A DNA stretch of 64,000 bases from positions 5,062-69,061 of the forward strand of contig CAYSAC010000002.1 of the NCBI GenBank assembly GCA_964428815.1. The letters run 5' to 3'. How positions within the stretch are numbered: position 1 is the stretch's first letter; the number at the start of each line of letters is the position of its first letter. The translations under genes were made by a program, and so were the position numbers. Below are positions 1 through 64,000 of the stretch, in pieces. This DNA comes from an uncultured Acidimicrobiaceae bacterium (GTDB taxonomy: Bacteria > Actinomycetota > Acidimicrobiia > Acidimicrobiales > CAYSAC01). The notes beneath the pieces were generated by a model. It was not told where the DNA came from. It was given only the letters and a program-made list of their open reading frames with translations, and did not search any database.

Positions 1-53
1 AAGCGTCACCGGTCGAGGAGCCTAGGAGACTGCTGAAGAGTTGACGACGACCA

Positions 54-1157
54 TCAAACCAGGGCCGCCTCCTCGTCGATCACGTGCGCGAGTCGTCGGA
101 CGAACACGTCCTCTGAGTACTGCTGGGCGTGAGCGAGGATCCGACGATCCTCAAATCGCATCGAGGACAGGCGGCGGATCGCATCCATCACATCAGCAGG
201 CTCTGCCCTGGAGAAGTGTACGCCCGTCTCGCCGTCGATCACGGTGTCCACGAAGCCCCCCGCGCGCAACGCGACGGTCGGCTTCCCGAAGGCGGCGCCC
301 TCGACGGGCGTCAGCCCGAAGGGCTCGACGGCGGCGCTGATCACGGCACGACAGCTCGCATACAGCCATCGGAGCCGCGCGTCGTCGCAGCTCCCGAGGA
401 GGTGGACGTTCGGCCCTGCGTGCGCCCGGAGGCGGTCCAGCTGCGGACCATCGCCTGCCACGACGAGCCGCTCGCCAGGCAGATCTGCGAACGCGTCGAC
501 GAGCACGTCCACGTTCTTGTAGGGCAACAGCCGCGATGCGCAGAGGAAGAAGCCTTCATCCAGACCGTCGATCGGCTGGCGCGGGGCGTCCCCATCGAGC
601 GTGTTGGGGGGCGGGATGATCTCGGCCTCGATCCCATGGATCTCGGCCAAACGACGTTGCATCACAGTTCCCTGCGTGATGAAGCGGTGGCCTGTTGCCA
701 CCGTTCGCTGGTCCCATCTCTTCAGCAGTGGAGCAACGCTGTAGGCGGCCGCCCGGCGTCCGACGCTGGCGCCCTTGAGGTACGCATCCCTCTCATAGAG
801 CCAGCGCGCGAGCGAGTGGAAGTAGAGGACCTTGCGCCCGGTGACGCGAACGCCCTGTGCCCACCCACTCGTTCCACAGACCACTACATCCGCATCCACG
901 CGCAGGCCTGACGCGATCAGAGGCATCACCGGCAGTGTCGCGCGGTGGTGACGCCGGATGGCACCGACGCGGTTGAGCGGTGATGCCCGCACGTAGATCG
1001 CACGAAACTCCGGGTAGCAGGCTGCCGGCTCGTAGAACGGTGTCACTACCTCAGCGTCAGGCGCGGCCTTGAGCATCGAGAGCAGGCAGCGTTCGGCGCC
1101 TCCCCGCTGCACGAGGTGATCCTGTACGAAGGCAACCTGCGGACGGCTGCTCGTCAC
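54..1157 (-). CDS. GT4-family (GT-B fold) glycosyltransferase
   Basis: 367-aa ORF with a C-terminal GT4 signature (FLCASRLLPYKNVDVLVDAF ... EPFGLTPVEGAAFGKPTVALRAGGFVDTVIDGETG). Strong GC3 bias. Confidence 0.85.
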   Translation of the reverse strand: MTSSRPQVAFVQDHLVQRGGAERCLLSMLKAAPDAEVVTPFYEPAACYPEFRAIYVRASPLNRVGAIRRHHRATLPVMPLIASGLRVDADVVVCGTSGWAQGVRVTGRKVLYFHSLARWLYERDAYLKGASVGRRAAAYSVAPLLKRWDQRTVATGHRFITQGTVMQRRLAEIHGIEAEIIPPPNTLDGDAPRQPIDGLDEGFFLCASRLLPYKNVDVLVDAFADLPGERLVVAGDGPQLDRLRAHAGPNVHLLGSCDDARLRWLYASCRAVISAAVEPFGLTPVEGAAFGKPTVALRAGGFVDTVIDGETGVHFSRAEPADVMDAIRRLSSMRFEDRRILAHAQQYSEDVFVRRLAHVIDEEAALV

Positions 1158-1211
1158 GCGATCATTGTGACCGCTCCGTGCGCGCGGGCTGTCTGAGGTC
1201 CCCGAAGGGCT

Positions 1212-2051
1212 TCAGCCCTCGGCGACCTGGTAGGCCAGCTCGCCTGCGAGGTCTGCGCTCGGCAGCTCGATGATCGTGGCCGAGCGGGCGGCGAGGTCGG
1301 GCAGCGGCAGCGCGACCGGGACCGTGCGGATGGCCCACTCAGGCACGTCCTCCAGGCGAACGGTCCGTCCGCCCCAGAGCACCTTGCGCGCGGTCTGGAG
1401 GAGGATCCAGACGTCGAGCTTCAGGCCGTAGTGGCGGATGTAGAAGGTGTCGTACTCAGGCGCTTCGCAAATGAGGCGGACGCAGTGCTCGCTGACCTGC
1501 CAGAGCCCGGTGCAACCGGGGCGGGCGAAGGTGCGAACGCTGGCGAACCTTGGCTCGAGCAGGGCGTGCAGGCCCGGCATCTCCGGGCGGGGCCCGACGA
1601 GGCTCATCGTGCCGGCGACGACCAGGGCGAGCTGCGGCAGCTCGTCGAGGTGGAGCCGGCGGAGGATCGAGGTGAACGCCGGGACCTCGACGTCGCTCAG
1701 CTGGTACTTGTCCGCGTACGCGGGCGTGTCCGTGGGAAGCGTTCGGACCTTGACGAACCGGAAGATCCGGCCATCCTGGCCGACCCGGTCCTGCACGAAG
1801 AACGGCCAGGCATGGAGCGATATGGCGCTGCCGAGCGCCGCGATGAGGATGATGGGCAGGGTCAGCAGCAGGAGCAGGGCGCCCGCAACGATGTCGAACC
1901 CCCGCTTGATCACGTCGCGCCGGCCTCCCTCGATGTCCGTCGCACCGTTCCCAGACCTGCCGAGGATAGCCACGTAGTCCTCCGTCCGCCTCACCCCGTC
2001 TCTATTCGTCGCGGGGTGGTCCGCTTCCTTCCCACGGTGACCATTGATCAC
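1212..2051 (-). CDS. Polyprenyl-phosphate sugar-phosphate transferase (bacterial sugar transferase, WbaP/WcaJ C-terminal or PglC-like); probable priming enzyme
   Basis: One hydrophobic re-entrant helix (FDIVAGALLLLLTLPIILIAAL), then RFVKVRTL, LDELPQL, MSLVGPRPE and GCTGLWQVS. The true start may lie inside the ORF. Confidence 0.85.
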   Translation of the reverse strand: MINGHRGKEADHPATNRDGVRRTEDYVAILGRSGNGATDIEGGRRDVIKRGFDIVAGALLLLLTLPIILIAALGSAISLHAWPFFVQDRVGQDGRIFRFVKVRTLPTDTPAYADKYQLSDVEVPAFTSILRRLHLDELPQLALVVAGTMSLVGPRPEMPGLHALLEPRFASVRTFARPGCTGLWQVSEHCVRLICEAPEYDTFYIRHYGLKLDVWILLQTARKVLWGGRTVRLEDVPEWAIRTVPVALPLPDLAARSATIIELPSADLAGELAYQVAEG

Positions 2052-2108
2052 CGAGAGTGAAACGTCCCCGCGTGTCCCAACTTGCGGGGAGATTCGCAGG
2101 TCGATCCG

Positions 2109-3221
2109 TCAGATCAATGCGTCGAAGACCGCCGCGGTCCGCTCGACGAGGTCTTCCGGCCTGTAGGTGGCCAGCGCATGCTCCCGCCCAGCCCGTGCGA
2201 GGTTGAGCGCGAGCTCGTCGTCGCCGAGGACGCGACGAATGGCCGCTGCCAGGCCGGTCGCGTCCCCGACGTCCACGAGAAGCCCGGTGCGGCCGTCGTC
2301 GAGGATGTCGGTGGGCCCGGCCGTGCGCGTCGCGATCACGGGCAGGCCCGCCGCCATGGCTTCGACGAGCGCGATCCCGAACGGTTCGTTGATGGACGGG
2401 AGCACGTACAGCGCGGCACCGTCCCAGTGCTCCCACGGGCGAGGTTGGTGGCCGCAGAACCGGACGACGCGAGCGAGACCGAGATCCTCGACCATCCCCC
2501 CGAGTGCGGAGGCGTGCTCCTCGTGGCCCCGCTGCGGCGCGCCGTATATCTCGACCACGAGCTCTGGGACATCGCCGACGACCTGTGCGATCGCCTCGAG
2601 GAACACGTCGTAGCCCTTCACCGGGTGAAGGCGCGCGGCAGCGACGACTCGCGGCGGGTCCGCCGGCGTGCGACGCGCCACCAGTCGCGGGAGCTCACGC
2701 GGCGTGACGGGGATGCGGACGTGGCGCACACCGCCGAGTTCCGCGGCCACGCCGCGAGAAGCGACGATGGCGGTCCTCGCGGACCGGTGACCGAACGCGT
2801 TGATCGTGCGCGATCTGCCTGGCGTATGGATGTGCCAGACCCACGGCACCTTCGCGAGAACTGCGGCGGGGCCCCCCAATACGACACCCCGCTGGTCTAT
2901 GACGTCGAGGAGCGCCGCTCCGCGCGCACGGAGGTGGCGTGCGAAGGACAGCCACCACGGCACCAGAGATGCAGCCGCGGCGACGAGGTCGATCGGCCCG
3001 AAGCGCCCGCCGTAGCGGAGCAGGCCGCGGCCGACGGGCAGCACAGTCACGTCGATGCCGCGCACGCGGTAGTCATCGAGGACAGGTCCGTCCATGGGTG
3101 CGACGATCTCGGTGGTCCACCCACGCGTGGTCAGGCGCTCCGCGAGCATTCCCGTCGTGACCTGCGCGCCGCCCGGGGCGTGCGGGTAGACCTCGAGCAG
3201 CACGAGGTGACGGGTGGGCAT
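2109..3221 (-). CDS. GT4-family glycosyltransferase
   Basis: Track ORF 2109..3617 trimmed to the ATG at 3221 (MPTRHLVLLEVYPHAPGGAQ). The upstream 132 codons overlap the 3' end of the next gene and are Arg/Gly-rich. GT4 motif EPFGIALVEAMAAGLPVIATRTAGPTDILDDGRTG. Confidence 0.85.
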   Translation of the reverse strand: MPTRHLVLLEVYPHAPGGAQVTTGMLAERLTTRGWTTEIVAPMDGPVLDDYRVRGIDVTVLPVGRGLLRYGGRFGPIDLVAAAASLVPWWLSFARHLRARGAALLDVIDQRGVVLGGPAAVLAKVPWVWHIHTPGRSRTINAFGHRSARTAIVASRGVAAELGGVRHVRIPVTPRELPRLVARRTPADPPRVVAAARLHPVKGYDVFLEAIAQVVGDVPELVVEIYGAPQRGHEEHASALGGMVEDLGLARVVRFCGHQPRPWEHWDGAALYVLPSINEPFGIALVEAMAAGLPVIATRTAGPTDILDDGRTGLLVDVGDATGLAAAIRRVLGDDELALNLARAGREHALATYRPEDLVERTAAVFDALI

Positions 3222-3274
3222 CCGGGCGATCGTACCGACCTCGGCGCCAGCGCCCGTTACGCCGATCGGCGCGG

Positions 3275-4804
3275 CTACGCGCGGCGCGCCGACCACGCAG
3301 TGATCGGTTCGGTCCTTGGTTCGCTCGCTCCCGTCGCCCCGACAATGCCGACGTTGAGCGCGAGGCCGGCGCCACCCCAGAAGATGAGCGAGGTGGGCAG
3401 GTCGGTCCACACCTGCAGGAACATCCCGGCTGCAATCAAGCCGAAGCCCGCGATGCGCAGGCCCGAAGCGAGTGGGACGTCGTCGGCGGTCTCGCCCCGC
3501 GCCGCCTTGCCAAGCCGCCGGACCGTCGCGAAGAGGAGCGCGATGAACATGACCATCGGGATCACACCCATCTCGTCGCCCACCAGTAGGTAGGAGTTCT
3601 CCGGGTTGGCGTCCCACTTGTAGTCCTGGGGCACGGATGGCCCGGCACCGAGACCGAGCCCGAGGGGATTGGCGACCATGGTGTCGACGCCATCCCAGAA
3701 CCGGTCGAGGTGTGCATCTGACGACAGATCGGTTCCCTCGGCAGCCGCCGTCGTGCGCGCGCCGAGCGCACCACCTGCGAGCCCCGGCGTGGCGAGAGCG
3801 ATCGCGCCGAGGAGGATCAAACCGAGACGGGCGCGATGCTCGCCGATGCGGCCGACGCCCGGACGCAGTGCTGCCAGCGCGGTAACGATGACCGCGATCA
3901 CTGCGGAGCGGGTGAGCGTCAAGGTGGCGCCGGTGGCCGCGAGGACCGCTGCGAGCGTGGCGAGGCGGGCGGGTCGCCTGCGGTTGATCGACTCCAAGGC
4001 GAGCCCGAACGGGACGATGAAGAAGAAGCAGATGCGGATCGGATCGAAGGCCACGGAGCCGGCGCGCGTGATCACGCGCCCGCCGACCGTCTCGGTCGCT
4101 CGGATGTCGAACGGCCGGGGGAGGGAGAAGCCCGTGGTCAGCACGTTGAAGCGGTTCAGCTGCAGCGTCTTGGTTGCGAAGGTGTTCCAGCCCGACGAGT
4201 TGAAGAACTCATACAGCGTCTGGAACCCGACGATCACGACGGCGACGAGCACCGCTCGCACGAACCAGCGCCGCGCCTGCTCGCGCGTCGGGATGTGCCG
4301 GGCGGCGAGGAAGAGCACGAACATCGAGACGTGCATCCGGAAGCTGATGAGGCGAACGTCCCACGAGCGAATGTCGCCGGTCGCGAGGAGCGACGGGATG
4401 AGCAGGTACGCAGTGCACACCGCGATGTACGCGATTGCGAGACGGTCGATGCCGTCGAATCGATGGTGCTGCTCGAGCGCGTGGTGCAGTGCGGCGACGG
4501 CGAGCGCCACGAGCAGCACCTCGTTCCACGAGCCGGCGCCGTTGACGAGCGGGAGCGGCATCCCGAGCCAAAAGAGGATCGGGAAGAGGATCCGGTCGAA
4601 GACGATGAGCCCGGCCAGCAGCGCGAGGGCGCGGTCCGGTGCCTTGAGTACGAGGACCACCAGCCCTGCGCCGAGGATCGTGGCGATCGGCCGTTGGAGA
4701 TCCGTGGGGTAGCGGCGCAGCACCGCGTAGACGAGGACCGGCAGCAGCCAAAGCGTGTCCGCAATCGTGATGCGCCAACGCTCGACCGAAGACGTCAGCC
4801 GCAT
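3275..4804 (-). CDS. O-antigen ligase / Wzy-polymerase-like polytopic membrane protein
   Basis: Track ORF 3275..5026 trimmed to the ATG at 4804 (MRLTSSVERWRITIADTLWLLPVLVY). At least 10 hydrophobic segments. Wzy_C/O-antigen-ligase-like loop followed by PENSYLLVGDEMGVIPMVMFIALLF. Confidence 0.7.
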   Translation of the reverse strand: MRLTSSVERWRITIADTLWLLPVLVYAVLRRYPTDLQRPIATILGAGLVVLVLKAPDRALALLAGLIVFDRILFPILFWLGMPLPLVNGAGSWNEVLLVALAVAALHHALEQHHRFDGIDRLAIAYIAVCTAYLLIPSLLATGDIRSWDVRLISFRMHVSMFVLFLAARHIPTREQARRWFVRAVLVAVVIVGFQTLYEFFNSSGWNTFATKTLQLNRFNVLTTGFSLPRPFDIRATETVGGRVITRAGSVAFDPIRICFFFIVPFGLALESINRRRPARLATLAAVLAATGATLTLTRSAVIAVIVTALAALRPGVGRIGEHRARLGLILLGAIALATPGLAGGALGARTTAAAEGTDLSSDAHLDRFWDGVDTMVANPLGLGLGAGPSVPQDYKWDANPENSYLLVGDEMGVIPMVMFIALLFATVRRLGKAARGETADDVPLASGLRIAGFGLIAAGMFLQVWTDLPTSLIFWGGAGLALNVGIVGATGASEPRTEPITAWSARRA

Positions 4805-4919
4805 CGGGCCGAGCGTAGACCGTGGCCCCGTCCCGCCAAGGCGCGAACCGAGATAGCGAGGCCCTGGCGCTGCGGTCTGCGCCTGCAGCCACGGGGAGCT
4901 CGCTGAGTACGCTGCGCCG

Positions 4920-6002
4920 GTGCCTCTGCCGGACTGCCTGCGCACGCGGCGGCTCGCCGCGTGCGGGGCGGGCGTGGCCACCACGCTCGCGTACTGGTTG
5001 GCGCTCCCAGCAGGCGGGGCGGACACCGACCAGGTCGCCTATGTACGGATGCTCGAGCGCATGCGCGCGGGTCAGGGGTACTACGAGGCGCACCGCGATG
5101 CCTTCGCCGAGCAGCTGATCCTCGTGAGCCAGTCACGGTCGATCCGCATGCCGGTCGTGTTCCTGTTCTGGGCGCGCTTCCCGCCTGGTGCCTGGTTCGG
5201 GCTCTTCTGCGTGTGCGTCGTGGTGGGAGCGACCGTCGTGTTGACCCGGCTGACGAACCGTCCGCTTGCGGCGTTGCCCGTGACGCTCTACCTGCTGTTC
5301 GCGGGGAGGACCATCGACCACTGGGGTGACACGCCCGTCGACGCCTTCTTGCTCCCGGAGGTCTGGGTCGTCCCGTTCGTCGCCGGGTCCTTGGTCGCGT
5401 GGCGACGGCAGCGGTGGTGGCTGGCGGTGCTGTTGGCTGTCGGCGCCGTGCTGCTGCGCGAGCTGGCGGTTCTCTTGCTCCTCGGCGGGCTGCTCTCAGC
5501 CCACATCGAGCGCAAGCCACGGGCGCCGTGGCTCGCGGGGCTCGGTGTGGCCGCCGTGGCGTACGGCCTCCACTACGCGCTTGCTGCCGACTACCTCTCG
5601 CCGGTCGGCAACGAGGCCCCGTTGCTCGGCACGGCCCGGATCCCGTGGTCGATGCTGGCGATGATGGACAACGCCGTGCCCGGTCCGCTCGTGTTCGGTG
5701 GCGTGCTGTGGGCGATCGCGCTGTGGAAGCTCTGGCTACGGCGCGAGCTGCTCTTCTTCGGTCCGTACTTGTCCTTGCCCCTCACGGGTCTCATCGTCGA
5801 CCGGCCCTACTGGGGTCTGATGTTCGTGAGCTTCACGCTGTTCTGGACCGCCGAAGCGCTGCTCGAGGGGGCGACGTGGTTGCGGGTGAACCGGCGCGTG
5901 CCGCAAGCCGACGATCTCCGCCAGCTCCTGGCTCGACAGCCACTACAAGCGAGCTTGCGATCGGGACGTCAGCCCGACCCGGTGTCGTCGCCCGGCACGT
6001 AG
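4920..6002 (+). CDS. Polytopic integral membrane protein of unknown function
   Basis: 360-aa ORF with about 8 hydrophobic helices (e.g. WFGLFCVCVVVGATVVL, WWLAVLLAVGAVLLRELAVLLLLGGLL) and no recognisable catalytic motif. Divergent from the Wzy-like gene. Its 3' end overlaps the kinase gene convergently by 34 nt. Start uncertain. Confidence 0.5.
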   Translation: MPLPDCLRTRRLAACGAGVATTLAYWLALPAGGADTDQVAYVRMLERMRAGQGYYEAHRDAFAEQLILVSQSRSIRMPVVFLFWARFPPGAWFGLFCVCVVVGATVVLTRLTNRPLAALPVTLYLLFAGRTIDHWGDTPVDAFLLPEVWVVPFVAGSLVAWRRQRWWLAVLLAVGAVLLRELAVLLLLGGLLSAHIERKPRAPWLAGLGVAAVAYGLHYALAADYLSPVGNEAPLLGTARIPWSMLAMMDNAVPGPLVFGGVLWAIALWKLWLRRELLFFGPYLSLPLTGLIVDRPYWGLMFVSFTLFWTAEALLEGATWLRVNRRVPQADDLRQLLARQPLQASLRSGRQPDPVSSPGT

Positions 6003-6727
6003 GCGCTGCTGACGTCGTTGTAGCCGTACCCCTCGCCGTAGCCGAAACGGATGCCGACGTCGCGCTGCTGGAGCTTGTTCACCACGAGCCCGAGCAGGCG
6101 GGTCTGGTTGCGGGTGAGCGCGTCCTTTGCCTGTCGCAGCGCGTCGATGGGCGTCCGCCTCGCCTCCACGACCAAGACCGCGCCGGCGACCATCCGACCG
6201 ATCACGAGGGTGTCGGCGACGGGAAGGACCGGTGGGGTGTCGAGGAGCACGATGTCGGCCTGGGCGGCCAGGGAATCCAGCAGCCGTGCCATCCGGTGCG
6301 TGGCGAGGAGCTCGGTGGGACTCGCGACCCCTTCGCCCGTCGCAAGGAAGTACAACCCACGTGGCGTCTGCGAGGGACCCGGGCCGAGCTGCACGAACTG
6401 GAGGCAGTCCTCGAGCGGACGGCGCTCGAGCAACACGTCGGAGACTCCATACTCGTTGCGAGCGCCCAGCTGGCGATGGGCGTCGGGGTGGCGCAGATCG
6501 ACGTCGACGAGGACCGTGCGTTGACCCGCGAGCGCCATCGCCTGTGCCAGGTTCACGCAGGTGGTGGTCTTCCCCTCGCCCGGCGACGCGCTGGTGATGA
6601 TGACGATCGGCCGCTCCAGATCGCTCAGAGCGACGGCGAGGTTCGACCGCAGCACCCGGAACGCCTCGTCGGTCTGCACGATCGCGCTCCGGCGTGGCGT
6701 CGCCGAGAAGCGGCGGCGCCTAGGCAC
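5969..6727 (-). CDS. BY-kinase (CpsD/CapB-type protein-tyrosine kinase, cytoplasmic ATPase part)
   Basis: Walker A SASPGEGKTTTCVNLA, Walker A' VLVDVDLRHP, Walker B DIVLLDTPPV, and a C-terminal Tyr cluster GYGEGYGYNDVSSAY. The GTG start at 6727 overlaps the Wzz-like stop (GTGCCTAG). Confidence 0.85.
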   Translation of the reverse strand: MPRRRRFSATPRRSAIVQTDEAFRVLRSNLAVALSDLERPIVIITSASPGEGKTTTCVNLAQAMALAGQRTVLVDVDLRHPDAHRQLGARNEYGVSDVLLERRPLEDCLQFVQLGPGPSQTPRGLYFLATGEGVASPTELLATHRMARLLDSLAAQADIVLLDTPPVLPVADTLVIGRMVAGAVLVVEARRTPIDALRQAKDALTRNQTRLLGLVVNKLQQRDVGIRFGYGEGYGYNDVSSAYVPGDDTGSG

Positions 6728-7481
6728 TGTGCTCAGCCCACGCGGTGGGCTCGGACCTGGTCCGCAGCTGGGCAGGCACCGGCAGACCTTGGCGCTGGAA
6801 CACGATCACCCCGAGGACCGGGAGCTCGAGCCGGCGCTCGGCATCCTCTGGGCTCTTCACGGTGACATCGAGGTACTCGACGAGCAGGATCAGTGCCGCC
6901 GCGAGCACGCCGCCGAACAGCCCACCGACGAAGAGGTTCTTGCGCAGGTCGATCGGGCGGGGTGTCGTTGGCAGCCGCGCTCGTTGGAAGATGCTCGCCG
7001 GGATCGACGGGATCTCGCCCTCGCCGACGGTCTGACCGGGCTCGATCTCGCGGAGCTTCTGCAAGAAGCCCTCCGCCATCCCGATGGAGAGCTGCTGGGC
7101 GACTACGGGATCGCTGTCGCTGAACTCCACGGTGAGGAGGTTGCTGCTCGGCGCCAGCGCAGCGCGCGTCTGCGCGGCGACCGTGAGCGCGCTCCGCTCG
7201 AAGCCGGTGCTGTCGAGCGCGGCGTTCGCGACGGGCTCGCTCGGGATCATGAGCGCGTAGGTGCGCAGGATGCGGTCGAGGCCGAGGCTGCGATCACCGG
7301 AGAGGTTGGCCGCGCTCTGCTCGAACGAGAAGCGGCTGGCGCCGATGTAGATGCTGGTCTCGGCCGTGTAGACGACCGAGCGGTCGGTGGTGAGCCAGGC
7401 CGCGGCGAGGCCGGCAAGGACCGTCAGCGCGATCAGGAAGACCCGGCGACGCAGGATGAGGAGGTAGTTGCGAAGTTCCAT
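6720..7481 (-). CDS. Wzz / polysaccharide co-polymerase-like chain-length determinant (membrane part of a split CapA/CapB-type pair)
   Basis: Track ORF 6720..7628 trimmed to the ATG at 7481 (MELRNYLLILRRRVFLIALTVLAGLAAAW). N- and C-terminal TM helices (LFVGGLFGGVLAAALILLV) flank a soluble loop. Sits immediately upstream of, and overlaps, the BY-kinase. Confidence 0.7.
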   Translation of the reverse strand: MELRNYLLILRRRVFLIALTVLAGLAAAWLTTDRSVVYTAETSIYIGASRFSFEQSAANLSGDRSLGLDRILRTYALMIPSEPVANAALDSTGFERSALTVAAQTRAALAPSSNLLTVEFSDSDPVVAQQLSIGMAEGFLQKLREIEPGQTVGEGEIPSIPASIFQRARLPTTPRPIDLRKNLFVGGLFGGVLAAALILLVEYLDVTVKSPEDAERRLELPVLGVIVFQRQGLPVPAQLRTRSEPTAWAEHSA

Positions 7482-7531
7482 GGCGCGGGACCGGCAACAC
7501 TCTACGCACCAACTATCCCCGAGAGGTCGCG

Positions 7532-8866
7532 TTGGCGGCACCGGGCGGTCGGACCGGGCACTTCGGTCGTGCCCGGTACAGTCGAGCCGTGCCGGTGCCA
7601 GCCTCGGGAGATCCCGCCGCGCCCGCACACCCTGTCATCGACCGCCCTCGAGTGCTGTGGGTGACCAACGAGCCGCCGGACCGGTCGGGCGGGGGCGGCA
7701 ACATCCGTCAGGCGTACCTGCTCGACGCGGTCGCGCAAGCGTTCACCACTGACCTCCTCGTGGTCGGCCGCCTGCGCGACGACGCCTTGCGCCGCGACCT
7801 GCGGCACGTCGTCGAGCTCGGCGTGCCGCGCGACGTGGTACCGCGAGGCTCCGTCGGTCGCCGGTTGTTCACGCTGGCGATGACGTTCGCATGGCGTGAG
7901 CCCTGGCAAGCCTTCCCCACCGTGCTGTCGCGCCGCCGGCTGGCTCGGGCCCTCCGGCACGGTGTCGGGGCCGATGCCGACCTCGTCCTGGTGGAGCAAG
8001 AGGCGCTGGCGCCGCTGCTGTCTCGCGAGCACCCAGGCACCTGGGTGCTGACCTTCCAGCACGTGCTTTCGATGATGGCCGAGCAGGAGGTGCAGAAGGC
8101 GCCTGGGTCACGGCAGCGGTGGATGTGGCAGGTCGAGGCGCGCAAGGCGCGCCGGTTCGAGGAAGCAGCCGTGCGCGGCTGGGATGCCGCGATCGCGTGC
8201 TCCGACAGCGACGCCGGTTACCTGCGATCGCTCATCGCCGGGAGCGCCGAGCCCGACATCGCGGTCGTGCCCAACGGCGTCAACCTGGACCGGTTCACGG
8301 TGACCCCCGTCCCCGCTACGCCGACGATGCTGTTGCCCGGCACGCTTGCGTTCGCGCCGAACGTCGATGGTGCCATCTGGTTCTGCGACCACGTGCTTCC
8401 GCGCGTGATCGAACGCGTACCGGCAGCGACCCTGACGATCGCGGGGCGTGATCCGATCCCACCGGTGACACGGCTGGGCGAGCGACCGGGCGTGAGGGTG
8501 CTCGCGGACCTGCCGTCGCTCGTCCCGCTGTTCGAGGAGGCTCGGGTGGTCGTCGTGCCGTTACGGGTGGGGACGGGCACGAGGTTGAAGGCGCTCGAAG
8601 GCATGGCCGCGGCGCGCCCCGTCGTCGGGACGTCCATCGGGCTCGAGGGCCTGGCGGTGACCAACGGCGTCGAAGTCGACATCGCGGACGACCCCGCGGT
8701 GTTCGCTGACGCCATCGTGCGGCTGCTCGAGCATGACGAAATCGCTCACGCGCGGGCGGCAGCCGGTCGGGCACTCGTCGAGGAGCGCTACGGCTGGGAG
8801 CGCATGGGTACGACCATGGTCGCGTGGCTGGAGGCCTTGCTCGCGAGCCGGTCGGCGCGCAGCTAG
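7532..8866 (+). CDS. GT4-family glycosyltransferase
   Basis: VLWVTNEPPDRSGGGGNIRQAYLL N-terminal GT4 pattern and a C-terminal VVVVPLRVGTGTRLKALEGMAAARPVVGTSIGLEG. Start uncertain: TTG 7532 from the track, or GTG candidates at 7589, 7595 and 7652. Confidence 0.8.
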   Translation: MAAPGGRTGHFGRARYSRAVPVPASGDPAAPAHPVIDRPRVLWVTNEPPDRSGGGGNIRQAYLLDAVAQAFTTDLLVVGRLRDDALRRDLRHVVELGVPRDVVPRGSVGRRLFTLAMTFAWREPWQAFPTVLSRRRLARALRHGVGADADLVLVEQEALAPLLSREHPGTWVLTFQHVLSMMAEQEVQKAPGSRQRWMWQVEARKARRFEEAAVRGWDAAIACSDSDAGYLRSLIAGSAEPDIAVVPNGVNLDRFTVTPVPATPTMLLPGTLAFAPNVDGAIWFCDHVLPRVIERVPAATLTIAGRDPIPPVTRLGERPGVRVLADLPSLVPLFEEARVVVVPLRVGTGTRLKALEGMAAARPVVGTSIGLEGLAVTNGVEVDIADDPAVFADAIVRLLEHDEIAHARAAAGRALVEERYGWERMGTTMVAWLEALLASRSARS

Positions 8867-9642
8867 GTGGCTGGTGTCAGCGAGCCGTCCGGCACGCGGA
8901 AGACGAGCGTCCCGTGCAGGAACTCGCCGTCGTCACGGAGATCGGCCAACGCGACCACTGCCGCGCCTCGCTCGTGCAGGGAGCGCACCAAGGGCCCGAG
9001 CTCGTAGATGTTCATCTGCATGTGCGGCTCGGACGCCGGCTGGCCGCGCACGACGTTCAGCAGGGGTCGCACGCCGGGAACCCTCCCTTGCATGTCGCGG
9101 ACGAACCCGCGAAGACGGTGGCCGGTTCGCGCGATCGGAACCTGGATCACGCCGACGCCGCCCGGTCGCAGCACGCCAACGAGCTCGTCGAAGAGCGGCC
9201 GCCCCTTGCCCACCGGGATGTGCTGGAGCACGAGCGTGGAGTGCACGAAGGCGACGTCAGAGAGACGCGCAGGGCTCTCATGGAGCTCGATGTTCTCGAG
9301 CCCTGCACGCGTGCAGCTGGCTCGAGCGTGCTCGCGCATCGACGCGGCGACGTCGATGCCCACGGCGCGGGCGAAGCGACGACCCAACGGCACGAGCAGG
9401 CGTCCCACGCCGCAACCGAAATCGACCGCCGTCCCGCGCAGGTCGACCGGGCCGACGAGCTCCTCGGCGATCTCCAGCATGCGACCGATGTGCTCCTCGC
9501 CGGACTCCCAGAAGCGCTGCTCCGCGGCATCGGTCCGGTTCTCGGCGCGGAGCGCGTCGATCGACATGACACCCCAGATCGGGTCGGTCTGCGCGATCCG
9601 CTCCCACTGGCGGTCGCTCGTGACCGAGTGCCGGCGCCGCAC
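8863..9642 (-). CDS. Class I SAM-dependent methyltransferase
   Basis: Motif I VDFGCGVGRLLVPLG, then STLVLQHIP and LRPGGVGVIQVP. Track ORF trimmed to the GTG at 9642, one nt after the upstream TGA (TGAcGTG). An ATG at 9567 is an alternative start. Confidence 0.8.
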   Translation of the reverse strand: MRRRHSVTSDRQWERIAQTDPIWGVMSIDALRAENRTDAAEQRFWESGEEHIGRMLEIAEELVGPVDLRGTAVDFGCGVGRLLVPLGRRFARAVGIDVAASMREHARASCTRAGLENIELHESPARLSDVAFVHSTLVLQHIPVGKGRPLFDELVGVLRPGGVGVIQVPIARTGHRLRGFVRDMQGRVPGVRPLLNVVRGQPASEPHMQMNIYELGPLVRSLHERGAAVVALADLRDDGEFLHGTLVFRVPDGSLTPAT

Positions 9643-9643
9643 G

Positions 9644-10837
9644 TCACGCCTCCCCGTTCGTCGCCGGGGGATGCAGCAGCGACTCGTATACGTCAGCGAG
9701 CGATCCGACCAGGTTGTCAACAGTCGCGACCTCGGCCATGGCCTTCGGTGCCGCCTCCGCGAGGCGCGCCGCCAGCGCGGGATCGGTGAGCACGCGCTCG
9801 AGCGCGGCGGCGAGCGCAACCGGGTCCTCCGGCGGGACCAGCAGCCCGGTCCGATCGTGCTGCACCATGTCGGACACCGCGCCGACGTCGGTTGCGACGA
9901 CCGGCAGCCCGGAGGCGAGCGCCTCGAGCACTGCGATGGGAAGCAGCTCGCTCGCTTCCCGCGACGGCTGGACGTACGCAGCTGCCGTCGACCACAGCTC
10001 GGTGGGTTCGTTCACGTACCCGACGAACTGCACGTGCGAATCGACGCCCAGCCTCCGGGCGAGCTCGAGTAGCTCGTCCTTGAGGTCGGGGTGGCTCGTC
10101 ACCGGACCCCCGGCGACCACGACGTTGGCGTCAGGAACCGTGCGGAGCAGCAGCGCCATAGCGTGCAACAGCACGTCGTAACCCTTGTGCGGATGGAGGC
10201 GTCCGACCGTCACGAGCTCCGGGGCACTGCCGCGCTCGACCGCGATGGCGCGACCGGGCTCGACCGCGTACGGGATGGCGACCGCCGGCAAGCGGCGCTC
10301 GATCTCTGGCATCCGCCGCAATGCGGTCCTGGACGGTACGACGACGCGGTCAGCGACCCGCGCGCCGAGTCGGTTGACCAATGACGTGGGGTTGATGGCG
10401 TGGATGTGCCACACGATCGGCCGCCGGGCGAGGATCGCCGCGGGCCCCGCGAGCACCATCCCTCGTTGGTCGTGGACCTGCACCACACCATCGACCCGGC
10501 GGAATCGGCGCGCTAGGAGGACCCAGTAGCGGGGCAGGCTGATGATCCCTCGCACTGCGTCGGATCGGTGCTGCAGTAGCTCCATCCGCCGTAGTGCGTG
10601 AGGCGGAAGGGCGATCGACACCTGAACGCCGGTCGCGCGAACCCGATCGGCAACGGTGCCGTCGCCGGGGAAGACCACATCGGTCGACCAACCCCGTTCA
10701 CGGAGCCCGTCGGCGGCCAGCACCAGCGCACGCTGTGCACCGCCGTGCACATCGCCGAACGGTTCGAAGAACGTGACGTGGCGACCACGGCGGTTCCGCC
10801 AGCGCCACCGCCACCAAGAGCGCAGCGTGCTGGTCAC
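9644..10837 (-). CDS. GT4-family glycosyltransferase
   Basis: EASELLPIAVLEALASGLPVVATDVGAVSDMVQHDRTG. The GTG start at 10837 overlaps the upstream stop (GTGA). Confidence 0.85.
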   Translation of the reverse strand: MTSTLRSWWRWRWRNRRGRHVTFFEPFGDVHGGAQRALVLAADGLRERGWSTDVVFPGDGTVADRVRATGVQVSIALPPHALRRMELLQHRSDAVRGIISLPRYWVLLARRFRRVDGVVQVHDQRGMVLAGPAAILARRPIVWHIHAINPTSLVNRLGARVADRVVVPSRTALRRMPEIERRLPAVAIPYAVEPGRAIAVERGSAPELVTVGRLHPHKGYDVLLHAMALLLRTVPDANVVVAGGPVTSHPDLKDELLELARRLGVDSHVQFVGYVNEPTELWSTAAAYVQPSREASELLPIAVLEALASGLPVVATDVGAVSDMVQHDRTGLLVPPEDPVALAAALERVLTDPALAARLAEAAPKAMAEVATVDNLVGSLADVYESLLHPPATNGEA

Positions 10838-11946
10838 CGGGACACGCTTGTGTACACGGCGAGATGGCCCGACACGCAGGCGTCCCAGGACAGCTGCGCC
10901 GCTCGCGACAGCCCGCGCTCGTGGAGGTCGGCGCGGAGCGCAGGATCGTCGAGAACCTTGGCGATGGCATCGGCCGCCGCCACCACGTCGCCGTCGGGGA
11001 CCAGGAGCCCGCCGTCGCCGACCACCTCAGGGAGGGAGGTGTTCGCGAACGCGACGACGGGGATGCCGCAGGCCATGCCCTCGACCGCCGGCAGCCCGAA
11101 ACCCTCCGCCCGGCTCGGCACGAGGACGACGTCGGCGCCCCGGTACAGGTCGACGAGGTCGGGGACGAACCCACGCAGCTCGATTCGGTCGGGACGGGGC
11201 GCAGCGGCGCGCAGGGATTCGACGATCGGCCCGAGCCACTCAGGCAGCGCTCCGGCCATGACGAGCTGGTGCGGGTAGCCGCGGTCGGCGAGCTCGCCAG
11301 CGATGGCAAACGCCTCTGGGAAACCCTTGCGCGCGTCGTAGGTCGACACCACCAGCACGTACGGGGCCTCGTCGCGCGGCCTGGCGGGACCGGGTGAGAA
11401 CTCGTCGCTCGCGGCGAGCGGCACGACGTGGACCTTGTCGGGGTCGAGCCCGAGCACCTCGATCCCCGTCTCGGCGGCGTACCGAGAGATCGCGACGATC
11501 GCGTCGGCGGCACGGTAGGAGGGGATGGCAGCCTCGAAGCGCCGTCGCGTCTTCGCGAGCGCCGGGTCTTGAACGGCGAGAGGGATGACGTCGTAGAGCG
11601 TCTGCACCCAAGGGCAGCGTGGCGGACGCGTCGGCGGGAACGACGACGGGCTGTGATACAGGTCGGCGTGAGCTCGGCGCGTCGAGAACCGAAGCAGCTG
11701 GTCGTGCTCCCACTGCGCGAAACGGCCGGGGGCCACGCGCCGGATCCGCCGACGCGTCACGCCTGGCGGCAGCCGCACATCACTTGTGGCGAGCGCGGTG
11801 ACGTGTACGTCGCCGCGCCGGCTCATCCGGGTGAGGAGCTCGCGCTGGTAGGTCCCGATGCCGCTCTTGGCCGAGAGGGTCGACAGGGCGAAGGCGTCAA
11901 AGAGGAGCTCGAGCGGCGCGACGCCATCGTCCCGCGGCGGCGTCAC
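10834..11946 (-). CDS. GT4-family glycosyltransferase
   Basis: Track ORF 10834..12615 trimmed to the GTG at 11946 (VTPPRDDGVAPLELLFDAFAL), which overlaps the upstream TGA (GTGA). GT4 motif RAEGFGLPAVEGMACGIPVVAFANTSLPEVVGDGG. Confidence 0.85.
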   Translation of the reverse strand: MTPPRDDGVAPLELLFDAFALSTLSAKSGIGTYQRELLTRMSRRGDVHVTALATSDVRLPPGVTRRRIRRVAPGRFAQWEHDQLLRFSTRRAHADLYHSPSSFPPTRPPRCPWVQTLYDVIPLAVQDPALAKTRRRFEAAIPSYRAADAIVAISRYAAETGIEVLGLDPDKVHVVPLAASDEFSPGPARPRDEAPYVLVVSTYDARKGFPEAFAIAGELADRGYPHQLVMAGALPEWLGPIVESLRAAAPRPDRIELRGFVPDLVDLYRGADVVLVPSRAEGFGLPAVEGMACGIPVVAFANTSLPEVVGDGGLLVPDGDVVAAADAIAKVLDDPALRADLHERGLSRAAQLSWDACVSGHLAVYTSVSR

Positions 11947-13043
11947 CCGAGCGCCTCCCCGGCCGCGGCCATGGTGGCGGCGCGGTGGTACACCTCGGCA
12001 ACACCCGCGGCCGTGCGCTCCCAGGTGAAGCCGGCGGCGTGCGCCACGCCCGCGTCTGCGAGCCGCTCGCGCTCGTCGGCGTCGTCGAGCAGCGCGGCGA
12101 TCGCGTCGGCCATCGCTGCCGGATCGCGCGGCGGCACCAGCCGCACGACGCCGCCGCCCATCTCCCGGACCGACGGGACGTCGGCCGCCACGACCGGTGT
12201 CCCGAGTGCCATCGCCTCCAGGCAGACCATCCCGAAGCCCTCGGCGAGGCTGGGGTGGCACACGATCGTCGCCGCGGCCAGGTGGGCCTCGACGAGCTCG
12301 TCGGACAGCGGACCGAGAAAGCTGATGCGGTGATGACGGTCGAGTGCTCGCACCCGCGCACGAACCTCCTCCGCCCACCATCCGTCGGGGCCCACGACCA
12401 GCAGCGGCGGGCTGTTGGGACCGAGGAGGGCAACTGCCTCGGCGAGGACCTCGAGCCCCTTGCGGGGCGTGATCGCGCCGACGAACAGCAGCGTCGGATC
12501 CGCCGGCGCGCGCTGCCGAACATATGCAGCGGACCGCACACCGAGCGGCACGATCGTGATGCGGCTGGCTGGGATGTCGGAATGACGCTGGATCTCGCGG
12601 GCCGTCGCCTCGCATGTGGTCACGACAACGCTCGCGCGTGCGAGCGAATCGATCTGGCCCCTCGTCTCCGCCTGCGCTCGCGGGATGTAGAACTCAGGGT
12701 GAGTCACCCCGAGCAGGTCCTGGATCGTCACGACCAGCGGGCGTCGGGTCGGTGGCGGGATCTGGCCGATGCTGTGAACGACGTCAGCCCCACCGACCAT
12801 CCACTCGGCCAGCGGGTAGCCCGTCGTCCGCCAGAGCCCTTGCAAGACACGCAGCGGCACCGGCCAGCGGCGGCCGATCGGTGTCCTGCCCGTGCCCCGC
12901 CCCGCGGCGAACCCGCGGATGTCGAGGTCGGGCCGGGCGACCAGCGCTTCCGCCAAGGCGAGGGCGTGCCGAGCCATGCCCGTCGAGGCCACGACCGCTG
13001 GCGTCATGTCGAGCGCAACCCGCAGCTGCGCTCGCTCGGCCAT
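11943..13043 (-). CDS. GT4-family glycosyltransferase (first gene of a 4-gene minus-strand operon)
   Basis: LAEGFGMVCLEAMALGTPVVAADVPSVREMGGG. ATG start, with a 132-bp divergent intergenic region upstream. Confidence 0.85.
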   Translation of the reverse strand: MAERAQLRVALDMTPAVVASTGMARHALALAEALVARPDLDIRGFAAGRGTGRTPIGRRWPVPLRVLQGLWRTTGYPLAEWMVGGADVVHSIGQIPPPTRRPLVVTIQDLLGVTHPEFYIPRAQAETRGQIDSLARASVVVTTCEATAREIQRHSDIPASRITIVPLGVRSAAYVRQRAPADPTLLFVGAITPRKGLEVLAEAVALLGPNSPPLLVVGPDGWWAEEVRARVRALDRHHRISFLGPLSDELVEAHLAAATIVCHPSLAEGFGMVCLEAMALGTPVVAADVPSVREMGGGVVRLVPPRDPAAMADAIAALLDDADERERLADAGVAHAAGFTWERTAAGVAEVYHRAATMAAAGEALG

Positions 13044-13175
13044 CCGGGGAGGTTACAGACCGACCTCGGCACCGACCGATCCGTGCGCACTGTCTAACGT
13101 GGTCCGGATGGTGCATCACCGGGCGGACACGCACCGCAGCGTTCTGGGTGCCGGCGAAGTCGGCGGGGGCTTTCG

Positions 13176-13880
13176 ATGAAGACGCTGATCCTCTGTGGCG
13201 GCAAGGGCACCCGCGCCTACCCGCACACGGTCGAGCTGCCGAAGCCGTTGCTCGATGTGGCCGGACAACCCGTGCTGCTGCACCTCATGCAGATCTACGC
13301 GCAGCAGGGTCACGACGACTTCGTCTTGGCCGGGGGTTACAAGGTCGAGATGCTGCGCGAGTTCGCGGCCGACGTCGGCAACGACTGGAAGGTCGAGGTC
13401 GTCGACACCGGAGAGGACGCCGACACGGGCGAGCGCGTCGAGCGATGTCGCGATCGGGTCGGCGACACCTTCTTCTTGACCTACGGCGACGGTCTCGGCG
13501 ACGTTGATCTCGGCGCTCTCTTGGACTTCCATCGCAACCATGACGCCGCCGCGACGCTCACGACCGTGCCGCTGCCCTCGCAGTACGGCACCATCGAGGT
13601 CGATGGCGACGGGCGCGTCGACCGCTTCGAGGAGAAGCCCGTCCTGCAGGACCACCTGATCAACGCCGGCTTCATGGTGCTCGAGCAACGAGCCTTCGAT
13701 TCGTGGGCGAGCCCCTCTCTCGAAGGTGACGCCCTCCCGGCGCTGGGCGCCGCGGACGAGCTGTACGCCTTCGTGCATCGCGGCTTCTGGAAGTCGATGG
13801 ACACCTACAAGGACGCGGTCGACCTCGCCCAGCTGTGCGAGGAGGGGGACCCGCCGTGGCTGTCGGCTTCACGGGTGTGA
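13176..13880 (+). CDS. rfbF: Sugar-1-phosphate nucleotidyltransferase, glucose-1-phosphate cytidylyltransferase (RfbF)-like
   Basis: MKTLILCGGKGTRAYP...LPKPLL N-terminal NTP-transferase loop. Along its length it matches the RfbF pattern as I remember it: VDTGE..TG.R, FFLTYGDGLGDVDL, FH..H...ATLT, YG, FEEKP, INAGFMVL, GFWKSMDTYKD, PW. Shorter than Salmonella RfbF (234 aa). Confidence 0.7.
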   Translation: MKTLILCGGKGTRAYPHTVELPKPLLDVAGQPVLLHLMQIYAQQGHDDFVLAGGYKVEMLREFAADVGNDWKVEVVDTGEDADTGERVERCRDRVGDTFFLTYGDGLGDVDLGALLDFHRNHDAAATLTTVPLPSQYGTIEVDGDGRVDRFEEKPVLQDHLINAGFMVLEQRAFDSWASPSLEGDALPALGAADELYAFVHRGFWKSMDTYKDAVDLAQLCEEGDPPWLSASRV

Positions 13881-13881
13881 C

Positions 13882-14757
13882 GTGACGGCGACCGGCAGGG
13901 CGCCCGCTGAACGCGACGAGGGCCAGACGCGGCCACCCGTCACCGCCGTGATCTGCACCCGCGATCGACCCGCGATGCTCCCGGTCGCCCTGGCCCGCCT
14001 CGGCCCCGCGCTCCAACCATGCGACGAGCTGATCGTGGTCGAGTCCGGCGACAGCGGTGCGGCCAGCGCGCTGGCCGCTCTGGAGACAGCCGCGTCCGTG
14101 ATCCTCATACCGTCGGCGCGTCGGGAGAAGAGCCACAAGCTCAATCTGGCCATCGAGCGTGCCACGGCACCGATCCTGGTGTTGACCGACGACGACGTGG
14201 AGGTCGGCGACGGGTGGGTGGATGCGATGGCGCGCGAGTTCGTCGATTCCGAGGTCGGGGTCGCGTTCGGGCCGGTGCTCGGGCTCAGCACCCACGGTGA
14301 GGGGCCCCTCGGCGCTCCTCCGCCCGGCGAGGCCCCGCTGTCGACGTGGCTCTACGCGCACGGTGCGTCGATGGCGCTGCGCACGACCGCGGTGCAGGAA
14401 GCGGGCGGCTTCGACGAGCGGCTCGGCCCCGGTGCGCCGGCCCACGGTGAGGAGCACGACCTCCTTCTGCGCCTTCGCGAGCGGGACTGGCGAGCGGTGA
14501 TCGCCCGTGCCCCGACGAACACGCACCTCGACTGGCGCGACGAAGGCGATCACCGTGCCAACGTCCTGGTCTATGAGCGGGGCTCCGGCGCGTTCGTCGG
14601 CGCCGCGCTGCGGCGCGCGCCCAGGCGGTGGGCCCGGCTCGCCGCGTTGCGCCTGCGTTACCAGCTCCTGCTCGTCTGGCGCGGCGAGATGGGGTTTGCA
14701 TCGATGCGGGCGTTCCTCGGCGGGCTGGTGTACGGCATGCGGATGAAGCCGCGGTGA
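13882..14757 (+). CDS. GT2-family glycosyltransferase
   Basis: Track ORF trimmed to the GTG at 13882, one nt after the rfbF-like TGA. VTAVICTRDRPAMLPVAL ... ELIVVESGDSG ... LVLTDDDVEV (DxD). Confidence 0.8.
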   Translation: MTATGRAPAERDEGQTRPPVTAVICTRDRPAMLPVALARLGPALQPCDELIVVESGDSGAASALAALETAASVILIPSARREKSHKLNLAIERATAPILVLTDDDVEVGDGWVDAMAREFVDSEVGVAFGPVLGLSTHGEGPLGAPPPGEAPLSTWLYAHGASMALRTTAVQEAGGFDERLGPGAPAHGEEHDLLLRLRERDWRAVIARAPTNTHLDWRDEGDHRANVLVYERGSGAFVGAALRRAPRRWARLAALRLRYQLLLVWRGEMGFASMRAFLGGLVYGMRMKPR

Positions 14758-15716
14758 ACGCCGAGCCGTCGCGCCCATTGATCGCCGTCGTGGTCCCGAC
14801 GTACCAGCGCGCCGATGGCGCGGCGAGGATGATCGATGCACTCGAGCGCCAGACCCTCGACAGAGCGCTCTTCGAGGTCGTGCTCGTCGACGACTGCTCG
14901 CCGGATGGTTCGGTCGCCGAGATCGCGGAGCGAGGGGCCCGGTCGCCGCTCCATGTCCAGGTGCTGTCGACGCCGGCGAACGCCGGCCCGGCCGGGGCCC
15001 GTAACCTCGGCTGGCGCGCGACCAGAGCTGCGCTGCTCGCATTTGTAGACGACGACTGCGTGCCAGAGCCGAGATGGCTCGAGGCCGGGCTCGCCCGGCT
15101 GGTGAGCGACGAACGGCTCGGCGTGCTGCAGGGTCAGACCCGCCGCCCCGAGGGCACCAAGCTTGGCGACTGGACGCTCTGGCGAGAGATCACCGGCCCG
15201 ACGCCGTTCTTCGAGGGTTGCAACATCTTCTACCGGCGGGAAGCGTTCGAGGCGACGGGTGGGTTCGACGAGGTGCTCGGCTTCAGTCCCGGCGAGGACA
15301 CGGCCGCCGGCTGGGCCGTCGTCGACGCCGGCTGGGAGCGTGGCTACGAGTCGACGGCCGTGGTCGAGCACGATGTCGAGGAGCGCGGCGTGCGGTGGCA
15401 CATCCACAACGGCTTCCACGAGAGCAACCTCGTCGGCGTCGCGGCGAGGCATCCGGGATTCCGCCGCGAGGCCTTCTGGCGCCCGTGGGCTTTCCGTCGC
15501 GAGAACGCGGCGTGCACCGTCGCGGTGTTCGGTGCCCTGGCCGCGGCACGGTGGCGGCCCGCGCTGCTGCTCGCGCTGCCCTACGTCTATTGGCGACGGC
15601 CTCCCGCCGGGCACCATCGCCGGGCAGCGCTAATGGCCGAGCGGCTCGCCGTCGACACCGCCCAGGCCGCCGGGCTCCTCGTGGGTTCGGTTCGGAGCCG
15701 CATCGTCGTCCTCTGA
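14754..15716 (+). CDS. GT2-family glycosyltransferase with a hydrophobic C-terminal region
   Basis: The GTG at 14754 overlaps the upstream TGA (GTGA). LIAVVVPTYQRADGAARMIDALERQT, VVLVDDCSPDGS, LAFVDDDCVP. C-terminal hydrophobic segment AACTVAVFGALAAARWRPALLLALPYVYW. Confidence 0.8.
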   Translation: MNAEPSRPLIAVVVPTYQRADGAARMIDALERQTLDRALFEVVLVDDCSPDGSVAEIAERGARSPLHVQVLSTPANAGPAGARNLGWRATRAALLAFVDDDCVPEPRWLEAGLARLVSDERLGVLQGQTRRPEGTKLGDWTLWREITGPTPFFEGCNIFYRREAFEATGGFDEVLGFSPGEDTAAGWAVVDAGWERGYESTAVVEHDVEERGVRWHIHNGFHESNLVGVAARHPGFRREAFWRPWAFRRENAACTVAVFGALAAARWRPALLLALPYVYWRRPPAGHHRRAALMAERLAVDTAQAAGLLVGSVRSRIVVL

Positions 15717-15789
15717 GGCGAGAGCTCGGCGCCTTTCGATCGCTCGCCGGGCAGGCCGGTACAGTGCCGATCCGAGGCGGATCTGAGCG

Positions 15790-16719
15790 ATGGCGCGCAC
15801 CGAGCGACGAGAGTGGCGGCAGCGAGCCCGCGAGACCGCGCCGGTCTTCATCGTCGGCGAACCGCGCAGCGGGACGTCCATCCTTTTCCGGAGCCTCCAG
15901 TCACATCCCGCGTTCCTACCGGCGCGGGGGACCCACCTCGCGGAGAGCCAGGCCCCCGACCTGCTGCTCGACCTCCTCGGACCCGACCACCCGCCCGAGT
16001 CGAGCCCGCTGGTCGAGTACGCGCAGGGAATGGACGCGGTGGCGGGCATCGTCGACGACATCCAAGGCCTCGCCCGGCGCCGGCGACTCGTCCGGGCACT
16101 CGCGGGCCGGTCGAGCTTGGCGCGAAAGCCGGTGTGGCTGGCGGCCGGCGAACACCATGTGGTGCGGCGCTACTTCCTCAAGGCCCACGAGCGACGCGGC
16201 GCGAGGCGCCTCCTCGACAAGTCACCGCTCCAGCTCCCGTGGGTGCCCCACCTCGGGACCGCGTTCCCGCAAGCGCGCTTTCTCTACATCGTGCGCCATC
16301 CTGTCGACGTGTACAGCAGCTACAAGCGGCGCTTCTCGGTGGACCCAGCCAGCTCGGGATGGGCCGACGTCGACGAGGCGGTCTTCTGCGACGGGTGGTC
16401 AGCGCGGACGCAGTATGCGGCCCGGCTCGCCCGGCGCGACCCGCGGATGCTGATCGTGCGCTACGAGGATTTCACCGGCGACACCGAACCGGTCGTGCGA
16501 CGCGTGCTCGACCATGTTGGCGAGCCGTTCGACGCCGTCTGCCTGCTCGCCGACGATGGGGAGTTCGGTCAGTTCGCGGTCGACCCGCACCTCTTCGCTC
16601 GGGTCGTGACGACCACCAAGGAGTGGCGGGACTACGTCGACACTGACGGCGCGCGACGGATCGAGCACCGCCTGGCCGGCGAGATGGCGCGCCTTGACTA
16701 CGAGCCCCATGTCGCCTGA
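15790..16719 (+). CDS. Sulfotransferase (PAPS-dependent, Sulfotransfer_3-like)
   Basis: 5'-PSB loop PVFIVGEPRSGTSILFRSL and 3'-PB region RFLYIVRHPVDVYSS. Confidence 0.8.
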   Translation: MARTERREWRQRARETAPVFIVGEPRSGTSILFRSLQSHPAFLPARGTHLAESQAPDLLLDLLGPDHPPESSPLVEYAQGMDAVAGIVDDIQGLARRRRLVRALAGRSSLARKPVWLAAGEHHVVRRYFLKAHERRGARRLLDKSPLQLPWVPHLGTAFPQARFLYIVRHPVDVYSSYKRRFSVDPASSGWADVDEAVFCDGWSARTQYAARLARRDPRMLIVRYEDFTGDTEPVVRRVLDHVGEPFDAVCLLADDGEFGQFAVDPHLFARVVTTTKEWRDYVDTDGARRIEHRLAGEMARLDYEPHVA

Positions 16720-16756
16720 GCGAAGGGGCAGCGGTCAGCGACTCCATTCATCGGGG

Positions 16757-18232
16757 TCAGGGACAGGCTTCTGGGCCAGTGGGCCCGCGGCAGTTCCGGT
16801 AGCGAGCGAGGTCAGCGGCCATGGCGGCCGCTTCCGACGGCGGTGACCGGCCGTCGGCCGCCAAGTTCTCGAGCTGGGCTGGATCCCGGGTGAGGTCGTA
16901 GAACTCCCGGAAGACGATCACCAGCCCGGTCTCGTCGTACCACTCCGTGTACTGGGCCGTCGGCGTCCACAGGGACGCCCAGCTCGAGACGCCCACATCG
17001 CGTGGGCTCGCCTTGAAGCCGTAGAACTCCAGGAGCACCCTGTCGCGCCGCTTTGAGCCGAGCAGAGACCTCCCGTCGACCGCAGCGCGCGGTTCGATGC
17101 CAGCAGCGGCGAGCACCGTCGGCGCGATGTCGACGTTCAGCACGGGGCGATCGTCGACAGCGCCCGCCTCGACGTGGCCGGGCCAGCGCATGAAGAGCGG
17201 AACCCGCACTGACTCTGGGTAGGGCAGCCGCTTGTCCTGGGAGACGCCGTGCTCGCCCAGGAGGTAGCCGTTGTCGGAAACGAAGATCGCGAGTGTGTCC
17301 TGTTCGCCGAGCTCCTCGAGCTTGCGGAAGAGATTCTCGACCATGCGATCCACGGGCAGGAGCGACCGTCGCTGCAGCGCCCAGAGCTCCTCGTAGGTGA
17401 CTGGTGGAACGCGCTGCAGCGCGCGTACATCGGGGGGCTTGTCCGAGACGTCAGCTTCCCCGACCGCCGCGCTGGGCTCGAAGCGACCGACGTCAGTGCC
17501 GGCGTCGGTGGGATCCAGCCCATAGGGAAAGTGGGGCGCGGCGGGCGCGACATAGAGGAACCAGGGGTCGTCGTCCGAGTCCTCGAACTGGTCCAGCATC
17601 GCGATCGCCTGGTCTCGGATGAAGTCGGTGGAGTACTGCTCGATCGTCTGCCGGCTGCCATTGATCGAGAAGTCAGTGTCGGTGTAACCGCGGAGCATGA
17701 TCGCGGAGCTGTCGAAGTCTGGCGGGGGGACATCGAGGTTCCAGGAGTTGAGGTACTTCCCGGCGATGCCGGTCTGGTAGCCCTCCGCCGCCAGGTGGTG
17801 CTGAATGGTCGTGTCCTGGTCGAGCCGGCGCGCCTCGGGGAGGAGGTTGGTCCAGACGCCGTGGTTGTGGGGGTACTGGCCCGTGAAGATCGAGGCGCGC
17901 GACGGACAGCAGACCGGCGTTGTTGCGAACGCCTGGGAGAAGTACATGCCGCCGTCGCCGAAGATCCGTTCGGTGTGGGTCATGTGATCGACCTGGTCGG
18001 TCCGCTGGTCGTCGGTGACGATGATCAGCACGTTGGGACGCGCCGGCTTCTCCTCGCGCCGGGCGACGACGACGACGTCGCTCACCAAGACGACGATCGC
18101 AGCGAGCCCGACTGCTGCGAGGAACCGGGACCGGGGCACACGCGCGATTCTGTCGCGCGCGCCTCGCCGACGTGCCCAGTGCCCCTGGCGATCATTCAAC
18201 GGCTCCACTCCGACAGGTCGACACCAAGCCAT
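16757..18232 (-). CDS. Type I (formylglycine-dependent) sulfatase, N-terminally membrane-anchored or secreted
   Basis: PNVLIIVTDDQRTDQ metal site and a canonical C-x-P-x-R box TTPVCCPSRASIFTGQYPHNHG (Cys codon 17909-17911). N-terminal hydrophobic segment FLAAVGLAAIVVLVSDVVVV. Alternative GTG start at 18139. Confidence 0.85.
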   Translation of the reverse strand: MAWCRPVGVEPLNDRQGHWARRRGARDRIARVPRSRFLAAVGLAAIVVLVSDVVVVARREEKPARPNVLIIVTDDQRTDQVDHMTHTERIFGDGGMYFSQAFATTPVCCPSRASIFTGQYPHNHGVWTNLLPEARRLDQDTTIQHHLAAEGYQTGIAGKYLNSWNLDVPPPDFDSSAIMLRGYTDTDFSINGSRQTIEQYSTDFIRDQAIAMLDQFEDSDDDPWFLYVAPAAPHFPYGLDPTDAGTDVGRFEPSAAVGEADVSDKPPDVRALQRVPPVTYEELWALQRRSLLPVDRMVENLFRKLEELGEQDTLAIFVSDNGYLLGEHGVSQDKRLPYPESVRVPLFMRWPGHVEAGAVDDRPVLNVDIAPTVLAAAGIEPRAAVDGRSLLGSKRRDRVLLEFYGFKASPRDVGVSSWASLWTPTAQYTEWYDETGLVIVFREFYDLTRDPAQLENLAADGRSPPSEAAAMAADLARYRNCRGPTGPEACP

Positions 18233-19113
18233 TCGGCCAGCGCGCCGTTGTGTGGCCGGAAGTACTCGATGAGCATGGACCTCATCTCGCCGGGCAAGGG
18301 CTCGTTCTCGGGCCGTGCCTCCGACATGGCGCGCGCCCGGCGCTGCAGGCGGCTCGGCAACCGGTCGAGGAGAGTGCCAGAACGCAGCAAGTAGGCGAGC
18401 GGCGTGTGGCGAACGGTCGCTCGTGGGTTGAAGACCTCCCCCACGATCGGGGGTCGTACGCCATCATCGACCCCGAGGAACCGACACGTGGCTGCGAAGA
18501 AGGCCACGGGAGCCTGCACCAGCTCGTCGAACAGACCCACGTGGATGCGCTCGCGCTCGAATCGCGCGCTGAGGTTCCGCAGCTGCTCGACGTAGCGGCC
18601 ACGCGCCAGGCACATGCCGCTCGTGCGCCAATCGGACGGGTCGGTGTCGAGCTCGTGTCGGACGACGTCCGCGAATGACCTCGCTTCATCGCCCCTCTCG
18701 ACGCTGTGGTTGTACTGCGACCAGGCTCGGTCGACCGGGTTGCGGAGGACGACGATCAGCTTCGCATCGGGCACGACCGATGCCATGCGCTCGATGAAGA
18801 TGGGACGAACCATGTAGGACGGCGTCGCCTCGCCGACGAGCACCCCGGGTGGTGCTGTCCCGAGCCTGTCGAAGTAGTGGTCGACGCCGAGGTCCCATTC
18901 CTGGTCGAAGAAGTGGAGCTCCTTGCCCGCCGCCATGAACACGTGCGGGTGCGCGCCGAGCCACGCCGCCAGCGACGTCGTGCCGGCCTTCATCGCGCCG
19001 ACGATGAGGAAGTCTGGTCGCCCCACGCTCCTCCCGGGCCGATTGGGCAGGGGACAGTAGCAGTGCAGAACCTCGGGTCGACCGGTCGCGGCGCGATCGC
19101 CACCGGCGGCCAT
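18196..19113 (-). CDS. Sulfotransferase (Sulfotransfer_1-like carbohydrate sulfotransferase type)
   Basis: PDFLIVGAMKAGTTSLAAWL (5'-PSB), LIVVLRNPVDRAWSQYNH (3'-PB). Track ORF trimmed to the ATG at 19113, because the longer model would overlap the divergent GT4 start at 19144. Confidence 0.8.
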   Translation of the reverse strand: MAAGGDRAATGRPEVLHCYCPLPNRPGRSVGRPDFLIVGAMKAGTTSLAAWLGAHPHVFMAAGKELHFFDQEWDLGVDHYFDRLGTAPPGVLVGEATPSYMVRPIFIERMASVVPDAKLIVVLRNPVDRAWSQYNHSVERGDEARSFADVVRHELDTDPSDWRTSGMCLARGRYVEQLRNLSARFERERIHVGLFDELVQAPVAFFAATCRFLGVDDGVRPPIVGEVFNPRATVRHTPLAYLLRSGTLLDRLPSRLQRRARAMSEARPENEPLPGEMRSMLIEYFRPHNGALAEWLGVDLSEWSR

Positions 19114-19143
19114 CCCATAGGGTCGGCGGCCGTGCGAGTTGCG

Positions 19144-20223
19144 ATGACCCATGCGTTCTGCTGGCCCGAGGTACGCCGAGGAGCCGAACGGCTCGTCGCC
19201 GAGCTCTCGCGGGCGCTGGCTCGTCTCGGCCATGACGTCACCGTCCTCACGAGCGCGTTCGAGCCGGGGACTTCTTCGACGTCAGGCGTGCGCGAGGTGC
19301 GCCTTCGCCGCCGCCACGCAGACGTCATACGGGCCGAAGGCGCGTTCGGGCGTCGGATACTGCCCGCGCTCCTCGGTGGTCATTTCGATGTCGTGCACTC
19401 CTACGGTCGCCACGACGGTGTCGCCTCGTTGCGGGCGGCGCGCGTACGCCGCGGTCGGGCGACTGTCCACACCGACATCGGCATCCCGCTTCGCTCCCAG
19501 TGGGAGACCTTGGGCGCGGAGGCCCGGTACGCCGAGCGGGTGATCCGAGAGGTCGACGCGTACGCGTGCATGTCTCAGTACAGCCTGGGGATCCTGCAGC
19601 GCGACTACGGCAGGAGCGGGGTGCTCCTTCCAGGCGGGGTCGACCTCGAGCGGTTCTGTCCGGCCGAGCGGCGTAGCGAGCACCCCACCATCCTCTATTC
19701 CGGTGCGATCGACGAACCGCGCAAGGGGGTGGCGACGCTGCTCGAGGCCTTGCCCCTCATCGCCGCCAAGGAGCCGGACGTGCGACTGGTGCTGAGCGGT
19801 CCCGGTGACGCGGCGCCGTTGCTTGCCGCTGCGCCAGCGGCTGCGAGAGGGCGAACGGATGTCCTCTCCACCGGGACGCTCGAGGACCAACCGGCGCGCT
19901 ATGGCAGGGCGTGGACGTGCGCGCTCCCGTCGGAGAACGACACGTTCGGACTCGTGCTGGTCGAGGCGCTCGCTTGCGGGACCCCTGTGGTTGCCGCCAA
20001 CAACGCGGCGCTCCCAGAGCTCGTCTCACCCGGTGTGACCGGTTCGCTGTGCGAGTACCGCGATGTGCAGAGCGTCGCGACAGCGTGCCTCGACGCGATC
20101 GCGCTTGCGCGCCGCGAGGAGACAGCGGAGGCGTGCCGGGAGTCGGCCAAGCCGTACGACTGGCTCACCGGGGTCGCGCCCCGCTGCATTGCGATCTACG
20201 AGGACGCGCTCTCGGGCCGGTAG
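19144..20223 (+). CDS. GT4-family glycosyltransferase
   Basis: Track ORF 18706..20223 trimmed to the ATG at 19144 (MTHAFCWPEVRRGAERLVAELSRALARLGHDVTVLT). ENDTFGLVLVEALACGTPVVAANNAALPELV. Confidence 0.85.
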   Translation: MTHAFCWPEVRRGAERLVAELSRALARLGHDVTVLTSAFEPGTSSTSGVREVRLRRRHADVIRAEGAFGRRILPALLGGHFDVVHSYGRHDGVASLRAARVRRGRATVHTDIGIPLRSQWETLGAEARYAERVIREVDAYACMSQYSLGILQRDYGRSGVLLPGGVDLERFCPAERRSEHPTILYSGAIDEPRKGVATLLEALPLIAAKEPDVRLVLSGPGDAAPLLAAAPAAARGRTDVLSTGTLEDQPARYGRAWTCALPSENDTFGLVLVEALACGTPVVAANNAALPELVSPGVTGSLCEYRDVQSVATACLDAIALARREETAEACRESAKPYDWLTGVAPRCIAIYEDALSGR

Positions 20224-20996
20224 GCAAGCTCGTCCGGCCACACGTCGACTAGCCGGTAGCCGGCGGCGCGCAGCAGCGCCTCGATCGCGCGGTACCGAGG
20301 CCCGAGGAGGTGCTTCTTCTCGTAGATGAGGTAGCGCGGTGCCCACGGCGCTCCCATGTCGATCTGGCGGATGATCTCGTCGTCGAAGCCCTCGGCATCG
20401 ATGTGGAGCACATCGATCGAGCGCACGTCCCACCGCTCGAGGAGCGACGGCAGTCGAGCGCTCTCGACCTCGGTCGGCACGATCCGGTTCTCGAGATCCG
20501 GTAGGGCGTACGCGTGGCGGAGGACGACCTCACGATCGAGCGACGCGATCTGCGTGACCCACGCGGGGTCGCCGGGTTCGGGTCGTACCTCGTAGATCGT
20601 CGTGCTGCCGTCTTCGTCACCGATCGCAACGTTTGCGGTCCGGACGCCGGGCGCGTCGCGGTAGTTCGCGGTGAGCTGCTCGAAGAGCCGTGGGATGGGT
20701 TCGACGGCGAGGCCGGTCCAGCCCTCGGCGAGCACGGTCTCGAAGAGGGGATCGTTGGCAACGCCGTCGTTCGAGCCGATCTGGACGAAGTGCAGGGGAC
20801 CGCTCGACCGCTTCGCCAGCTCCCGAACGACGCTCTCTGCGTTCCACGCGCACAAGCGACACCAGATCTGCCACGGCACGTGCGCTGTCAGCCAGCGTTG
20901 GTCGGCCAGCCATGGCTTGACCGAGAACTGCCACCGAAGGCGCGTCGCGAATCGGGCCTTTTGGATGCGAGCGACGGCGTGCTCGAGCCGGGTCAC
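20196..20996 (-). CDS. FkbM-family methyltransferase
   Basis: FVQIGSNDGVANDPL, VAIGDEDGSTTIYEV, IDVLHIDAEGFDDEII (Methyltransf_21 pattern). The GTG at 20996 overlaps the upstream TGA. Confidence 0.8.
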   Translation of the reverse strand: MTRLEHAVARIQKARFATRLRWQFSVKPWLADQRWLTAHVPWQIWCRLCAWNAESVVRELAKRSSGPLHFVQIGSNDGVANDPLFETVLAEGWTGLAVEPIPRLFEQLTANYRDAPGVRTANVAIGDEDGSTTIYEVRPEPGDPAWVTQIASLDREVVLRHAYALPDLENRIVPTEVESARLPSLLERWDVRSIDVLHIDAEGFDDEIIRQIDMGAPWAPRYLIYEKKHLLGPRYRAIEALLRAAGYRLVDVWPDELAYRPESASS

Positions 20997-22183
20997 AGGA
21001 ACCCGGCGAGGTCGACGCCAGGAATCGATGCGAGGTCAAGCGATCGGAGGACCCGTTGCCCCGTCTGTGACCATGTGAGCTCGGCCGACCGGTCGTGGGC
21101 GGCGGCTCCGAGCGCCCGGGCCGCGTCGGGATCGCACATCTGCCGCATGGCCGCGAAGATGCTGTCGTCGTCGTAGGGGTCGACGAGGATGCCGCCGGAC
21201 CCCACCGAGTCTGCAGTGCCGCCGATCGACCCGGCGATGCTCGGCAACCCCGTGGCGGCGGCCTCGACGTACACGATGCCGAACGGTTCGAAGAGCGACG
21301 GCAGGACGAAGCACGTCGCCTGGCCGAACAGCTCCTCGATTCGTCGCCGGCCGGCCGGGTCCGACACCTCGACGAGCCCGTGGCCGGTGACGCCGGCGAC
21401 GTCGAGGTGCGGGTGGTCGCCGACGACGTCGAGCCGGGCTGCGGGCACATCCCGGCGCAGCTTGGTGAACGCTCGCACCACGGCGTCGCCGTTCTTGCGC
21501 GGCCAGTCGCGACCGACGAAGAGGAACCGCGGCTGTGACCAGTCGCGGTCGGCGGGAGGCGGCAGGTCGACGTTGCGTCCGTAGCCGACGACGTGGATCT
21601 TGCCGGCATCGATCCCGTGGTCGCGGACGAGGGAGTCGGCAGCCCACCTGCTCGCGACGCAGCAGCCATAGGCCTTCTCGTAGACCGGCTGCTGCCGGCG
21701 CGCGACCCATTGGATCTGGCGCGGACCCGCTCCGGGGAAGCCGAGCGCTCCACCCCACCGCAACGCCGCCCCTTCCAGCTGGGATGGCGACATCTCGAAC
21801 AACGTCACGTACCTGCCGCCGACGATCTGCCCGTAGCCCCCGACGAAATGGACCCACCCGTCGACATCTGGTGGCGAGGTCATCCGGTGCGCCGCGTCGG
21901 AGATGCGGGCAAGCGCTCGCATCCCCCTGCTCAGAGTCCATCCCTCGACTCGGTTGCGCCTGACCGCCCAGCGGTGGAGCGCGCGGCCCGCGGGTGCCCA
22001 TGGCGTCGCGTTCCGGAAGCCGGCGTAGACGCCCAAGCGACGGAGCTCGTGGACGACGCCGCGGGGGACACCGGACCACACGAGAGGATCCTCAGGGTCG
22101 AACCACGCGGCGGCAACACCGACCTTGGGCAGGGTGACACCTCCCAGGGCGTCCGCAGGGGACTGAGAACGAGCCGTGCCCAC
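20993..22183 (-). CDS. GT-B (GT4/GT1-like) glycosyltransferase
   Basis: FLFVGRDWPRKNGDAVVRAF ... LPSLFEPFGIVYVEAAATGLPSIAGSIGGTADSVG. Confidence 0.75.
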   Translation of the reverse strand: MGTARSQSPADALGGVTLPKVGVAAAWFDPEDPLVWSGVPRGVVHELRRLGVYAGFRNATPWAPAGRALHRWAVRRNRVEGWTLSRGMRALARISDAAHRMTSPPDVDGWVHFVGGYGQIVGGRYVTLFEMSPSQLEGAALRWGGALGFPGAGPRQIQWVARRQQPVYEKAYGCCVASRWAADSLVRDHGIDAGKIHVVGYGRNVDLPPPADRDWSQPRFLFVGRDWPRKNGDAVVRAFTKLRRDVPAARLDVVGDHPHLDVAGVTGHGLVEVSDPAGRRRIEELFGQATCFVLPSLFEPFGIVYVEAAATGLPSIAGSIGGTADSVGSGGILVDPYDDDSIFAAMRQMCDPDAARALGAAAHDRSAELTWSQTGQRVLRSLDLASIPGVDLAGFL

Positions 22184-22375
22184 TAGTGGCAGCGCGGCTC
22201 TGTGAGGCTGGGACCGAGCGACGCCGTCGTGTACCGGAGGTGCGATGGGCCCCTTCGGAGGGGCGGGCGCGACATGGCGATCATGCTAAGCGGCGATCGA
22301 CCACGTCCGATCCGCTCTACGCGGCTGCCGACATCGCTCGTCGTCTGACGCCAGATCGGCTGGCATGCTGTCGCG

Positions 22376-23101
22376 GTGACCAGACCGGACCGTGCGACGA
22401 GGGGTATGCGCGAGTACTGGGACGCGCGCGCCCGCGAGAACGCAGCGTGGTACGTCGATACGAGCTTGTCGTACGACGACCCCGACATGCAGCGCTTCTT
22501 CGCGAACGGCGAGGTGATCGTCGACGAGGCGCTGCGCGAAGCGCTATCGCTCCCCAACGGGGGACATCTCGCGGTTGAGATCGGTTCCGGTCTCGGCCGC
22601 CTGTGCAAAGCCCTTGCGCCACGGTTCGACCGGGTGGTCGGTGTGGACATCTCACCCACGATGGTCGAGCGTGCGCAGGTCCTCGTCGAGGATCCGAACG
22701 TCTCGTTCGTGCTCGGCGACGGGAGCTCGATCGTCGGGGTCGCAGATGGCGAGGCTGATCTCGTCTTGTCCTTCACGGTCTTCCAGCACATCCCGTCGGT
22801 CGCGGTCATTGACGGCTACCTGCGCGACGCGGGTCGCGTGCTCCGACCTGGTGGGCTTCTCGTGTTCCAGTGGAACAACGAGAAGGGCGCGGTGCGCTGG
22901 CGGCTGAGGCGGTGGTGGTTGGCGCTCTTGCAGCGGACGCGCGTCCGTCCAGAGCGCTACATGCGCCATGCTCCCGAGTTCCTCGGCAGCCGAGTGCCTG
23001 TCGCGCGGATCGAACGAGCGCTCACATCGGCCGGCTTCGAGCTCTTGACGACCAAGGGTACCGGGACGCTGTACGCCTGGGCCTGGGCGCGCCTCCGCTG
23101 A
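22376..23101 (+). CDS. Class I SAM-dependent methyltransferase
   Basis: AVEIGSGLGRLCKALAPRFDRVVGVDISPTMV, LVLSFTVFQHIP, LRPGGLLVFQW. An ATG at 22406 (MREYWDARAREN), preceded by GAGGGG, is an equally good start. Confidence 0.8.
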   Translation: MTRPDRATRGMREYWDARARENAAWYVDTSLSYDDPDMQRFFANGEVIVDEALREALSLPNGGHLAVEIGSGLGRLCKALAPRFDRVVGVDISPTMVERAQVLVEDPNVSFVLGDGSSIVGVADGEADLVLSFTVFQHIPSVAVIDGYLRDAGRVLRPGGLLVFQWNNEKGAVRWRLRRWWLALLQRTRVRPERYMRHAPEFLGSRVPVARIERALTSAGFELLTTKGTGTLYAWAWARLR

Positions 23102-23114
23102 CCGCAGGACTCCT

Positions 23115-24335
23115 TTAACGAAGAGCGGGAGGATCTTCATTCGTTGTGCTCAGGCGGCCGCCTAGATCAGCGACACCCGTGACGCTGGAGCGGCCGGTGA
23201 CGAAGAAGAGGATGGGCGGTGGCGGGACGGCAATCTTCGGGAAGGAAGGCGAGCCCAGCCCTACGTGGAGTGAGTATGACCCCGTCGCCAGCGCAACGGT
23301 GCACGAGATCCGCACCCGCAGCGATCCAGTGCCGGTGAAGCCTTCAAGCTCGTCGAGCAGCCACCGTTCGCCGTAGGCATGGACGCCTGACCCCGTGACG
23401 AGAGCGAGCCCGAGGATCGGTCTGTCGACCTTCTCGCGCATCGTGATCGATGCCTCGACGGTCATCGGGTCACCTGTCGCAAGGTGGCGGGTCGGCTCGC
23501 CGTCGAGTCCCACGAGCACGACGTCCTGAAGGTCGGCGGCGTCGATCGTCGCAGGCCCGGGCATCTCTACGGCATCGTTGGCATCGTCGATGTCGCGCGG
23601 CTCTCCGAGGAGCTCGTGGTAGGTCGACAGCGCCTCGACGGTGTCGCCGTCGTAGCGCACTGCGCCGTCGTGGATGACTATGGCTCGGTCGCAGAGCCGT
23701 CGTACGGCGTTCAGGTTGTGGGTGACGATGACGACTGTCGTACCCGACTCGCGCAACCGCTCCATGCGATCGAAGCACTTGAGCTGGAACGCGAGGTCAC
23801 CTACGGCGAGCACCTCGTCGATCAGCAGGACATCTGGATCCGCCATCGCAGAGACCGAGAACCCGAGGCGGACGAACATCCCCGATGAGTAGAACTTCAC
23901 AGGTGTGTCGAGGAAGTCCCCAATCTCGGCGAACGCCACGATCTCGTCGAAGCGTTCGTCGATCTGCTGGCGCGACAGCCCGAGGATCGCCCCGTTGACG
24001 TACACGTTCTCCCGACCAGTGAGCTCGGGATGGAAGCCCACACCGACGGAGATGAGCGGCGCGACGCGGCCCCGGACCTTGACCACGCCTTCGGTTGGTG
24101 CGGTGACGCCGGCCAGCATCTGCAGCAGGGTCGACTTGCCCGATCCGTTGCGCCCGATGATGCCGACGCAGTTGCCCCGCGCGATCTGGAAGCTCGCGTC
24201 GCGCAGGGCCCAGAGCGAGCTGCGCTTGGTCCGGTTGCGCAGGCGAAACAACCGGCTCACGAGCATCGGCGTGTCCTCGTACTTCACGTAGCGCTTGCCC
24301 ACGCCCGCGACGTCGATCGCGATCTGCTCGGTCAC
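23115..24335 (-). CDS. Polysaccharide-export ABC transporter ATP-binding protein (Wzt/TagH-like) with an extra ~160-aa C-terminal domain
   Basis: Walker A GRNGSGKSTLL, signature YSSGMFVRLGF, Walker B LLIDEVLAVGD. About 160 further residues follow the NBD. The GTG at 24335 overlaps the permease stop (GTGA). Confidence 0.85.
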   Translation of the reverse strand: MTEQIAIDVAGVGKRYVKYEDTPMLVSRLFRLRNRTKRSSLWALRDASFQIARGNCVGIIGRNGSGKSTLLQMLAGVTAPTEGVVKVRGRVAPLISVGVGFHPELTGRENVYVNGAILGLSRQQIDERFDEIVAFAEIGDFLDTPVKFYSSGMFVRLGFSVSAMADPDVLLIDEVLAVGDLAFQLKCFDRMERLRESGTTVVIVTHNLNAVRRLCDRAIVIHDGAVRYDGDTVEALSTYHELLGEPRDIDDANDAVEMPGPATIDAADLQDVVLVGLDGEPTRHLATGDPMTVEASITMREKVDRPILGLALVTGSGVHAYGERWLLDELEGFTGTGSLRVRISCTVALATGSYSLHVGLGSPSFPKIAVPPPPILFFVTGRSSVTGVADLGGRLSTTNEDPPALR

Positions 24336-25237
24336 AGCAGGTCGACGAACAGCCGGTCGAACCGTCGGTGGAGGTACACACCGATGACGAGCAGGCAGAC
24401 GCACCACCCGCCTGTCCAGAGGAGGGAGGTTGTCCAGCCCGGGTCAGCGCCGACCGTCGCTGCTCGGAAGGCCTCGACGATGCCGGTCACCGGGTTCGCC
24501 TCGATCCAGGGCCGAACCCGCCCGATCGCACTAAGCGGGTAGATCACGGGGGTGAGGTACAACCAGATGAGCAGGGCGGCCTGCACGAGGTAGCGGACAT
24601 CCCGGAAGTACACGTGAAGAGCCGAGAGCACGAGGGCGAAGCTGCCACCCAGGAGGAGCGGCAGCGCCATCGCTGGCAGCAACAGCAGCGTCCTGGGACC
24701 GATGCCGACGCCCGTGACGATCGTGGCCGCTATCAGCACAGCAACGCTGATCGCGAGACCGTAGGCAGCGGTCCACACCGTCACCAGCGGGAGGACCACC
24801 CGTGGGAAGTAGATCTTCGTCGTGAGACCTGCACCGTCGACGATGGAGGTTGCCCCGCCACTGATGATGCCGCTGAACGTGGCCCATGCGACGGTGCCCG
24901 ACAGCACGAACACGGCGTAGTCGCTGCCGGTCGCGAACTTGGCGATGCGGGGCACCACGAACGCAAGAGTTAACGCTTGAAGGAGCGGGAGCGCCGCCGC
25001 CCAGAGCAGCCCGAAGGACGCGCGCCGGTACCGGACGTAGAAGTCCTTGCGCGCAAGGATCGCTATGAGCTGGCGCGATCGCCAGGCAGAGGACAGCATG
25101 CTGCCCAACGATGGACGGCCGCCGTCGAGCGAGAAGCCCGCGGACGCGACCTCGTGGAACTCGTCGCTCTGCGCTCGTCCCCCGGTCGGTGCTGCGGCGG
25201 TCTCGCTCGTCGTCGGATCATCTGGTGTGGCAGGCAT
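24332..25237 (-). CDS. ABC-2-type polysaccharide-export permease (Wzm/TagG-like)
   Basis: LIAILARKDFYVRYRRASFGLLWAAALPLL, typical of ABC-2 exporters, followed by 6 hydrophobic helices. Translationally coupled to the ATPase. Confidence 0.8.
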   Translation of the reverse strand: MPATPDDPTTSETAAAPTGGRAQSDEFHEVASAGFSLDGGRPSLGSMLSSAWRSRQLIAILARKDFYVRYRRASFGLLWAAALPLLQALTLAFVVPRIAKFATGSDYAVFVLSGTVAWATFSGIISGGATSIVDGAGLTTKIYFPRVVLPLVTVWTAAYGLAISVAVLIAATIVTGVGIGPRTLLLLPAMALPLLLGGSFALVLSALHVYFRDVRYLVQAALLIWLYLTPVIYPLSAIGRVRPWIEANPVTGIVEAFRAATVGADPGWTTSLLWTGGWCVCLLVIGVYLHRRFDRLFVDLL

Positions 25238-25308
25238 GTGATCGCAGCCAGGTTGCCACAGACATCGCGTCAGGCTCGGAATCGACGAGCCACCGATAAT
25301 CTCCGGGG

Positions 25309-26241
25309 GTGGCAGAGGTCGATGTCGGTGTGGTGACCTTCAACACGCGAGACCTCACCGTGACTGCGCTGCAACGACTGCTGGCGACGACGACCAGAAG
25401 CACGATGCGGGTGCTCATCCACGACAACGCGTCAATCGATGGAACCGTCGACTCGCTGCGTGGGCAGGTGCCTGGTGTGGACATCGTCGCCTGCCCACAC
25501 AACCTCGGATTCGCGGCAGGGATGAACCGTCTCATCGCGCGATCGACCGCACCCTGGTTCCTCGCCCTCAACTCGGACGCTTGGCCGGAGCCCGGTGCGA
25601 TCGACGCACTCGTCGCTGCGGGGGAAGCGAACCCCTCCGCAGCCGCGATCGCGCCGCTGCTCTTGCGCCCCGATGGCTCGCTCGAGCACTCGACGCACGC
25701 CTTCCCGTCACTCAGCGTCGCGGCGATCACCGCGATCGGCGGCTACCGCACGCTGTGGCCACGTCTGTCGAATCGGCTGGGCTTGGTAGGTGCGTGGCAC
25801 CACGACGAGCCTCGTGATGTGGACTGGGCCGTGGGCGCGGCGTTGCTGATGCGCCGGTCAGCGATCGACGCCGTTGGTGGCTTCGACGAATCCTTCTTCA
25901 TGTACGCCGAGGATCTCGAATGGTGCTGGCGCGTGCGCGCTGCCGGCTGGACCATCCGGTTCGAGCCCGCCGCGGTGGTGCGCCATGTGGGGAACGCCTC
26001 GGGGACGCAGAACTATGGGAGCCAGCGTACCCGTGCCCACATCCACAACAGCTACCGCTTCTATCGCCGCGCTCATGGGCGGGTGGGCACGCTCGCCTAC
26101 CGTGCGCTGAGCGTCGGCGGTTGCGGTCGGTTGTACCTCCTGGCTCGCCTGCGAGGCGACAAGGGTGCACGCACCGAATGGGCGGATCACCTCCGGGCTC
26201 ACCTCAGCAGGGTGCCATCAACCGACGGACCACCCGTCTGA
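25309..26241 (+). CDS. GT2-family glycosyltransferase (WbbL/rhamnosyltransferase-like)
   Basis: VDVGVVTFNTRDLTVTAL, IHDNASIDGT, HNLGFAAGMN, GAALLMRRSAIDAVGGFDESFFMYAEDLEWCWR. Confidence 0.85.
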   Translation: MAEVDVGVVTFNTRDLTVTALQRLLATTTRSTMRVLIHDNASIDGTVDSLRGQVPGVDIVACPHNLGFAAGMNRLIARSTAPWFLALNSDAWPEPGAIDALVAAGEANPSAAAIAPLLLRPDGSLEHSTHAFPSLSVAAITAIGGYRTLWPRLSNRLGLVGAWHHDEPRDVDWAVGAALLMRRSAIDAVGGFDESFFMYAEDLEWCWRVRAAGWTIRFEPAAVVRHVGNASGTQNYGSQRTRAHIHNSYRFYRRAHGRVGTLAYRALSVGGCGRLYLLARLRGDKGARTEWADHLRAHLSRVPSTDGPPV

Positions 26242-26280
26242 GTCAAGAGGGCGTGGCCGTCCCCTTGGAGCTGGTAGCCG

Positions 26281-26940
26281 TCAACCCGGGTGTTCGAGGG
26301 GAGGTGGCGGGTCGCCTACCTGATCGTGAGCCTCGGTCTGCCCACCGCGTCCGAACGGCACACGTCTCGCAGGGTTGCCGCTCACGAGGGTGTGTGGTGG
26401 AACGTCTCGGTTCACGACGGAGTTCGGCGCGATGACCGAGCACGCACCGATCGTGATCGAGCCGACCAGGACACAGTTGTTGCCGATCCAGGCCCCGGTC
26501 TCGATGCGTAGGGGACCTCCGAGTATCAACGGCGTCGCCCAGGGCGGCGAACCGTCCTCCGCCGCCTGCCAGTCATGCATGCTGTCGGCGATCGTGCACC
26601 CGTGCCCGATGCCGGAGCGCGGTTCCAACACGATGCCGTTGAGCGCGACGAAGCGCGCGTTGTGACCGATGATGCAGCCGTCGCCGATCTCGAGCACCAC
26701 CTGGCCGTACGGCGCGAGTGCCTCGATGCAGAGGTAGGACCTGATCTCGACGTTCTCGCCGATCGCCACGCTGCCAGGGTTGTGGAGGGCCACCCAGGGG
26801 TGGTCGATGTGCGAGCCGGCGCCGAACCGCGCGAAGCGGTGAGCGAGCGGGTCGCCGGCGCGGACGGTGAGGAGTCGGTGGCCACGCCGCTCGACGGCTT
26901 CGGCCAATGGTTGTAGCCAACGACGCAGGCGGGCCTTCAT
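26281..26940 (-). CDS. Left-handed beta-helix (hexapeptide-repeat) acyl/acetyltransferase
   Basis: Hexapeptide repeats IGENVEIRSY, IGDGCIIGHN, IETGAWIGNNCVLVGSITIGACSVIAPNSVV, then PPHTLVSGNPARRV. The ATG at 26940 overlaps the upstream TGA (ATGA). Confidence 0.8.
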   Translation of the reverse strand: MKARLRRWLQPLAEAVERRGHRLLTVRAGDPLAHRFARFGAGSHIDHPWVALHNPGSVAIGENVEIRSYLCIEALAPYGQVVLEIGDGCIIGHNARFVALNGIVLEPRSGIGHGCTIADSMHDWQAAEDGSPPWATPLILGGPLRIETGAWIGNNCVLVGSITIGACSVIAPNSVVNRDVPPHTLVSGNPARRVPFGRGGQTEAHDQVGDPPPPLEHPG

Positions 26941-28505
26941 TGCCGCAGAGTACGGCTCACGACAGCCTGGAGCGCTTGGCGGTCGACCTTCCCGGTTGAC
27001 GTCTGGGGCAGCGCCTCCACGGCGATGATCGTCCCTGGGATCATGTAGCGAGGAAGGTGAGCGGCACAGTGGCGCTTCACCTCTGTCGGATCGACCGGCT
27101 CGGTGGTCGCCAGGACGGCGACAAGTGCGTTGCCGATCCGTTCGTCCGGGACGGGCACGACCACTGCCTCACGCACCGCGGGGTGTGATGTGAGAGCGGT
27201 CTCGATCTCACCCAACTCGATGCGATACCCGCGGCTCTTTACTTGATGATCGCGGCGTCCGAGGAATTCGAAAGACTCGCCGGGCAGCCGGCGGACGAGG
27301 TCGCCGGTGCGGTATGTGGGGTCCGGGAACCGGTCGTGCAGCGGGTTCTGACGCAGCGCCCGTGCGGTGCGCTCGGTGTCGCCCCAGTACCCCTGCATGA
27401 GGGTGGGTCCGCGGACCCAGAGCTCCCCGACCGCACCGACGGGCGTAGGCGACAGCTCGTCGTCGAGCGCGAACACCTCCTGATTCTCACACGCGACGCC
27501 AATCGGCAATGGACGGTCGTCCTCGAGATCGCCGTCGACGACGTAGTAGGTACAGACGTTGGTCTCGGTCGGTCCGTAGAGGTTCGCCAACACTGCGTGT
27601 GGTACGAGCGAACGCAGGCGTTGAAGGTGCTTGATCGGAAAGACCTCGCCCGCGAACAGCACCACACGAAGGCTGCGTAGGTCGTCTGCGCTCGCGCCAT
27701 CGACCAGCAACGTGAGGGCCGACGGCGTGGAGTACCAGACCGTGACACCGGTCTCGCGGATGGCGTTGGCCATCCCGGCGCCGAAGCCCGTCTCGTACGG
27801 TGCCAGCAGCCGCACCATCGCTCCGGCGAGAGCGGCGCCATACAGGTCGAACACCGACAAGTCGAAGTGAAAGGGTGCATGGTTGGCGAGCCGGTCGTCG
27901 CGACATACCTGGAACCGATCGACGGCCCACTCCGCGAACGCCAGCGCGTTCCGGTGGGTCAGCATCACCCCCTTGGGAGCGCCGGTCGAACCTGACGTGT
28001 AGAGCAGGTAGGCGAGATCTGTTTCCGAACCGTTGCGGAGGTCCGTTGGGGTGACCTGCTCGACATCCACCCACGACACCGCGGCATCGGCGAGGTCGGC
28101 CGACAGGCTGAGGATCTGCGTGCCCTCTTGGAGCGGGGCCAGCGCGTCTTGCACGTTCGGGTTGTCGGTGCACACGACTCGACAACCGGCATCAGCCACG
28201 ATGCGCGAGCCGCGTGCTGGTGGCGACTGCGGGTCAACGGGTACATAGGCGGCGCCGGTGCCGAGGATCCCGTAGAGCGCTGCGACCGCCGCGGTCGATT
28301 TCGCAGACCAAATCGCGACACGATCTCCGGGGTGCACGCCAAGCTCGGTGAGCGCCGCCGCGACCTGTGCGGACCGGGTGGCCAGATCGCCGTACGTGAG
28401 CGTCCCGTCGGCTGCCGAAACTGCGAGCCGATCGGGGTCATCCTCGGCGGCACGCAGCATCGCGCCGTGCAGGGTGAAGACCGCCCGCCCGCCCGCTGAC
28501 GTCAC
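26937..28505 (-). CDS. Free-standing adenylation enzyme (ANL superfamily; DltA/PltF-like carrier-protein ligase)
   Basis: A3 LAYLLYTSGSTGAPKGV, A4 FDLSVFDLYGAAL, A5 NLYGPTETNV, A7 YRTGD, A8 GRRDHQVKSRGYRIELGEIE, A10 PQTSTGKVDR. No C, T or TE domain is fused. The GTG at 28505 overlaps the upstream TGA. Confidence 0.85.
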   Translation of the reverse strand: MTSAGGRAVFTLHGAMLRAAEDDPDRLAVSAADGTLTYGDLATRSAQVAAALTELGVHPGDRVAIWSAKSTAAVAALYGILGTGAAYVPVDPQSPPARGSRIVADAGCRVVCTDNPNVQDALAPLQEGTQILSLSADLADAAVSWVDVEQVTPTDLRNGSETDLAYLLYTSGSTGAPKGVMLTHRNALAFAEWAVDRFQVCRDDRLANHAPFHFDLSVFDLYGAALAGAMVRLLAPYETGFGAGMANAIRETGVTVWYSTPSALTLLVDGASADDLRSLRVVLFAGEVFPIKHLQRLRSLVPHAVLANLYGPTETNVCTYYVVDGDLEDDRPLPIGVACENQEVFALDDELSPTPVGAVGELWVRGPTLMQGYWGDTERTARALRQNPLHDRFPDPTYRTGDLVRRLPGESFEFLGRRDHQVKSRGYRIELGEIETALTSHPAVREAVVVPVPDERIGNALVAVLATTEPVDPTEVKRHCAAHLPRYMIPGTIIAVEALPQTSTGKVDRQALQAVVSRTLRQ

Positions 28506-29662
28506 AGGCCCATGCTCCGAGCGACGAGACGACGCATCATGTCGGACGTTCCTGAGTACAGGTGACCACCGACGGCGTCGCGCAGACGTCGCTCGAGAGG
28601 CAGCTCGCGGGTGAAGCCGTAACCACCGTGCACTTGGAGGAGCCGCAACTGCCCTTGAACGATGGCGTCGGTCGCCACGAGCTTGACCGCAGCGGCGTAG
28701 CCGGCGTCGGCATCTCCGCGGTCGTAGCGCATCGCGGTCTCATACAGCAGCGCACGCGCTGCGTCCAGCGCCACTCGCGTGTCGACCAGCTTGTCGCTGA
28801 CGGCTTGGAAGGCGGCTATTGGCTGACCGAATTGGTGGCGCGCCCGTGCGTAGTCGCACGCTTCATCGAGCGACCGTTCCAGTGAGCCCAATGCACTCGC
28901 CATGATGAGCGAGCGCTCCCATTGCATCGACGTCATGAAGATGCGAGCGCCGCGCCCCTCCTTGCCGAGGAGCGCGGACTCATCGAGTCGTACGTCGTCG
29001 AGCAGGATCTCCGCCATCGGCGACGTTCGCAGCCCGAGCTTCTCGATCGGCCGTTCGACCTCGAGTCCCTTTGCCCCCGCTTCGACGAGGAACGCGCTCA
29101 CACCAAACGGTCCTTCGGTCCCGGGCTCGCGTGCGAAGACGATGAAGAGATCGGCGATCGGGGCGTTGGTGATGAGCGTTTTGCGGCCCCGGAGCACGTA
29201 GTCGCCGCCCTCTCGACGTGCGGCTGTCCTGAGTCCGAATGCGTCGCTGCCCGAATCGGGCTCCGTCATTGCGTGCAGCCCGATCCATTCGCCGCTGCAC
29301 AGTTTCGGCAGGTAGGTTCTTCGCTGCTCGTCGTTCCCGAAGTGCCACAGCGGGATGACAGCGCTCCACAGGTGGGCGTTCACGGAGAAGGTGAGCCCTC
29401 CGTCGTCACAGCCGTAGCCGAGCGCCTCCAGGACCACCGCCGTCGTCAAGTGGTCGGCGCCGCCTCCACCGTGCTCGACAGGCGCGGGGAGACCGCACAA
29501 TCCGAACGTCGCGCAACGGCGCCAACCTTCTGCCCAGAATTCACCACGAGCGTCGCGGCTTCCGATCTCTGGATCGTGCAGTTGCTCGCGCGCGAACCGG
29601 CGGGCGGCTTCCGCGAGATCGCGCTGGTCGTCCGAGAGCAGCGGCGAGGCCGTCGGCGACAC
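28502..29662 (-). CDS. Acyl-CoA-dehydrogenase-family flavoprotein (possibly acyl- or aminoacyl-carrier-protein dehydrogenase)
   Basis: 386 aa with ACAD-like N, middle and C domains (GLHAMTEPDSGSD, ITNAPIADLFIVFA, LQVHGGYGFTRELPLERRLRDA). First gene of a three-gene coupled unit. Confidence 0.85.
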   Translation of the reverse strand: MSPTASPLLSDDQRDLAEAARRFAREQLHDPEIGSRDARGEFWAEGWRRCATFGLCGLPAPVEHGGGGADHLTTAVVLEALGYGCDDGGLTFSVNAHLWSAVIPLWHFGNDEQRRTYLPKLCSGEWIGLHAMTEPDSGSDAFGLRTAARREGGDYVLRGRKTLITNAPIADLFIVFAREPGTEGPFGVSAFLVEAGAKGLEVERPIEKLGLRTSPMAEILLDDVRLDESALLGKEGRGARIFMTSMQWERSLIMASALGSLERSLDEACDYARARHQFGQPIAAFQAVSDKLVDTRVALDAARALLYETAMRYDRGDADAGYAAAVKLVATDAIVQGQLRLLQVHGGYGFTRELPLERRLRDAVGGHLYSGTSDMMRRLVARSMGL

Positions 29663-29804
29663 GGACAGCAGGATGCCATATCCTCTCGTCGGTCGCTGAC
29701 GGTCTCAGTGCGTGGACATCGCGAGGCGGAAATGTTCCGGCCCGCGCTTGTACGCTGCATGCGACCACATGGTCCCTTGCTCGCAGCCTTGCCTCGGAGG
29801 CACG

Positions 29805-30044
29805 TTGATCGACATCGAACCCCTACGGACCTTCATACGGCGCGAGTTCTTGTTCGACAGGAATGCAGACCTGCCCGACGATCTCGAGCTGTTCCCCAGC
29901 GTCCTCGATTCGCTCGGCGTCATGGAGCTGGTCGAGTTCGTGGAGGAGACGTACGCGGTCGAGCTCAACCAGCCTGACTTGGCAGCCGACAACTTTCGTA
30001 GCATCACGGCGATCGCCGAGCTGATCCAGCGGAAGACGGCGTGA
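29805..30044 (+). CDS. Stand-alone acyl/peptidyl carrier protein
   Basis: 79 aa from the TTG at 29805, preceded by GGAGG (29796-29800, 4-nt spacer). Phosphopantetheine site LDSLGVMELVEFVE (Ser codon 29910-29912). The track model starts at 29712, and an ATG at 29769 is an alternative. Confidence 0.65.
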   Translation: MIDIEPLRTFIRREFLFDRNADLPDDLELFPSVLDSLGVMELVEFVEETYAVELNQPDLAADNFRSITAIAELIQRKTA

Positions 30045-31057
30045 GGCCCGAGCACGCTCGCATCAGCGCCCGCATCCGACTGACCCGGCTCGCGCTCGAC
30101 GGCTGGGCTGCGCAGGTCCTGTTTGCCGCGAACGAGCTGGGGATCTTCGACCTGCTCGCCCGCAAGGGCGCGTCGTCGTCGGCCGCCGTGGCAGCGGAGC
30201 TCGGCACCGACCCGGATGCAACTCGTCGACTGCTCGGCGTGCTCTGTGCCGTCGGAGTGATCGAGCGCGACGGCGATCATTTCGACAACGGGCTCGGGGC
30301 GCGTGAGTTCCTGGTGTCAGGGACCGACGAGTCGATGGTCACCTGGGTGAACCTGATCGGCACATGGAACCAGACGTTCAGCCATCTAGCTGAGTCGGTG
30401 CGATCCGGTGAGCCGGCGGAGGTGCCGGAGGAGCACCTTGGGAGGTCCGACGACTACACGCGCACGTTCATCCTCGGCATGCACGACTACGCGCTCGGAC
30501 CCGGTCATGAGCTGGCGCAGCACCTCGACCTCACCGAGCGCCGCCGCCTTCTCGATGTCGGCGGCGGGCCGGGGACGTACTCCGTGCTGCTCACCGAGAC
30601 GAACCCGGAGCTGCATTGCACGATCTTCGATCTGCCCGAAGTGGTACGAATCGCGGCGGAGGTTGTCAGCGCTCGAGGCCTGCAGGATCGGGTCGACATG
30701 CACGCCGGCGATTACCACGCCGATGAGTTCCCCACCGGATTCGACGCCGTGCTCGTTTCGAACACGCTGCACCAAGAGGACGACGAGTCGTGTCTGCGCA
30801 TCTTGAAGGCCTCGTTCAGGTCCCTCGATCCAGGTGGTCTCATGATCGTTCACGCCATGCCGCTCGGCGAGGATCAGGACGGGCCGCTCTGGCCGGCATT
30901 GCACAACCTATTGATGCTCCTCGTGTATCGCGGCGGACGCGCCTACACCGCCGGTCAGTACTGCCAGCAGCTGGTCGATGCCGGCTTCGAGGATCCTGAG
31001 GTGCACGCGATGTCGGCGTTCAACGCCGGGTCGTACATCACCGCTCACCGCCCATAG
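30041..31057 (+). CDS. Family-2 (small-molecule type) SAM-dependent O-methyltransferase
   Basis: N-terminal winged-helix/dimerisation region, then LLDVGGGPGTYSVLL, IFDLPEVV, GDYHADEFPTGFDAVLVSNTLH. The GTG overlaps the carrier-protein TGA. Confidence 0.8.
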   Translation: MRPEHARISARIRLTRLALDGWAAQVLFAANELGIFDLLARKGASSSAAVAAELGTDPDATRRLLGVLCAVGVIERDGDHFDNGLGAREFLVSGTDESMVTWVNLIGTWNQTFSHLAESVRSGEPAEVPEEHLGRSDDYTRTFILGMHDYALGPGHELAQHLDLTERRRLLDVGGGPGTYSVLLTETNPELHCTIFDLPEVVRIAAEVVSARGLQDRVDMHAGDYHADEFPTGFDAVLVSNTLHQEDDESCLRILKASFRSLDPGGLMIVHAMPLGEDQDGPLWPALHNLLMLLVYRGGRAYTAGQYCQQLVDAGFEDPEVHAMSAFNAGSYITAHRP

Positions 31058-31093
31058 GCGCAGCGAGCGACGCCTGTACGCTACCGATTCGCC

Positions 31094-31900
31094 ATGGAGA
31101 CCGTCTTCTCGCTCGACCGAACTCGGCTGGACGCGATAGCCGAGGCTGATGGGGAGGGCTACCGGAGCGCACAACCGTTTCCACACATCGTCATCGACGA
31201 CTTCCTCCCGGCGGAAGTGCTCGAGCTGGTGTTGGGCGAGTTCCCCTCAGCGCATGCGATCGACTGGATGCAGTTCGACAGCGGCACAGAGAAGAAGCTC
31301 GCGAGCACGGGCGAAGACGGGATGGGTCCTGCAACGCGGAGGTTGCTCGCGGAGCTGAACGGCGCCATCCTGATCGACTTCCTGACCAAGCTGACCGGCA
31401 TCGAAGGCTTGGTTCCCGATCCCCACTTTGTCGGCGGCGGTCTGCACCAGATCGAGCGGGGTGGCTTCCTCGAGGTGCACGCCGACTTCAACCTCCACCC
31501 TTTGACCGGGCTGGAGCGCCGGCTCAACCTGCTCGTCTACCTCAACCGAGACTGGGACTCGTCGTGGGGTGGTGCGCTCGAGCTGTGGAGTGCGGACATG
31601 AGGCGCTGCGAGGCGAGGATCGATCCCGTCTTCAACCGGTGCGTGGTGTTCAACACGACCGACCGGTCGTTCCACGGGCACCCGACGGCGCTCAGGTGCC
31701 CTGAAGGGAGGACGCGCAAGTCGCTCGCGCTGTACTACTACGCACGGGACGCCGACCCGGCCGACGAGCGCGGCGCGCACAACACGATCTTCAAGGACCG
31801 ACCGAGCCGGTTGCGCAGGTTGGGGGAGGACCTTCTGCCTCCGGTCGCCGTGCGGGGCTTGCGACGCGTCAGGCGCGCGAACCCCGGACAGCGCCGGTGA
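31094..31900 (+). CDS. 2OG-Fe(II) oxygenase superfamily protein (prolyl-4-hydroxylase-like)
   Basis: H-x-D in GGFLEVHADFN, distal His in DRSFHGHP, LNLLVYLNRDWDSSWGGALELW. Confidence 0.7.
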   Translation: METVFSLDRTRLDAIAEADGEGYRSAQPFPHIVIDDFLPAEVLELVLGEFPSAHAIDWMQFDSGTEKKLASTGEDGMGPATRRLLAELNGAILIDFLTKLTGIEGLVPDPHFVGGGLHQIERGGFLEVHADFNLHPLTGLERRLNLLVYLNRDWDSSWGGALELWSADMRRCEARIDPVFNRCVVFNTTDRSFHGHPTALRCPEGRTRKSLALYYYARDADPADERGAHNTIFKDRPSRLRRLGEDLLPPVAVRGLRRVRRANPGQRR

Positions 31901-32778
31901 AGGCGACCGCGCTTGCCAAGCGAGCGGTGCGGCGCGCCATCCGAGCGGTGGCGACGTGGGCTGAAGGAGACGATCGCAGGCCCCCCTCGGCAGTGCTTGG
32001 GGCTCAGCCGGATCCGATCAACGTGAGCGCCTTGTACGCCTCGCTCCGCGGCGCGGGGTCGACGGTGCGCGCCCAGTACCTGTGGGGTGTTCTGCACGCA
32101 GCTCGTGCCGCATCGAGCGCCGATCTCGACGGATTCAGTGCGCTCGAGTTCGGAGTCGCGGGCGGCAACGGCCTCTTAGAGCTGGAGGCGGCGGCGAGGG
32201 TTGCGGAGGAGATCTACGCGGTCGAGATCGAGGTCGTCGGCTTCGACAGCGGCGCGGGCATGCCGGCGCCGATCGACCACCGTGACGTGCCGTGGGTCAT
32301 CAAGCCAGGTTTGCTCGCCATGGACGAGCCTCGCCTCCGAGCGCGTCTCACCCGTGCGGACCTGGTGCTCGGTCCCGTGGTCGACACTGTGCCGCAGTGG
32401 CTCGCCGGGACGCACCGCCCGGTCGGGTTCATCGCCTTCGACCTCGACTACTACTCGTCGACGATCGATGCCTTCCAGGTGCTCGATGCCGCCGACCTTG
32501 CGCTGCTGCCTCGCATCGTGTGCTACTTCGACGACCTGTTCGGCTACGGGTGGAGTGACGTAAACGGCGAGCGGGCCGCGATCGTCGACTTCAACGACGC
32601 CCATCGATGCCGCAAGATCGCGAAGATCCACGGCCTGCGGTACGAGCTGCCACTCGAAGACGGCATGCGCCCCTGGCCTGAGCTGATGTACCTCGCCCAC
32701 ATCCTCGACCACGCCCGCTACAACGACTTCGAGCAGACCGTGTCCGAGGACTTCCTCGACGCGAACGGTCTCGCCTGA
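31897..32778 (+). CDS. Hypothetical protein, possibly Rossmann/class I methyltransferase-like (TylF-like)
   Basis: 293-aa ORF with GC3 bias, coupled to the oxygenase by GTGA. Only weak cues: ALEFGVAGGNGLLEL resembles SAM motif I, plus FIAFDLDYYSST. No confident family assignment. Confidence 0.45.
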   Translation: MKATALAKRAVRRAIRAVATWAEGDDRRPPSAVLGAQPDPINVSALYASLRGAGSTVRAQYLWGVLHAARAASSADLDGFSALEFGVAGGNGLLELEAAARVAEEIYAVEIEVVGFDSGAGMPAPIDHRDVPWVIKPGLLAMDEPRLRARLTRADLVLGPVVDTVPQWLAGTHRPVGFIAFDLDYYSSTIDAFQVLDAADLALLPRIVCYFDDLFGYGWSDVNGERAAIVDFNDAHRCRKIAKIHGLRYELPLEDGMRPWPELMYLAHILDHARYNDFEQTVSEDFLDANGLA

Positions 32779-32842
32779 GCAATGGAGCGGGAAAGCTCGG
32801 TCAGTTCGGATCGTCGCCCCGCCGAAGCCGGCCCGGTCCACG

Positions 32843-34453
32843 TTGCTTGAGGTCCGCGCGGTCGATCTCGCAGTCGTCATCCCGACCCGCGACCGTTGGC
32901 AGATCCTCCAGCGGACGGTTGACGCACTCGCTGCCCAGAGCGCGCAAGGCGCCGAAGTCATCGTCGTCGTCGACGGCGGCGACACACCGGCGCCGGCCGT
33001 CACGGGGGCACGCGTCTTGCAGCAGGAACACGCCGGGCCCGGTGCCGCGCGCAACCGTGGCGTGCGGGCCACGGAGCGTCCGCTCGTCCTCTTTCTCGGG
33101 GACGACATCATCCCGACCGTTGACCTCGTCGCCGCCCACCTCGATGCCCACCGTCGCCACCCCGAGGCCACGAGCGCCGTCCTCGGCCGCACCGACTGGC
33201 ACCCTGGTGTCGCGGACCAGGCGCTCATGCGCTGGCTCGACTCGTCCGGCGGCCAGTTCGACTTCCAGGGCATCGTCGGTGACGACGCTGGGTGGGGTCG
33301 CTTCTATTCCTCGAACGTGTCGCTCAAGCGTTCGCTCTTCGTCGACGTCGGCGGGTTCGACGAGGATTTCACGTTCGATTACGAGGACCTCGATATCGCG
33401 TGGCGGCTGCACCGGAAGGGGATGCAGCTCTGGTACGAGCGGGGCGCTCTTGCTCACCACCTGCACAGCTATGACTGGCAGGGGATCCGCCGTCGCTACG
33501 AGAGCCGCGCCCGTGCGGAGCGGCTCATGCAGTCCAAGCACGACTGGTTCCAGCCGTGGTTCGCTGAGATCGCCGGCAGCGCAGCACGTCAGCCGCCCGT
33601 GTCCGACCTTTGGCCCCGCGTGGTCGAACGGGTGCCCGGGTGGCCGCGATCGTTGCGCCGACTGGCGCGCGATCGTGCCAACCGGTGGTACCAGCAGCAG
33701 ATCGCTCCGACCTTCCTGGCCACGTGGGAGGGGCAGCCCGACCTTGAAGAGCTGCAGGCCTACCTCGGTGACGACTTCGACGTCGACCTGCTCCATGGGC
33801 ACGTCACTGCCGTGGACGCGGAGGAGGAGGCAGCGGGCGACGAGGCGACGTTCTACCGCACGAGCCGGATGTACTTGTACGACCTCACCGCGTTCGCCAT
33901 GACAGGCACGAAGCGCCCGTACCTCAACGACCTGCGCCGCTTCGTGCCACCGGGGTCGTCGCTGCTCGACTACGGCTGTGGGGTCGGCACCGACGGGTTG
34001 CGACTGCTGGCCGAGGGCCATCGTGTCTCCTTCGCTGACTTCGCCAACCCGAGCACGGAGTACCTCCGGTGGCGGCTGTCCCGGCGCGGATCAGATGCCC
34101 CTGTCTATGACCTCGATCGTGACGAGCTCCCTGGAGGGTTCGACGCGGCGTACTCCCTCGATGTCATCGAGCACGTGGATGACCCGTTCGACTTCCTCGA
34201 CCGCCTCGAGCGCCAGGCCGGCATCGTGATGGTCAACCTGCTCGAACCGGATCCACACGACACCCACCTGCACAGGCCGCTCCCGATTCCCGACCTGCTC
34301 GACCACGCGGCATCGCTCGGCATCCTGCGATACAGGCGCTACCACGGGCGCTCGCACCTGGTGATCTACCGCACCCGCCGGCCGGGGCGGCGGGGCCAGG
34401 TTCGCAGCGTGCTGCAGCGACACCTGGGCTCTCGCCTGCGCCCCAGCGTCTGA
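32843..34453 (+). CDS. Bifunctional GT2 glycosyltransferase / class I SAM methyltransferase fusion
   Basis: N-terminal LAVVIPTRDRWQILQRTVDAL, VIVVVDGGD, LFLGDDIIP. C-terminal LLDYGCGVGTDGLRLL (near 33961-33996), AYSLDVIEHVDDP. TTG start from the track. Confidence 0.8.
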   Translation: MLEVRAVDLAVVIPTRDRWQILQRTVDALAAQSAQGAEVIVVVDGGDTPAPAVTGARVLQQEHAGPGAARNRGVRATERPLVLFLGDDIIPTVDLVAAHLDAHRRHPEATSAVLGRTDWHPGVADQALMRWLDSSGGQFDFQGIVGDDAGWGRFYSSNVSLKRSLFVDVGGFDEDFTFDYEDLDIAWRLHRKGMQLWYERGALAHHLHSYDWQGIRRRYESRARAERLMQSKHDWFQPWFAEIAGSAARQPPVSDLWPRVVERVPGWPRSLRRLARDRANRWYQQQIAPTFLATWEGQPDLEELQAYLGDDFDVDLLHGHVTAVDAEEEAAGDEATFYRTSRMYLYDLTAFAMTGTKRPYLNDLRRFVPPGSSLLDYGCGVGTDGLRLLAEGHRVSFADFANPSTEYLRWRLSRRGSDAPVYDLDRDELPGGFDAAYSLDVIEHVDDPFDFLDRLERQAGIVMVNLLEPDPHDTHLHRPLPIPDLLDHAASLGILRYRRYHGRSHLVIYRTRRPGRRGQVRSVLQRHLGSRLRPSV

Positions 34454-34587
34454 GCGGAGACGGCACGACGATCGCGCGCGTCGTTCATAGACGACGCCGG
34501 TGGTCGCGGGTGATCCGGGTCGGCGGCCCACTCCGCCCTGCACGCCCCGCCGGTCGCTGCAACTGCTTGACTATCCAGGTGACATCA

Positions 34588-35361
34588 GTGCCCGAGCCCA
34601 CCGTGCCGGCCGCCGTGTACAACGAGGCGTACTACCGCGGGTGGTGCGCGGGGTACGAAGAGTGGGTCGCCTCCGATGGCAGTGGCGCGGCAGGCCTGTA
34701 CCCCGGGTTCCTCACGCGGGCCGACCTGCGCCCGGGAGAGGTCGTCGTCGACCTCGGCACCGGACGCGGCGAGCTGCTCGCGGTCGCGGTCGAGATGGGT
34801 GCGGAGCGGGCGTACGGCATCGAGTACTCACCCGACGCGGTGCGCATGGCCCAGCAGACCTTGCAGCGGCACGGGGTCGAGGACCGGGCGCAGGTGCTCC
34901 TCGCCGACGCCCGCAGCGACGTCCTGCCCAGTGGCATCGCGGACCTCGTGTGCCTGGTCGACGTCGTGGAGCATCTGGCTCCCCACGAGCTCGACGCGAC
35001 GCTGCGCCAAGCGCATCGGTTGTTGAAGCCCGGCGGTCGGGTGGTCGCCCACACGCTCCCCAATCGGCTCGTGTACGACGTCACCTACCACCTTCTTCGC
35101 TGGACGGTAGGACTCGGTCGATGGCCGAAGGACCCCCGCGGGGAGCTCGAGAAGACGATGCACATCAACGAGCAGAGTCTCCGCTCTTTGAAGCGGGTGT
35201 TCGAGCGTGCCGGGTTCGACGTTGAGGTCACGCTGGGCCAGTGGATGCACACCGCCATGGTCCCGAGCGCGCGGGCCCGCCGCATCTACCACCTGCTGGC
35301 ACGAATGGGGCCGCTCGCCCAGTTGGGTGCCGGTGACCTGTGGGCCACCGGGCGTCGCTGA
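34588..35361 (+). CDS. Class I SAM-dependent methyltransferase
   Basis: VVVDLGTGRGELLAVAV, AYGIEYSPDAV, LVDVVEHLAP, LLKPGGRVVAHT. I prefer the GTG start at 34588, which lies behind AGGTGA (5-nt spacer). The track model starts at 34510. Confidence 0.8.
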   Translation: MPEPTVPAAVYNEAYYRGWCAGYEEWVASDGSGAAGLYPGFLTRADLRPGEVVVDLGTGRGELLAVAVEMGAERAYGIEYSPDAVRMAQQTLQRHGVEDRAQVLLADARSDVLPSGIADLVCLVDVVEHLAPHELDATLRQAHRLLKPGGRVVAHTLPNRLVYDVTYHLLRWTVGLGRWPKDPRGELEKTMHINEQSLRSLKRVFERAGFDVEVTLGQWMHTAMVPSARARRIYHLLARMGPLAQLGAGDLWATGRR

Positions 35362-35468
35362 GCCCACGCGCTCGCGGCCGAAGCGAAGGCGACCGACCCC
35401 ACCGGCGTCACACCGACACGTGAACGGCGGCCGATCAGTAATCACGACCGTCGCCGTATCCTTCCCAG

Positions 35469-36416
35469 ATGGCAGCAAGGCGGGGGCTTCTGGGCAGACG
35501 CCACGACTTGAGCGGTGCTGCGCCGCAGGTGGCGGCCGTCCCGGCGGTTGACGACCGCCCGGCGCCACCGGACGGAGCGCGGAACCTGGTGGTAGTGGTT
35601 CTCGACAGCCTGCGATGGGACGTCGCTGTCGAGGCCGGCATGCCGAACCTCGAGCGACTCGCACCAATCGAGAGGCGGTGGAGCTACGCATCCTGGACGG
35701 CACCCTCGCACTACAACCTCCTCATGGGACTGCTCCCGCACTCCAGCCCCACCAACGTCTACGCGTCCGAGTACTACAAGAAGGACTTCGCGCGTTACAC
35801 CGAGCGCCTCGGTGTCGACGGTGTCGAGTTCCGCGATCTGCTCCCGTCCATCTACCTTCCCACCTATCTCCGCTCGAAGCTTGGCTACCGAACCGGCGCG
35901 ATGGTCTCGATGCCCGTGCTCAACCCGGCGACGGCGATCAACCGCGACTTCGACACCTACGAGCTCATGGCTCGTCACAATGACTTCGCGACGATGATCG
36001 ATCGCATACGGTTCGACACGGAGCGGCCGTCGTTCCACTTGCTGAACGTGGGTGAGACCCACTACCCGTACGCGCTCCCCGACGAGGATCCGTCCGAGTG
36101 GCCCAGGATCTCCGGAGTCCACGGCGTGTTCAAGCACTTGGACGAGCAGATCGTCGGTGGCCAGCTCGTCGTGGACGACGAGCCCCGCTTCTTCGATGAG
36201 GAGCAGCTGAATGCGCTACGCGCTCGCCAGGTGCGGGCCGCGGGGTTCGTCGACGGTTTACTCGAAAAGCTGATGGACGTAGTTCCGAAGGGGACCTGGC
36301 TGATCGTCACCGCGGACCACGGCGAGCTGTTCGGCGAAGGTGGCTACTTCGGCCACGGCCCGATCGCCCACGAGAAGGTCTTCGAGGTGCCGTTCGCCGA
36401 AGGCCTCGTTCGCTAG
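35469..36416 (+). CDS. Alkaline-phosphatase-superfamily enzyme, NPP/phosphodiesterase-like (Thr nucleophile), not a canonical sulfatase
   Basis: Metal-site start NLVVVVLDSLRWD. At the sulfatase C-x-P-x-R position it has T-A-P-S-H (SWTAPSHYNLLMG; Thr codon 35697-35699), resembling the NPP box TFPNHYS. C-terminal LIVTADHGELFGEGGYFGHG. Confidence 0.7.
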   Translation: MAARRGLLGRRHDLSGAAPQVAAVPAVDDRPAPPDGARNLVVVVLDSLRWDVAVEAGMPNLERLAPIERRWSYASWTAPSHYNLLMGLLPHSSPTNVYASEYYKKDFARYTERLGVDGVEFRDLLPSIYLPTYLRSKLGYRTGAMVSMPVLNPATAINRDFDTYELMARHNDFATMIDRIRFDTERPSFHLLNVGETHYPYALPDEDPSEWPRISGVHGVFKHLDEQIVGGQLVVDDEPRFFDEEQLNALRARQVRAAGFVDGLLEKLMDVVPKGTWLIVTADHGELFGEGGYFGHGPIAHEKVFEVPFAEGLVR

Positions 36417-36445
36417 CGCGGCGACCTGTCGCGCAGGCGCGCTTC

Positions 36446-37431
36446 CTACGTCCTCACGAACTCGATGACCTGCGCGTGCATCGCCTCCGGACCTCCCGTG
36501 CGCAGGCGTCGCGCGCGTCGGCGTCGCTCGACCGCCGGTCCGATGTCGGCAGGCCGGTTCAGCTGGTTGAGGATCATCCCGGCGACGACGAGCTGGAGCC
36601 GAGCGGGCTCGTAGCCAAGGACGGCGAGCTCTCGCCGCACGACCGCCGCTACGCGAGCCCTGTCGGCGCGGCTTAGGCGGCCCATCCACGTACCCTGTCG
36701 TTCGGAGCTCACCACCTTGCTCACGCCGAGCTGCCACGGTCGAACGGCGTCGGTGACCGTGCGCGCGTCGGCCCGCGCTCCGGCGTCGAGCATCGCCGGG
36801 TCGAACTCCTCCCCGACAAAGTTGCACACATGTCGCAGTTGTGGATCGTGCGTCAGGTCCTCATAGCGGATCATCGTGTAACGCCGCGGACCTGCCTGCC
36901 TGCCGGTCGCGATCGTGGTCAGGATGTGGCGCCTAACCGAGCGCGCGACCCTGCGGGCGCCGTCGGATACCCAGGGAGCCTCCATGTTGGAGGCGACCAC
37001 GTCCGCGGGTCACGGACGATGTGGACGAGTTTGGCGTTCGGAAACAGCCGCAACACTTGCCCTGCGGGCTGCTCCGGCGACTTTCGCTCCAGCGTCGCTT
37101 GCCGAGCCGTGCCGCTACGAAGCTCATGACGACGTCAAGCAGGTCGGCGTAGCTGCATCCTTTGGTCATGACCTCCTCGAAGATCTCGTCCTCATTGAGC
37201 TCGAACTGGTCGAAGCCGCGGGTCGGGACGTCGAGGGTCGCTCGGATGGCGCGGCGCAGGTTGTCGTCGTCGTGCAGGTCGCCGTAGTAGTCGGCGAGGA
37301 TCGCGATGCGAACGAAGAAGTACAGCTCCGGTGGACCCGCGATGTGCCGGTGGGCGCCGAGCATCGACTGGAGCAAGCGTTGTGCCGGACCGCTGGTACC
37401 CGAGCACGAAGATCGGTTCACGGTTCTGCAC
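36446..37431 (-). pseudogene. Sulfotransferase pseudogene (three frameshifts)
   Basis: A complete sulfotransferase can be read only by joining three frames:
- MQNREPIFVLGYQRSGTT (frame of 37431);
- shift near 37377, then LLQSMLGAHRHIAGPPELYFF...RLGKRRWSE;
- shift near 37083 at a short A/T run, then SPEQPAGQVLRLFPNAKLVHIVRDPR;
- shift near 37003, then DVVASNMEAPW... to the stop at 36446. Confidence 0.7.
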
Positions 37432-37460
37432 GGCCGAGCCGCGGAGCGCGGGTTCGTCGC

Positions 37461-38939
37461 TCAGAGGTACCCCAGCAGCCGCATTTGCTGTTCGAGGTCG
37501 GTGTCTGCCAGCACGTCGGGATCGGCCGGGTCGAGGCTGTGCTTCGGACGCTCACCAGCCTCGGCCTCATCGAGGGCGACCCGCAGTGGGCGGAGCCGCG
37601 AGCCGTAGTCGGTCTCGACGCGGCCGCTGACGATGACGGGCGCCTCCTCGATGGGGTCGCGCTCGAGATCGACCAGCTCCTCGCGGCCGAGTCGCCGGAT
37701 GAGCTTCACAGAGCCGTCCGTGGCGCAGGTGAACGACGTGCATAGCCTCCGAGCCGCCTCGTCCCCGAGTCCCCAACCCTCGAGCAACTCCGCGACGCGC
37801 GGATCACCGGGCGTGCCAGGCGCGTCGAACTGCGCCACCGCGGGACCACCCATGGGGCCCTCGGACCAGGGGTGAGCGCCGAGGTCGAGCGACCTGGCGA
37901 GCAGTCTGGGGACGTCGGCCACGGAGAGCACCGGAGGCGGGCAGAGGTCCAGAGGACCACTTGCCACGAACGGCACTCGGATCAGGCGGTCGTCGAGCGA
38001 GAATGCGTGTCCGACGAGGTTGCCGTCGCCGAAGTTCTCGCCGTGGTCGGAGGTCAAGATCACCTCCGTGTCAGCCAGGATGCCGCGGCCGTCCAAGGTC
38101 TCGAGCACGCGGGCGAGCCAGCTGTCCAGCTGGCGGATCGCGGCGGCGTAGCTCCTCCGCATCCGGTCGAGGGCGTCTTCAGGTACGTCGAGGCCACCCA
38201 CCCCGCCCTTCCACAGCTCGCTGAAGTTGAGGTGTCGTCGCGCCTCGATAGCGGTCTTCACGCGGTCGATGAGTCCGAGGTCGTTCCAGGGCTTCGGGGG
38301 CAAGTACGGGGAATGGCACTCGATCAGGTTGACGAACAGGAAGAACGGTCGACCGTCGCCAGCGCCGGTCCATTGGTCCAGCAGCGCTGCGACCGCCTCG
38401 GCTCCGTCGTCGGTCCGTGCGCGGACCGCCTCGAGCACCCAGCGGGCCTGGTGACGCAGACCACCTGGCGTGATGCCTGCGAAACGGCCGCCCTTCAGGT
38501 GGTGGAACGTCTCGAAGCCCGTGTCGAACCCGCTCTTGGGGGAGACCCACGCGTTGGTGCTCACCCCGTAGGTCGCGTAGCCGGCATCACCGAGGACGCG
38601 CGGCAGGAGGTCGGCTTCCATCTCGCGCATCGCCGCGCAGTAGCCCGCCGGCTCTTGGCCGCCGATGTGACCGAGACCCGCGCTGCGTGGGAGCTCACCG
38701 GAGAAGAGCGAACCGTGGGCCGGCACCGTCCAGCAAGCGGTGCTGAACGTGGCCTGATGGGCGAGGCCGGTCGCGGCAAGCTGCTCGACCGTCCGTGACG
38801 CGCCGGCTGGCGCGCCGTACGGCTCGAACGCGTCGGCGCGCGCGGTGTCGAACACGACGAGCAGGATGTTGGGCTTCACGTCCGGCGGAGTGTAGAGGAG
38901 CGTGCGCGGCGGGATGACCGCGACGAGTAGCCGTGTCAA
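37461..38939 (-). CDS. Sulfatase-family (alkaline phosphatase superfamily) protein with a non-canonical T-V-P-A-H active-site box
   Basis: PNILLVVFDTARADAF, then STACWTVPAHGSLFSGELP where sulfatases have C-x-P-x-R (Thr codon 38727-38729, His 38715-38717). VILTSDHGENFGDGNLVGH. No signal peptide seen. Confidence 0.75.
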   Translation of the reverse strand: MTRLLVAVIPPRTLLYTPPDVKPNILLVVFDTARADAFEPYGAPAGASRTVEQLAATGLAHQATFSTACWTVPAHGSLFSGELPRSAGLGHIGGQEPAGYCAAMREMEADLLPRVLGDAGYATYGVSTNAWVSPKSGFDTGFETFHHLKGGRFAGITPGGLRHQARWVLEAVRARTDDGAEAVAALLDQWTGAGDGRPFFLFVNLIECHSPYLPPKPWNDLGLIDRVKTAIEARRHLNFSELWKGGVGGLDVPEDALDRMRRSYAAAIRQLDSWLARVLETLDGRGILADTEVILTSDHGENFGDGNLVGHAFSLDDRLIRVPFVASGPLDLCPPPVLSVADVPRLLARSLDLGAHPWSEGPMGGPAVAQFDAPGTPGDPRVAELLEGWGLGDEAARRLCTSFTCATDGSVKLIRRLGREELVDLERDPIEEAPVIVSGRVETDYGSRLRPLRVALDEAEAGERPKHSLDPADPDVLADTDLEQQMRLLGYL

Positions 38940-39769
38940 CGTCGACGAGTACTACGTTGCCGACCGTGACATCGCTCGCACAGCGAATCGCCGAACTCAG
39001 CTGGTACCACACGATAGAGCTGCCCGAGGGTTTGACAACTGCGGGTTTGTTCGACCTGCGGGGCGTTGTGGCGACGCTGCCGATCCCTACGTCTCTCGCG
39101 GGCAAGCGCTGCTTGGACATCGGAACATGCGACGGCTTCTGGGCATTCGAGCTAGAGCGTCGAGGTGCGGCCGAGGTCATCGCGATCGATCTTCTCGATC
39201 CCGCCGACCGGGATCGCACAGCGTCGGTCACTCAGCTCGAAGGCGTCGTCACACGTGCTGCCGCCACCTTCGCTCTCGCGCACGAGGCGCTGGGGTCACG
39301 CGTGACCTTCATTGAGAAGAACGTCTATGACCTCTCGCCCGACGATGTCGGCTTGTTCGACTTCGTGTTCATGGGCAGCCTCCTGCTCCACCTCCGCGAC
39401 CCCGTTCGTGCGCTCGCTGCAGTGCGCTCGGTCGTGTCCGGCGAGCTCCTGTCCTATGACTCGATCTCCCCGATGCTCAGCGTGCTCGCCCCGCGAACCC
39501 CCGTGGCCAGGCTCTATGGTCAGGCCCGCAACGAGTGGTGGATCCCGAACAAGGCCGGGCGCATTCGTGAGCTCGAGGCGGGGGGCTTCCGCGTGCTGCG
39601 CAAAGGCGGCGTGTCGTGGGTGGCGCGGCGCGGGATCGCGCTACGACCCTCCTCGTTCCGCCGGCGGCCGTTCGCCGTTGCTCTCCTCGCGCTCAAGGGC
39701 GCGCCGCACTCGTGGGTCCTTGCTGCTCCCGACGCTCGAGGTCCCGCAATTCGTCGCGATCGACCGTAA
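38933..39769 (+). CDS. Class I SAM methyltransferase, WYHTIELP-type (paralogue 1 of 3)
   Basis: SWYHTIELPEGLTTAGLFDLR, RCLDIGTCDGFWAFELERRGAAEVIAIDLLD. Start uncertain: the GTG at 38933 overlaps the divergent gene start, and TTG 38957 and GTG 38966 are alternatives. Confidence 0.75.
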   Translation: MSTSTSTTLPTVTSLAQRIAELSWYHTIELPEGLTTAGLFDLRGVVATLPIPTSLAGKRCLDIGTCDGFWAFELERRGAAEVIAIDLLDPADRDRTASVTQLEGVVTRAAATFALAHEALGSRVTFIEKNVYDLSPDDVGLFDFVFMGSLLLHLRDPVRALAAVRSVVSGELLSYDSISPMLSVLAPRTPVARLYGQARNEWWIPNKAGRIRELEAGGFRVLRKGGVSWVARRGIALRPSSFRRRPFAVALLALKGAPHSWVLAAPDARGPAIRRDRP

Positions 39770-39778
39770 ACGGCTGGA

Positions 39779-40576
39779 TCAGCGTGACGGGCGGGGCGGA
39801 CGCGGTGTCGCTCGGAGGCTCCGGAACAGGAGGCCGCGCTTGGTCGGCCGGCGCGCGGCGATCGAGTGGAGCGCGCTGTTGCGGAAGGATTGCTTGGGTG
39901 CGCCCGGACCGAACGGCACGACGAAGCGCTTGCCGAGCGTCGTGATCTCGAAGCCAGCGCGCTCGACGAGCTGCACGAGGCCACGGGAATTCACCCGCCA
40001 CCATTGGTCCCAGTCCGAGTTGAAGTGCGCCGCCGGCACGCGCGGGGCCGCCAGCTCCAAGTAGGGATCGAGGTGCTCCACGAGCACGAGCTCACCCCGG
40101 CACACGCCGCGCATGCGCTCCAGGGCTCGGACCGGTTCGGCGAGGTGCTCGAGGAGCGCGCCGCAGAAGACGACATCGAACGTCCCTGCCGTGCCCTCGT
40201 CGAGGTCATAGACCGAGCAATCCACTCGGGTGGCCTTGGATCCCGTCAGCGCCGCTGCTCGAACGAAGCCAGGCCCCCGCTCGCTGCCCCACGACCTGAC
40301 GAGCGCGGGTCCGCTTTCGCGCTCGTCGTAGAACCAGTCGAGCTTCTCGGGGTCGTCGACGTCGAGGGCGACGACCTCGGCCGCGCCACGCCGCTCCATC
40401 TCGAACGCCCAGAACCCGTCGAAGGTGCCGACGTCAAGACATCGTCCGCCAACGATCTGCGACGGCCACGTGACCCAGATCGGCGCGCTGCGGGTGTCGA
40501 ACCACCCGCGGGTGTGCCTTCCATCAGGGAGATCGATGGTGTGGTACCAGACTCGCGATGCCTCCTCGCCGGTCAT
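39779..40576 (-). CDS. Class I SAM methyltransferase, WYHTIDLP-type (paralogue 2 of 3)
   Basis: VWYHTIDLPDGRHTRGWFDTR, RCLDVGTFDGFWAFEMERRGAAEVVALDVDD, VVFCGALLEHLAEPVRAL. Confidence 0.8.
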   Translation of the reverse strand: MTGEEASRVWYHTIDLPDGRHTRGWFDTRSAPIWVTWPSQIVGGRCLDVGTFDGFWAFEMERRGAAEVVALDVDDPEKLDWFYDERESGPALVRSWGSERGPGFVRAAALTGSKATRVDCSVYDLDEGTAGTFDVVFCGALLEHLAEPVRALERMRGVCRGELVLVEHLDPYLELAAPRVPAAHFNSDWDQWWRVNSRGLVQLVERAGFEITTLGKRFVVPFGPGAPKQSFRNSALHSIAARRPTKRGLLFRSLRATPRPPRPSR

Positions 40577-40641
40577 GCCCCCACTATCGCATGCGTCGAG
40601 CGAGCCACCGCCACGGGTGGCGGCCGTGTTACGAAGGTGCG

Positions 40642-41946
40642 ATGCACCGCGAGCCGGCGCCGTCGATGGGGGAGCACATGGTGTTCGTCGTCGGCGCCCG
40701 CCGCAGCGGAACCAACTGGCTGCAGCGCGTGCTGTGCACCCACCCCGATGTCATCGGCACCCATGGCGAGTCCTTCCTCTTCTCCCGTGGGCTCGTTCCC
40801 CTGATGGGCCGCTTTCATCACGGGAGCCCGAGCGCCCGGGAGCTCGGTTCCGTCTTCGTCGACCGGGAACGGATGATCGGCGCGATCAGAGGTGTGTGCG
40901 ATGTCGTCTTCGGCGACCTCCGCGAGCTGCTCGGACCAGCTGATCGGCTCGTCGATCGGACGCCTGAGCACGTCACGTGCCTTGACCTGATCGGCGAGGT
41001 GTACCCAGAGGCGCGGGTGATCCACATCATCCGCGACGGCCGCGACGTCGTTCGTTCGCTGCTGAGCATGGAGTGGGGAACGCAGGAAGCGGAGGTGGCG
41101 GCCGAGGAGTGGCGTGCTGCGGTCGTCGACGGCCGCAAGCAGGGAGCCTCCCTCAGGCACTACCGAGAGGTGCGATACGAGTCGCTCCTGTCCGATCCAG
41201 CGCGCGGCTTCAGCGACACCTTCGTGTGGCTCGGTCTCGACGTGGACCACGACGTGATCTCGGCGGCGATGGAGGAGGCGAACCGGGCGTTCACGGTCGA
41301 TCCGAAGATGGCCACGATCGCGTCGGGGAAGTGGCGCGAGGGCCTCGACCCCGAGGCGCTGGCAGTGCTCGAGCGTGTCGCGGGCGGTGCGCTCGAAGAG
41401 CTCGGCTATACCGACGACGGGAGTGAGCCCGCGCCGGTCACCCAGTCGCCAGACGCCGTGCACGCGGTCCAGACGAGCCGCTCCGGCGGCCGATCGCGCA
41501 TCGGCGGCGTGGCCGCCGCTCTCGTGGACCGCGCCACGCGGCGAGGCCGCTCGCACGGTGGTGGTGCCGAGTGGCAGATGCGCGAGCGCCTGCATGTGGG
41601 CTCCCAGCTCGTGAACAGCGTCCTGTCCGCGCTCGCGGTCGGATCGGACGACCAGTTGCGCCCCCTGCTCGACGACGGGGTCGCCGTCCGTCTCCTCGGG
41701 GGCGCGCACAGCGGCTACGAGGGCCGAGGCCCTGACGCGCGGGAGTTGTTGCTGGACGTGCTGGGCTCCGATCCTGTTCTGCGCTGGCGTCAGCGGCCGG
41801 GGGCGGTGCACAGCGGGGTTCCCACCACGACCGTCTTCCTGTCCTACGAAGGTCCCGACGCCACGGTGGAGCACCGGGTCCTCGCGCTGACGATCACCGG
41901 GGACCGCGTCAGCGGGGTGACCTACCTGCACCCTGGCGTCGGATGA
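40642..41946 (+). CDS. Sulfotransferase with a ~175-aa C-terminal extension (possibly NTF2/SnoaL-like)
   Basis: Track ORF trimmed to the ATG at 40642 (GAAGG upstream). 5'-PSB MVFVVGARRSGTNWLQRVL, 3'-PB RVIHIIRDGRDVVRSL. Residues ~259-434 (41416-41946) are extra. Confidence 0.75.
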   Translation: MHREPAPSMGEHMVFVVGARRSGTNWLQRVLCTHPDVIGTHGESFLFSRGLVPLMGRFHHGSPSARELGSVFVDRERMIGAIRGVCDVVFGDLRELLGPADRLVDRTPEHVTCLDLIGEVYPEARVIHIIRDGRDVVRSLLSMEWGTQEAEVAAEEWRAAVVDGRKQGASLRHYREVRYESLLSDPARGFSDTFVWLGLDVDHDVISAAMEEANRAFTVDPKMATIASGKWREGLDPEALAVLERVAGGALEELGYTDDGSEPAPVTQSPDAVHAVQTSRSGGRSRIGGVAAALVDRATRRGRSHGGGAEWQMRERLHVGSQLVNSVLSALAVGSDDQLRPLLDDGVAVRLLGGAHSGYEGRGPDARELLLDVLGSDPVLRWRQRPGAVHSGVPTTTVFLSYEGPDATVEHRVLALTITGDRVSGVTYLHPGVG

Positions 41947-42655
41947 CGCGGCCGACGACCGAGCGCCCGCGCCTGACCAGCGTTGGCGGCTTGCTCGGTG
42001 CGGTCGCCGTCGACGGCGGCTCCACCAGCTGGCCGCTTCTGTCGATCTCCCGCAGGTAGGCGTGGAGCTGGTCCGGTTCGAAGAACTGCAGCTCTTCGAC
42101 GTCGAAGCGGTCCTCCCACCAGAGCATCACGACGCGCTCCGTCTCGCCCAAGGTGTCGGCGTGACCCGCCGGGAAGTGGTCGCGCGTCTGCAGCACGGCA
42201 GGCTTGAACGCGAACCGCAGCCGACCGTCAACGAGGTCGACGAGCCAACGGTGGTGGCTCCAGCCGACCCACGAGCCGTGGACGCCGAAGCTCTGCTCCT
42301 CGGCGCGCGAGGGCGTCTCGATGTAGCCGGCCTTGGCGACGCGCTGCAGCTCGTGGCACACCCAGATCGGGTCCCTTATGTCCTCGAGCGTGTGCGAGCA
42401 CACGGCGAAGTCGAACTGCTCGTCGGCGAAGGGCCATGGCTCGTGGTCGCAGATGTCGCGCTGCACCCACGTGTCCGCGGTGAACCGCTCGGTCGCAGTC
42501 GCTCGGTCGTAGCCGTACAGACCTCTGGTCTTGTAGGGGAGCAGGTCGAGCACCCAGTCGGCGCGTTCCAAAGGGCTGCCCCAGCCGCCGACGTCGAGCA
42601 CGACCGCATCGTCCGGAAGACGCTCGATGATCTTCCTTGTGCTCGCGTCAAGCAC
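41909..42655 (-). CDS. Class I SAM-dependent methyltransferase (type 11-like)
   Basis: Track ORF trimmed to the GTG at 42655, which overlaps the upstream stop (GTGCTTGA). VVLDVGGWGSP, FDFAVCSHTLEDIRDPIWVCHELQRVAKAGYIE. Confidence 0.65.
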   Translation of the reverse strand: MLDASTRKIIERLPDDAVVLDVGGWGSPLERADWVLDLLPYKTRGLYGYDRATATERFTADTWVQRDICDHEPWPFADEQFDFAVCSHTLEDIRDPIWVCHELQRVAKAGYIETPSRAEEQSFGVHGSWVGWSHHRWLVDLVDGRLRFAFKPAVLQTRDHFPAGHADTLGETERVVMLWWEDRFDVEELQFFEPDQLHAYLREIDRSGQLVEPPSTATAPSKPPTLVRRGRSVVGRVIRRQGAGRSPR

Positions 42656-43619
42656 CGAGCACCTCGGGGTGGTCCCGGTACCAGGCGATCGTGCGGAGCA
42701 GGCCCTCCTCCAGACTGACCGCTGGAGTCCAGCCGCACAGCGCGCGGATCTTCGCCGTGTCGACGAACTGCCTGTCGATCTCGCCGCTCGGGTTGCCAGC
42801 ACCCCGGATGTCCGGCTCGAGATCGGTGCCGGCGAGCTTGCAGACCATGGCGACGATCGTCCCGACCGCGACAGGTTGGCCACCGCCGGCGTTGAAGGCC
42901 TCGCCCGCTGCGCCATCCCGATCGAGCGCCTCGTCCAGCGCGATGTACGCCGCGGCCGCGTCCTCGACGTACAAGAAGTCGCGCTCGGGCGTGCCGTCGG
43001 AGCGCACCACCGGACGCCGGCCGGTCAGCGCCGCCTTGACGACCTCAGGCACGAGGCGGGACACGTTGAGGTCACCGCCGCCATAGAGGTTGGCGAAGCG
43101 CGTGACGGCGACTGGCACACCGAATGTGTGCCAGTAGCTCCGGGCGACCATGTCGGTCGCCGCCTTCGAGACGTCGTAGGGGAAGCGGGGCTGCAGCGCG
43201 AAGTCCTCGCGGTACGGCAGCTGGTCGTGTGAGCCGTAGGCCTTGTCGCTCGAGGCGACCACGGTGTGCGGCACTTCGTGGCGATGGACGGCGTCCATCA
43301 CGGTCCACGTGCCTCGGATGTTGGCCTCGAAGGTCGGGACCGGCGAGTGGTTCGCGGTCGGCACGATCGCCTGCGCGGCGAGATGGAACACGCTCTCAAC
43401 CTGGTACTCACCCAGCGCGCGGTCGAGCAATGCGGCGTCGCAGATGTCGCCATCGACGACGGACACCTCGACCTCGAGTCCGAACAGCACGAGCGACGAC
43501 ACGGCAGGACGGTCACGCCGCAGGACCGTGACCCGATCGCCGCGCTCGAGCAGCGCCTTCACCAGCCACGCTCCCAGGAGCCCGTACGCGCCAGTGACGA
43601 AGGAGGATCGTGGCGTCAC
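42648..43619 (-). CDS. NAD-dependent extended-SDR sugar-nucleotide dehydratase/epimerase, CDP-glucose 4,6-dehydratase-like
   Basis: FVTGAYGLLGAWLV (GxxGxxG), VFHLAAQAIV, SSDKAYG, YDVSK (YxxxK), and RFANLYGGGD, which resembles the RAGNVIGGGD box of RfbG-type enzymes. Confidence 0.8.
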   Translation of the reverse strand: MTPRSSFVTGAYGLLGAWLVKALLERGDRVTVLRRDRPAVSSLVLFGLEVEVSVVDGDICDAALLDRALGEYQVESVFHLAAQAIVPTANHSPVPTFEANIRGTWTVMDAVHRHEVPHTVVASSDKAYGSHDQLPYREDFALQPRFPYDVSKAATDMVARSYWHTFGVPVAVTRFANLYGGGDLNVSRLVPEVVKAALTGRRPVVRSDGTPERDFLYVEDAAAAYIALDEALDRDGAAGEAFNAGGGQPVAVGTIVAMVCKLAGTDLEPDIRGAGNPSGEIDRQFVDTAKIRALCGWTPAVSLEEGLLRTIAWYRDHPEVLGA

Positions 43620-43682
43620 TGCTGCAACGGCACGCGCATGACCTGCTGTCGCGCTGCGTGGGGTCGTTGGAGATCATGAGGC

Positions 43683-44696
43683 ATGCTGGGGCCCAGCATG
43701 GCAGAGCCGAACTCCTCCGTCGCAGCCCCCCGTGTCTCGGTCGTGGTGCCGGTGCGCGACCGCAGGGCGCTGCTCGCGGAGCTGCTCGACAGCCTCGCGA
43801 AGCAGACGGTCACCGACCACGAGGTGATCGTCGTCGACGACGGGTCCACCGACGGATCCGGGACCGAGGCGCGGCAGCGGGCGAGCGCGGGCCAGCCGAT
43901 CGTTGTGGTCGACGGCGGCGGCCGCGGTGCCGTCCACGCGCGCTGCGCAGGCGTCGCCGTGGCTCGCGCTGACGTGCTCGCCTTCACCGACAGCGACTGC
44001 CAGCCCGTTCCCGAGTGGCTCGAGCGCGGGTTGGCCGCCATCGCGGCCGGGGCGGACGTCGTGCAGGGTCGCACCGAGCCGACCACGATCGTGCGGCCGC
44101 TCGAGCGGAGCATCTGGGTCACCGAGGAGGACGGCCTGTACGCGACCTGCAACGTCTTCTACCGACGGGACGCGTTCGAGAAGGCCGGTGGCTTCGATCC
44201 GTTGGCGGGCGACCGGTTGGGGTTCCGCCCCGGGGCCGTGCTCCGCGACCTGGGCTTCGGCGAGGATGTCCTCATCGGGTGGCGGGTGCGCCGCGACGGT
44301 CGCAGCGCGTTCGCGCCGGACGCGCTCGTGCGCCACCACGTGTTCCCTCCCGACCCCGCCGACCACGTTCGCCGCGCGTTCAACGCGGGTGGGTTCGCGA
44401 TGCTCGTCCGCGAGGTGCCCGAGCTGCGCGAGGTGTTCCTCCGCAACAGGGTCCTGCTCGGACCGCCGACACGCGTTCCCCTCTACGCGGCTGCGTCGCT
44501 CGCAGGTCTGCGTCGGTGGAGCGCCGCAGGCGCGTGCCTGGCGGCGTGGGTGGGCGCGCACGCGCTGCTGCTGCGGCGCACTCCCGGTACCACGCGACGC
44601 AAGGTTGCGTCGTTGCCCGTCGTGCTGGCGGCGGACGCGGTCACCGCCGCCTCGCTGCTCGTCGGCAGCGTGCGCTCAGGCGCGCTGGTCCTGTGA
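43683..44696 (+). CDS. GT2-family glycosyltransferase with a hydrophobic C-terminal region
   Basis: VSVVVPVRDRRALLAELLDSLAKQT, VIVVDDGSTDGS, LAFTDSDCQP. C-terminal helices (LYAAASLAGL..., VASLPVVLAADAVTAASLLV). Confidence 0.8.
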   Translation: MLGPSMAEPNSSVAAPRVSVVVPVRDRRALLAELLDSLAKQTVTDHEVIVVDDGSTDGSGTEARQRASAGQPIVVVDGGGRGAVHARCAGVAVARADVLAFTDSDCQPVPEWLERGLAAIAAGADVVQGRTEPTTIVRPLERSIWVTEEDGLYATCNVFYRRDAFEKAGGFDPLAGDRLGFRPGAVLRDLGFGEDVLIGWRVRRDGRSAFAPDALVRHHVFPPDPADHVRRAFNAGGFAMLVREVPELREVFLRNRVLLGPPTRVPLYAAASLAGLRRWSAAGACLAAWVGAHALLLRRTPGTTRRKVASLPVVLAADAVTAASLLVGSVRSGALVL

Positions 44697-45859
44697 GGGA
44701 GCTCCTCGCTCGCGTGCGACCCGCGCTGCGCCCGCTCGTCCCCCTCGTGCTCCTGCGCACGGTGCTATCGCGGCGGCGGTCGGCGACGGCGAGGGTCGCG
44801 GCAGGTGCGGGCCTCGTCGGGCTGTGGACCGCCGTCTACAGCCGCTACAGAGCGGCCGGGCGCAAGCAGACGGCGGACGAGTACGAGCGGTTGCGCACCG
44901 CGAGCTGGGAGGCCTTCACTCGCCACTACAACGAGCGGGTCCCGACGATCACCGAGGAGTTCGAGCTCTGGGGCAGCTTCCACCAGCACCGACACGAGAT
45001 GCGCTACGACCTCGTGGCCGATGCCGTGCGCGCCCACACCCCCGCCGGCGGGCGCATACTCGACATCGGGTGCGGCTCGGCGCTCGTGGCCGAGCGCCTC
45101 CACGACCTTGACGCCACCTACCTCGGCCTCGACTTCCCCTCCCATCACATCGGGTTCGCAGCAGCGTCCTTCAAGTCCGACGACGGCGATCTCCGGGCCT
45201 GGTGGGTGCAGGGCGACGGCGAGGTGCTGCCGTTCGTCGACGCCTCCTTCGATGTGGTCGTCATGACCGAGGTCATCGAGCACCTGCTGCAGCCGGAGAG
45301 GGCGGTGTGGGAGGTCAGCCGGGTGCTGAAGCCCGGGGGCGTCTACGTGATGACGACCAACAACGCGTCAGAGATGCCGCTCCGCAACCCGCTCAGCCAC
45401 CTCTTCGCATGGGTGGAGAAGGCGCTGGGTGCCACCCGCCCCGACCTGATCTCGCTCCGGCCGTGGGTGTGGCCGGAGCCGGTGCACGAGTCGCTGCTGC
45501 CACCCGACTCGCCGCCGGTCTACCTGCCGCACACCCACCACATCTACGGCGAGACGCGCGAGATGTTCGCGGTCGCGGGCCTCGAGACCTTCGAGTGGTC
45601 GACCTTCGAGTTCCCGCCACCGCAGGCGACGACGACCGCGCGACTCGAGGCGAGGGGTGAACGCGGCAAGCGGCTCGTCGACGCGATCGAGACGGTCGCC
45701 CGCCGGACCCCGGGTGTGCGCCGCCTCGGGTGCCACCTCTTCATGCTTGCCCGCCGGACCGGCGCGATCGTCCCGTCCGTGCCACCCCCGGGCGTCTGGG
45801 CCGGACCCTTCTCGAACGGGTCCGACCGACCGTTGGCCGACACAGGAGCACATCGATGA
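44693..45859 (+). CDS. Class I SAM-dependent methyltransferase with an N-terminal hydrophobic segment
   Basis: Track ORF 44015..45859 trimmed to the GTG at 44693, which overlaps the upstream TGA. ILDIGCGSALVAERL, YLGLDFPSH, VVMTEVIEHLLQPERAVWEVSRVLKPGGVYVMTT. Confidence 0.8.
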   Translation: MRELLARVRPALRPLVPLVLLRTVLSRRRSATARVAAGAGLVGLWTAVYSRYRAAGRKQTADEYERLRTASWEAFTRHYNERVPTITEEFELWGSFHQHRHEMRYDLVADAVRAHTPAGGRILDIGCGSALVAERLHDLDATYLGLDFPSHHIGFAAASFKSDDGDLRAWWVQGDGEVLPFVDASFDVVVMTEVIEHLLQPERAVWEVSRVLKPGGVYVMTTNNASEMPLRNPLSHLFAWVEKALGATRPDLISLRPWVWPEPVHESLLPPDSPPVYLPHTHHIYGETREMFAVAGLETFEWSTFEFPPPQATTTARLEARGERGKRLVDAIETVARRTPGVRRLGCHLFMLARRTGAIVPSVPPPGVWAGPFSNGSDRPLADTGAHR

Positions 45860-46677
45860 CGGCCACCGATGCCGAGCTGCGAGCGGAGATCGCGACGACG
45901 CTCTGGTACCACACGCTCGAGCTCGCGCCCGGGGTCACTACGCCTGGCTGGTTCGACCTGCGCCCGGTCGTCGACAAGCTGCCGTGGCCCGACGTGCGTG
46001 GGAGGCGATGCCTCGACGTAGGCACCTACGACGGGTTTCTCGCGTTCGAGATGGAGCGGCGCGGCGCAGCCGAGGTCGTCGCCGTCGACCTTGACGACCA
46101 CAGCGAGTGGGACTGGCCGGCGCGATGGCGTTCGACCGGGCCGACCGAGCTGGCCAAGCTCGCTGGCCCGGAGAAGGGGCTCGGGTTTCGCATCGCGGCG
46201 AAGGCGCTCGGATCCGATGTCCGGCGCGTCGGCGTCAGCGTGTACCGGCTCGCGGAGGCCGACCTCGGCCGCTTCGACGTGGTCGTCTGCGGGTCGCTGC
46301 TGCTCCACCTCCGCGACCCCATCCGAGCGCTCGAGGCGATCCGCTCTGTGTGCGCGGGTGAGCTCTTGTCGTCGGAGTCGATCGATCTGCGGCTCACGCT
46401 GCAGCACCCGAAGATGCCCTACGCGCGGCTGGACGGGACCAGCCAGCTGTGCCAGTGGTGGTCCCCCAACGCCGCGGCCCACATCCGGATGCTCGAGTCG
46501 GCCGGCTTCGACGTGATCAGAGCAGGGAAGCCGTACGCCGACCCGTTCGGCGTTGGTCATTCCCACCCGGGTTCTGATCCGCGATCAAGGGCCGTGTCGT
46601 TCGTGAGGAAGGCCCGGCTCGGCAACGACGGCGTCCCGCACGTGGCCGTGCTCGCCAAGCCAGCGATCGAGGAATGA
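45856..46677 (+). CDS. Class I SAM methyltransferase, WYHTLELA-type (paralogue 3 of 3)
   Basis: The ATG at 45856 overlaps the upstream TGA (ATGA), with AGGAG 7 nt upstream. LWYHTLELAPGVTTPGWFDLR, RCLDVGTYDGFLAFEMERRGAAEVVAVDLDD. Confidence 0.8.
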   Translation: MTATDAELRAEIATTLWYHTLELAPGVTTPGWFDLRPVVDKLPWPDVRGRRCLDVGTYDGFLAFEMERRGAAEVVAVDLDDHSEWDWPARWRSTGPTELAKLAGPEKGLGFRIAAKALGSDVRRVGVSVYRLAEADLGRFDVVVCGSLLLHLRDPIRALEAIRSVCAGELLSSESIDLRLTLQHPKMPYARLDGTSQLCQWWSPNAAAHIRMLESAGFDVIRAGKPYADPFGVGHSHPGSDPRSRAVSFVRKARLGNDGVPHVAVLAKPAIEE

Positions 46678-47339
46678 GCCTGAGGGTCATCGGCGCCGGC
46701 GTCGGCCGTACCGGCACGACGTCGCTGAAGCTCGCGCTCGAGCACCTGCTCGGTGGCGCCTGCTACCACATGTACGAGGTGTTCCAGCACCCCGACCACA
46801 TCCCGAGGTGGCATGCCATCGTGCGCGGTGGTCAACCCGATTGGAACGCCTTCTACGACGGCTACGTGGCGACCGTCGACTGGCCAGGCGCAGCCTTCTG
46901 GCGACCGCTGCACGAGGCGTACCCCGACGCGCTCGTGCTGCTCTCGGTGCGGGATGACCCAGCGTCATGGTTTCGAAGCGTCGACGCGACGATCAACGAG
47001 CTCATGATGAGGCGGCCGCAGCGGAACGCCCGGGCCTGGCACGCCATGGCCACGGAGCTGCTGGCCACGACGTTCACAGCGGTCCCGTTCGACGAGCGGT
47101 CAGCGACGGCGGCGTACGAGCGCCACAACGGGGAGGTGCGCGCGACCGTCTCAGCCGAGCGGTTGCTCGAGTGGCGCGTCAGCGATGGATGGCGGCCGCT
47201 CTGCGAGCGGCTCGGGTTGCCCGTCCCGGACGAGCCGTTCCCGCACTTGAACACTGTTGACGACTACCGGGACTTCCTCGAGCGCCTGCCGGCGAGCGAG
47301 TCGTTCTTGCAGCGGCTCCGCCGTCTGGTGAGGCGGTAG
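46674..47339 (+). CDS. Sulfotransferase (Sulfotransfer_4-like, P-loop type)
   Basis: VIGAGVGRTGTTSLKLAL, DWPGAAFWRPLHEAYPDALVLLSVRDDPASWFRS. The ATG overlaps the upstream TGA. Confidence 0.75.
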   Translation: MSLRVIGAGVGRTGTTSLKLALEHLLGGACYHMYEVFQHPDHIPRWHAIVRGGQPDWNAFYDGYVATVDWPGAAFWRPLHEAYPDALVLLSVRDDPASWFRSVDATINELMMRRPQRNARAWHAMATELLATTFTAVPFDERSATAAYERHNGEVRATVSAERLLEWRVSDGWRPLCERLGLPVPDEPFPHLNTVDDYRDFLERLPASESFLQRLRRLVRR

Positions 47340-47345
47340 GTCGAG

Positions 47346-48614
47346 TCAGGCCTGCGCGGCTGCGATCCGCTCCGCGAGCACGTCCCGCACTGCCCGCCGG
47401 TGCGGGGGCGGCGCAGCTCCTGTCGCGGCGGCGGCGTGCCACCGCTCCAGCACAGCCAGCCAGCGGTCGAGCGTCAGCTCGGCCGCCGTCTCGAGACCCC
47501 CGGCGACGAGCCGTGATCGCAGTGCCGCATCACCAGCGAGCCGTTCGAGCGCGGCCGCGAGCGCCTCGGCATCCTCAGGTGGGCTCAGGATGCAGTTCGC
47601 GCCGTCGATGAGGAACTCAGCGGACCCGCCCGTCCCCGTCGCGATGACCGGGGTGGCGCAGGCCATCGCCTCGATCGGCACGAGCCCGAACGGTTCGGCC
47701 CACCGGGGCATGAAGAGGAGCGCATCCGCAGCGCCGTACATGGCTCGGAGCTCGTGGCGCTCCGCGACGGCGAACCGGACCCGGTCCGCGACCCCAACGT
47801 CGCGTGCCAGCGCGCGCAGCTCGTCGAGGTAGGTGTCATCACCGCGGCCGATCACGTCGAGCGTGGCGGCGTCGGGCAACAGCGCCAACGCCCTGATCGC
47901 GGTGTCGATGCCCTTGCGGTCGTCGATCCGTCCGACGTGCAGCAGGCGCCACGACCATGACCGGCGCGCCGGCTCCGCACCGATTGGGAAGTCGTCGGTG
48001 TTGATGCCGCAGTAGCTGACGGTGGCGTCGGTGAAGGTCCAGCCATACCGCTCAGCGGCCCGCTTGGTCGTCTCGGTGATGAAGCAGAACGTGCCGAGCC
48101 GGCCGAGGTCCGGCACGCGGCAGCGCACGCCGAGCAACCGTTCACCCATCCTCGCGATTGGGCCGGCACGTCGCCACCACCACGCCCACCGATCCATCCG
48201 GGGCGCGTAGACGAGCCAGTCGTCGTTGATGACGTGCACGAGCGGAAGACCCGCGCTGCGACACTCCGCGAGGAGGCCGAGTGACACCGCGCCCATGTGC
48301 CACGCGGACACGACGTCGGGGCGGTGGTCCTCGATCGCATCGGCGAGCGCACGCTCGTTGGCGCGCTCGATCGCGAGGCTCTCGCGCGGCGAGGGGCGGA
48401 GCACGACATGCTCCCGCCAGTACAGGCGAAGCTCACGTCGCGTCTCGGAGCGGTCCTCCGGCGCCGCGGTCACGCCCGGCACCTCGATGTCCGAGGTCAG
48501 CACCAGCACCTCGTGTCCGGCGGCGCGAAGGGCCGAGGCGAACTCCTGGCAATTGAGCTCATAGCCGCCGTAGTGGTGCGGCGGGTACATGTTCGTGATG
48601 ACCAGGACGCGCAT
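47346..48614 (-). CDS. GT4-family glycosyltransferase
   Basis: Track ORF trimmed to the ATG at 48614 (MRVLVITNMYPPHHYGGYEL), 2 nt after the upstream TAG. WAEPFGLVPIEAMACATPVIATGTGGSAEFLIDG. Confidence 0.85.
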   Translation of the reverse strand: MRVLVITNMYPPHHYGGYELNCQEFASALRAAGHEVLVLTSDIEVPGVTAAPEDRSETRRELRLYWREHVVLRPSPRESLAIERANERALADAIEDHRPDVVSAWHMGAVSLGLLAECRSAGLPLVHVINDDWLVYAPRMDRWAWWWRRAGPIARMGERLLGVRCRVPDLGRLGTFCFITETTKRAAERYGWTFTDATVSYCGINTDDFPIGAEPARRSWSWRLLHVGRIDDRKGIDTAIRALALLPDAATLDVIGRGDDTYLDELRALARDVGVADRVRFAVAERHELRAMYGAADALLFMPRWAEPFGLVPIEAMACATPVIATGTGGSAEFLIDGANCILSPPEDAEALAAALERLAGDAALRSRLVAGGLETAAELTLDRWLAVLERWHAAAATGAAPPPHRRAVRDVLAERIAAAQA

Positions 48615-48616
48615 GG

Positions 48617-49489
48617 CTAGCGGATCGTCAGCCAGAAGCCGGTCCCGTTCGTCGGGACCGCAGCCCAGGTGAACCGGTCCCACAACGGAGCCAGGATCCG
48701 GTGCAGCTCGGGCTCGGTCGAGATCCAGAAGTTGGGCAGCGTTATCTCGAGCCGTTCGCCCGCGAGCAACCAGGCCGCGAGCAGGTACTGCTCGGAGTAC
48801 CACCGGTCATTGAGCTGCGGGGGGTAGTCCCATGGCAGGAAGATGTCGTCGATGTACACGAGGAGCCCGCTCGGCAAGCGCGGGAGGATCTCGGTGAAGA
48901 AGACCGTCACGTCGCTGTTCGTGAGCACGCGGTGCGACCCGTCGAGCATGAGGATGTCGCCCGGCCCGAGCGCGTCGAACAGCGCGCCGTCCGCATCCTC
49001 CATCGGCTGACGGATGTGGACGTCGCTGAGCCCGTCGAGCGCGGCGCGCGGCGTCGGATCGATGGACACGATCCGCGTGGGCAGGCGGTGGCGCTCGATG
49101 GCGTGGCGAGCGAAGCGCGTCGAGTGGCCGGCGCCGACCTCGAGGTAGGTCGCCGGCCGCCGTTCGACGAGCGCGCCGTAGAGCGACGCGGCGTCGAGCC
49201 CTTGGAAGTAGCTGTTCACCCAGCGAGGGGCCTGACCCTCCGCGTCGAACGCGATCTCTGCGAGCTCGTCGACCAGCTCGAGGAGCGAGCTCAGCGTCTT
49301 CTCGTACCTGGACCGTCCTGCCTCGATGAGCAGCGCCAGCTCCGGGTGCGGAGGTCGCCCGTAGCCCCACCTTGCCTCGGGCCGTACCGGGTAGTCGAGC
49401 GTGATCGTCTGCGCCGTGGTCTGGTCCGACTGGTCTGACCGAGCGGCACGACGGAGCTCGCTCGCGATGGCACGAAGACGCGAGAGCAC
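48617..49489 (-). CDS. Class I SAM methyltransferase-like protein (Methyltransf_24-like)
   Basis: Only the last 290 codons of the 674-aa track ORF are kept. The rest is Arg-rich and antisense to a good GT2 gene. YLEVGAGHSTRFARHAI, IVSIDPTP, ILMLDGSHRVLTNSDV. The GTG start at 49489 is the first start candidate I could identify from the translation; the codons of upstream Val/Leu residues were not checked and the start is uncertain. Confidence 0.65.
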   Translation of the reverse strand: MLSRLRAIASELRRAARSDQSDQTTAQTITLDYPVRPEARWGYGRPPHPELALLIEAGRSRYEKTLSSLLELVDELAEIAFDAEGQAPRWVNSYFQGLDAASLYGALVERRPATYLEVGAGHSTRFARHAIERHRLPTRIVSIDPTPRAALDGLSDVHIRQPMEDADGALFDALGPGDILMLDGSHRVLTNSDVTVFFTEILPRLPSGLLVYIDDIFLPWDYPPQLNDRWYSEQYLLAAWLLAGERLEITLPNFWISTEPELHRILAPLWDRFTWAAVPTNGTGFWLTIR

Positions 49490-49663
49490 GCAACGATCAT
49501 CGCGCCCAGCGCCTGCCGTCGCGCCACGTCGCGCCGCGACGGCCGCTCGTGCTGCTCGAACCCGACTGCAGCGCGGCTGCGGTCGGCGCGCGGCGCCGGC
49601 TTGTGGAGCGCCAGATCTGTCGTGGTGATCTCCACGGCCCCGACCGATTGGCGTTCTTGGGCC

Positions 49664-50620
49664 ATGCCTCCTGCGGGAGTTGGTACATTGGCCGCTCTGG
49701 GACGGCCACAGCTCTCCGTAGTGGTCGCGACGCGGGACCGCCCGGTGCTGCTCGAGGGATGTCTCGCTTCGCTGCGCGCTGCACTCGGACCCGCGGACGA
49801 ATTGATCGTCGTCGACTCGGCGTCTCGCGAGGCAGCGGCCATGCGCCAGGTCATCGCGGCGCATGGTGCGCGCTATGTGCGCTGCGACGAACCAGGAGCG
49901 AGCCGCGCCCGCAACACCGGCTGGCGCGCCGCCTCGAACGACATCGTGGCCTTCATCGACGACGACGCCCGTGTGCTCCCAGGGTGGGCGGACGCGGCGC
50001 GCGCTGCCCTCGCGGATGCGAACGAGGTGAGCTTCATAACGGGTCGCATCGGCCACCCGGACCCCGTCGAGCGTGCCGAACGTCCGGTCGCCATCTTCGA
50101 TCACACGACGACGTTTCCCATCGTGAACGAGACGGTGGAGCCGTTCGGCCATGGCGCGAACCACGCCGTGCGGCGCAGCGCGCTCGACCACGTCGGCGGA
50201 TTCGACGAGCGGCTCGGAGCAGGAGGCGAGTTCCCGGCCGCAGAGGACCTCGACCTCTGGGACCGTCTGGTGCTCGCGGGGTACGTCGGCCGCTACGTGC
50301 CCGAGATGGCGGGCTGGCACGAGCAGTGGCGCGACCGACGCGACAACCTCGGCCTCGATTGGGCGTACGGCTATGGCGGCGGTGTCCGCTTGGCCAAGCT
50401 CTTGCGTTCGGATCGCGGTCGAGCGGCGCGCTCGGCGCGAGTGATATTCGGAAGCTGGGGTGTCGTGTTGACCATCGCGCAGCTCCGCCAGCGACACCGT
50501 TACCTCGCGATGCTCAACGTCATCCGGATGTGCGGCGCGGTCGCGGGCGTCGCACGCGGCATCCTTGTGCCGATCAGAGGTGGGCATCTCGCGCCGCGGC
50601 GAGGTCGTCCTGCCCGATGA
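49664..50620 (+). CDS. GT2-family glycosyltransferase
   Basis: LSVVVATRDRPVLLEGCLASL, LIVVDSASRE, VAFIDDDARV. ATG at 49664 (MPPAGVG). The track model starts at 49601. Confidence 0.75.
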   Translation: MPPAGVGTLAALGRPQLSVVVATRDRPVLLEGCLASLRAALGPADELIVVDSASREAAAMRQVIAAHGARYVRCDEPGASRARNTGWRAASNDIVAFIDDDARVLPGWADAARAALADANEVSFITGRIGHPDPVERAERPVAIFDHTTTFPIVNETVEPFGHGANHAVRRSALDHVGGFDERLGAGGEFPAAEDLDLWDRLVLAGYVGRYVPEMAGWHEQWRDRRDNLGLDWAYGYGGGVRLAKLLRSDRGRAARSARVIFGSWGVVLTIAQLRQRHRYLAMLNVIRMCGAVAGVARGILVPIRGGHLAPRRGRPAR

Positions 50621-50732
50621 GCCGAGCTCGCCGTCGCGCACCGGGCGGTCAAGGTGACATGCGTCCTCCGGTTGTGCCAGGATCCGCGATCTGGGGTTTC
50701 AGGGTTCGTCACCTTTCTGCCGATGTGAGCGG

Positions 50733-52505
50733 ATGAGCTTGGTACGCGCGCGTCATCGACGGACCCGACGCCTGATCTTGGGCGCCCTCGTCGGAGCGCT
50801 CACCGTCGTCACAGTGGTTCCGGCCGACGCGGGGCTCCTGCCGCCGATCCTCGGCGGTGGCCAGCCCGCCCCGGCGGCCGGGCCGCTCCCGTTGGCCGGG
50901 TTCTGGGCCGCTGCCGCCCCCGGCGACGAGGCCATCGAGATGGGCTGGCAGTACGCGGCCGGCGGCCCGCGGGCGGAAGCGGTGCGGATCCTGCTCTTCG
51001 AAGTCCGCGAAGACGGCACGCAGGTCGAGGTCAACTCGGCGCTGGTCCGGCGCGGTCTGCTCCCGGACACGTACCGCGTCGCGGTGGAAGCAGGTCGGTG
51101 GCGGGTCAGTGCCGCCCCGGAGAGCGCTTCGGCCGGAGGCGCGCGATCGTTCAGTCCGATCATCACCGTCGCGAGCAGGTGCTCCGGTGCCGCCATCTGC
51201 GCGGAGGTCGGCACGCAGCTGGCGCCGAAGGTATCCCTCGTCGGGCAGGGGCTCCTGCTCGGTCTCGTCGACGACCAGGGCCGAGTCCCCTCTCCGTCGC
51301 TCGTCGCGCCGCTCCGGGTGAAGCAGTGGCGCTTCGCCTTCCGCGACGCCGATGCAGTGGCGCGCACCTACCAGGTGTCCCGCACGCAGGTCCTCTCGGA
51401 GCTGTGGACCGACGCGACTGCCCCGTCGAACGGGGGTTACGCCCGCACGCCGTGGTCCGACTGGAACCGGTTCGGGAGCTTCGTCGTCTCGGTGGTCAGC
51501 AAGGCCAAGGCCGAAGGCTGGTCACCGGACTACTGGGACATCTGGAACGAGCCGAACGGCACGTGCTGCCCCAAGTTCTCGCCTCGAGACCAGCGGACGA
51601 TGACGGTGGACCGCTGGCTGTGGACCTACGACGCCGCGTACCGCGCCATCAAGTCGGTCGATCCGAACGCGAAGATCATCGGACCGAGTACGAGCGTGCT
51701 GCGCTGGGTCCCGGACGCGAGCCTCCCCGAGTTCGACCTGGACACCTTCCTACGGTTCTCTGCCGGTCGCGGCCTGGTGTGGGACGCGATCTCGTGGCAC
51801 GAGATCGGCGGCTTCGAGCTCGAGTCCGACGTCACCAACACGATCCTGAACATCGATCGGCACGTGGCACTGGCGAAGGCGCTGATGGCGAAGTATCCCG
51901 GCACGGTCGTCGGGAACCGCGTCTTCATCAACGAGTACACCCACGCCCGGACACACCTGCTCGCCGGCTGGGCCGTCGGCTGGTTCCGAGCCTTCGAGGA
52001 CAGCGGGGTGGCCCAAGCGAACCGGGCCTGCTTCAGCTCCTACGAGTGCGAGAGCACGGTCCTCAACGGGCTGCTCACGGCAGCGAACGAGCCCACGGCG
52101 GCGTGGTGGGTGCACCGCCTGTACGCCGACCTCGCTGACGCACCCCGGGTCCCGGTGACGTCGAGCTCCTCGTGGCAGCTCGACGGCCTGGCATCGCGCG
52201 ACGACGCGTCCCGCACGGTGCGGGCGCTCCTCGGTCGGCACTGGTCATGCAACCCGGGCGCGAACGCGTGGTGCAAGGAGTACCTCGGTATCAGGCCGGC
52301 CTCCGTGCAGGTGTCGATTGCGTGGCCGTACGGCAACCAGCCGGTGACGGTGACCACCAGCCTTCTTCCGGCGGGAACGGCGGCGCTGACCGCTCCCTAC
52401 TCATCGACGCAGACGCTCTATCCCGCCGCCGGCAAGATAGTCGTCGCTGTCCCCTCACTGAGTGACGGCTCGGCCATCTCGCTCGTGGCCCGCCCGGCCG
52501 GCTGA
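50733..52505 (+). CDS. Secreted clan-GH-A-like glycoside hydrolase (GH39/GH5-like), possible Tat signal
   Basis: N-terminal HRRTRRLILGALVGALTVVTVVPADAG. Candidate acid/base DIWNEPNG (Glu codon 51549-51551) and candidate nucleophile VFINEYTH (Glu codon 51933-51935). Confidence 0.65.
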   Translation: MSLVRARHRRTRRLILGALVGALTVVTVVPADAGLLPPILGGGQPAPAAGPLPLAGFWAAAAPGDEAIEMGWQYAAGGPRAEAVRILLFEVREDGTQVEVNSALVRRGLLPDTYRVAVEAGRWRVSAAPESASAGGARSFSPIITVASRCSGAAICAEVGTQLAPKVSLVGQGLLLGLVDDQGRVPSPSLVAPLRVKQWRFAFRDADAVARTYQVSRTQVLSELWTDATAPSNGGYARTPWSDWNRFGSFVVSVVSKAKAEGWSPDYWDIWNEPNGTCCPKFSPRDQRTMTVDRWLWTYDAAYRAIKSVDPNAKIIGPSTSVLRWVPDASLPEFDLDTFLRFSAGRGLVWDAISWHEIGGFELESDVTNTILNIDRHVALAKALMAKYPGTVVGNRVFINEYTHARTHLLAGWAVGWFRAFEDSGVAQANRACFSSYECESTVLNGLLTAANEPTAAWWVHRLYADLADAPRVPVTSSSSWQLDGLASRDDASRTVRALLGRHWSCNPGANAWCKEYLGIRPASVQVSIAWPYGNQPVTVTTSLLPAGTAALTAPYSSTQTLYPAAGKIVVAVPSLSDGSAISLVARPAG

Positions 52506-52655
52506 GCGAGCGGCTTGCCTGCTTAGGTCCCAGCGGGGTGCGTCCGCGCCGACCGAAGCCCCGCGGGCGGCTCCGCTACCCTCGCTCGGAGTGGACGGGT
52601 CGCAGCACGACGACGCCCTCGCCGACTTCACAAGCGACGAGGGCTAGGCAGCGGA

Positions 52656-54560
52656 GTGCTGCGTCGGTCGCGCGCCTCTGAGCGCCCGAGACATCGATGG
52701 CTGCTCGCGCTGGTCGTGCTCGCGGCTGCGTTCGGCGGGCTGGTGGCGCTCGGAGCGTTGCGCGTCGCGCGGATCGCGTCGCATCTCCGCGTTGCGCAAG
52801 ATGACATCGAGGCGGCGTCGTCGGCCCTTGAGGCCGGTGAGCTGCGGCAGTCGCGCGAGCACCTCGACGCTGCATTGGCGACCCTCACCGTCGCCAACGG
52901 CGAGCTGCACAACTCGGTCGAGCTCCAGCTCGTGAGCGGCCTGCCAGTCGTGTCACAGAACATCGACTCGGTGCAGGACAGCGTCAGGCTCAGCATGTCG
53001 CTGGTGACGGGCGGCCGTGAGGTCATCCTTGCTGCCGCACAGCTCGAAGGCGCCGACGGCAAGCTGGAAGTCCCGCTCGCGAGCGGCGCGCTGCCGCTCG
53101 CCGCCGTCGTGGGCACCCAGCGCGAGCTCGCCTTGCTCGGAGCGCTCCTCCCGGGCCCGAGCGAGAAGCCTGGAGGCAAGCTCCTCGTCGGACCGGTGCG
53201 CGAGCTGCGCGACCGCATCTACAACACGGTCGCGTCACGCCGCGAGCAGGTCGACTCCCTGTCGAGGGCGCTGCGCGTCGTGGGGGATCTGGCAGGTGCC
53301 GAGGGTCCCCGTCGCTACCTGATAGCGGTGGCGAACACCGCCGAGATGCGTGGGACCGGCGGGATGATCCTCAGCTACGGCGAGCTGCTGTCCAAGGACG
53401 GTGACTTCGAGCTCGGCGCCTTCGGGCGAATCGATGAGCTTCAGCTCGACGCCCCATTGCCGCCAGAGTCGGTGTCCTTGCCTGAGGACTATCTCCGGCG
53501 GTGGTCAGGTTTCGATGTCACGCTCCGGTGGCGCAACGCGACGATGGCGGCGGATCTCCCTCTGATCGCACCGAACCTGCTCGAGATGTACCAGGCGGCG
53601 ACCGGGGTTCCTGCGGATGGCGTGATCCAGATCGATCCGCACGGCTTGGCGGCAGTGCTCGAGGGGATCGGCCCGGTCCAGGTCCCAGGACTCGGACAGG
53701 TGACCGCGGAGACCGTCGTCCCCTTCACGCTGAACGAGGCCTATGTCAGGTTCCCGGGTATCGACGAGCGCAGTGATGTTCTCGGCGACATCGCCGAAGC
53801 CGTGTTCACAAAGCTCGTCGAGGGCCGGTACCCGAGCCTGAGGCCCCTGGGAGAAGCCCTCGTCAAGACGGCACGGAGCGGCCACATCCTGGCCTTCGCC
53901 AGCAACGGCGGGACCCAAGGCGACTTCCGCTGGTTCGGCGTCGATGGCGGGCTCCCCCAGACCTCGGCGCTCTTCCACCTGACCGCCCAGAACCTGTCGG
54001 GGAACAAGCTGGACTACTTCGTCGAGCCCGCCCTCGCGCTGCGGGGATCGCTGCTCCCTGGTGCGATCGGCACCCTCACCGCAGAGATCACCTTGCACAA
54101 CGACGCCCCTGTTGGCCAGGACGAGCCCGCGTACATCTTCGGCCCGTTCTCAGCGAACGTTGGTCGGCAGGTCGCAGGCCAGTACCGAAGCGTCGTGAGC
54201 CTGTACGTGCCGAGCGGTACGGATCTCGCAGGCTTCTCTGGTGAGGTCGTCTCCGAACCGGTGGTGCTCACGGAGGGGGGTCGCACGGTCGTCAGCTACA
54301 CCGTCGACGTCTTCGCAGGAACGGCACCCGCCGTCAGCCTGTTCCTCACCATGGCACCCCGTCCGGCTGGACCGTTCGACGTGTACCTCTCGCCCTCGCC
54401 CCGCGTTCACCCGACGGCGGTCACCGTCGACCTCGACATCGGTGAGGGGAGGGTCGAGGGCGATGTCCTACTCGACCGGACCTGGAGGTTCGCGGCGGGC
54501 GAACGGCCCGCAGCCATCAGGCCACGTGACGTCCCTCGGGACCTCGACGGCGAGCGCTGA
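52656..54560 (+). CDS. DUF4012-like membrane-anchored protein
   Basis: N-terminal TM WLLALVVLAAAFGGLVALGAL, a helical region, then PRRYLIAVANTAEMRGTGGMILSYGEL. From memory this is the hallmark of DUF4012 proteins found in actinobacterial envelope-glycan loci. Confidence 0.7.
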   Translation: MLRRSRASERPRHRWLLALVVLAAAFGGLVALGALRVARIASHLRVAQDDIEAASSALEAGELRQSREHLDAALATLTVANGELHNSVELQLVSGLPVVSQNIDSVQDSVRLSMSLVTGGREVILAAAQLEGADGKLEVPLASGALPLAAVVGTQRELALLGALLPGPSEKPGGKLLVGPVRELRDRIYNTVASRREQVDSLSRALRVVGDLAGAEGPRRYLIAVANTAEMRGTGGMILSYGELLSKDGDFELGAFGRIDELQLDAPLPPESVSLPEDYLRRWSGFDVTLRWRNATMAADLPLIAPNLLEMYQAATGVPADGVIQIDPHGLAAVLEGIGPVQVPGLGQVTAETVVPFTLNEAYVRFPGIDERSDVLGDIAEAVFTKLVEGRYPSLRPLGEALVKTARSGHILAFASNGGTQGDFRWFGVDGGLPQTSALFHLTAQNLSGNKLDYFVEPALALRGSLLPGAIGTLTAEITLHNDAPVGQDEPAYIFGPFSANVGRQVAGQYRSVVSLYVPSGTDLAGFSGEVVSEPVVLTEGGRTVVSYTVDVFAGTAPAVSLFLTMAPRPAGPFDVYLSPSPRVHPTAVTVDLDIGEGRVEGDVLLDRTWRFAAGERPAAIRPRDVPRDLDGER

Positions 54561-54669
54561 ACCTGCTGCGAGCAGGAGGTTCGCCCCATCTGGTCGAACC
54601 TCAAGTCGAGACCCGGCGCTGACGATGACACGTATCGTCGGCCGATTGAACCCGACGCAGGCAGGACCG

Positions 54670-55278
54670 ATGGGTACCAACCGGACAGCTACCAGGGCGT
54701 TCGTCCTCACCTTCGCGGTCTGCGCCCTGATGCTCTCGATCGCTCCTGTCGCATCGGCCGGACAGGCGCCCCCCTACGGCTCGACGACGACGACGGCCGG
54801 CGAGAGCTTCAACACCGCGTGCGAGCTGAGCCCGCAGAGCGGCACGCCTGGCACGCAGGTCACCGCAACCGTGACCGGCGCCGCCGTCGGTGATCAGATC
54901 CGCATCCTCTTCAACGGTCGAGAGGTCGGCCGCGGCGCGGCCGAACGCGGCTCCGGCTCGAGCGGCACGGCCGTCATCCCGTTCACCGTTCCGGCGACCG
55001 AGGACGCCACCTACACCATTGTCGCCGTCGGCGCGACCTTCACTGAGCCCTGCGGGAGCGAGACCGGCGGGTTCCTTGTCGAGGGTGCGACTGTGGAGCG
55101 AGGCTCAGGCTCCGGGCGCGGACTGCTGCCCCGGACGGGCATCGAGCTTGCGCTCTGGTTGGCCCTCGCAGTGGCGCTGCTGCTCGCCGGCCGGGTCATC
55201 GCCGGTGCCGCGAAGGAGCGGCGCCGTCGGGCTCACCGGTCCGCACTGAGCCGCAACCGGTCCCGCACCACCGTCTGA
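54670..55278 (+). CDS. LPXTG-type sortase-anchored surface protein
   Basis: Signal peptide MGTNRTATRAFVLTFAVCALMLSIAPVASA. C-terminal LPRTG (55126-55140), hydrophobic helix IELALWLALAVALLLAG and basic tail KERRRRAHR. An ATG at 54625 is an alternative start. Confidence 0.7.
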   Translation: MGTNRTATRAFVLTFAVCALMLSIAPVASAGQAPPYGSTTTTAGESFNTACELSPQSGTPGTQVTATVTGAAVGDQIRILFNGREVGRGAAERGSGSSGTAVIPFTVPATEDATYTIVAVGATFTEPCGSETGGFLVEGATVERGSGSGRGLLPRTGIELALWLALAVALLLAGRVIAGAAKERRRRAHRSALSRNRSRTTV

Positions 55279-55283
55279 CGCTC

Positions 55284-55308
55284 GCCCGACCGCGAACGTC
55301 GGTCGGGC
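55284..55308 (+). terminator. Stem-loop after the LPXTG gene (possible intrinsic terminator, no U-tract)
   Basis: GCCCGACCG (55284-55292) pairs perfectly with CGGTCGGGC (55300-55308) across a 7-nt loop, 6 nt after the TGA. Confidence 0.4.
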
Positions 55309-55333
55309 ACCCACCGGCTGGCAAGATGGTGAG

Positions 55334-56824
55334 GTGATCGACGACGACCACCTCAAGGAGGCGTGCGGCGTCTTCGGCGTCTACGCCCCGGGTCAGCTGG
55401 TCGCCCACCTCACCTACCTCGGCCTCTTCGCCCTCCAGCACCGCGGCCAGGAGGCTGCCGGCATCGCGGTGAGCGACGGGGCAGCGATCATCGTCGACAA
55501 GGACCAAGGCCTCGTCGCCAGCGTCTTCAACGACCGCAAGCTCGCGGGACTCCAAGGCCACCTCGCCGTGGGCCACTGCCGGTACTCGACGACTGGCTCG
55601 AGCACATGGCGCAACGCGCAGCCCGCCTACCGTGGCGTGGGCGAGCGGCACTTCGCGCTCGGCCACAACGGCAACCTCACCAACACCGAGGCACTCGCGG
55701 CCGAAGCCGGCATGCTGCCCGGCACCGTCACCAGCGACACCGACCTCATCGCCGAGCTGCTCGGGGTGGAGCTGCTGAGGGCTGATGAGGAGCGCAGCGA
55801 CGAGCGCGACCTCGAGCGCGCCCTGCACAACGTCCTGCCCCGCCTCCGGGGCGCGTTCTCGCTCGTGCTGATGGACGAGAGCCACGTCGTCGGCGTCCGC
55901 GACCCCAACGGGTTCCGGCCGCTCTGCCTCGGCCGCCTCGACCACGGTTGGGTGCTGGCCTCGGAGACACCCGCACTCGACATCGTCGGCGCGCACTTTG
56001 TCCGGGAGCTCGACCCTGGCGAGATGGTCGTGATCGATGCCACCGGTGTCCGGTCCTCGCGGCCTTTCGAGGAGTCGACGGTCGACCCGCGCCTCTGCCT
56101 GTTCGAGTTCGTCTACTTCGCCCGCCCCGACAGCCGGCTCTACGGTCGCAGCGTCCACCAGGCGCGCATCCAGATGGGCGAGCAGCTGGCCGAGCAGGCA
56201 CCCGTCGAGGCGGACATGGTGATGGGCGTCCCCGAATCCGGCGTGCCCGCGGCAGAGGGGTTCGCCAAGCGCAGTGGCATCCCGTTCGGCCAGGGGGTGG
56301 TGAAGAACCGCTACATCGGCCGCACCTTCATCGCACCCACCCAGGAGCTGCGGGCCGAGGCCGTTCGCATGAAGCTGAACCCGCTGAAGGAGAACGTCGC
56401 GGGCAAGCGACTCGTCGTCATCGACGACTCGATCGTGCGGGGCACGACGCAGAAGCAGCTCGTGAAGATGCTGCGCGAAGCCGGCGCCCGCGAGGTCCAC
56501 CTCCGCATCACCTCACCGCCGGTGAAGTGGTCGTGCTTCTACGGCATCGACACCGGCGATCGCGGCGAGCTGCTGGCCGCCAACCTCACCGTCGATGAGA
56601 TCCGCGACTACCTCAACGTCGACACGCTCGCGTACATCCACCTCGACCGACTCGTCGACGCGACCGGAGCGGTCGGGGCCGGCTTCTGCGACGCGTGCTT
56701 CACCGGCGACTACCCCGTCGACGTGCCGGTCTCCTTGCGCAAGGGCGTGCTCGAGAACAACGAGATGCCGCTCGAGACGACCATGCCGGCCGCGGCGATG
56801 ACGCTCCTCGAAGGCGAGGGCTGA
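55334..56824 (+). CDS. purF: Amidophosphoribosyltransferase
   Basis: N-terminal nucleophile EACGVFGVYAP, PRPP loop RLVVIDDSIVRGTT, 4Fe-4S Cys ligands (WSCFYGID, FCDACFTGDYP). Confidence 0.95.
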   Translation: MIDDDHLKEACGVFGVYAPGQLVAHLTYLGLFALQHRGQEAAGIAVSDGAAIIVDKDQGLVASVFNDRKLAGLQGHLAVGHCRYSTTGSSTWRNAQPAYRGVGERHFALGHNGNLTNTEALAAEAGMLPGTVTSDTDLIAELLGVELLRADEERSDERDLERALHNVLPRLRGAFSLVLMDESHVVGVRDPNGFRPLCLGRLDHGWVLASETPALDIVGAHFVRELDPGEMVVIDATGVRSSRPFEESTVDPRLCLFEFVYFARPDSRLYGRSVHQARIQMGEQLAEQAPVEADMVMGVPESGVPAAEGFAKRSGIPFGQGVVKNRYIGRTFIAPTQELRAEAVRMKLNPLKENVAGKRLVVIDDSIVRGTTQKQLVKMLREAGAREVHLRITSPPVKWSCFYGIDTGDRGELLAANLTVDEIRDYLNVDTLAYIHLDRLVDATGAVGAGFCDACFTGDYPVDVPVSLRKGVLENNEMPLETTMPAAAMTLLEGEG

Positions 56825-56825
56825 C

Positions 56826-57860
56826 GTGGGCGCGAGCTATGAGGCCGCCGGCGTGAGCATCGCCGCTGGCGAGGAGGCGGTCGAGCGCATCAAGGAGAAG
56901 GTCCGGTCGACGTTCCGGCCCGAGGTCATCGGCGACATCGGCGGCTTCGGCGGGCTCTTCGCGTTCGCCAACCACCGCTTCCGTCACCCCGTGCTGGTGT
57001 CCTCCACCGATGGCGTCGGCACCAAGGCGCTCGTCGCCCAGGCCGCCGGTCGCTTCGACACGATCGGCATCGACCTCGTCGCGATGTGCGTCGACGACAT
57101 CGTCTGCCAGGGCGCCGAGCCGCTGTTCTTCCTGGACTACATCGCGGTCGGCAAGCTCGTCCCCGACCACATCGAGCAGCTTGTGGAGGGCGTGGCCAAC
57201 GGTTGTCGGCAGGCGGGCTGCGCGCTGATCGGCGGCGAGATGGCCGAGCACCCCGGCGCGATGGAGCCGGGCGAGTTCGACCTCGTTGGCTTCGCGGTCG
57301 GTGTAGCCGAGCGTGATCAGCTGATCACCGGCGCCGACGTCGCGCCCGGTGATGCGCTGATCGGCCTGCCCTCACCCGGTCTCCGCTCCAACGGCTACTC
57401 CCTCGCGCGCCACGTGCTGCTCGAGGTCGGGGGCCGCTCCCTCGACGACCCCGCCTACCCCGGCGCCCATCACACGCTCGCTGACGAGCTGCTCGAGCCG
57501 TCGGTGATCTACGCCCCCGCGATCGCGGCGCTGCTGCGGGTTGTCGACGTGCGCGCCATCGCCCACATCACCGGCGGTGGCATCGTCGGCAACCTCGTGC
57601 GGGTGCTGCCGGAGGGGGCCGATGCCGAGGTCGATCGCCGATCGTGGGAGGTGCCGCGCATCTTCACCGAGATCCAGCGACTCGGCGAGGTCGCCGACGA
57701 GGAGATGCTGAAGGTTTTCAACCTAGGCATCGGCATGGTCGTCGTCGTCCCGAGCGACGACGTGCACGCTACCCTCGACCTGCTGCGGAGCCAGGGCCAT
57801 CGGGGCGCCGCGCAGATCGGCACCGTCGTGCCCGGTCACGGCCGGGTCGTGGTGTCGTAG
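56826..57860 (+). CDS. purM: Phosphoribosylformylglycinamidine cyclo-ligase (AIR synthetase)
   Basis: SYEAAGVSI, SSTDGVGTKALVA, ALIGGEMAEHPG, HITGGG. The GTG start lies 1 nt after the purF stop. Confidence 0.95.
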   Translation: MGASYEAAGVSIAAGEEAVERIKEKVRSTFRPEVIGDIGGFGGLFAFANHRFRHPVLVSSTDGVGTKALVAQAAGRFDTIGIDLVAMCVDDIVCQGAEPLFFLDYIAVGKLVPDHIEQLVEGVANGCRQAGCALIGGEMAEHPGAMEPGEFDLVGFAVGVAERDQLITGADVAPGDALIGLPSPGLRSNGYSLARHVLLEVGGRSLDDPAYPGAHHTLADELLEPSVIYAPAIAALLRVVDVRAIAHITGGGIVGNLVRVLPEGADAEVDRRSWEVPRIFTEIQRLGEVADEEMLKVFNLGIGMVVVVPSDDVHATLDLLRSQGHRGAAQIGTVVPGHGRVVVS

Positions 57861-57876
57861 TTGGGGGAGGGATGCG

Positions 57877-58287
57877 TTGAAGAGGGTGCTGGTCGTTGAC
57901 GACGATCCCGAGATCCGGCTCCTGCTGCAGATCTCGCTGGAGGGCTACGGCTTCGAGGTCATCACCGCCGCCGACGGCCAGGAGGGGCTCGCCCGCCTCG
58001 CCGCCGACGCGCCCGACGTCGTCCTCCTCGACGTGATGATGCCGGTGCTCGACGGGTGGGGCGTCCTCGACGCGCTCGACATCGCCACCGCGCCGCCCAT
58101 CATCGTGATCTCTGGCTGGTCCAACCACGACCGAGCGCCGCTCACCGTCGCGCTGGAGAAGGGCGCGGTGGACTTCGTCCCCAAGCCGTTCGACATGGAC
58201 GCGTTGCCCCGCGTGATCGGCCACGTCGCAAGCCTCTCCCGTGACGCGCTGGACGCGGAGCGCACCACCAGGCTGCAGTCGCTCTAG
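57877..58287 (+). CDS. Stand-alone response-regulator receiver (CheY-like) protein
   Basis: VLVVDDDPE, phospho-acceptor VVLLDVMMPVLDG, VISGW, VPKPF. TTG start with GGAGG 6 nt upstream. No output domain. Confidence 0.85.
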   Translation: MKRVLVVDDDPEIRLLLQISLEGYGFEVITAADGQEGLARLAADAPDVVLLDVMMPVLDGWGVLDALDIATAPPIIVISGWSNHDRAPLTVALEKGAVDFVPKPFDMDALPRVIGHVASLSRDALDAERTTRLQSL

Positions 58288-58296
58288 CGCGCTGCG

Positions 58297-58611
58297 CTAC
58301 TCGTTCCAGCCGATGCGGCACCACGTTCGCCGGCCGCACGTCGGGCACATCAGCCAGTGCGGGTGGGTGCGGCGGGTGGGTACGAACGCCGACAGCTTGA
58401 GCATGCGCACGCCGAGGTCGCCGAGCGAGATCCGCGATCGCGCCCGGCAGGACGAGCAGTCGATGAGCACCGTGCCGGTGCGGGGTGGCCCGGTGGAGAA
58501 CAGCGCGCTCTTGCCGTCTCGCGTGCGGCCGGGGACGAGCGCATCGGGGGCGGCGGCGACCGGGGCCTCGAACAGCGCGCGCTTGCCAGTGGGGTCGAGG
58601 CCGCTGGTCAC
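58297..58611 (-). CDS. Small (104-aa) zinc-ribbon-like protein, translationally coupled to the ParA-like gene
   Basis: Last 104 codons of the 370-aa track ORF. The GTG at 58611 overlaps the ParA TGA (GTGA). Very high GC3. Two CxxC pairs: DCSSCRAR ... MCPTCGRR. Confidence 0.55.
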   Translation of the reverse strand: MTSGLDPTGKRALFEAPVAAAPDALVPGRTRDGKSALFSTGPPRTGTVLIDCSSCRARSRISLGDLGVRMLKLSAFVPTRRTHPHWLMCPTCGRRTWCRIGWNE

Positions 58612-59357
58612 GCGACCAACGCCGCCGCGAGCTCGCGGTACGCGGCCGCTGCCTTCGATCGGGTCGCGTGGTCGAGGACGGAGCAGCCGACGGCAGGTGC
58701 TTCGGCGACCTTGACCGACTTCGGCACTGGCGGCTCGAGCACCTCCAGCCCGTACTGCTCGCGCACATCGCCCATCACCTGATGGGCAAGGCGGGTCCGG
58801 CCGTCGAACATGGTCGCGACGACACCCCGCACGCGCAGGTCGGGGTTGGTGTAGCTGCGCACGTCCTCGATCGTCTCGAGGAGCTGGCCGACGCCGCGGT
58901 GGCTGAGCGTCTCGCATTGCAACGGGATGAGCACCTCCTGGGCGGCGGTGAGGCCGTTGATGGTGAGGATGCCCAGCGATGGCGGGCAGTCGATGAAGAC
59001 GATGTCGTAGGAGGGCAGCACGTCGTGCAACGCGCGTCCCAAGACGTACTCGCGGCCGGTCTTGGTCAGCAGGTGCATCTCCGCACCGGCCAGGTCGATC
59101 GTCGACGGGACCAGGTGGAGGTCGCCCAGCTTGAGGAGCACCTCCTCGATCGGCGTGCGCCGGACGAGGACGTCGTGCAGCGACCGGTCGAGCTGGTCGG
59201 GTGCCGCGCCCAGCGAGTAGGTGAGGCACGCCTGCGGGTCGAGGTCGACGAGCAGCACGCGCTGGCCTCGTTCGGCCAGGGCAGCACCCAGCGCGTGGAC
59301 GGTGGTGGTCTTCGCCACCCCGCCCTTCTGGTTGGCGACAGCGACCACACGGGTCAT
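58608..59357 (-). CDS. ParA/Soj-family ATPase
   Basis: Track ORF trimmed to the ATG at 59357 (MTRVVAVANQKGGVAKTTTVHALGAAL, deviant Walker A). LLVDLDPQ, IVFIDCPPSLG. Confidence 0.9.
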   Translation of the reverse strand: MTRVVAVANQKGGVAKTTTVHALGAALAERGQRVLLVDLDPQACLTYSLGAAPDQLDRSLHDVLVRRTPIEEVLLKLGDLHLVPSTIDLAGAEMHLLTKTGREYVLGRALHDVLPSYDIVFIDCPPSLGILTINGLTAAQEVLIPLQCETLSHRGVGQLLETIEDVRSYTNPDLRVRGVVATMFDGRTRLAHQVMGDVREQYGLEVLEPPVPKSVKVAEAPAVGCSVLDHATRSKAAAAYRELAAALVA

Positions 59358-59429
59358 GGCGCCAGAGTGTACGCACCGGGCGGAGGACCGCCAGACGCCG
59401 GTCCGGCACACCTCTGACCAGGGGCTAGG

Positions 59430-59918
59430 TTGCCATCGATGGCGGAGGTCCGGCGGCGCGGCGGGTTGGCCTGCGCGGCCGTGGCGCTCATCGCGGTCCT
59501 CGCCGCCTGGATCCTCGGGTGGATCTCGCCCCCTGAGCTCACCGCCGCCGACGCGCGCCAGTTCACGGAGCGGGCGCTCGAGGGGATCGGGCTCGACGCC
59601 ATCCGCGTCGAGCCCGACGTGCGATCGGGCACCTACACGATCCGAGGCACCGAGACCGAGCTGGATGTTTGGGAGACCTCGGCGCTCGTGAGCGGGGGAC
59701 AGGTCGAGCTCAAGGTCGATCGCGAGATCGGCGAGGCGGTCTTCGTCGACGACGTCAACGCCGAGGGCGACGACCGGCTGCTCTCCGACGACCAGTTCCG
59801 CGAGCTCGGCGACTTCCGAACCGATCCCGCACGCGAGCGTCGCTTGCTGCGCAACATCGCCGGTACCGTCGCCGGCATCCTGACCGCGGCTGCCGCCGTC
59901 CTCGTCTCAAGGAGCTGA
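59430..59918 (+). CDS. Hypothetical membrane protein (N- and C-terminal TM helices)
   Basis: LACAAVALIAVLAAWILGWI and IAGTVAGILTAAAAVLV flank an acidic soluble region. GC3 bias. An ATG at 59439 is an alternative start. Confidence 0.5.
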   Translation: MPSMAEVRRRGGLACAAVALIAVLAAWILGWISPPELTAADARQFTERALEGIGLDAIRVEPDVRSGTYTIRGTETELDVWETSALVSGGQVELKVDREIGEAVFVDDVNAEGDDRLLSDDQFRELGDFRTDPARERRLLRNIAGTVAGILTAAAAVLVSRS

Positions 59919-59919
59919 C

Positions 59920-60456
59920 GTGACCCTCGTCGAGCACCTCCTCGCCCACAGCGTCCGCACCGGCGACTTCACGTTGAAGTCCGGCAAGCACAGCACGTGG
60001 TTCATCGACGCGAAGCAGACGACGTGCCGGCCCGACGGGATGCTCCTCGTCGCCGACGCCGCACTCGAAGTCATCCCCGCCGACGTGACCGCGATCGGGG
60101 GTCTGACGATGGGCGCAGACGCCGTCGCGTTCGGTATCGCGGCCATCGCCGCGACGCGTGGGCGCAACCTCCGCTGCTTCAGCGTCCGCAAAGAGGTGAA
60201 GGACCACGGGGGCGGTGGTCGCATCGCCGGAGCGCTTCAGCCCGGCGACCGCGTCGTCATCACCGAGGACGCTGTCACGCGCGGCGTCTCGATGCTCGAG
60301 GCCGCGGATGCCGTCCGCGAGGCCGGGGCCGAACCGGTCCTGCTGCTGCCCGTCGTCGACCGGGGTGGCACGGTGACCGCCATGGCCGCTGAGCACGGGC
60401 TCGAGGTCCGCGCCCTCGTCACCGCCGAGGACCTCGGCTTCCCCTACGAGGGCTAA
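59920..60456 (+). CDS. pyrE: Orotate phosphoribosyltransferase
   Basis: FTLKSGKHSTWFIDAK, PRPP motif RVVITEDAVTRGVS, LLLPVVDRGG. Confidence 0.9.
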   Translation: MTLVEHLLAHSVRTGDFTLKSGKHSTWFIDAKQTTCRPDGMLLVADAALEVIPADVTAIGGLTMGADAVAFGIAAIAATRGRNLRCFSVRKEVKDHGGGGRIAGALQPGDRVVITEDAVTRGVSMLEAADAVREAGAEPVLLLPVVDRGGTVTAMAAEHGLEVRALVTAEDLGFPYEG

Positions 60457-60464
60457 CCCATCGC

Positions 60465-60513
60465 GTTCTTGCGGCAGTTCGTAAACAAGACCGTGACGAA
60501 CTGCCGCAAGAAC
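60465..60513. terminator. Perfect 18-bp inverted repeat (hairpin) between convergent units
   Basis: GTTCTTGCGGCAGTTCGT (60465-60482) and ACGAACTGCCGCAAGAAC (60496-60513) are exact reverse complements separated by a 13-nt loop, 9 nt after the pyrE TAA. No U-tract. Confidence 0.6.
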
Positions 60514-60897
60514 CTCGGGTCAGACCTCGAGCTCGACGTCTCGCTCGACTTGGTACCACCGGGCGAGAAGCCCGGTGCCGACGAGTCGGAAGCTCACCTC
60601 TGCTGATCACGAACCTCGACGGCGTGACGGCGAAGGTCGTCGGCACTGAGCCCGGGCTCGTCCGTTGCCAGCGGCGTCCAATGCTCCGGCGGCAGGGTGC
60701 GGCCGAGCTCTCGGGCCAAGAGCTTCTGGCGGAGCGAGTGAGTCGTGTGCTCGACGACTCGTAACGCGCGGTCGACGAGTCGAGCGGATCCCCGAAGCTC
60801 GCCGTGCGCCGGTGCAGCCATGACTTCAGTCTGCCAGCCCGCCGCCGCGCCAAGCGCGGCACCTTCGCTCCCGGTGCGCGAGTGTTGCTGAGCTCGC

Positions 60898-63009
60898 TCA
60901 GACGTCGAGGAGGCTCTTGATCGCCGCGAGGATCCTGGGGGTGTCGACGAACACCTCGGCCTCCAGCGGTCCCGCGAACGGGTAGGCCGGGACGTCGGCC
61001 ATGCCGAGGCGGCGCACCGGCGCATCGAGGTCGTAGAACGCCTCCTCGGCGACGATCGCCGCGACCTCCGCACCGACGCCGAAGCTGATGTTGTCCTCCT
61101 GCACGACGAGCACGCGTCCGGTCTTCGTCGCGGAGGCGAGCACCGTGTCGCGGTCGAGCGGGGAGATCGTGCGCAGGTCGACGACCTCCACCGAGATGCC
61201 CTCGCCCGCGAGCGCTTCGGCCGCCTCGAGCGCGAGGTGCCGGTGGAGTCCCCACGTGATGATGCTGCAGTCGTCGCCGGATCGAGCGACGTCGGCCACA
61301 CCGATGGGCACGCGCCACCCCGGGTCGTCTGGCACGAGGCCCTTGATCAGCCGGTAGGTCTTCTTGTGCTCGAGGAAGAGGACGGGGTCGGGGTCCTCGA
61401 CCGCTTCGCGCAGCAGGCCGGCGACATCGGCCGGCGTCGACGGGGCCACGACCTTGAGACCGGCGACGTGCGCGTAGAACGCCTCGATCGACTGCGAGTG
61501 GTAGAGCGCTCCGTGGACGCCGCCACCCCACGGCGCGCGGATGACGAGCGGCACCGAGAAGTCACCGTTCGAGCGGTAGTGGATCTTGGCCGCCTCGCTC
61601 ACGATCTGGTCGAAGGCCGAGTGGATGAAGTCGGCGAACTGGATCTCGGCGATCGGTCGCAGCCCCGCCAGCGCGAGCCCGATGCCGATGCCGATGATCG
61701 AGCTCTCCGCCAGCGGCGTGTCGATGACGCGGTCGTCGCCGAACTCCTCGGCCAGCCCATCCGTCGCGCGGAACACCCCACCACGCGGCCCGACGTCCTC
61801 ACCGAGGATCACCACGCGCTCGTCCGCCGCCATCAGGTCGTGCTGGACCTGGCGGAGGGTGTCGATGATCGTGCGCTCTGTGCCACCCTCGGGGACTGCC
61901 ATCGCGGGGCGAGCCTCAATCGGATCGCCGGCGCCCTGCGGCGCACCGGGGATGGCGCGCAGCGGCCGCGCGTAGACCTTCGTGTAGACGCTGGCGGGCT
62001 CGGCGATCGTCGCGGCTTCGGCGCGCTTCGCGGCGCCGTCGACCTCGGTCTTGATCTCGGCCTCGATGCGGTCCTCGTCGGACTCGGACAGCAGGCGCTG
62101 CTCGATGAGGTACTGCTTGATCCGCTGGAGCGGGTCCTTCTTGCGCCAGGCCTCGACCTCCTGCGGGGTGCGGTAGGTGCGATCGTCGTCGTCGGAGGTG
62201 TGGGCGAGGTAGCGGTAGGTCTTGCACTCGACGAGGGTGGGGCCCTCACCCTTGCGTGCTCGTCGGACGGCGCTGTGCACCGCGGCGTAGACGTCGATGG
62301 GGTCGTTGCCATCGACGATCACGCCGCCGAAGCCGTACGCGTGGGCGCGCTCCGCGACGTTCTCGACCGCGGACTCCTTCGCCAGCGGCACCGAGATGGC
62401 GTAACCGTTGTTCTCGCAGACGAAGACCATCGCCAGCCTGTGGATGCCCGCGAAGTTCAGCGCCTCGTGGAAGTCGCCCTTCGACGTCGCCCCCTCGCCG
62501 AAGAAGCTGACCGCGACCTTGTCCTCCTTGCGCAGCCGCGCCGCGTAGGCCAGCCCCGCGGCGTGCGGCAGCTGGGTCGCGATCGGGGACGAGCCGGTGA
62601 TCACGTTCAGCGCGCTGCTGCCCCAGTGGCTGGGCATCTGCCGCCCACCCGAGCAGGGGTCGTCGGCCCGGGCGAACACTCCCAGGAGGATCTGCTCCGC
62701 GGTCATGCCGAGGGTGAGCATCACGCCCATGTCCCGGTAGTACGGCAGGACGATGTCGTGGCCCGCGCGCAGCGCCCACGCGGCGCCGACCTGCGCGCCC
62801 TCGTGGCCCTGGCCGCTCACGACGAAGGCGGCCTTGCCCATCCGGTTGAGGCCCCAGATCTTCTGGTCGAGCATGCGGCAGAGCAGGATCGTGCGGAACA
62901 TGCCGACGACGTCCTCGCTCGTCAGGCCGAGCTCGGTGTGGCGGTCGTGCAGGTGCAGCAACGAGAGGTCGTCGTCGGTGGGCCGGGACCCGGTCATCGC
63001 TTGCGCCAT
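60898..63009 (-). CDS. Fused E1 alpha-beta component of a (branched-chain) 2-oxoacid dehydrogenase, 703 aa
   Basis: Track ORF 60898..63906 trimmed to the ATG at 63009 (AGGGGAAG RBS, just after the dehydrogenase stop). The alpha part has the ThDP box GEGATSKGDFHEALNFAGIHRLAMVFVCENNGYAIS. The beta part starts around the internal Met at 61902 (MAVPEGGTERTIIDTLRQ ... VILGEDVG ... DTPLAESSIIG), with no stop codon between them. Confidence 0.85.
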   Translation of the reverse strand: MAQAMTGSRPTDDDLSLLHLHDRHTELGLTSEDVVGMFRTILLCRMLDQKIWGLNRMGKAAFVVSGQGHEGAQVGAAWALRAGHDIVLPYYRDMGVMLTLGMTAEQILLGVFARADDPCSGGRQMPSHWGSSALNVITGSSPIATQLPHAAGLAYAARLRKEDKVAVSFFGEGATSKGDFHEALNFAGIHRLAMVFVCENNGYAISVPLAKESAVENVAERAHAYGFGGVIVDGNDPIDVYAAVHSAVRRARKGEGPTLVECKTYRYLAHTSDDDDRTYRTPQEVEAWRKKDPLQRIKQYLIEQRLLSESDEDRIEAEIKTEVDGAAKRAEAATIAEPASVYTKVYARPLRAIPGAPQGAGDPIEARPAMAVPEGGTERTIIDTLRQVQHDLMAADERVVILGEDVGPRGGVFRATDGLAEEFGDDRVIDTPLAESSIIGIGIGLALAGLRPIAEIQFADFIHSAFDQIVSEAAKIHYRSNGDFSVPLVIRAPWGGGVHGALYHSQSIEAFYAHVAGLKVVAPSTPADVAGLLREAVEDPDPVLFLEHKKTYRLIKGLVPDDPGWRVPIGVADVARSGDDCSIITWGLHRHLALEAAEALAGEGISVEVVDLRTISPLDRDTVLASATKTGRVLVVQEDNISFGVGAEVAAIVAEEAFYDLDAPVRRLGMADVPAYPFAGPLEAEVFVDTPRILAAIKSLLDV

Positions 63010-63020
63010 CTGCTTCCCCT

Positions 63021-64000
63021 TCAGCCGCGCGCTGGTGCGCTGGCGCCGTCGATCCGTTGCTCGGCGAGGCGGTCGGCCGCCAGCGCCGTCGTGATGCCCT
63101 GCTCCTCGGCCAGGTCGAGCACCCGCAGGACCGTGTCGTGGATGCCTTCGATGTGCCGGTACGCGATCGCCCGATCGTAGCCACCCGGTTCGTGAGCGAT
63201 GTTGATGACGCCGCCGGCGTTCACGACGTAGTCGGGCGCGTACAGCACACCGCGCTGGCGGAGCCGCTCGCCATCTGCCTCGTCCTCCAGCTGGTTGTTG
63301 GCCGATCCGACCACTGCGGCGCACCGCAGCTCCGGGATCGTGCGGGCGTTCAACGTCGCGCCGAGGGCGCAGGGGCTGTAGATGTCGCAGGCCACCGCGT
63401 GCGCCTCCTGGGGGGAGACGACCGCGGCGCCCGTCACGGCGGCGGTCGCCTCCACGGCAGCGTCGTTGACGTCGGCGATGGTCAGCCGCGCGCCGTCCTC
63501 GTGGAGGTGGCGCGCGAGGGCGGACCCGACCTTGCCGACCCCGGTGATGCACACATGCCGGCCGGCGAGGCCCTCGGCGCCCCACAGCCGGCCCGCGACC
63601 GCGCGCATCGCCCACAGCACACCCGACGCGGTGGCCGGCGAGGGGTCGCCGGAGCCGCCGAGCGACTCGCTCAGGCCGGTCACGAAGGGGGTCACCGTGC
63701 GGATGAGGTCCATGTCGGCCTGCGTCGTGCCGACGTCCTCTGCGGTGAGGTAGCGGCCGCCGAGCCGGTGGACGGCCAGCGCGTACGCGCGGATCAGCTC
63801 GTCGCTTCGCAGCAGCCGGGGATCGCCGAGGATGACCGCCTTGCCGCCGCCTTGGTCGAGGCCGGCGACGGCGTGCTTGTAGGTCATCCCCCGCGCCAGG
63901 CGGCACACGTCGATGAGCGCCTCGGTCTCGGTGGCGTAGGGGTAGAAGCGCGTGCCACCCAGGCCAGGGCCCAGGACCGTCGAGTGCACGGCGATGATCG
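63021..64000 (-). CDS. Leucine/valine dehydrogenase (Glu/Leu/Phe/Val dehydrogenase family), 5' end outside the window
   Basis: LGPGLGGTRF, DQGGGKAVILGDP (catalytic Lys box), Rossmann ITGVGKVGSALARHL, VVGSANNQL. The ORF stays open to the window edge. Confidence 0.9.
   Translation of the reverse strand, partial: IIAVHSTVLGPGLGGTRFYPYATETEALIDVCRLARGMTYKHAVAGLDQGGGKAVILGDPRLLRSDELIRAYALAVHRLGGRYLTAEDVGTTQADMDLIRTVTPFVTGLSESLGGSGDPSPATASGVLWAMRAVAGRLWGAEGLAGRHVCITGVGKVGSALARHLHEDGARLTIADVNDAAVEATAAVTGAAVVSPQEAHAVACDIYSPCALGATLNARTIPELRCAAVVGSANNQLEDEADGERLRQRGVLYAPDYVVNAGGVINIAHEPGGYDRAIAYRHIEGIHDTVLRVLDLAEEQGITTALAADRLAEQRIDGASAPARG

What the first reader, a model, noticed from the sequence alone, without database searches (positions are those of the whole stretch)
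1..55278. More than 55 kb of uninterrupted glycan-assembly genes ending abruptly at purF
**Seen.**
- From the first base to 55,278 every credible ORF (52 of them) is a glycan assembly, export or decoration function, or an envelope protein.
- The count is one priming transferase, 9 GT4, 6 GT2 domains, 12-13 methyltransferase domains, 4 sulfotransferases, 3 sulfatase-fold proteins and two export systems.
- At 55,334 the content switches to purF/purM.
- I saw no integrase, transposase, tRNA or direct repeat at that border.
- Inside the island I saw no transcription factor, Wzx-type flippase, LCP (LytR-CpsA-Psr) ligase or PAPS/nucleotide-sugar supply genes beyond the RfbF-like and SDR pair.
- The left border lies outside the window.

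**Inference.** The size and diversity suggest either more than one glycan or one very elaborately decorated polymer. The island looks resident rather than recently mobilised.
Basis: partly seen in the sequence, partly recalled or inferred. Interest (0 to 1): 0.6.

Follow-up and report, generated by a model that had tools for sequence, protein, structure and literature searches.

The report
Patchwork surface-sugar locus splitting purine operon
The 55 kb stretch really is wall-to-wall genes for building, decorating and exporting cell-surface sugar polymers, and relatives show it is a long-standing but highly variable locus between two purine genes (purL and purF), here stitched together from at least two separately distributed modules plus sulfation and acylation add-ons.

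Summary
Observation confirmed.

New points:
- The left border lies only about 0.4 kb outside the window, at a GtrA gene coupled to an SDR. The locus is about 55.7 kb.
- A fifth sulfotransferase (36,446-37,420) is frameshifted.
- The last gene encodes an LPXTG sortase substrate.
- The site is conserved. purL-purF-purM is contiguous in 14 of 29 order-level relatives. DUF4012-LPXTG-purF is conserved in 7-8 closer metagenome contigs. Four relatives carry 31-41 kb (or more) glycan loci at the purL|purF junction.
- The content is mosaic. Genes 1-15 match one relative (55-86% identity). Genes 19-49 match an ABC-only locus in another (45-84%). ST-sulfatase-ST and the acyl-carrier/tailoring cassette have no counterpart in these relatives.
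- Island GC3 is below the genome median in 51 of 53 genes.

So the site is resident and not an integrase-type island, but the locus is a composite and probably makes at least two glycans. It is a new variant of the cps/O-antigen-type variable locus, notable for predicted sulfation in Acidimicrobiales. Earlier notes of this scan on the same stretch exist; none was found on other DNA.

The parts
1..9 (-). First codons of a GtrA-like membrane protein. The whole gene is contig C2:4651-5070, i.e. 410 bases left of the window. It is the leftmost island gene. Its stop lies 2 bp from the start of the flanking SDR (C2:3905-4648).
   Evidence: PF04138, 41 bits. The junction is spanned by Logan contig L195. 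The same SDR-GtrA pair lies next to purL in ENA contig_52036.
54..4804 (-). GT4 (54-1112), priming polyprenyl-phosphate sugar-phosphate transferase Bac_transf (1212-1973), GT4 (2109-3296), and an 11-TM Wzy_C protein (3275-4804) that is either a polymerase or a ligase.
   Evidence: Orthologues at 36-65% identity, mostly in the same order, in ENA contig_46109.
4920..6002 (+). Polytopic membrane protein of a very small family (7 homologues found). It gives a weak match to the AZOBR_p60025 'cell surface glycopolymer formation' family.
   Evidence: It has a 58% orthologue between Wzy_C and the BY-kinase in ENA contig_46109.
5969..7481 (-). Split BY-kinase pair: ATPase (5969-6679) and Wzz-like transmembrane modulator (6720-7481).
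   Evidence: AAA_31 42 bits; the Wzz match of 20 bits is below the Pfam cut-off. Orthologues at 86% and 72% in ENA contig_46109, and at 62-65% and 45% in G002:C510.
7652..15716 (.). GT4 (7652-8866 +), methyltransferase (8863-9642 -), three GT4 (9644-10837, 10834-11946, 11943-13043, all -), glucose-1-P cytidylyltransferase-like NTP-transferase (13176-13880 +), and two GT2 (13975-14757, 14754-15716, both +).
   Evidence: All but the methyltransferase are collinear with ENA contig_46109 at 57-78% identity.
15790..19026 (.). Sulfation trio: sulfotransferase (15790-16719 +), canonical sulfatase (16757-18139 -), sulfotransferase (18196-19026 -). It sits at the seam between the two main modules.
   Evidence: No counterpart in any of the five comparator loci.
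19063..26241 (.). Core of the ABC-transporter module: GT4 (19063-20223 +), FkbM methyltransferase (20196-20996 -), GT4 (20993-22081 -), methyltransferase (22406-23101 +), Wzt with C-terminal carbohydrate-binding domain (23115-24335 -), Wzm (24332-25099 -), GT2 (25330-26241 +).
   Evidence: The best solved relatives of Wzt are PDB 8dku/7k2t, E 6e-66 over residues 9-360. Orthologues at 64-76% in ENA contig_52036 and 54-55% in G019.
26281..32778 (.). Acyl/tailoring cassette: hexapeptide acyltransferase (26281-26907 -), AMP-ligase (26937-28505 -), acyl-CoA dehydrogenase (28502-29662 -), ACP (29805-30044 +), O-methyltransferase (30041-31057 +), 2OG-Fe(II) oxygenase (31094-31900 +), and an MT-like unknown (31993-32778 +).
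   Evidence: The cassette lies between genes 25 and 33, whose orthologues are adjacent in G019. ACAD-ACP-ligase trios at 40-51% identity lie in other glycan loci, G009:C55 and G015:C25.
32843..36416 (+). GT2-methyltransferase fusion (32843-34453), a candidate chain-capping enzyme. Then a methyltransferase (34588-35361). Then a sulfatase-fold protein with Thr in the nucleophile position, motif SWTAPSHY (35529-36416).
   Evidence: The GT2-MT family has more than 829 members. The Thr-variant family has more than 587 loci at 58-73% identity across many phyla.
36446..37420 (-). Fifth sulfotransferase, read in three different frames. It is a pseudogene unless the frameshifts are assembly errors.
   Evidence: PF13469 match with 2 in-frame TGA. 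Three-frame translation. Frame change relative to the ENA contig_52036 orthologue.
37461..50620 (.). Decoration-rich right part of the ABC module:
- second Thr-variant sulfatase-fold protein (37461-38939 -)
- methyltransferases (38966-39769 +, 39779-40576 -, 41909-42655 -, 44714-45859 +, 45856-46677 +, 48617-49489 -)
- sulfotransferases (40642-41946 +, 46674-47339 +)
- 4,6-dehydratase-like SDR (42648-43619 -)
- GT2 (43683-44696 +, 49688-50620 +)
- GT4 (47346-48614 -)
   Evidence: Orthologues are scattered over ENA contig_52036, G019 and GCA_016850195.1.
50778..55278 (+). Right-hand frame: membrane-anchored GH39-like protein (50778-52505), DUF4012 protein (52656-54560), and a small surface protein with signal peptide, LPRTG, TM segment and a basic tail (54670-55278).
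   Evidence: DUF4012, then the LPXTG protein, then purF is conserved in L166, L168, L169, L170, L182 and L188. L179 has DUF4012 followed by purF without a detected LPXTG-protein match. L177 is partial: DUF4012 and the LPXTG-protein match only.
55334..57860 (+). Flank: purF (55334-56824) and purM (56826-57860). These are housekeeping genes with GC3 of 0.91-0.93.

Best explanation
This is the chromosome's main cell-envelope glycopolymer locus in an uncultured, roughly 70% G+C monoderm actinobacterium. The nearest named MAGs are Acidimicrobiales. The locus occupies a conserved slot that splits the ancestral purL-purF-purM operon.

**Site and frame (shown).** In this lineage the slot is flanked on the right by DUF4012, an LPXTG protein and purF. 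On the left it is flanked by SDR-GtrA, which lies next to purL in a relative.

**Cargo (shown).** The cargo between the frame genes differs from genome to genome, as in cps or O-antigen loci. The version here, about 55.7 kb, is the union of four kinds of piece:
- (a) A Wzy_C/BY-kinase module: priming transferase, GT4s, Wzy_C, Wzz plus kinase, NTP-transferase, GT2s (genes 1-15).
- (b) An ABC-transporter module: Wzm/Wzt with a carbohydrate-binding domain, a GT2-methyltransferase fusion, many methyltransferases, and Thr-variant sulfatase-fold enzymes (genes 19-50).
- (c) Two nested add-ons: an ST-sulfatase-ST trio at the seam, and an ACP/AMP-ligase/ACAD/acyltransferase plus O-MT/2OG cassette.
- (d) The DUF4012/GH39-like/LPXTG frame.

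**Mechanism (inferred).**
1. Glycans are built on polyprenyl phosphate at the cytoplasmic face.
2. They are O-methylated with SAM, sulfated with PAPS (APS kinase is encoded in trans) and acylated before export.
3. One polymer is capped, probably by the GT2-MT fusion, and exported by Wzm/Wzt, whose C-terminal domain reads the cap.
4. A second polymer is polymerised outside the membrane by Wzy_C under Wzz/BY-kinase control, using a flippase encoded elsewhere.
5. LCP ligases encoded elsewhere attach the products to the wall.
For: **Content.** Pfam and NCBIfam assignments for all 53 genes. Wzt resembles solved O-antigen ABC transporters over residues 9-360 of 406, reaching into the region where Pfam places Wzt_C (residues 267-362).

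**Site.**
- purL ends no more than about 1.5 kb upstream of purF in 14 of 29 order-level relatives.
- DUF4012, then the LPXTG protein, then purF (purF 81-84% identical) occurs in L166, L168, L169, L170, L182 and L188. L179 has DUF4012 and then purF at 70%. L177 is partial.
- purL | 31 kb glycan locus | purF in GCA_016850195.1.
- purL | 40.6 kb ABC-type locus | purF in G019.
- purL | SDR-GtrA ... ABC-type locus, about 31 kb | purF-purM-RR-ParA-PRT in ENA contig_52036.
- purS-purQ-purL | GtrA ... Wzy-type block in ENA contig_46109.

**Modularity.**
- Genes 1-15 are 55-86% identical and collinear only with contig_46109.
- Genes 19-49 are 45-84% identical only with the ABC-only contig_52036.
- Genes 9, 16-18, 26-32, 42, 47 and 51 have no counterpart in any comparator.

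**Exchange.**
- Wzt, Wzm, g25 and g44 are closer to the distant G019 (54-56%) than to the closer GCA_016850195.1 (38-48%). PGT, g48 and g19 show the reverse.
- Flank genes are 70-74% identical to G019 and 83-88% to GCA_016850195.1.
- GC3 of the island is 0.858, against a genome median of 0.906. It is lowest (0.833) in genes 22-40.

**Functions in trans.** APS kinase, FGE, Wzx and two LCP ligases.

**Junctions.** Both are confirmed in Logan contigs.
Against: - No glycan chemistry, expression data or read-level data are available.
- purL was not found in this 73%-complete assembly. The left neighbour here is SDR/GGDEF-EAL, so placement 'between purL and purF' is inferred from relatives.
- Comparators are single contigs from different families or unbinned metagenomes. 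Two of them are error-prone long-read contigs with split genes.
- The island has no Wzx, and the Wzz match is below the Pfam cut-off. The second (Wzy) line may therefore be incomplete or something else.
- Lower GC3 could reflect low expression rather than foreign origin.
- Two glycans cannot be told from one by sequence alone.
Confidence: 0.7

Rival explanations
1. There is one pathway and one polymer. All glycosyltransferases build a single, heavily decorated ABC-exported glycan. The Wzy_C protein is not a polymerase but a WaaL/WsaB-type ligase that transfers the exported chain to a lipid, the wall or a surface protein, possibly the adjacent LPXTG protein. The BY-kinase pair only regulates.
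For: - No Wzx-type flippase lies in the island. The only one found is on contig C40.
- The 31 kb locus of GCA_016850195.1 also combines Wzm/Wzt, Wzy_C and a fused Wzz-BY-kinase without any Wzx.
- Pfam PF04932 covers ligases as well as polymerases.
- There is only one priming transferase in the island.
- From general knowledge: the S-layer glycan cluster of Geobacillus stearothermophilus has this logic (Wzm/Wzt, a methyltransferase-GT fusion WsaE, the priming enzyme WsaP, and the Wzy_C-type transferase WsaB).
Against: - The Wzy/BY-kinase half and the ABC half occur apart in relatives.
- Fifteen GT domains are more than a single repeat unit usually needs.
- BY-kinases are typical of Wzy-dependent systems.
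- No solved relative was found that could classify the Wzy_C protein.
Confidence: 0.18
2. Part of the centre (26.3-36.4 kb) makes or tailors a small acylated or aromatic molecule or a glycolipid (natural-product style) rather than decorating a polysaccharide. On this reading the stretch is not purely glycan assembly.
For: - A free-standing AMP-ligase, ACP, acyl-CoA dehydrogenase, family-2 O-methyltransferase and 2OG oxygenase are typical tailoring enzymes.
- The cassette has no counterpart in the five comparator loci.
Against: - The same ACAD-ACP-ligase trio (40-51% identity) sits inside other glycan loci of the order, with BY-kinase and sulfotransferases.
- There are no NRPS or PKS condensation or ketosynthase genes.
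- The cassette is embedded between a GT2 and the GT2-MT fusion, which are neighbours in G019.
- From general knowledge: the Vibrio cholerae O1 rfb region uses an ACP, a ligase and an acyltransferase to N-acylate perosamine in an ABC-exported O-antigen.
Confidence: 0.08
3. The stretch is a recently acquired mobile genomic island, or an assembly chimera joining unrelated DNA at purF.
For: - GC3 is lower than in the rest of the genome.
- Two order-level relatives have SDR directly beside purF without any island.
- The genome is a fragmented MAG of 697 contigs.
Against: - There is no integrase, transposase, tRNA or border repeat.
- Both junctions are reproduced in Logan contigs with 0 mismatches.
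- The right junction is conserved in 7-8 independent metagenome contigs, and the left SDR-GtrA pair in one.
- A decayed sulfotransferase suggests long residence.
Confidence: 0.04

Closest known systems
Variable capsule / O-antigen loci at fixed chromosomal sites (S. pneumoniae cps between dexB and aliA; E. coli/Salmonella rfb between galF and gnd near his). Comparison from general knowledge.
   Same: - Conserved flanking and frame genes with hypervariable cargo in between.
- Cargo G+C below the genome average.
- Mosaic gene content shared patchily between lineages.
- No mobility genes needed.
   Different: - The slot here splits a purine operon (purL|purF).
- The locus is very large (56 kb), transcribed in at least 22 strand blocks rather than one operon, and combines two assembly routes.
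- The frame genes (DUF4012, LPXTG protein, SDR-GtrA) are different.
ABC-transporter-dependent O-polysaccharide pathway with a cap-reading Wzt (E. coli O9a WbdD/Wzt; Aquifex aeolicus WzmWzt). The best PDB matches are 8dku/7k2t; the organism names come from memory.
   Same: - Wzm plus Wzt with a C-terminal Wzt_C domain.
- A methyltransferase-containing candidate chain terminator (GT2-MT fusion).
- A polyprenyl-phosphate priming enzyme.
   Different: - The host is monoderm, so the acceptor is not lipid A-core.
- There is no kinase domain in the candidate terminator.
- Capping and cap recognition are untested.
- The locus carries 12 methyltransferases and 4-5 sulfotransferases.
Sulfated exopolysaccharide clusters: synechan xss of Synechocystis (PMC8205485) and the proposed wps-1 of Actinoplanes missouriensis (PMC13390465)
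   Same: - Sulfotransferases of PF13469/PF00685 type embedded among GTs.
- A priming transferase, Wzy and a Wzz-type co-polymerase.
- wps-1 also has a methyltransferase and a glycoside hydrolase.
   Different: - xss and wps-1 are Wzx/Wzy-only, with 2 sulfotransferases and about 11-19 genes.
- This locus has no Wzx, has an ABC exporter, more sulfotransferases, a canonical sulfatase, and no regulator inside.
- Sulfation is unproven here, as it still is for wps-1.
S-layer glycan (slg) cluster of Geobacillus stearothermophilus NRS 2004/3a (from general knowledge)
   Same: Gram-positive host, with Wzm/Wzt, a methyltransferase-glycosyltransferase fusion, a Bac_transf priming enzyme and a Wzy_C-family transferase in one locus.
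   Different: - No S-layer gene is seen.
- A BY-kinase, DUF4012, sulfation and acylation genes are present.
- There are no rml genes in this version, although GCA_016850195.1 has them.

Membership tests
ABC-transporter-dependent glycan export (Wzm/Wzt) | ABC-2 permease plus an ATPase whose C-terminal extension is a carbohydrate-binding (Wzt_C) domain | tested here: met
   PF01061 at 55.6 bits. PF00005 at 73.5 bits plus PF14524 at 45.3 bits, against a cut-off of 30.4. PDB 8dku/7k2t at E 6e-66, covering residues 9-360.
ABC-transporter-dependent glycan export (Wzm/Wzt) | A chain-terminating enzyme that caps the non-reducing end | tested here: inconclusive
   The GT2-methyltransferase fusion at 32,843-34,453 is a candidate. 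It is conserved next to Wzm/Wzt in many loci. Activity was not tested.
Wzx/Wzy-dependent pathway with BY-kinase | Priming transferase, Wzy polymerase, PCP (Wzz) and BY-kinase ATPase | tested here: inconclusive
   Bac_transf at 141.8 bits, Wzy_C at 35.2 bits (cut-off 31.7) and AAA_31 at 42 bits are met. Wzz reaches only 20.3 bits, against a cut-off of 25.5. The equivalent gene in relatives is a fused Wzz-kinase with PF02706. Polymerase and ligase cannot be distinguished.
Wzx/Wzy-dependent pathway with BY-kinase | A Wzx (MOP-family) flippase in the locus | tested here: not met
   None among the 53 products. The single PF01943 match in the genome is on contig C40.
Mobile genomic island / integrative element | Integrase or transposase, tRNA or other att site, flanking direct repeats | tested here: not met
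   No such domains, no tRNA, and no shared border repeat of 12 nt or more.
Hypervariable glycan locus at a conserved chromosomal site (cps / O-antigen type) | Same flanking genes in related genomes with different cargo between them | tested here: met
   Right flank: DUF4012-LPXTG-purF in 7-8 contigs. purL is on the left in four relatives, and SDR-GtrA in one. Cargo differs in every case.
Hypervariable glycan locus at a conserved chromosomal site (cps / O-antigen type) | Cargo compositionally distinct and phylogenetically incongruent with the flanks | tested here: met
   GC3 is below the reference median in 51 of 53 genes, Mann-Whitney p 1.6e-12. Identity pattern is incongruent between G019 and GCA_016850195.1. 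No formal tree reconciliation was done.
Sulfated polysaccharide biosynthesis cluster (xss / wps-1 type) | PAPS-dependent sulfotransferases inside a glycan locus, with PAPS supply in the genome | tested here: met
   Four intact sulfotransferases and one broken. APS kinase on contig C532 at 224.7 bits.
Sulfated polysaccharide biosynthesis cluster (xss / wps-1 type) | Sulfate esters demonstrated on the product | not testable with these tools
   Uncultured organism; no chemistry is available.

The most novel reading that the evidence does not exclude
The purL|purF slot is a serotype-like diversity locus of soil Acidimicrobiales. Its cargo modules are traded across Actinomycetota and beyond. The modules include a widespread, still uncharacterised ABC-exported, methyl-rich glycan kit built around a GT2-MT fusion and a 60-75%-conserved Thr-variant sulfatase-fold enzyme. 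In this genome the product is a sulfated, methylated and acylated wall glycopolymer. Taken together with sulfotransferases in 26 of 41 sampled families of the order, often clustered in glycan loci, this would make sulfated glycans a common trait of a major soil actinobacterial order rather than a cyanobacterial speciality.
Probability: 0.35. Interest if true: 0.65.

Novelty: new variant of a known kind. Interest (0 to 1): 0.45.

Why it matters
- **Surface variation in an uncultured group.** Acidimicrobiales are abundant in soil and almost uncultured, and nothing is known about their surface polymers. This locus and its relatives define where their envelope glycan genes sit (a slot inside the purine operon). 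They show the content is swapped in modules, which points to strong diversifying pressure (phage, predators, desiccation) on the surface.
- **Sulfated glycans outside cyanobacteria.** The literature still treats bacterial sulfated polysaccharides as essentially cyanobacterial (PMC8205485), with an actinomycete case only proposed in 2026 (PMC13390465). Finding 4-5 sulfotransferases plus PAPS supply here is a direct pointer. So is finding sulfotransferases in 26 of 41 sampled families of the order, in several genomes clustered with glycosyltransferase, BY-kinase or DUF4012 genes. Both suggest where to look for new sulfated polymers.
- **Practical use.** The conserved purL/purF flanks give a simple handle for extracting and typing this locus from metagenomes.

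Tried and rejected
**Searches that found nothing or could not run**
- The search for related loci with the single DUF4012 protein found nothing in genome contigs or metagenome contigs. Alignment-based queries worked.
- The genome search on metagenome loci as handles: the records are not held.
- Exact-product look-ups failed for purF, gene 35, the priming transferase and the broken sulfotransferase piece. The frameshifts could therefore not be checked in an independent assembly.
No read-level or RNA evidence could be obtained.

**Uninformative tests**
- No att-like sequence at the borders.
- Excess strand switching as a sign of piecemeal assembly: 0.40 against 0.30 per junction, p = 0.08, not significant.
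- Promoter/terminator consensus scan and Rfam.
- PDB search could not classify the Wzy_C protein.
- Sixty kb upstream of purF in six order-level relatives holds no island genes. This first suggested a unique insertion. Closer metagenomic relatives then showed the slot is conserved, so the simple 'insertion into an SDR|purF junction' model was replaced by the purL|purF slot model.
- The model 'cargo inserted between Wzz and DUF4012' (from G002:C510) was weakened. ENA contig_46109 shares the G000 order Wzz-GT4-...-GT2.

Full report
**What is in the window.** The window is G000:C2:5062-69061 of a 4.34 Mb MAG in 697 contigs, 73% complete and about 70% G+C. High G+C fills all six frames with long ORFs. 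I therefore trained a codon-usage caller on the genome's own long ORFs. It gives 62 genes, 53 of them before 55,278.

- one Bac_transf priming transferase
- nine GT4
- six GT2, one fused to a methyltransferase
- twelve methyltransferase domains
- four sulfotransferases
- three sulfatase-fold proteins
- a Wzy_C protein with a split Wzz/BY-kinase pair
- Wzm/Wzt, whose ATPase carries the Wzt_C domain. Wzt matches solved O-antigen ABC transporters over residues 9-360 of 406, reaching into that domain (E 6e-66).

purF and purM follow at 55,334. There is no tRNA, no Rfam RNA, and no integrase, transposase or regulator domain.

- Genes 36 and 37 are not unknowns. Together (36,446-37,420, minus strand) they are a fifth sulfotransferase read in three frames. 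This is a pseudogene unless the frameshifts are assembly errors.
- Gene 53 has a signal peptide, an LPRTG motif, a membrane segment and a basic tail. It is a sortase substrate, which fits a monoderm envelope.
- Gene 5 is a polytopic membrane protein of a tiny family with 7 homologues.
- Seven genes (26,281-32,778) form an acyl-carrier/AMP-ligase/acyl-CoA-dehydrogenase/acyltransferase plus O-methyltransferase/2OG-oxygenase cassette.

**Borders.** The contig extends 5,061 bases to the left of the window. It holds a GtrA-like gene whose stop is 2 bp from the start of an SDR gene. Then come a GGDEF-EAL protein and a Na/Pi-type membrane protein. The locus therefore runs from C2:4651 to 60,339, about 55.7 kb.

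Independent Logan contigs of run SRR6868923 span both junctions without a mismatch. One covers window 40,345-55,389, across gene 53 into purF. The other covers C2:3885-4890, across SDR|GtrA. No repeat of 12 nt or more is shared by the borders.

**The site is conserved.** All 40 relatives offered by the genome library belong to other families of the same order.
- purF-purM is near-universal among them. purL ends within about 1.5 kb upstream of purF in 14 of 29 loci examined. purL-purF-purM is therefore the ancestral arrangement.
- Six of these genomes have no island genes within 40-60 kb upstream of purF.
- Two (G040, G023) have the orthologue of the left-flank SDR (61% and 57% identity) divergent from and directly beside purF.
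- A profile search of metagenome contigs with the DUF4012 protein found closer relatives, with purF 81-84% identical. In L166, L168, L169, L170, L182 and L188 the order is DUF4012, the LPXTG protein, then purF, and wherever the contig continues downstream it runs on through purM and PRT as in the window. L179 has DUF4012 followed by purF at 70% without a detected LPXTG-protein match. L177 ends after the LPXTG-protein match.
- Walking along one of these relatives (GCA_016850195.1, which is the same as JGI Ga0370518_00001) shows purL, a 31 kb glycan locus, DUF4012, the LPXTG protein, then purF.
- G019 has purL, a 40.6 kb ABC-type glycan locus, then purF.
- ENA contig_52036 has purL, then SDR (71% identical to the window's flank SDR), GtrA, a roughly 31 kb ABC-type locus, then purF-purM-RR-ParA-PRT.
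- ENA contig_46109 has purS-purQ-purL followed directly by GtrA and a Wzy-type block.

The slot immediately upstream of purF is thus a long-standing home of envelope-glycan genes in this lineage. purL itself was not found in this incomplete assembly. Its position here is inferred.

**The content is modular and mosaic.** Table:
- Genes 1-15 (GT4, priming transferase, Wzy_C, gene 5, BY-kinase 86%, Wzz 72%, GT4s, NTP-transferase 78%, GT2s) have orthologues at mostly 55-86% identity in contig_46109, collinear from Wzy_C onward, and nowhere else at that level.
- Genes 19-24, 33-37, 39-40, 45-46 and 49 have 45-84% orthologues in contig_52036. That locus has no Wzy_C, BY-kinase, DUF4012, sulfatase or acyl cassette.
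- BY-kinase/Wzz sits directly beside DUF4012 in G002:C510, L174, L176 and L185.
- Genes 9, 16-18, 26-32, 42, 47 and 51 have no counterpart in the five comparator loci. Genes 16-18 are the ST-sulfatase-ST trio, lying at the seam between the two blocks. Genes 26-32 are the acyl/tailoring cassette, lying between two genes that are neighbours in G019.
- ACAD-ACP-ligase trios at 40-51% identity do occur in other glycan loci of the order.

Identities are incongruent with the flanks. Wzt, Wzm, g25 and g44 are 54-56% identical to the distant G019 (purF 70%) but 38-48% to the closer GCA_016850195.1 (purF 84%). The priming transferase, g48 and g19 show the reverse pattern.

GC3 is below the genome median in 51 of 53 island genes. 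The island mean is 0.858 against a median of 0.906 (p 1.6e-12). It is lowest (0.833) in genes 22-40. That matches the 66-69% G+C of the contig_52036 locus.

This is one chromosomal locus but not one evolutionary or, probably, functional unit.

**Wider distribution.**
- Sulfotransferases (PF13469) occur in 26 of 41 sampled families of the order, with up to nine in 31 kb. In several genomes they cluster with GT, BY-kinase or DUF4012 genes.
- The GT2-methyltransferase fusion has more than 829 relatives. Named sources are Acidimicrobiales, Solirubrobacteraceae and Actinomycetota.
- The Thr-variant sulfatase-fold protein (motif SWTAPSHY) has more than 587 loci at 58-73% identity. These span Actinomycetota, Binatia, Acidobacteriota, Chloroflexota and others. 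In actinobacterial and Chloroflexi loci it sits with Wzm/Wzt and the same methyltransferases and GTs in shuffled order.

**How it most likely works.**

Shown:
- the gene content
- the conserved site
- the modular distribution
- the presence of PAPS supply, a flippase and LCP ligases in trans

Inferred:
- One polymer is assembled on polyprenyl phosphate in the cytoplasm. It is methylated, sulfated and perhaps acylated there, capped by the GT2-MT fusion, and exported by Wzm/Wzt, whose C-terminal domain recognises the cap.
- A second polymer is made from repeat units polymerised by Wzy_C under Wzz/BY-kinase control.
- DUF4012, the GH39-like protein and the LPXTG protein act outside the membrane.
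- LCP enzymes attach the products to the wall.

The main rival is a single ABC-exported polymer with Wzy_C acting as a WaaL/WsaB-type ligase. It is supported by the absence of Wzx both here and in GCA_016850195.1. It cannot be excluded (about 0.18).

A recent mobile island or an assembly chimera is very unlikely. At least 22 strand blocks imply many transcription units, but the excess over the genome background is not significant.

**Comparison and verdict.** In kind, this is a variable glycan locus at a fixed chromosomal site, like cps or O-antigen loci. What is unusual:
- the slot, which splits purL from purF
- the size
- the union of two assembly routes
- the density of methyl, sulfate and acyl decoration

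The literature held here treats sulfated bacterial polysaccharides as essentially cyanobacterial (PMC8205485). An actinomycete case was only proposed in 2026 (PMC13390465). I rate the finding a new variant of a known kind, interest 0.45. No look-alike on other DNA was reported.

Noticed in passing
window 35529-36416 (+) and 37461-38939 (-): The small sulfatase-fold protein has Thr in place of the formylglycine Cys (motif SWTAPSHY). It belongs to a very strongly conserved family: more than 587 loci at 58-73% identity across Actinomycetota, Binatia, Acidobacteriota, Chloroflexota, Nitrospirota, Planctomycetota and others. In 14 of the 80 loci kept, mainly actinobacterial and Chloroflexi ones, Wzt lies within 10 kb. 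Its N-terminus aligns weakly to nucleotide pyrophosphatase/phosphodiesterases. It is therefore probably a phospho-transferase or phosphodiesterase rather than a sulfatase.
   Followed up: partly
window 36446-37420 (-): A fifth sulfotransferase is broken by two to three frame changes. The orthologue in ENA contig_52036 is also split into two called ORFs. That contig has many split genes, so the split there may be sequencing error.
   Followed up: partly
contig C2:1424-3736 (-), about 1.3-3.6 kb left of the window: A membrane-bound GGDEF-EAL (c-di-GMP) protein lies two genes from the island edge. A 40% homologue lies between purL and purF in G040. It could link the locus to c-di-GMP control.
   Followed up: no
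window 57877-58287 (+) and 58297-59357 (-): A stand-alone receiver-domain response regulator follows purM directly. Next come a small unknown gene and a ParA-like ATPase. This arrangement is conserved in ENA contig_52036 and partly in the JGI relatives.
   Followed up: no
G000 contigs C161, C211, C40, C49: The genome has further, smaller glycan loci: two more Wzm/Wzt pairs (one with its own priming transferase), a Wzx with three GT4, and an LCP ligase next to GT4s and an SDR.
   Followed up: partly
G010:C5:1.633-1.664 Mb and 2.846-2.868 Mb; G003:C11:7.9-36 kb: Order-level relatives carry loci with seven to nine sulfotransferase genes within 20-30 kb. Those in G010 and G003 lie among GT2/GT4 genes. 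This is far more than in this window.
   Followed up: partly
G000:C675:579-1583 and G002:C510:3-122: Both G000 and G002 have a second purF-like sequence on another contig, at 51% and 65% identity respectively. This may be a paralogue, strain mixture or contamination.
   Followed up: no

What the first reader, a model, noticed from the sequence alone, without database searches (positions are those of the whole stretch)
26281..30044. Adenylation enzyme + carrier protein + acyl-CoA-dehydrogenase + LbH acyltransferase module embedded in the glycan island
**Seen.**
- On the minus strand, an ACAD-family flavoprotein (28502-29662), a free-standing 522-aa adenylation enzyme with all A-core motifs (26937-28505) and a hexapeptide-repeat acyltransferase (26281-26940) are chained by GTGA/ATGA overlaps.
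- 142 bp away, divergently transcribed, sits a 79-aa carrier protein with a DSL phosphopantetheine site behind a GGAGG RBS.
- There is no condensation, KS or TE domain and no DltB/DltD-like partner in the window.

**Established.**
- A stand-alone A enzyme, a stand-alone carrier protein and an ACAD-type dehydrogenase form the architecture that turns L-prolyl-S-PCP into pyrrolyl-2-carboxyl-S-PCP (PltF/PltL/PltE, RedM/RedO/RedW, CloN4/CloN5/CloN3).
- In clorobiocin and coumermycin that acyl group is finally esterified to a sugar.
- An A enzyme plus carrier alone is the DltA/DltC logic for D-alanylating teichoic acids.

**Inference.** The island may attach a carrier-protein-activated, dehydrogenated (amino)acyl group, possibly pyrrole-2-carboxyl, to a surface glycan. 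I do not know that decoration for bacterial polysaccharides. I could not read the A-domain specificity code reliably by eye.
Basis: partly seen in the sequence, partly recalled or inferred. Interest (0 to 1): 0.8.

Follow-up and report, generated by a model that had tools for sequence, protein, structure and literature searches.

The report
Proline-to-pyrrole acylation cassette in glycan island
A conserved five-gene cassette inside a cell-surface polysaccharide gene island loads proline on a small carrier protein, oxidises it to a pyrrole-type acid, adds a methyl group, and probably hangs the product on the sugar polymer, a decoration not so far described for bacterial glycans.

Summary
In detail: all four ORFs, their GTGA/ATGA overlaps, the 142-bp divergent gap and the GGAGG-TTG 79-aa carrier are there.

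- The adenylation enzyme has the 10-residue code DLFYLALVCK, the published consensus of stand-alone L-proline enzymes (PltF: DLLYLALVC).
- The flavoprotein belongs with the prolyl-carrier-protein dehydrogenases (AnaB, PigA, RedW, Bmp3). It keeps their catalytic Glu and lacks the acyl-CoA-dehydrogenase Glu.

A PF00891 methyltransferase is translationally coupled to the carrier gene.

The cassette methyltransferase–carrier / dehydrogenase–adenylation enzyme recurs in every relative examined, spanning several Actinomycetota lineages:
- It is nearly always next to a hexapeptide acyltransferase, and once next to an SGNH enzyme instead.
- About two-thirds of these loci lie in glycan clusters; three do not.
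- The same parts occur in a Bacteroidales-labelled glycan locus and in an acidobacterial NRPS-like locus.

Most likely the cassette makes a methylated pyrrole-2-carboxyl (or dehydroprolyl) thioester that the hexapeptide enzyme transfers to the polysaccharide before ABC export. The transfer, the acceptor, the oxidation state and the methyl position are all inferred. I rate it a new variant of a known kind, interest about 0.6.

The parts
26281..26940 (-). Hexapeptide-repeat (LbH) acyltransferase, 219 aa; proposed to move the carrier-bound acyl group to the acceptor
   Evidence: Pfam Hexapep scores 48.6 bits against a cutoff of 27. The best NCBIfam hits are WcaF and NeuD/PglB/VioB-type sugar acetyltransferases, and the best PDB hits are MAT/GAT-type O-acetyltransferases. 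The start overlaps the A-enzyme stop as ATGA. Orthologs (44-75% id) lie on the same contigs as ACAD/OMT orthologs. His122 is invariant in 49 orthologs.
26937..28505 (-). Free-standing adenylation enzyme, 522 aa, predicted L-proline specific
   Evidence: TIGR01733 scores 388.8 bits against a cutoff of 317.4. The best single-domain PDB hit is PltF 6o6e at 354 bits. The 10-residue code DLFYLALVCK was read from the alignment to PltF (DLLYLALVC) and PigI. It matches the published stand-alone L-Pro consensus L(L/F)YLALVC (PMC3874040). The same code occurs in 61 of 82 related loci.
28502..29662 (-). ACAD-fold flavoprotein, 386 aa, prolyl-carrier-protein dehydrogenase family
   Evidence: NCBIfam gives RedW 381 and PigA 377 bits against 271 for the best acyl-CoA DH model. 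PDB gives AnaB 330 and PigA 284 bits. W248-E249-R250 aligns with the PigA Glu that is Ala in mutant 6af6, and is invariant in 22 clade members. The canonical YEGT Glu is Ser370. The NJ tree places it inside the AnaB-containing family.
29663..29804 (.). 142-bp divergent intergenic region between the ACAD operon and the carrier operon, with GGAGG six nt before the TTG start
   Evidence: Sequence read directly. The same divergent layout is seen in all clade loci.
29805..30044 (+). 79-aa type II carrier protein with the LDSLG phosphopantetheine site
   Evidence: PDB hits are PCP 2my5 at 30.8 bits, then CcbZ, PigG and PltL. NCBIfam hits are ACP models. Orthologs with a conserved DSLG occur in all clade loci. 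The public record has the same 79-aa gene model. An Sfp-type PPTase lies next to the cassette in relative L008.
30041..31057 (+).
   Evidence: Pfam gives Methyltransf_2 98.6 bits plus Dimerisation 52 bits. The start overlaps the carrier stop as GTGA. Orthologs (55-82% id) are adjacent to the carrier gene in every clade locus. The GGGPG SAM motif and S240/N241/L243/H244/Q245/E246 are invariant in 71 orthologs.
31094..31900 (+). 2OG-Fe(II) oxygenase, 268 aa; same operon, specific to this window's version
   Evidence: Pfam 2OG-FeII_Oxy_3 scores 68 bits. PDB hits to prolyl hydroxylases are only weak. No ortholog was found in any related locus.
31897..32778 (+). Unknown 293-aa protein, start overlapping the oxygenase stop; possibly a TylF/CalS11-like sugar O-methyltransferase
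   Evidence: No Pfam or NCBIfam hit. The only PDB hit is CalS11, a TDP-rhamnose 3'-O-methyltransferase, at E 1.2e-3. It is absent from related loci.
32843..34453 (+). GT2 glycosyltransferase fused to a methyltransferase domain, 536 aa; candidate maker of the acceptor sugar
   Evidence: Pfam Glycos_transf_2 plus Methyltransf_12/23. An ortholog (614 bits) lies directly beside the cassette in L008, and a weaker relative (174 bits) lies in L006.
23115..25237 (-). Wzt (430 aa, with Wzt_C glycan-binding domain) and Wzm ABC exporter for the polymer
   Evidence: ABC_tran plus Wzt_C, the latter at 45.2 bits against a cutoff of 30.4. ABC2_membrane, and the galactan Wzm model at 67 bits. The same pair stands beside the cassette on the P0266 contig.
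25309..26241 (+). GT2 glycosyltransferase, 310 aa, immediately downstream of the LbH on the opposite strand
   Evidence: Pfam Glycos_transf_2 scores 54.9 bits. Relatives lie near the cassette in L011/L089 (193 bits) and L088.

Best explanation
The finding is one half of a self-contained five-gene cassette in two divergent, translationally coupled operons: carrier protein–methyltransferase, and dehydrogenase–adenylation enzyme–LbH acyltransferase.

Proposed steps:
1. The adenylation enzyme activates L-proline and loads it on the phosphopantetheine arm of the 79-aa carrier protein. Specificity is shown by sequence; the loading itself is inferred.
2. The ACAD-fold flavoprotein oxidises the prolyl thioester. 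The likely product is pyrrolyl-2-carboxyl-S-carrier (four electrons, as PltE/RedW/PigA/Bmp3). It might stop at dehydroprolyl (two electrons, as AnaB). Family and catalytic residue are shown; the oxidation state is inferred.
3. The PF00891 methyltransferase adds one methyl group, either to the ring (N, C, or O after hydroxylation) or conceivably to the acceptor. Its presence, coupling and intact active-site motifs are shown; its substrate is unknown.
4. The LbH enzyme uses the acyl-S-carrier protein, as LpxA/LpxD use acyl-ACP, to esterify a sugar hydroxyl. The acceptor would be the methylated, sulfated polysaccharide, or its nucleotide- or lipid-linked precursor, acylated in the cytoplasm. This step is inferred.
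5. Wzm/Wzt then export the polymer.
For: **Proline specificity.** The code DLFYLALVCK matches the published stand-alone L-Pro consensus and PltF. It is conserved across 82 related loci.

**Dehydrogenase.** The best models are RedW and PigA, about 110 bits above any acyl-CoA DH model. The best structures are AnaB, PigA and Bmp3. The catalytic Glu249 is invariant and the acyl-CoA DH Glu is replaced. The clade is monophyletic within the prolyl-CP dehydrogenase family.

**Carrier.** It resembles prolyl carriers and keeps the conserved Ser. A PPTase lies next to the cassette in L008.

**Cassette.**
- The 4-nt overlaps are present.
- OMT-CP/ACAD-A is found in all clade loci from Solirubrobacteraceae, Thermoleophilaceae, Microthrixaceae and unclassified Actinomycetota.
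- 21 contigs are shared between the ACAD and OMT hit lists.
- An LbH is adjacent in all but L004.

**Glycan context.** It holds in the window and in L006, L011/L089, L088, the P0018 contig and the P0266 contig. L008 has one GT2-MT. The same parts occur in a remote glycan locus with DegT (L085).

**LbH and OMT follow the acyl group.** They stay with the Pro cassette in non-glycan loci (L002, L010) and in an acidobacterial NRPS-like locus (L038).
Against: - No step has been tested biochemically, and all relatives are uncultured.
- Three clade loci (L002, L004, L010) have no glycan genes within the sequence held for them (10 kb flanks for L002 and L004, a 13-kb contig for L010).
- L004 has an SGNH enzyme instead of an LbH.
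- The LbH is most similar to acetyl-CoA-dependent O-acetyltransferases.
- LbH (PaaY) and SGNH (TesA) folds include thioesterases (own knowledge), and a hydrolase releases the free pyrrole acid in chalkophomycin.
- The ACAD scores below the RedW/PigA equivalog cutoffs (381/377 against 650/500), and its closest solved relative is the two-electron enzyme AnaB.
- A 42%-identical methyltransferase sits in a glycan operon without any Pro cassette (L093), so the methyltransferase may act on sugar rather than ring.
- No PPTase is encoded in the window.
Confidence: 0.5

Rival explanations
1. The cassette makes a free or small-molecule-bound product, such as a methylated pyrrole-2-carboxylic acid or its ester or amide. 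The LbH or SGNH partner acts as a thioesterase or small-molecule acyltransferase. On this reading, the location in glycan islands reflects co-mobilisation and not function.
For: L002, L004 and L010 carry the full cassette without glycan genes nearby. L004 has an SGNH enzyme, and L002 has a flavin halogenase/monooxygenase-like gene two genes away. L038 places OMT+LbH+ACAD+A beside A-T and P450-A-T-TE proteins. ChmF releases free N-hydroxypyrrole-2-carboxylate from its carrier. A 50%-identical methyltransferase lies in a natural-product-like locus (L092).
Against: Six to seven of about ten independent clade loci are inside glycan clusters of different composition and export type, either Wzx or Wzm/Wzt. 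The remote L085 locus again combines the parts with DegT, GT2 and GT4. The window LbH resembles sugar O-acetyltransferases, not PaaY-type proteins. On the P0266 contig the A gene overlaps a GT4 gene.
Confidence: 0.22
2. The flavoprotein works like AnaB and stops after a two-electron oxidation. The transferred group would then be a dehydroprolyl or 1-pyrroline-5-carboxyl unit rather than an aromatic pyrrole. The rest of the pathway is as in the best explanation.
For: AnaB is the best PDB match (330 against 284 bits for PigA). In the NJ tree the clade lies in the large family that contains AnaB, while PigA and Bmp3 branch outside it.
Against: Identity to AnaB is only 41.8%, against 39.3% to PigA. 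The NCBIfam RedW and PigA models are the top hits. The family next to AnaB is mostly attached to NRPS-like genes, where pyrrole starters are the known outcome (own knowledge). An imine or enamine ester on a surface glycan would be hydrolytically labile (inference).
Confidence: 0.2
3. The LbH is an ordinary acetyl-CoA-dependent O-acetyltransferase of the glycan. The proline-derived group would be transferred by another, unrecognised enzyme, or used elsewhere.
For: The best hits are acetyl-CoA enzymes: WcaF, maltose/galactoside O-acetyltransferases and Vat. LbH acetyltransferases are common in glycan clusters, and several loci carry extra copies. LbH partners are not all orthologous: only 27-57 bits in L002 and L088.
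Against: ATGA coupling to the A gene in the window. An LbH stays with the cassette where there are no glycan genes (L002, L010) and in L038. No other candidate transferase is conserved across the clade.
Confidence: 0.12
4. The module is a fatty-acid or D-alanine-type system: a fatty acyl-AMP ligase with a beta-oxidation ACAD, or a DltA/DltC aminoacylation.
For: General AMP-binding and ACAD folds. The DltA subfamily model scores 299 bits.
Against: The amino-acid adenylation model passes its cutoff, while the DltA and fatty-acid ligase models are far below theirs. The code is an exact Pro code. The ACAD lacks the acyl-CoA DH catalytic Glu and has the prolyl-CP DH Glu. There is no DltB or DltD in the window.
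Confidence: 0.02

Closest known systems
Thiotemplated proline-to-pyrrole cassettes: PltF/PltL/PltE, RedM/RedO/RedW, PigI/PigG/PigA, Bmp4/Bmp1/Bmp3
   Same: A stand-alone Pro-specific A enzyme (code one residue from PltF), a stand-alone ~80-aa carrier, and an ACAD-fold dehydrogenase with the same catalytic Glu.
   Different: No KS, C, halogenase or TE partner in the window. The partners are instead a PF00891 methyltransferase and an LbH acyltransferase, and the context is a polysaccharide island. The ACAD scores below the RedW/PigA equivalog cutoffs and forms its own clade.
Clorobiocin/coumermycin CloN3-N5 with CloN1/N2/N7 (pyrrolyl-2-carboxyl ester on noviose; own knowledge)
   Same: A carrier-made pyrrole-2-carboxyl group that ends as an ester on a sugar and carries a methyl group (5-methylpyrrole).
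   Different: There the transfer runs through a second carrier, a KAS III-like enzyme and an alpha/beta-hydrolase, and the methyl comes from a radical-SAM enzyme. The acceptor is a deoxysugar of an antibiotic. Here the candidates are an LbH enzyme and a PF00891 methyltransferase, and the acceptor would be a polymer. None of this was compared by sequence here.
AnaC/AnaD/AnaB of anatoxin-a biosynthesis
   Same: The closest solved structure to the flavoprotein (330 bits, 41.8% identity). It has the same trio of Pro-A enzyme, carrier and oxidase.
   Different: AnaB stops at the pyrroline stage and feeds a PKS. No PKS is present here.
Carrier-protein-dependent decoration of envelope polymers: DltABCD (D-alanyl teichoic acids), AlmEFG (glycyl lipid A, PMC4278540), V. 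cholerae O1 RfbKLMNO tetronate on perosamine (own knowledge)
   Same: An A-type ligase plus a small carrier protein that supplies an acyl or aminoacyl group to a cell-surface glycoconjugate, encoded in or near the glycan genes.
   Different: Those systems transfer unmodified D-Ala or Gly, or a short hydroxy acid. None has a prolyl dehydrogenase. The transferases are MBOAT/DltD or LpxL-like, which were tested here and are absent.
LpxA/LpxD (own knowledge)
   Same: LbH-fold acyltransferases that take their acyl group from an acyl carrier protein and place it on a sugar hydroxyl or amine.
   Different: The window LbH scores only 30-36 bits on the LpxA/LpxD models, and is closer to MAT/GAT/WcaF acetyltransferases.

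Membership tests
Prolyl-carrier-protein loading/oxidation cassette (PltF/L/E type) | Stand-alone A enzyme with the L-Pro specificity code L(L/F)YLALVC | tested here: met
   The code is DLFYLALVCK, from the alignment to PltF and PigI. The consensus comes from PMC3874040. It is conserved in related loci.
Prolyl-carrier-protein loading/oxidation cassette (PltF/L/E type) | Free-standing ~80-90 aa carrier protein with a DSL phosphopantetheine serine | tested here: met
   79 aa with LDSLG. The PDB hits are PCP, PigG, PltL and CcbZ. The Ser is conserved in 84/84. The Pfam PP-binding score is below cutoff (18.3 against 20.8).
Prolyl-carrier-protein loading/oxidation cassette (PltF/L/E type) | ACAD-fold flavoprotein with the catalytic Glu of PigA/Bmp3/AnaB and without the YEGT Glu of acyl-CoA dehydrogenases | tested here: met
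   W248-E249-R250 aligns with PigA MIWEK, which is Ala in mutant 6af6. The sequence has YSGTS instead of YEGT. Both features are invariant in 22 clade members.
Prolyl-carrier-protein loading/oxidation cassette (PltF/L/E type) | Score above the NCBIfam equivalog cutoff for RedW (650) or PigA (500) | tested here: not met
   381.4 and 377.1 bits. It is a related clade, not an equivalog.
Prolyl-carrier-protein loading/oxidation cassette (PltF/L/E type) | Four-electron oxidation of prolyl-S-carrier to pyrrolyl-2-carboxyl-S-carrier | not testable with these tools
   Needs intact-protein MS. The phylogeny is ambiguous between AnaB-type and PigA-type.
Prolyl-carrier-protein loading/oxidation cassette (PltF/L/E type) | Hand-over to a PKS/NRPS module (KS, C) or a halogenase | tested here: not met
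   No KS, C, TE or halogenase domain in any coding-like ORF of the 64-kb window.
Dlt-type D-alanylation | DltB (MBOAT) and DltD partners, and a D-Ala-specific ligase | tested here: not met
   No MBOAT or DltD in the window. The DltA models score 299.6/283 bits against cutoffs of 476/560. The code is a Pro code.
Beta-oxidation acyl-CoA dehydrogenase / fatty acyl ligase | C-terminal YEGT catalytic Glu, with a fatty-acid ligase model above cutoff | tested here: not met
   Ser370 replaces the Glu. All acyl-CoA ligase and ACAD equivalog models are far below their cutoffs.
Hexapeptide-repeat (LbH) acyltransferases, MAT/GAT/WcaF group | Hexapeptide repeats and a conserved catalytic His | tested here: met
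   Hexapep scores 48.6 bits against a cutoff of 27. His122 is invariant in 49 orthologs. Its equivalence to the catalytic His of MAT/GAT is assigned from memory and was not superposed.
Hexapeptide-repeat (LbH) acyltransferases, MAT/GAT/WcaF group | Acyl donor: acetyl-CoA or acyl-S-carrier protein | not testable with these tools
   Only gene coupling and co-occurrence speak for the carrier as donor.
PF00891 small-molecule SAM methyltransferases | Dimerisation domain, GxGxG SAM motif, and a catalytic His in the LHxxxD/E motif | tested here: met
   Methyltransf_2 98.6 bits and Dimerisation 52 bits. DVGGGPG and S-N-x-L-H244-Q-E are invariant in 71 orthologs. The role of the His is by analogy with plant COMT (own knowledge).

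The most novel reading that the evidence does not exclude
A previously undescribed class of glycan decoration. Methylated pyrrole-2-carboxyl esters, made from proline on a dedicated carrier protein, would be installed directly from that carrier by an LbH acyltransferase. The acceptors would be sulfated, methylated envelope polysaccharides of soil Actinomycetota, and, with the same parts, glycans of other phyla. Because the window's Wzt carries a Wzt_C glycan-binding domain, the aromatic acyl group could even be the non-reducing-end cap that licenses export.
Probability: 0.35. Interest if true: 0.8.

Novelty: new variant of a known kind. Interest (0 to 1): 0.6.

Why it matters
Known acyl decorations of bacterial surface glycans are acetate, short hydroxy acids, amino acids and a few pyroglutamate-like groups. 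I know of no carrier-protein-made heteroaromatic ester (own knowledge). The full-text searches I ran found no paper describing one.

If true, natural-product logic (A enzyme, carrier, flavin dehydrogenase, tailoring methyltransferase) would have been recruited as a portable five-gene unit for cell-envelope chemistry in abundant, uncultured soil lineages.

It would also give:
- a defined, small and expressible gene set for in vitro reconstitution;
- a UV-active chemical marker for such glycans;
- a new donor type for LbH acyltransferases;
- a warning for genome mining, since Pro-A/PCP/ACAD trios are routinely read as pyrrole natural-product starters while many sit in polysaccharide loci.

Tried and rejected
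- **Literature searches.** Three full-text searches for a pyrrole-2-carboxyl or prolyl-carrier link to polysaccharides returned nothing relevant.
- **Naming the organism.** Exact-sequence cluster look-up gave no names or accessions. The window's species is not among the GTDB representatives; the best ACAD match there is 67%.
- **Mis-framed query.** My first local search used a mis-framed carrier query. It was repeated correctly.
- **Wrong catalytic Glu.** I first took Glu218 as the catalytic base, by analogy with isovaleryl-CoA dehydrogenase. The PigA E-to-A mutant 6af6 showed that the relevant residue is Glu249.
- **Insensitive annotation.** Single-sequence phmmer annotation of glycan genes in 90 loci proved too insensitive to give statistics. 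It missed GT2 and DegT in L085. I therefore counted only loci with Pfam-level annotation.
- **Methylated atom.** I tried to infer it from the nearest solved methyltransferases. The hits are O-, N-, C- and S-methyltransferases at similar scores, so no call is possible.
- **2OG oxygenase.** It has only 19-26-bit PDB hits to prolyl hydroxylases and is absent from all relatives. A hydroxy-to-methoxy route is therefore not a general feature.
- **Other scans.** tRNA and Rfam scans of the window were empty.
- **Not attempted.** Structure prediction, because LbH and PF00891 folds would not discriminate donors or substrates.

Full report
**1. Observation**

The window is high-GC DNA, with GC 0.66-0.72 and the island itself slightly lower at 0.66-0.68.

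All four ORFs of the finding are present at the stated coordinates and have coding-type codon-position GC. The junctions read as described:
- The ACAD stop and A-enzyme start share GTGA.
- The A-enzyme stop and LbH start share ATGA.
- The carrier starts at TTG 29805, six nt after GGAGG, giving 79 aa and a 142-bp divergent gap.

The public record behind the window uses the same 522-aa and 79-aa gene models. Pfam scans of every coding-like ORF of the 64 kb found no condensation, KS or TE domain, no MBOAT/DltB, no DltD and no PPTase.

One thing was missed. The carrier's stop codon overlaps the GTG start (GTGA, 30041-30044) of a PF00891 methyltransferase at 30041-31057.

**2. What the proteins are**

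*Adenylation enzyme.* It passes the amino-acid-adenylation model (388.8 bits, cutoff 317.4). Its best single-domain solved relative is the proline ligase PltF (354 bits).

I read the ten specificity residues from the phmmer alignment of the A4-A5 region to PltF and PigI. The window gives D-L-F-Y-L-A-L-V-C, with the A10 Lys. PltF gives DLLYLALVC and PigI gives DLFYIAWVC.

[quoted passage not shown] The match is exact.

*Flavoprotein.* It scores 381 and 377 bits on the RedW and PigA prolyl-PCP dehydrogenase models, against 271 for the best acyl-CoA dehydrogenase model. It stays below their equivalog cutoffs.

Its best solved relatives are AnaB (330 bits) and PigA (284 bits). Bmp3 (251 bits) is also a pyrrole-forming enzyme.

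The PigA mutant entry 6af6 differs from 5zw0 by Glu to Ala in MIWEK. That residue aligns with Glu249 of the window protein in MQWER. W248-E249-R250 is invariant in 22 clade members. The YEGT glutamate of ordinary acyl-CoA dehydrogenases is invariantly Ser370.

*Carrier protein.* It is weak on Pfam (18.3 bits). However, it hits type II PCPs in the PDB, including PigG, PltL and the proline carrier CcbZ. Its DS(L/M)G serine is universal in the family.

*LbH.* It is closest to WcaF, NeuD and maltose/galactoside O-acetyltransferases. His122 is invariant among 49 orthologs.

*Methyltransferase.* It has the dimerisation domain, the GGGPG SAM motif and an invariant S-N-x-L-H244-Q-E motif in 71 orthologs. 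Its nearest solved relatives methylate O, N, C or S at similar scores.

**3. Comparative evidence**

ACAD homologs of 59-71% identity are numerous in soil metagenomes and MAGs of Actinomycetota. I examined every one with enough flanking DNA:

| Locus | Source or lineage |
|---|---|
| L002 | forest soil |
| L004 | Actinomycetota MAG |
| L006 | Solirubrobacteraceae |
| L008, L010 | Actinomycetota |
| L011/L089 | Thermoleophilaceae |
| L012 | Microthrixaceae |
| L088 | not determined |
| P0018 contig | not determined |
| 200-kb contig | reached independently from an LbH ortholog |

All of them have the same core: methyltransferase and carrier on one strand, and dehydrogenase then A enzyme on the other. 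The 4-nt overlaps are usually the same.

Other points of conservation:
- An LbH gene is adjacent in all loci except L004, where an SGNH/GDSL gene follows the A gene.
- The LbH is orthologous to the window's (220-270 bits) in L006, L008, L010, L011/L089 and the 200-kb contig. It belongs to another LbH subfamily in L002 and L088.
- L008 adds an Sfp-type PPTase and an ortholog of the window's GT2-methyltransferase fusion.

Context varies:
- Six loci are full glycan clusters: the window, L006, L011/L089, L088, the P0018 contig and the 200-kb contig. They carry GT2/GT4, sulfotransferases, methyltransferases and either Wzx or Wzm/Wzt.
- L008 has one GT.
- L002, L004 and L010 have no glycan genes nearby.

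**4. The wider family**

A scan of one genome per species with the clade profile returned 80 loci. At 46-53% identity the ACAD is found across Acidobacteriota, Chloroflexota, Actinomycetota and others. It is almost always beside an A enzyme with the same proline code (61 of 82 exact, most others one or two changes) and a small carrier.

In an unbootstrapped NJ tree rooted on an acyl-CoA dehydrogenase:
- The window clade is monophyletic.
- It is sister to two loci with carrier-ACAD-A operons. One of them is fused to an EPS operon: GT4, DUF2334 and UDP-glucose dehydrogenase (L091).
- It lies inside a large family that contains AnaB.
- PigA and Bmp3 branch outside that family.

Two distant loci carry the same accessory parts:
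- L085, labelled Bacteroidales, has LbH, GNAT, carrier, ACAD, PF00891 methyltransferase and A enzyme, then DegT, GT2 and GT4.
- L038, a Sulfotelmatobacter MAG, has a NusG paralog, PF00891 methyltransferase, LbH, ACAD and A enzyme. These are followed by A-T and P450-A-T-TE proteins, with no condensation domain and no glycan genes.

So the methyltransferase and an LbH travel with the proline cassette whatever the final acceptor.

**5. The island**

- Bases 1-13 kb hold a Wzy-type set: Bac_transf, Wzy_C, a Wzz-like protein, a tyrosine-kinase-type ATPase and GT4s.
- Bases 13-48 kb hold an ABC-transporter-type set. It comprises an NTP-transferase, at least five GT2 and three GT4, more than ten methyltransferases, four sulfotransferases, three sulfatase-like proteins, an epimerase, and Wzm/Wzt.
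- Wzt has a Wzt_C glycan-binding domain.
- No sugar aminotransferase is present, which favours an O-ester over an amide here.

**6. Mechanism, with shown and inferred steps marked**

*Shown by sequence and comparison:*
- a proline-specific A enzyme, a prolyl-type carrier, and a prolyl-carrier dehydrogenase with an intact catalytic residue;
- a methyltransferase and an LbH with intact motifs;
- translational coupling of the genes;
- conservation of the set as a unit, and frequent embedding in glycan clusters.

*Inferred:*
- that the oxidation goes to the pyrrole;
- where the methyl goes;
- that the LbH takes the acyl group from the carrier, as LpxA/LpxD do with acyl-ACP (own knowledge);
- that the acceptor is a sugar of the polymer, acylated in the cytoplasm before Wzm/Wzt export.

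I put this at 0.5.

**7. Rivals**

- Release or transfer to a small molecule: 0.22. It is supported by the three non-glycan loci, the SGNH variant, L038 and the ChmF precedent.
- A two-electron AnaB-like product: 0.2.
- The LbH as a plain acetyltransferase: 0.12.
- Fatty-acid or Dlt readings: refuted by the code, the catalytic residues and the absent partners.

**8. Comparison and novelty**

The first three enzymes work like, and by the tested features belong with, the PltF/PltL/PltE-type proline-to-pyrrole cassettes. They are not equivalogs of RedW or PigA, and they lack the PKS/NRPS hand-over.

The closest chemical analogy is the methylpyrrolyl ester on noviose in clorobiocin, but that uses different transfer and methylation enzymes (own knowledge).

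The closest functional analogies for envelope polymers are Dlt, AlmEFG (PMC4278540) and the V. cholerae O1 tetronate genes (own knowledge). None of these oxidises its cargo.

I found no report of a pyrrole-type acyl group on a bacterial polysaccharide, and I know of none.

It is a new variant of a known kind, interest 0.6.

Noticed in passing
window 15790-16719, 18196-19233, 40558-41946, 46674-47339 (sulfotransferases); 16757-18232, 35469-36416, 37461-38939 (sulfatase-like): The island encodes four sulfotransferases and three sulfatase/phosphodiesterase-fold proteins, together with more than ten methyltransferases. This points to a sulfated, heavily methylated polysaccharide. Sulfotransferases also accompany the cassette in L088, L089, the P0018 contig and the P0266 contig.
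   Followed up: partly
window 23115-24407: The Wzt ATPase carries a Wzt_C glycan-binding domain (45.2 bits, cutoff 30.4). In known systems this domain recognises a non-reducing-end cap (own knowledge).
   Followed up: no
window 1-13043: A second, Wzy-type polysaccharide gene set lies directly next to the ABC-transporter-type set. It holds Bac_transf 1212-2051, Wzy_C 3275-5026, a BY-kinase-type ATPase 5969-6727, a weak Wzz 6720-7628 and several GT4.
   Followed up: no
window 31094-31900 and 31897-32778: A 2OG-Fe(II) oxygenase has only weak similarity to prolyl hydroxylases. Translationally coupled to it is an unknown 293-aa protein whose only hit is the sugar O-methyltransferase CalS11, at E 1e-3. 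The pair sits between the cassette's methyltransferase and the GT2-MT gene and has no counterpart in any related locus.
   Followed up: partly
L091 9759-14095; L090 9756-12738: The sister group of the window clade has carrier-ACAD-A(Pro code) operons without a methyltransferase or an LbH. In L091 the A gene overlaps a GT4 gene of an EPS operon: DUF2334, UDP-glucose dehydrogenase, PqqD and NTP_transf_5. Proline cassettes in polysaccharide loci may be more general than this clade.
   Followed up: partly
L038 6006-19140 and sister acidobacterial loci (L031, L035, L037, L054, L055, L066, L081): Acidobacterial loci combine an LbH directly upstream of ACAD-A(Pro) with A-T and P450-A-T-TE proteins but no condensation domain. 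L038 also has a NusG paralog and a PF00891 methyltransferase. The LbH might be the bond-forming enzyme there.
   Followed up: partly
window 22001-40000: GC content of the central island is 0.66-0.68, against 0.69-0.72 in the flanks. This is compatible with acquisition from another lineage. No mobile-element genes, tRNA or Rfam hits were seen.
   Followed up: no
window 18706-20223(+) and 44015-45859(+): In two long ORFs the Pfam domains cover only the C-terminal part: GT4 at residues 159-482, and a methyltransferase at residues 321-459. The N-terminal parts overlap neighbouring genes, so the true starts are probably far downstream of the first start codon.
   Followed up: no
window 52656-54560, 55334-57860, 60898-63906: The island ends near a DUF4012 protein. 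Housekeeping genes follow: purF-like amidophosphoribosyltransferase, purM, a response regulator, a ParA-like ATPase and a 2-oxoglutarate dehydrogenase E1.
   Followed up: no

Follow-up and report, generated by a model that had tools for sequence, protein, structure and literature searches.

Two gene modules lie side by side in a glycan island of ~50 kb that also holds a Wzm/Wzt exporter, within a 64,000-nucleotide stretch of DNA from an uncultured Acidimicrobiaceae bacterium (the window). The explanation we lean towards is that the two are independent of one another, module A being a cassette for a proline-ring acyl group and module B a set of enzymes for sugar-chain decoration. We define module A as the carrier protein, a family-2 methyltransferase, a divergent ACAD-family flavoprotein, an adenylase and an LbH acyltransferase, and module B as a 2OG oxygenase, a 293-aa protein and a GT2-methyltransferase fusion, with a T-A-P-S-H enzyme loosely joined. 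The gene identities, the proline code of the adenylase and the two co-conservation patterns described below are direct observations. The genes are as follows (coordinates are those of the window):

23115..25237, minus strand, Wzm permease and Wzt ATPase with a Wzt_C domain (PF01061, PF00005, PF14524)
26281..26940, minus strand, LbH (hexapeptide-repeat) acyltransferase, last gene of an ACAD-adenylase-LbH operon (PF00132, 48.6 bits)
26937..28505, minus strand, stand-alone adenylation enzyme (TIGR01733, 388.8 bits; cut-off 317.4)
28502..29662, minus strand, ACAD-family flavoprotein of the prolyl-carrier-protein dehydrogenase type (NCBIfam and structure matches)
29805..30044, plus strand, carrier protein of 79 aa with an LDSLG phosphopantetheine-attachment motif
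30041..31057, plus strand, family-2 SAM methyltransferase with dimerisation domain (PF00891, 98.6 bits; PF08100, 52 bits)
31094..31900, plus strand, 2OG/Fe(II) oxygenase, prolyl-hydroxylase/Tpa1/OGFOD1-like (PF13640, 2OG-FeII_Oxy_3, 68 bits; cut-off 27)
31897..32778, plus strand, 293-aa protein with a TylF/CalS11-like fold (profile, AF2 and Foldseek)
32843..34453, plus strand, fusion of a GT2 glycosyltransferase and a class I methyltransferase (domain matches)
34510..35361, plus strand, class I SAM methyltransferase (PF13489, 75 bits; GC3 0.87)
35469..36416, plus strand, soluble alkaline-phosphatase-superfamily enzyme, STM4013-like (TAPSH at residue 77)

A sequence-only reading had described the plus-strand genes as a closely spaced tailoring operon, and each gene was found where it had been placed, on the plus strand and with short gaps. 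We judged seven genes between 29805 and 36416 to be real (GC3 0.83–0.87), separated by 36, 64, 56 and 107 bp or joined by GTGA overlaps (n = 2), and no terminator-like site was seen between them on the plus strand. The frame at 34510..35361 was preferred over a rival at 34500..35225, which has a GC3 of 0.48 and is without a match. A hydropathy scan found a membrane helix in none of the seven proteins, so all of their steps would be cytoplasmic. The adenylase, ACAD and LbH genes are minus-strand genes that diverge from the carrier gene. Wzt also matches models of teichoic-acid and galactan exporters, and Wzm/Wzt is presumably the export route of the glycan decorated by both modules.

The specificity-pocket segment of the adenylase matched PltF best (6o6e; 110.9 bits versus 61.6 for DltA), and its ten-residue code, DLFYLALVCK, is one residue apart from the DLLYLALVCK of PltF, with every orthologue carrying one or the other; from its sequence, we predict the enzyme to be L-proline-specific. 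For the ACAD, the best NCBIfam models were RedW-type (381 bits) and PigA-type (377 bits), both under the equivalog cut-offs of 650 and 500, respectively, while the best solved structures were AnaB (4irn, 330 bits) and PigA (5zw0, 284 bits), with generic ACADs at 257 bits or less. AnaB carries out a two-electron oxidation only. With scores under the equivalog thresholds and a two-electron enzyme as the closest structural match, the ACAD may therefore make a pyrroline and not a pyrrole.

The carrier gene starts at a TTG 4 nt downstream of GGAGG, and its product carries the serine of the LDSLG motif; it matches PF00550 at 18 bits, below the curated threshold of 20.8, and the AmcB ACP model at E = 2e-9, also below the curated cut-off. 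Its stop codon overlaps the GTG start of the family-2 methyltransferase as GTGA, which confirms in sequence the coupling claimed earlier. The methyltransferase belongs to a tight family (~338 aa; 56–82% identity) in which the SAM motif (D172, G175, G176, G178) and H244-Q-E-D are invariant; within this family, O-methyltransferases use a His as their catalytic base, which we take to be H244 here. The enzyme falls among small-molecule S-, C-, O- and N-methyltransferases (DsyB, SibL, ASMT, CalO6, MmcR), and the nearest solved structures are DsyB, SibL, ASMT and CalO6. A grouping with sugar O-methyltransferases, the outcome that the sequence-only reading had named as telling against its proposal, was not seen.

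These relatives bear on an alternative in which all tailoring enzymes, the family-2 methyltransferase included, modify sugars directly and the carrier protein is a mere neighbour. The island does hold many sugar-modifying methyltransferases and sulfotransferases, as this alternative would have it, but the 60 best solved relatives of the family-2 enzyme are all small-molecule methyltransferases, with no sugar methyltransferase by name among them, and the family-2 gene always immediately follows a carrier gene. We therefore regard this alternative as very improbable. Direct action on sugars, which had been offered earlier for both the oxygenase and the methyltransferase, is the better fit for the enzymes of module B and suits the family-2 methyltransferase poorly.

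Under the two-module explanation, the family-2 enzyme belongs with the carrier protein, and conservation points the same way. Its gene comes directly after a carrier gene, with an overlap or almost no gap, in all nine other actinobacterial loci (carrier-protein orthologues, 45–64% identity), and the pair faces a divergent ACAD in 8 of the 9, bearing out the suggestion that it is co-conserved with the adenylase, carrier protein and ACAD. An adenylase lies beside the ACAD in 7 of 8 assessable loci, and LbH orthologues (52–60% identity) adjoin the cassette in 5 of 9. The methyltransferase is the fifth conserved cassette member in this actinobacterial lineage. Related ACAD-adenylase pairs elsewhere in the phylum (46–52% identity) have no methyltransferase within 1.5 kb on either side, so that the methyltransferase looks like an added tailoring step. 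One locus (L015) has a phosphopantetheinyl transferase added to the cassette, and two have a Trp_halogenase-family gene nearby, which fits with pyrrolyl-carrier chemistry. Taken together, the proline code, the AnaB/PigA-like ACAD and the conserved methyltransferase point to a cassette that turns proline into a pyrrole (or dehydroproline) and to which a methylation step has been added.

Glycosyltransferase genes adjoin this cassette in L013/L020, L015, L018 and L019, and no glycan genes were seen near it in L012, L014 or L021, so a sugar may not be the destination of the acyl group in every case. The cassettes of L012/L017, L014 and L021 sit amid housekeeping genes with no glycosyltransferase within 10 kb, and in L012 a GDSL hydrolase replaces the LbH gene, contexts that would suit a cassette making a small, diffusible metabolite derived from proline or modifying some part of the envelope other than the glycan, in which case its location in a glycan island would be incidental. 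We consider this unlikely given the neighbouring glycosyltransferases of the other loci and given that the window's LbH and adenylase genes overlap and the LbH product resembles sugar acetyltransferases (nearest models WcaF and NeuD/PglB/VioB). In addition, the surroundings of the cassette showed no release domain of the condensation, thioesterase or reductase type. For the two-module explanation, we presume that the LbH acyltransferase takes the acyl group off the carrier protein and attaches it to a sugar.

Module B begins 36 bp past the family-2 gene. The oxygenase profile matches OGFOD1 (E = 4.3e-6), and H129, D131, H194/H196 and R208 are invariant (24 homologues); its structure model is poor (pLDDT 64.5). 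Its stop overlaps the start of the 293-aa gene as GTGA. This coupling had been noted earlier for a protein called unassignable, and no Pfam or NCBIfam match was indeed found at E <= 0.01, but the protein can be assigned by profile and Foldseek. Its profile matches CalS11 (E = 2.8e-5; FDLDYYSST aligned with fdldlyept), and the top Foldseek matches of its AF2 model (pLDDT 80.4) are CalS11, SpnH, MycF, MeT1 and NovP, with CmcI among the weaker ones. The invariant residues are E84/G86-G92, G115-F116-D117, D182 and D212-D213, with D184 kept in at least 90%. On this modelled structure, the protein is a divergent TylF/CalS11-like sugar O-methyltransferase fold, probably metal-dependent.

The oxygenase gene immediately precedes the 293-aa gene in L009–L011, L027, L031, L135, L136 and others, and in P0059 the two are a single fusion. 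Orthologues of the GT2-methyltransferase (48–69% identity) follow directly downstream of the 293-aa gene. The three-gene order is kept in the seven loci named above and in part on short contigs, and the triad recurs across many glycan loci. In L010 and L136, orthologues of the T-A-P-S-H enzyme (64–66%) are encoded a few kb away from the triad and adjoin an orthologue of the 37461..38939 gene. The methyltransferase at 34510..35361 is conserved with neither module, as no orthologue was found in L009–L022.

Modules A and B do not travel together. Among 85 loci built around the 293-aa or the oxygenase gene, not one contains the adenylase, ACAD, carrier protein or family-2 methyltransferase, and none of the nine other cassette loci contains the oxygenase or the 293-aa gene. 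No 293-aa homologue was found anywhere in five cassette genomes (which are possibly incomplete), and in a 400-genome sample of the phylum the two gene sets never share a genome, this one excepted. One GT2-methyltransferase orthologue (54%) does lie beside the cassette in L015. The expectation that the oxygenase, 293-aa, GT2-methyltransferase and T-A-P-S-H genes would accompany the carrier module therefore fails, and hydroxylation followed by O-methylation of the carrier-bound group, as first suggested, becomes unlikely.

The most specific form of that suggestion is that the oxygenase hydroxylates a carrier-bound prolyl or pyrrolyl group, the family-2 enzyme O-methylates it, and a methoxy-pyrrole-2-carbonyl group passes to the sugar. 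The two genes share a strand without a terminator-like site in the short gap between them, the oxygenase is of the prolyl-hydroxylase/Tpa1/OGFOD1 group and the carrier substrate would be a prolyl thioester, and the methyltransferase retains H244. Even so, we find this scheme quite improbable in light of the separate distributions above, and also because methyltransferase orthologues (56–82% identity) evidently function without the oxygenase, whose translational coupling here and fusion elsewhere are to the 293-aa methyltransferase and not to the family-2 enzyme. The prolyl-hydroxylase-type oxygenase, lying where it does, may have been locally recruited to prolyl-thioester chemistry. The broader notion of a hybrid between secondary-metabolite and polysaccharide logic is real.

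For the two independent modules, we infer the following order of steps, with the methylation site, acceptor sugar and oxygenase substrate as proposals. The adenylase would load the carrier protein with L-proline, and the ACAD-type flavoprotein would oxidise the prolyl thioester to its dehydroprolyl or pyrrole-2-carbonyl form. The family-2 enzyme would then methylate the ring on the carrier (N-, C- or O-), the neighbouring oxygenase not being required. A pyrrole without a hydroxyl offers this "O-methyltransferase" family no obvious target in the oxygenase's absence, so that only N- or C-methylation is proposed in that case. The LbH acyltransferase, working in the cytoplasm, would attach the acyl group to a sugar of the growing glycan. 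In module B, the GT2 would add a sugar and the methyltransferase domains would O-methylate sugars, while the oxygenase and the 293-aa methyltransferase would act jointly, the oxygenase perhaps making the hydroxyl for methylation.

Module A resembles the thiotemplated (type II NRPS) pyrrole cassettes PltF/PltL/PltE (pyoluteorin), PigI/PigG/PigA (prodigiosin) and RedM/RedO/RedW, and AnaC/AnaD/AnaB (anatoxin-a), their two-electron variant, in its stand-alone proline adenylase (near-PltF code), small separate carrier and ACAD flavoprotein. In contrast to these, it has no downstream polyketide or peptide assembly line, is partnered by a sugar-type LbH acyltransferase and a family-2 methyltransferase, lies in a Wzm/Wzt glycan-island setting and has an ACAD under the RedW/PigA equivalog cut-offs. 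In clorobiocin and coumermycin A1 biosynthesis, CloN3/N4/N5 build a pyrrolyl-carrier protein whose acyl group goes to the 3-OH of noviose, itself O-methylated by NovP/CloP; the enzyme credited there with methylating the pyrrole carbon is of the radical type and no family-2 methyltransferase. The likeness is a carrier-made pyrrole-2-carbonyl group esterified to a sugar, with the TylF-family NovP acting on that same sugar, but there the acceptor is the single deoxysugar of a small antibiotic and no polymer, and the transfer enzymes come from other families. In Vibrio cholerae O1, the RfbK-O tetronate branch is a case of carrier-dependent N-acyl decoration of O-antigen sugars, and AntD of the anthrose pathway is an example of an LbH acyltransferase. 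Such systems share dedicated acyl-building enzymes within a glycan cluster and a hexapeptide-repeat transferase to the sugar; here, the acyl group would instead be an oxidised, methylated proline ring, and the window showed no aminotransferase that could provide an amino-sugar acceptor.

The 293-aa protein has the fold and SAM-binding glycine motif of the TylF superfamily (CalS11, SpnH, MycF, NovP and mycobacterial MeT1), and its acidic D-x-D ... D-D residues align with the CalS11 motif, but identity is only 15–22% and, unlike TylF enzymes, its family is always paired with a 2OG oxygenase and occasionally fused to it. CmcI/CmcJ, which carry out cephamycin 7-methoxylation, likewise combine an oxygen-dependent hydroxylation partner with a TylF/CmcI-fold methyltransferase, a pairing that would install a methoxy group; their substrate is a beta-lactam whereas ours is probably a sugar. 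What is new here is the conserved methyltransferase in a proline cassette, and module B.

The series of seven plus-strand genes described by the sequence-only reading was confirmed by gene calls (third-position GC combined with family searches), by family matches, and by a GC3 of 0.83–0.87 in all seven genes, within a window of ~69% G+C. Intergenic gaps among these genes are 36, 64, 56 and 107 bp, no terminator-like sites were found between them on the plus strand (in a scan that is weak for high-GC bacteria), and no membrane helices were predicted in any of the seven proteins. The genes, together with the divergent minus-strand genes and the exporter, are as follows.

Genes of the series, its divergent neighbors and the exporter
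23115-25237, minus strand, Wzm/Wzt exporter; the Wzt ATPase bears a Wzt_C domain
26281-26940, minus strand, LbH acyltransferase, divergent from the carrier protein gene
26937-28505, minus strand, adenylase, divergent from the carrier protein gene
28502-29662, minus strand, ACAD, divergent from the carrier protein gene
29805-30044, plus strand, carrier protein (CP), 79 aa, TTG start 4 nt past GGAGG, LDSLG motif
30041-31057, plus strand, family-2 methyltransferase (OMT), GTGA start/stop overlap with the CP gene; both domains pass the Pfam gathering thresholds (PF00891 98.6 bits vs 22.3, PF08100 52 bits vs 25.6)
31094-31900, plus strand, 2OG oxygenase (PF13640 68 bits, cut-off 27)
31897-32778, plus strand, 293-aa gene, GTGA overlap with the oxygenase gene, no Pfam or NCBIfam match
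32843-34453, plus strand, GT2-methyltransferase fusion (GT2 domain plus class I methyltransferase domain)
34510-35361, plus strand, class I methyltransferase (PF13489 75 bits)
35469-36416, plus strand, alkaline-phosphatase-fold protein, TAPSH at residue 77

A rival frame at 34500-35225 was rejected (GC3 0.48, no family match). A single large glycan island spans the window from ~1 to 52 kb. It also encodes a Bac_transf initiating transferase, a Wzy_C-like protein and sulfatase-fold proteins, along with several glycosyltransferases of the GT4 and GT2 families, at least 10 methyltransferases and four intact sulfotransferases. The source genome is a fragmentary metagenome bin (697 contigs, 73% complete), and where relatives of its proteins are named, they belong to the Actinomycetota (Microthrixaceae, Solirubrobacteraceae and Thermoleophilaceae).

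We use the term cassette for the CP and family-2 methyltransferase genes together with the ACAD, adenylase and LbH genes that face them. Nine distinct other cassette loci were found (L012/L017, L013/L020, L014, L015, L016, L018, L019, L021 and L022), and in all nine the family-2 methyltransferase gene lies directly 3' of the 79-aa CP gene. A divergent ACAD gene faces this pair in eight of the nine, with the adenylase gene next to it wherever the contig extends far enough, and an LbH orthologue (52–60% identity) adjoins the cassette in five, with a GDSL hydrolase in its place in L012. The methyltransferases themselves form a tight family (proteins of ~338 aa, 56–82% identity), of which 40 genomes of the same order held only distant paralogues (≤34% identity). 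The closest solved relatives of the family-2 profile are DsyB (S-methylation), SibL (C-methylation), ASMT, CalO6 and MmcR, so that S-, C- and O-methyltransferases all occur among them and sugar methyltransferases, with which the enzyme might have grouped, do not. The proposal that a polysaccharide cluster here contains natural-product logic thus holds for the CP and the family-2 methyltransferase, given their constant adjacency and these small-molecule relatives. The constant coupling to the CP gene suggests that the enzyme may act on a carrier-bound ring.

In a 400-genome sample of the phylum, ACAD homologues at 46–67% identity occur in 18 loci, and 14 of these have an adjacent adenylase gene. 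The CP-OMT pair is present in only one of the 18, which is the genome of L015, and the 1.5 kb read to either side of the other ACAD loci showed no methyltransferase. Because just one sampled ACAD genome carries the pair, the family-2 methyltransferase looks like a tailoring step that was probably gained in one sub-lineage. L015 is also the closest cassette locus outside the window; it has a GT2-methyltransferase orthologue, and its LbH-A-ACAD / CP-OMT / GT2-methyltransferase set (A being the adenylase) sits between housekeeping genes, flanked by a phosphopantetheinyl transferase (L015:1733-2392) and a radical SAM enzyme (L015:8662-9747). Two syntenic loci carry a Trp_halogenase-family FAD enzyme near the CP-OMT pair (L014:4875-6188 and L021:7544-9142, 96.6 bits in the latter), and in L021 the adenylase and ACAD are absent locally. 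In known pathways, halogenases of this type use pyrrolyl-carrier proteins as substrates.

Read by GrsA numbering, the ten-residue specificity code of the adenylase is DLFYLALVCK, close to the codes of the pyoluteorin-pathway proline ligase PltF (6o6e, DLLYLALVCK) and of a second proline ligase (7thn_B, DLFYIAWVCK). Every adenylase orthologue of the cassette loci has DLFYLALVCK or DLLYLALVCK, and more distant ACAD-linked adenylases have the same two codes or close variants; the literature search found the string DLFYLALVCK in no paper. Against solved structures, the pocket segment scored 110.9 bits with PltF, 84 with 7thn, 61.6 with DltA and 53.5 with LgrA. An LgrA-type adenylase was rejected: the whole protein, which is above the cut-off of TIGR01733, matches the second LgrA module best (464 bits; a glycine-activating module), but its pocket strongly favors PltF over LgrA. 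The cassette thus has the stand-alone adenylase with a proline code of a PltF/PltL/PltE-type system, as well as the separate small CP with a phosphopantetheine-attachment serine (LDSLG). The CP is conserved in nine of nine loci, although it scores below the curated cut-offs (PF00550, 18.3 vs 20.8; AmcB ACP model, 37.5 vs 80).

The best curated models for the ACAD are the prolyl-carrier dehydrogenases of RedW type (381 bits) and PigA type (377 bits), although it reaches neither equivalog cut-off (650 and 500). Among solved structures it is closest to AnaB (330 bits) and PigA (284), with AnaB just 73 bits ahead of generic acyl-CoA dehydrogenases (≤257). Given the adenylase code and these relatives, the acyl group of the cassette is predicted to be derived from proline. 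Its oxidation would yield either a pyrrole, the outcome with PigA, RedW and PltE, or a pyrroline, the outcome with AnaB; the sequence data fit an AnaB-like two-electron step as well as they fit a four-electron oxidation to pyrrole-2-carbonyl-S-CP. For a ring that carries no hydroxyl, our best guess is that the family-2 enzyme would methylate a nitrogen or a carbon of this pyrrole or pyrroline. No DegT-type aminotransferase, which would point to an amino-sugar acceptor, was found in the window, and O-acylation is therefore as likely as N-acylation.

The oxygenase keeps different company. The order oxygenase, 293-aa gene and GT2 gene, with or without a methyltransferase domain in the last, recurs as a triad in L009, L010, L011, L027, L031, L135 and L136, and in one homologous protein (P0059, 489 aa) the oxygenase domain is fused to the 293-aa domain. 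Orthologues of the two Thr-type alkaline-phosphatase-fold genes, at 35469-36416 and 37461-38939 (64–66% and 45% identity, respectively), are neighbors in L010 and L136, at a distance of a few kb from the triad, and the two genes apparently form a conserved pair within the triad's glycan gene set. Upstream of the triad there is often a divergent methyltransferase gene related to 38933-40576. The window itself holds paralogous methyltransferases at 38933-40576 and 45661-46677, these two being TIGR04290-like, and their relatives (41–72% identity) occur in most triad and cassette loci, often divergent from the oxygenase. Straight after the triad, L136 has an 83-aa ORF together with genes for an AMP-binding enzyme (448 aa) and a short-chain dehydrogenase (L136:10704-13079), which might be another kind of carrier-type acyl module. 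Among oxygenase homologues the iron triad (H129, D131, H194/H196) and the basic 2OG-binding residue R208 are invariant. The oxygenase profile matches OGFOD1 (E=4.3e-6), placing the enzyme closest to OGFOD1/Tpa1-type prolyl hydroxylases; its structural model is poor (pLDDT 64.5) and gave only weak Foldseek matches to Tpa1 (E about 0.02). The genes around it suggest a role linked to glycans.

The partner of the oxygenase belongs to a family of more than 900 proteins and more than 565 metagenome stretches, in which the 120 members listed have no Pfam match on record other than the domains of a fusion partner. The 293-aa protein itself matched no Pfam or NCBIfam family at E≤0.01, and the sole sequence link of the family is the match of a 20-member profile to the TDP-rhamnose 3'-O-methyltransferase CalS11 (E=2.8e-5), which aligned the motif FDLDYYSST with CalS11 fdldlyept. 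An AlphaFold model (pLDDT 80.4) gave CalS11, SpnH, MycF, mycobacterial MeT1 and NovP as top Foldseek matches (E 2e-7 to 1e-4, TM-scores 0.4–0.64). Across the family, E84/G86-G92 (the SAM motif), G115-F116-D117, D182 and D212-D213 are invariant and D184 is present in at least 90%, so the fold and the SAM and acidic D-x-D and D-D residues of TylF/CalS11 enzymes are all in place. From the fold, the CalS11 profile match and the conserved residues, the 293-aa protein is read as a predicted TylF-like sugar O-methyltransferase; as curated models do not recognize it, we assign it a presumed TylF-type mode of action rather than membership of the curated family. For the oxygenase and its 293-aa partner, a possible scheme is hydroxylation of a sugar position and then its O-methylation, which would suit both the fusion and the fold. 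Among the 40 same-order genomes, the only 293-aa homologue (L024, G008:C7:31657-32334, 45% identity) lies inside a 467-aa open frame whose N-terminal half has no Pfam match.

Neither the oxygenase nor the 293-aa gene was found within 10 kb of the cassette in any of the nine other cassette loci, although the comparison loci are mostly metagenomic and absences from incomplete bins are weak evidence. Five cassette genomes, of uncertain completeness, also lack any 293-aa homologue. Conversely, the 80 metagenome loci and five looked-up loci around a 293-aa or oxygenase gene held no adenylase, ACAD, CP, OMT or LbH orthologue, save for a partial LbH (54%) at the cut contig end of L009. That locus has orthologues (60–74% identity) of the MT11, Wzt, Wzm, GT2a, oxygenase, 293-aa and GT2-methyltransferase genes of window positions 22376-34453, with the exporter block in the opposite orientation, no cassette between exporter and oxygenase, and a methyltransferase gene abutting the oxygenase directly. 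Two members of the 400-genome sample carry the 293-aa gene, and both fall outside the 42 other genomes that have an ACAD match. Judged by these neighborhoods, the two modules are independent, and the window is the only place so far where they touch. Of the set whose joint occurrence the sequence-only reading asked about, the CP-OMT pair (9/9) and the ACAD (8/9) travel together and the oxygenase (0/9) does not. The earlier scheme, in which the oxygenase hydroxylates the carrier-bound acyl group and the family-2 enzyme then O-methylates it, is therefore disfavored, since the oxygenase has a constant partner in the 293-aa protein and is found without a proline cassette in many loci and in two sampled genomes. 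A local recruitment of this prolyl-hydroxylase-like oxygenase to the prolyl thioester, which its relatives and its place beside the cassette would allow, is regarded as improbable.

One tentative picture is that a methylated pyrrole-2-carbonyl (or dehydroprolyl) group, made on a carrier by antibiotic-type chemistry, decorates an ABC-exported surface glycan, that the same glycan receives sugar methoxy groups from a widespread, undescribed oxygenase/TylF-like pair, and that one or both marks could be a chain-end signal for the Wzt C-terminal domain. No description of pyrrole- or dehydroproline-acylated polysaccharides was found in the literature searched, including that on O-antigen. If the cassette works as proposed, surface glycans of soil Actinomycetota would bear an aromatic heterocycle from pyoluteorin/prodigiosin chemistry, with the methylation step an addition by this lineage. 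The island would have been built by placing two mobile modules side by side, and adjacency on the same strand is therefore unreliable as evidence that genes share a pathway. Finally, the large, unnamed 293-aa family can be given a candidate function, sugar O-methylation of the TylF type, and the 2OG oxygenase as its fixed partner.
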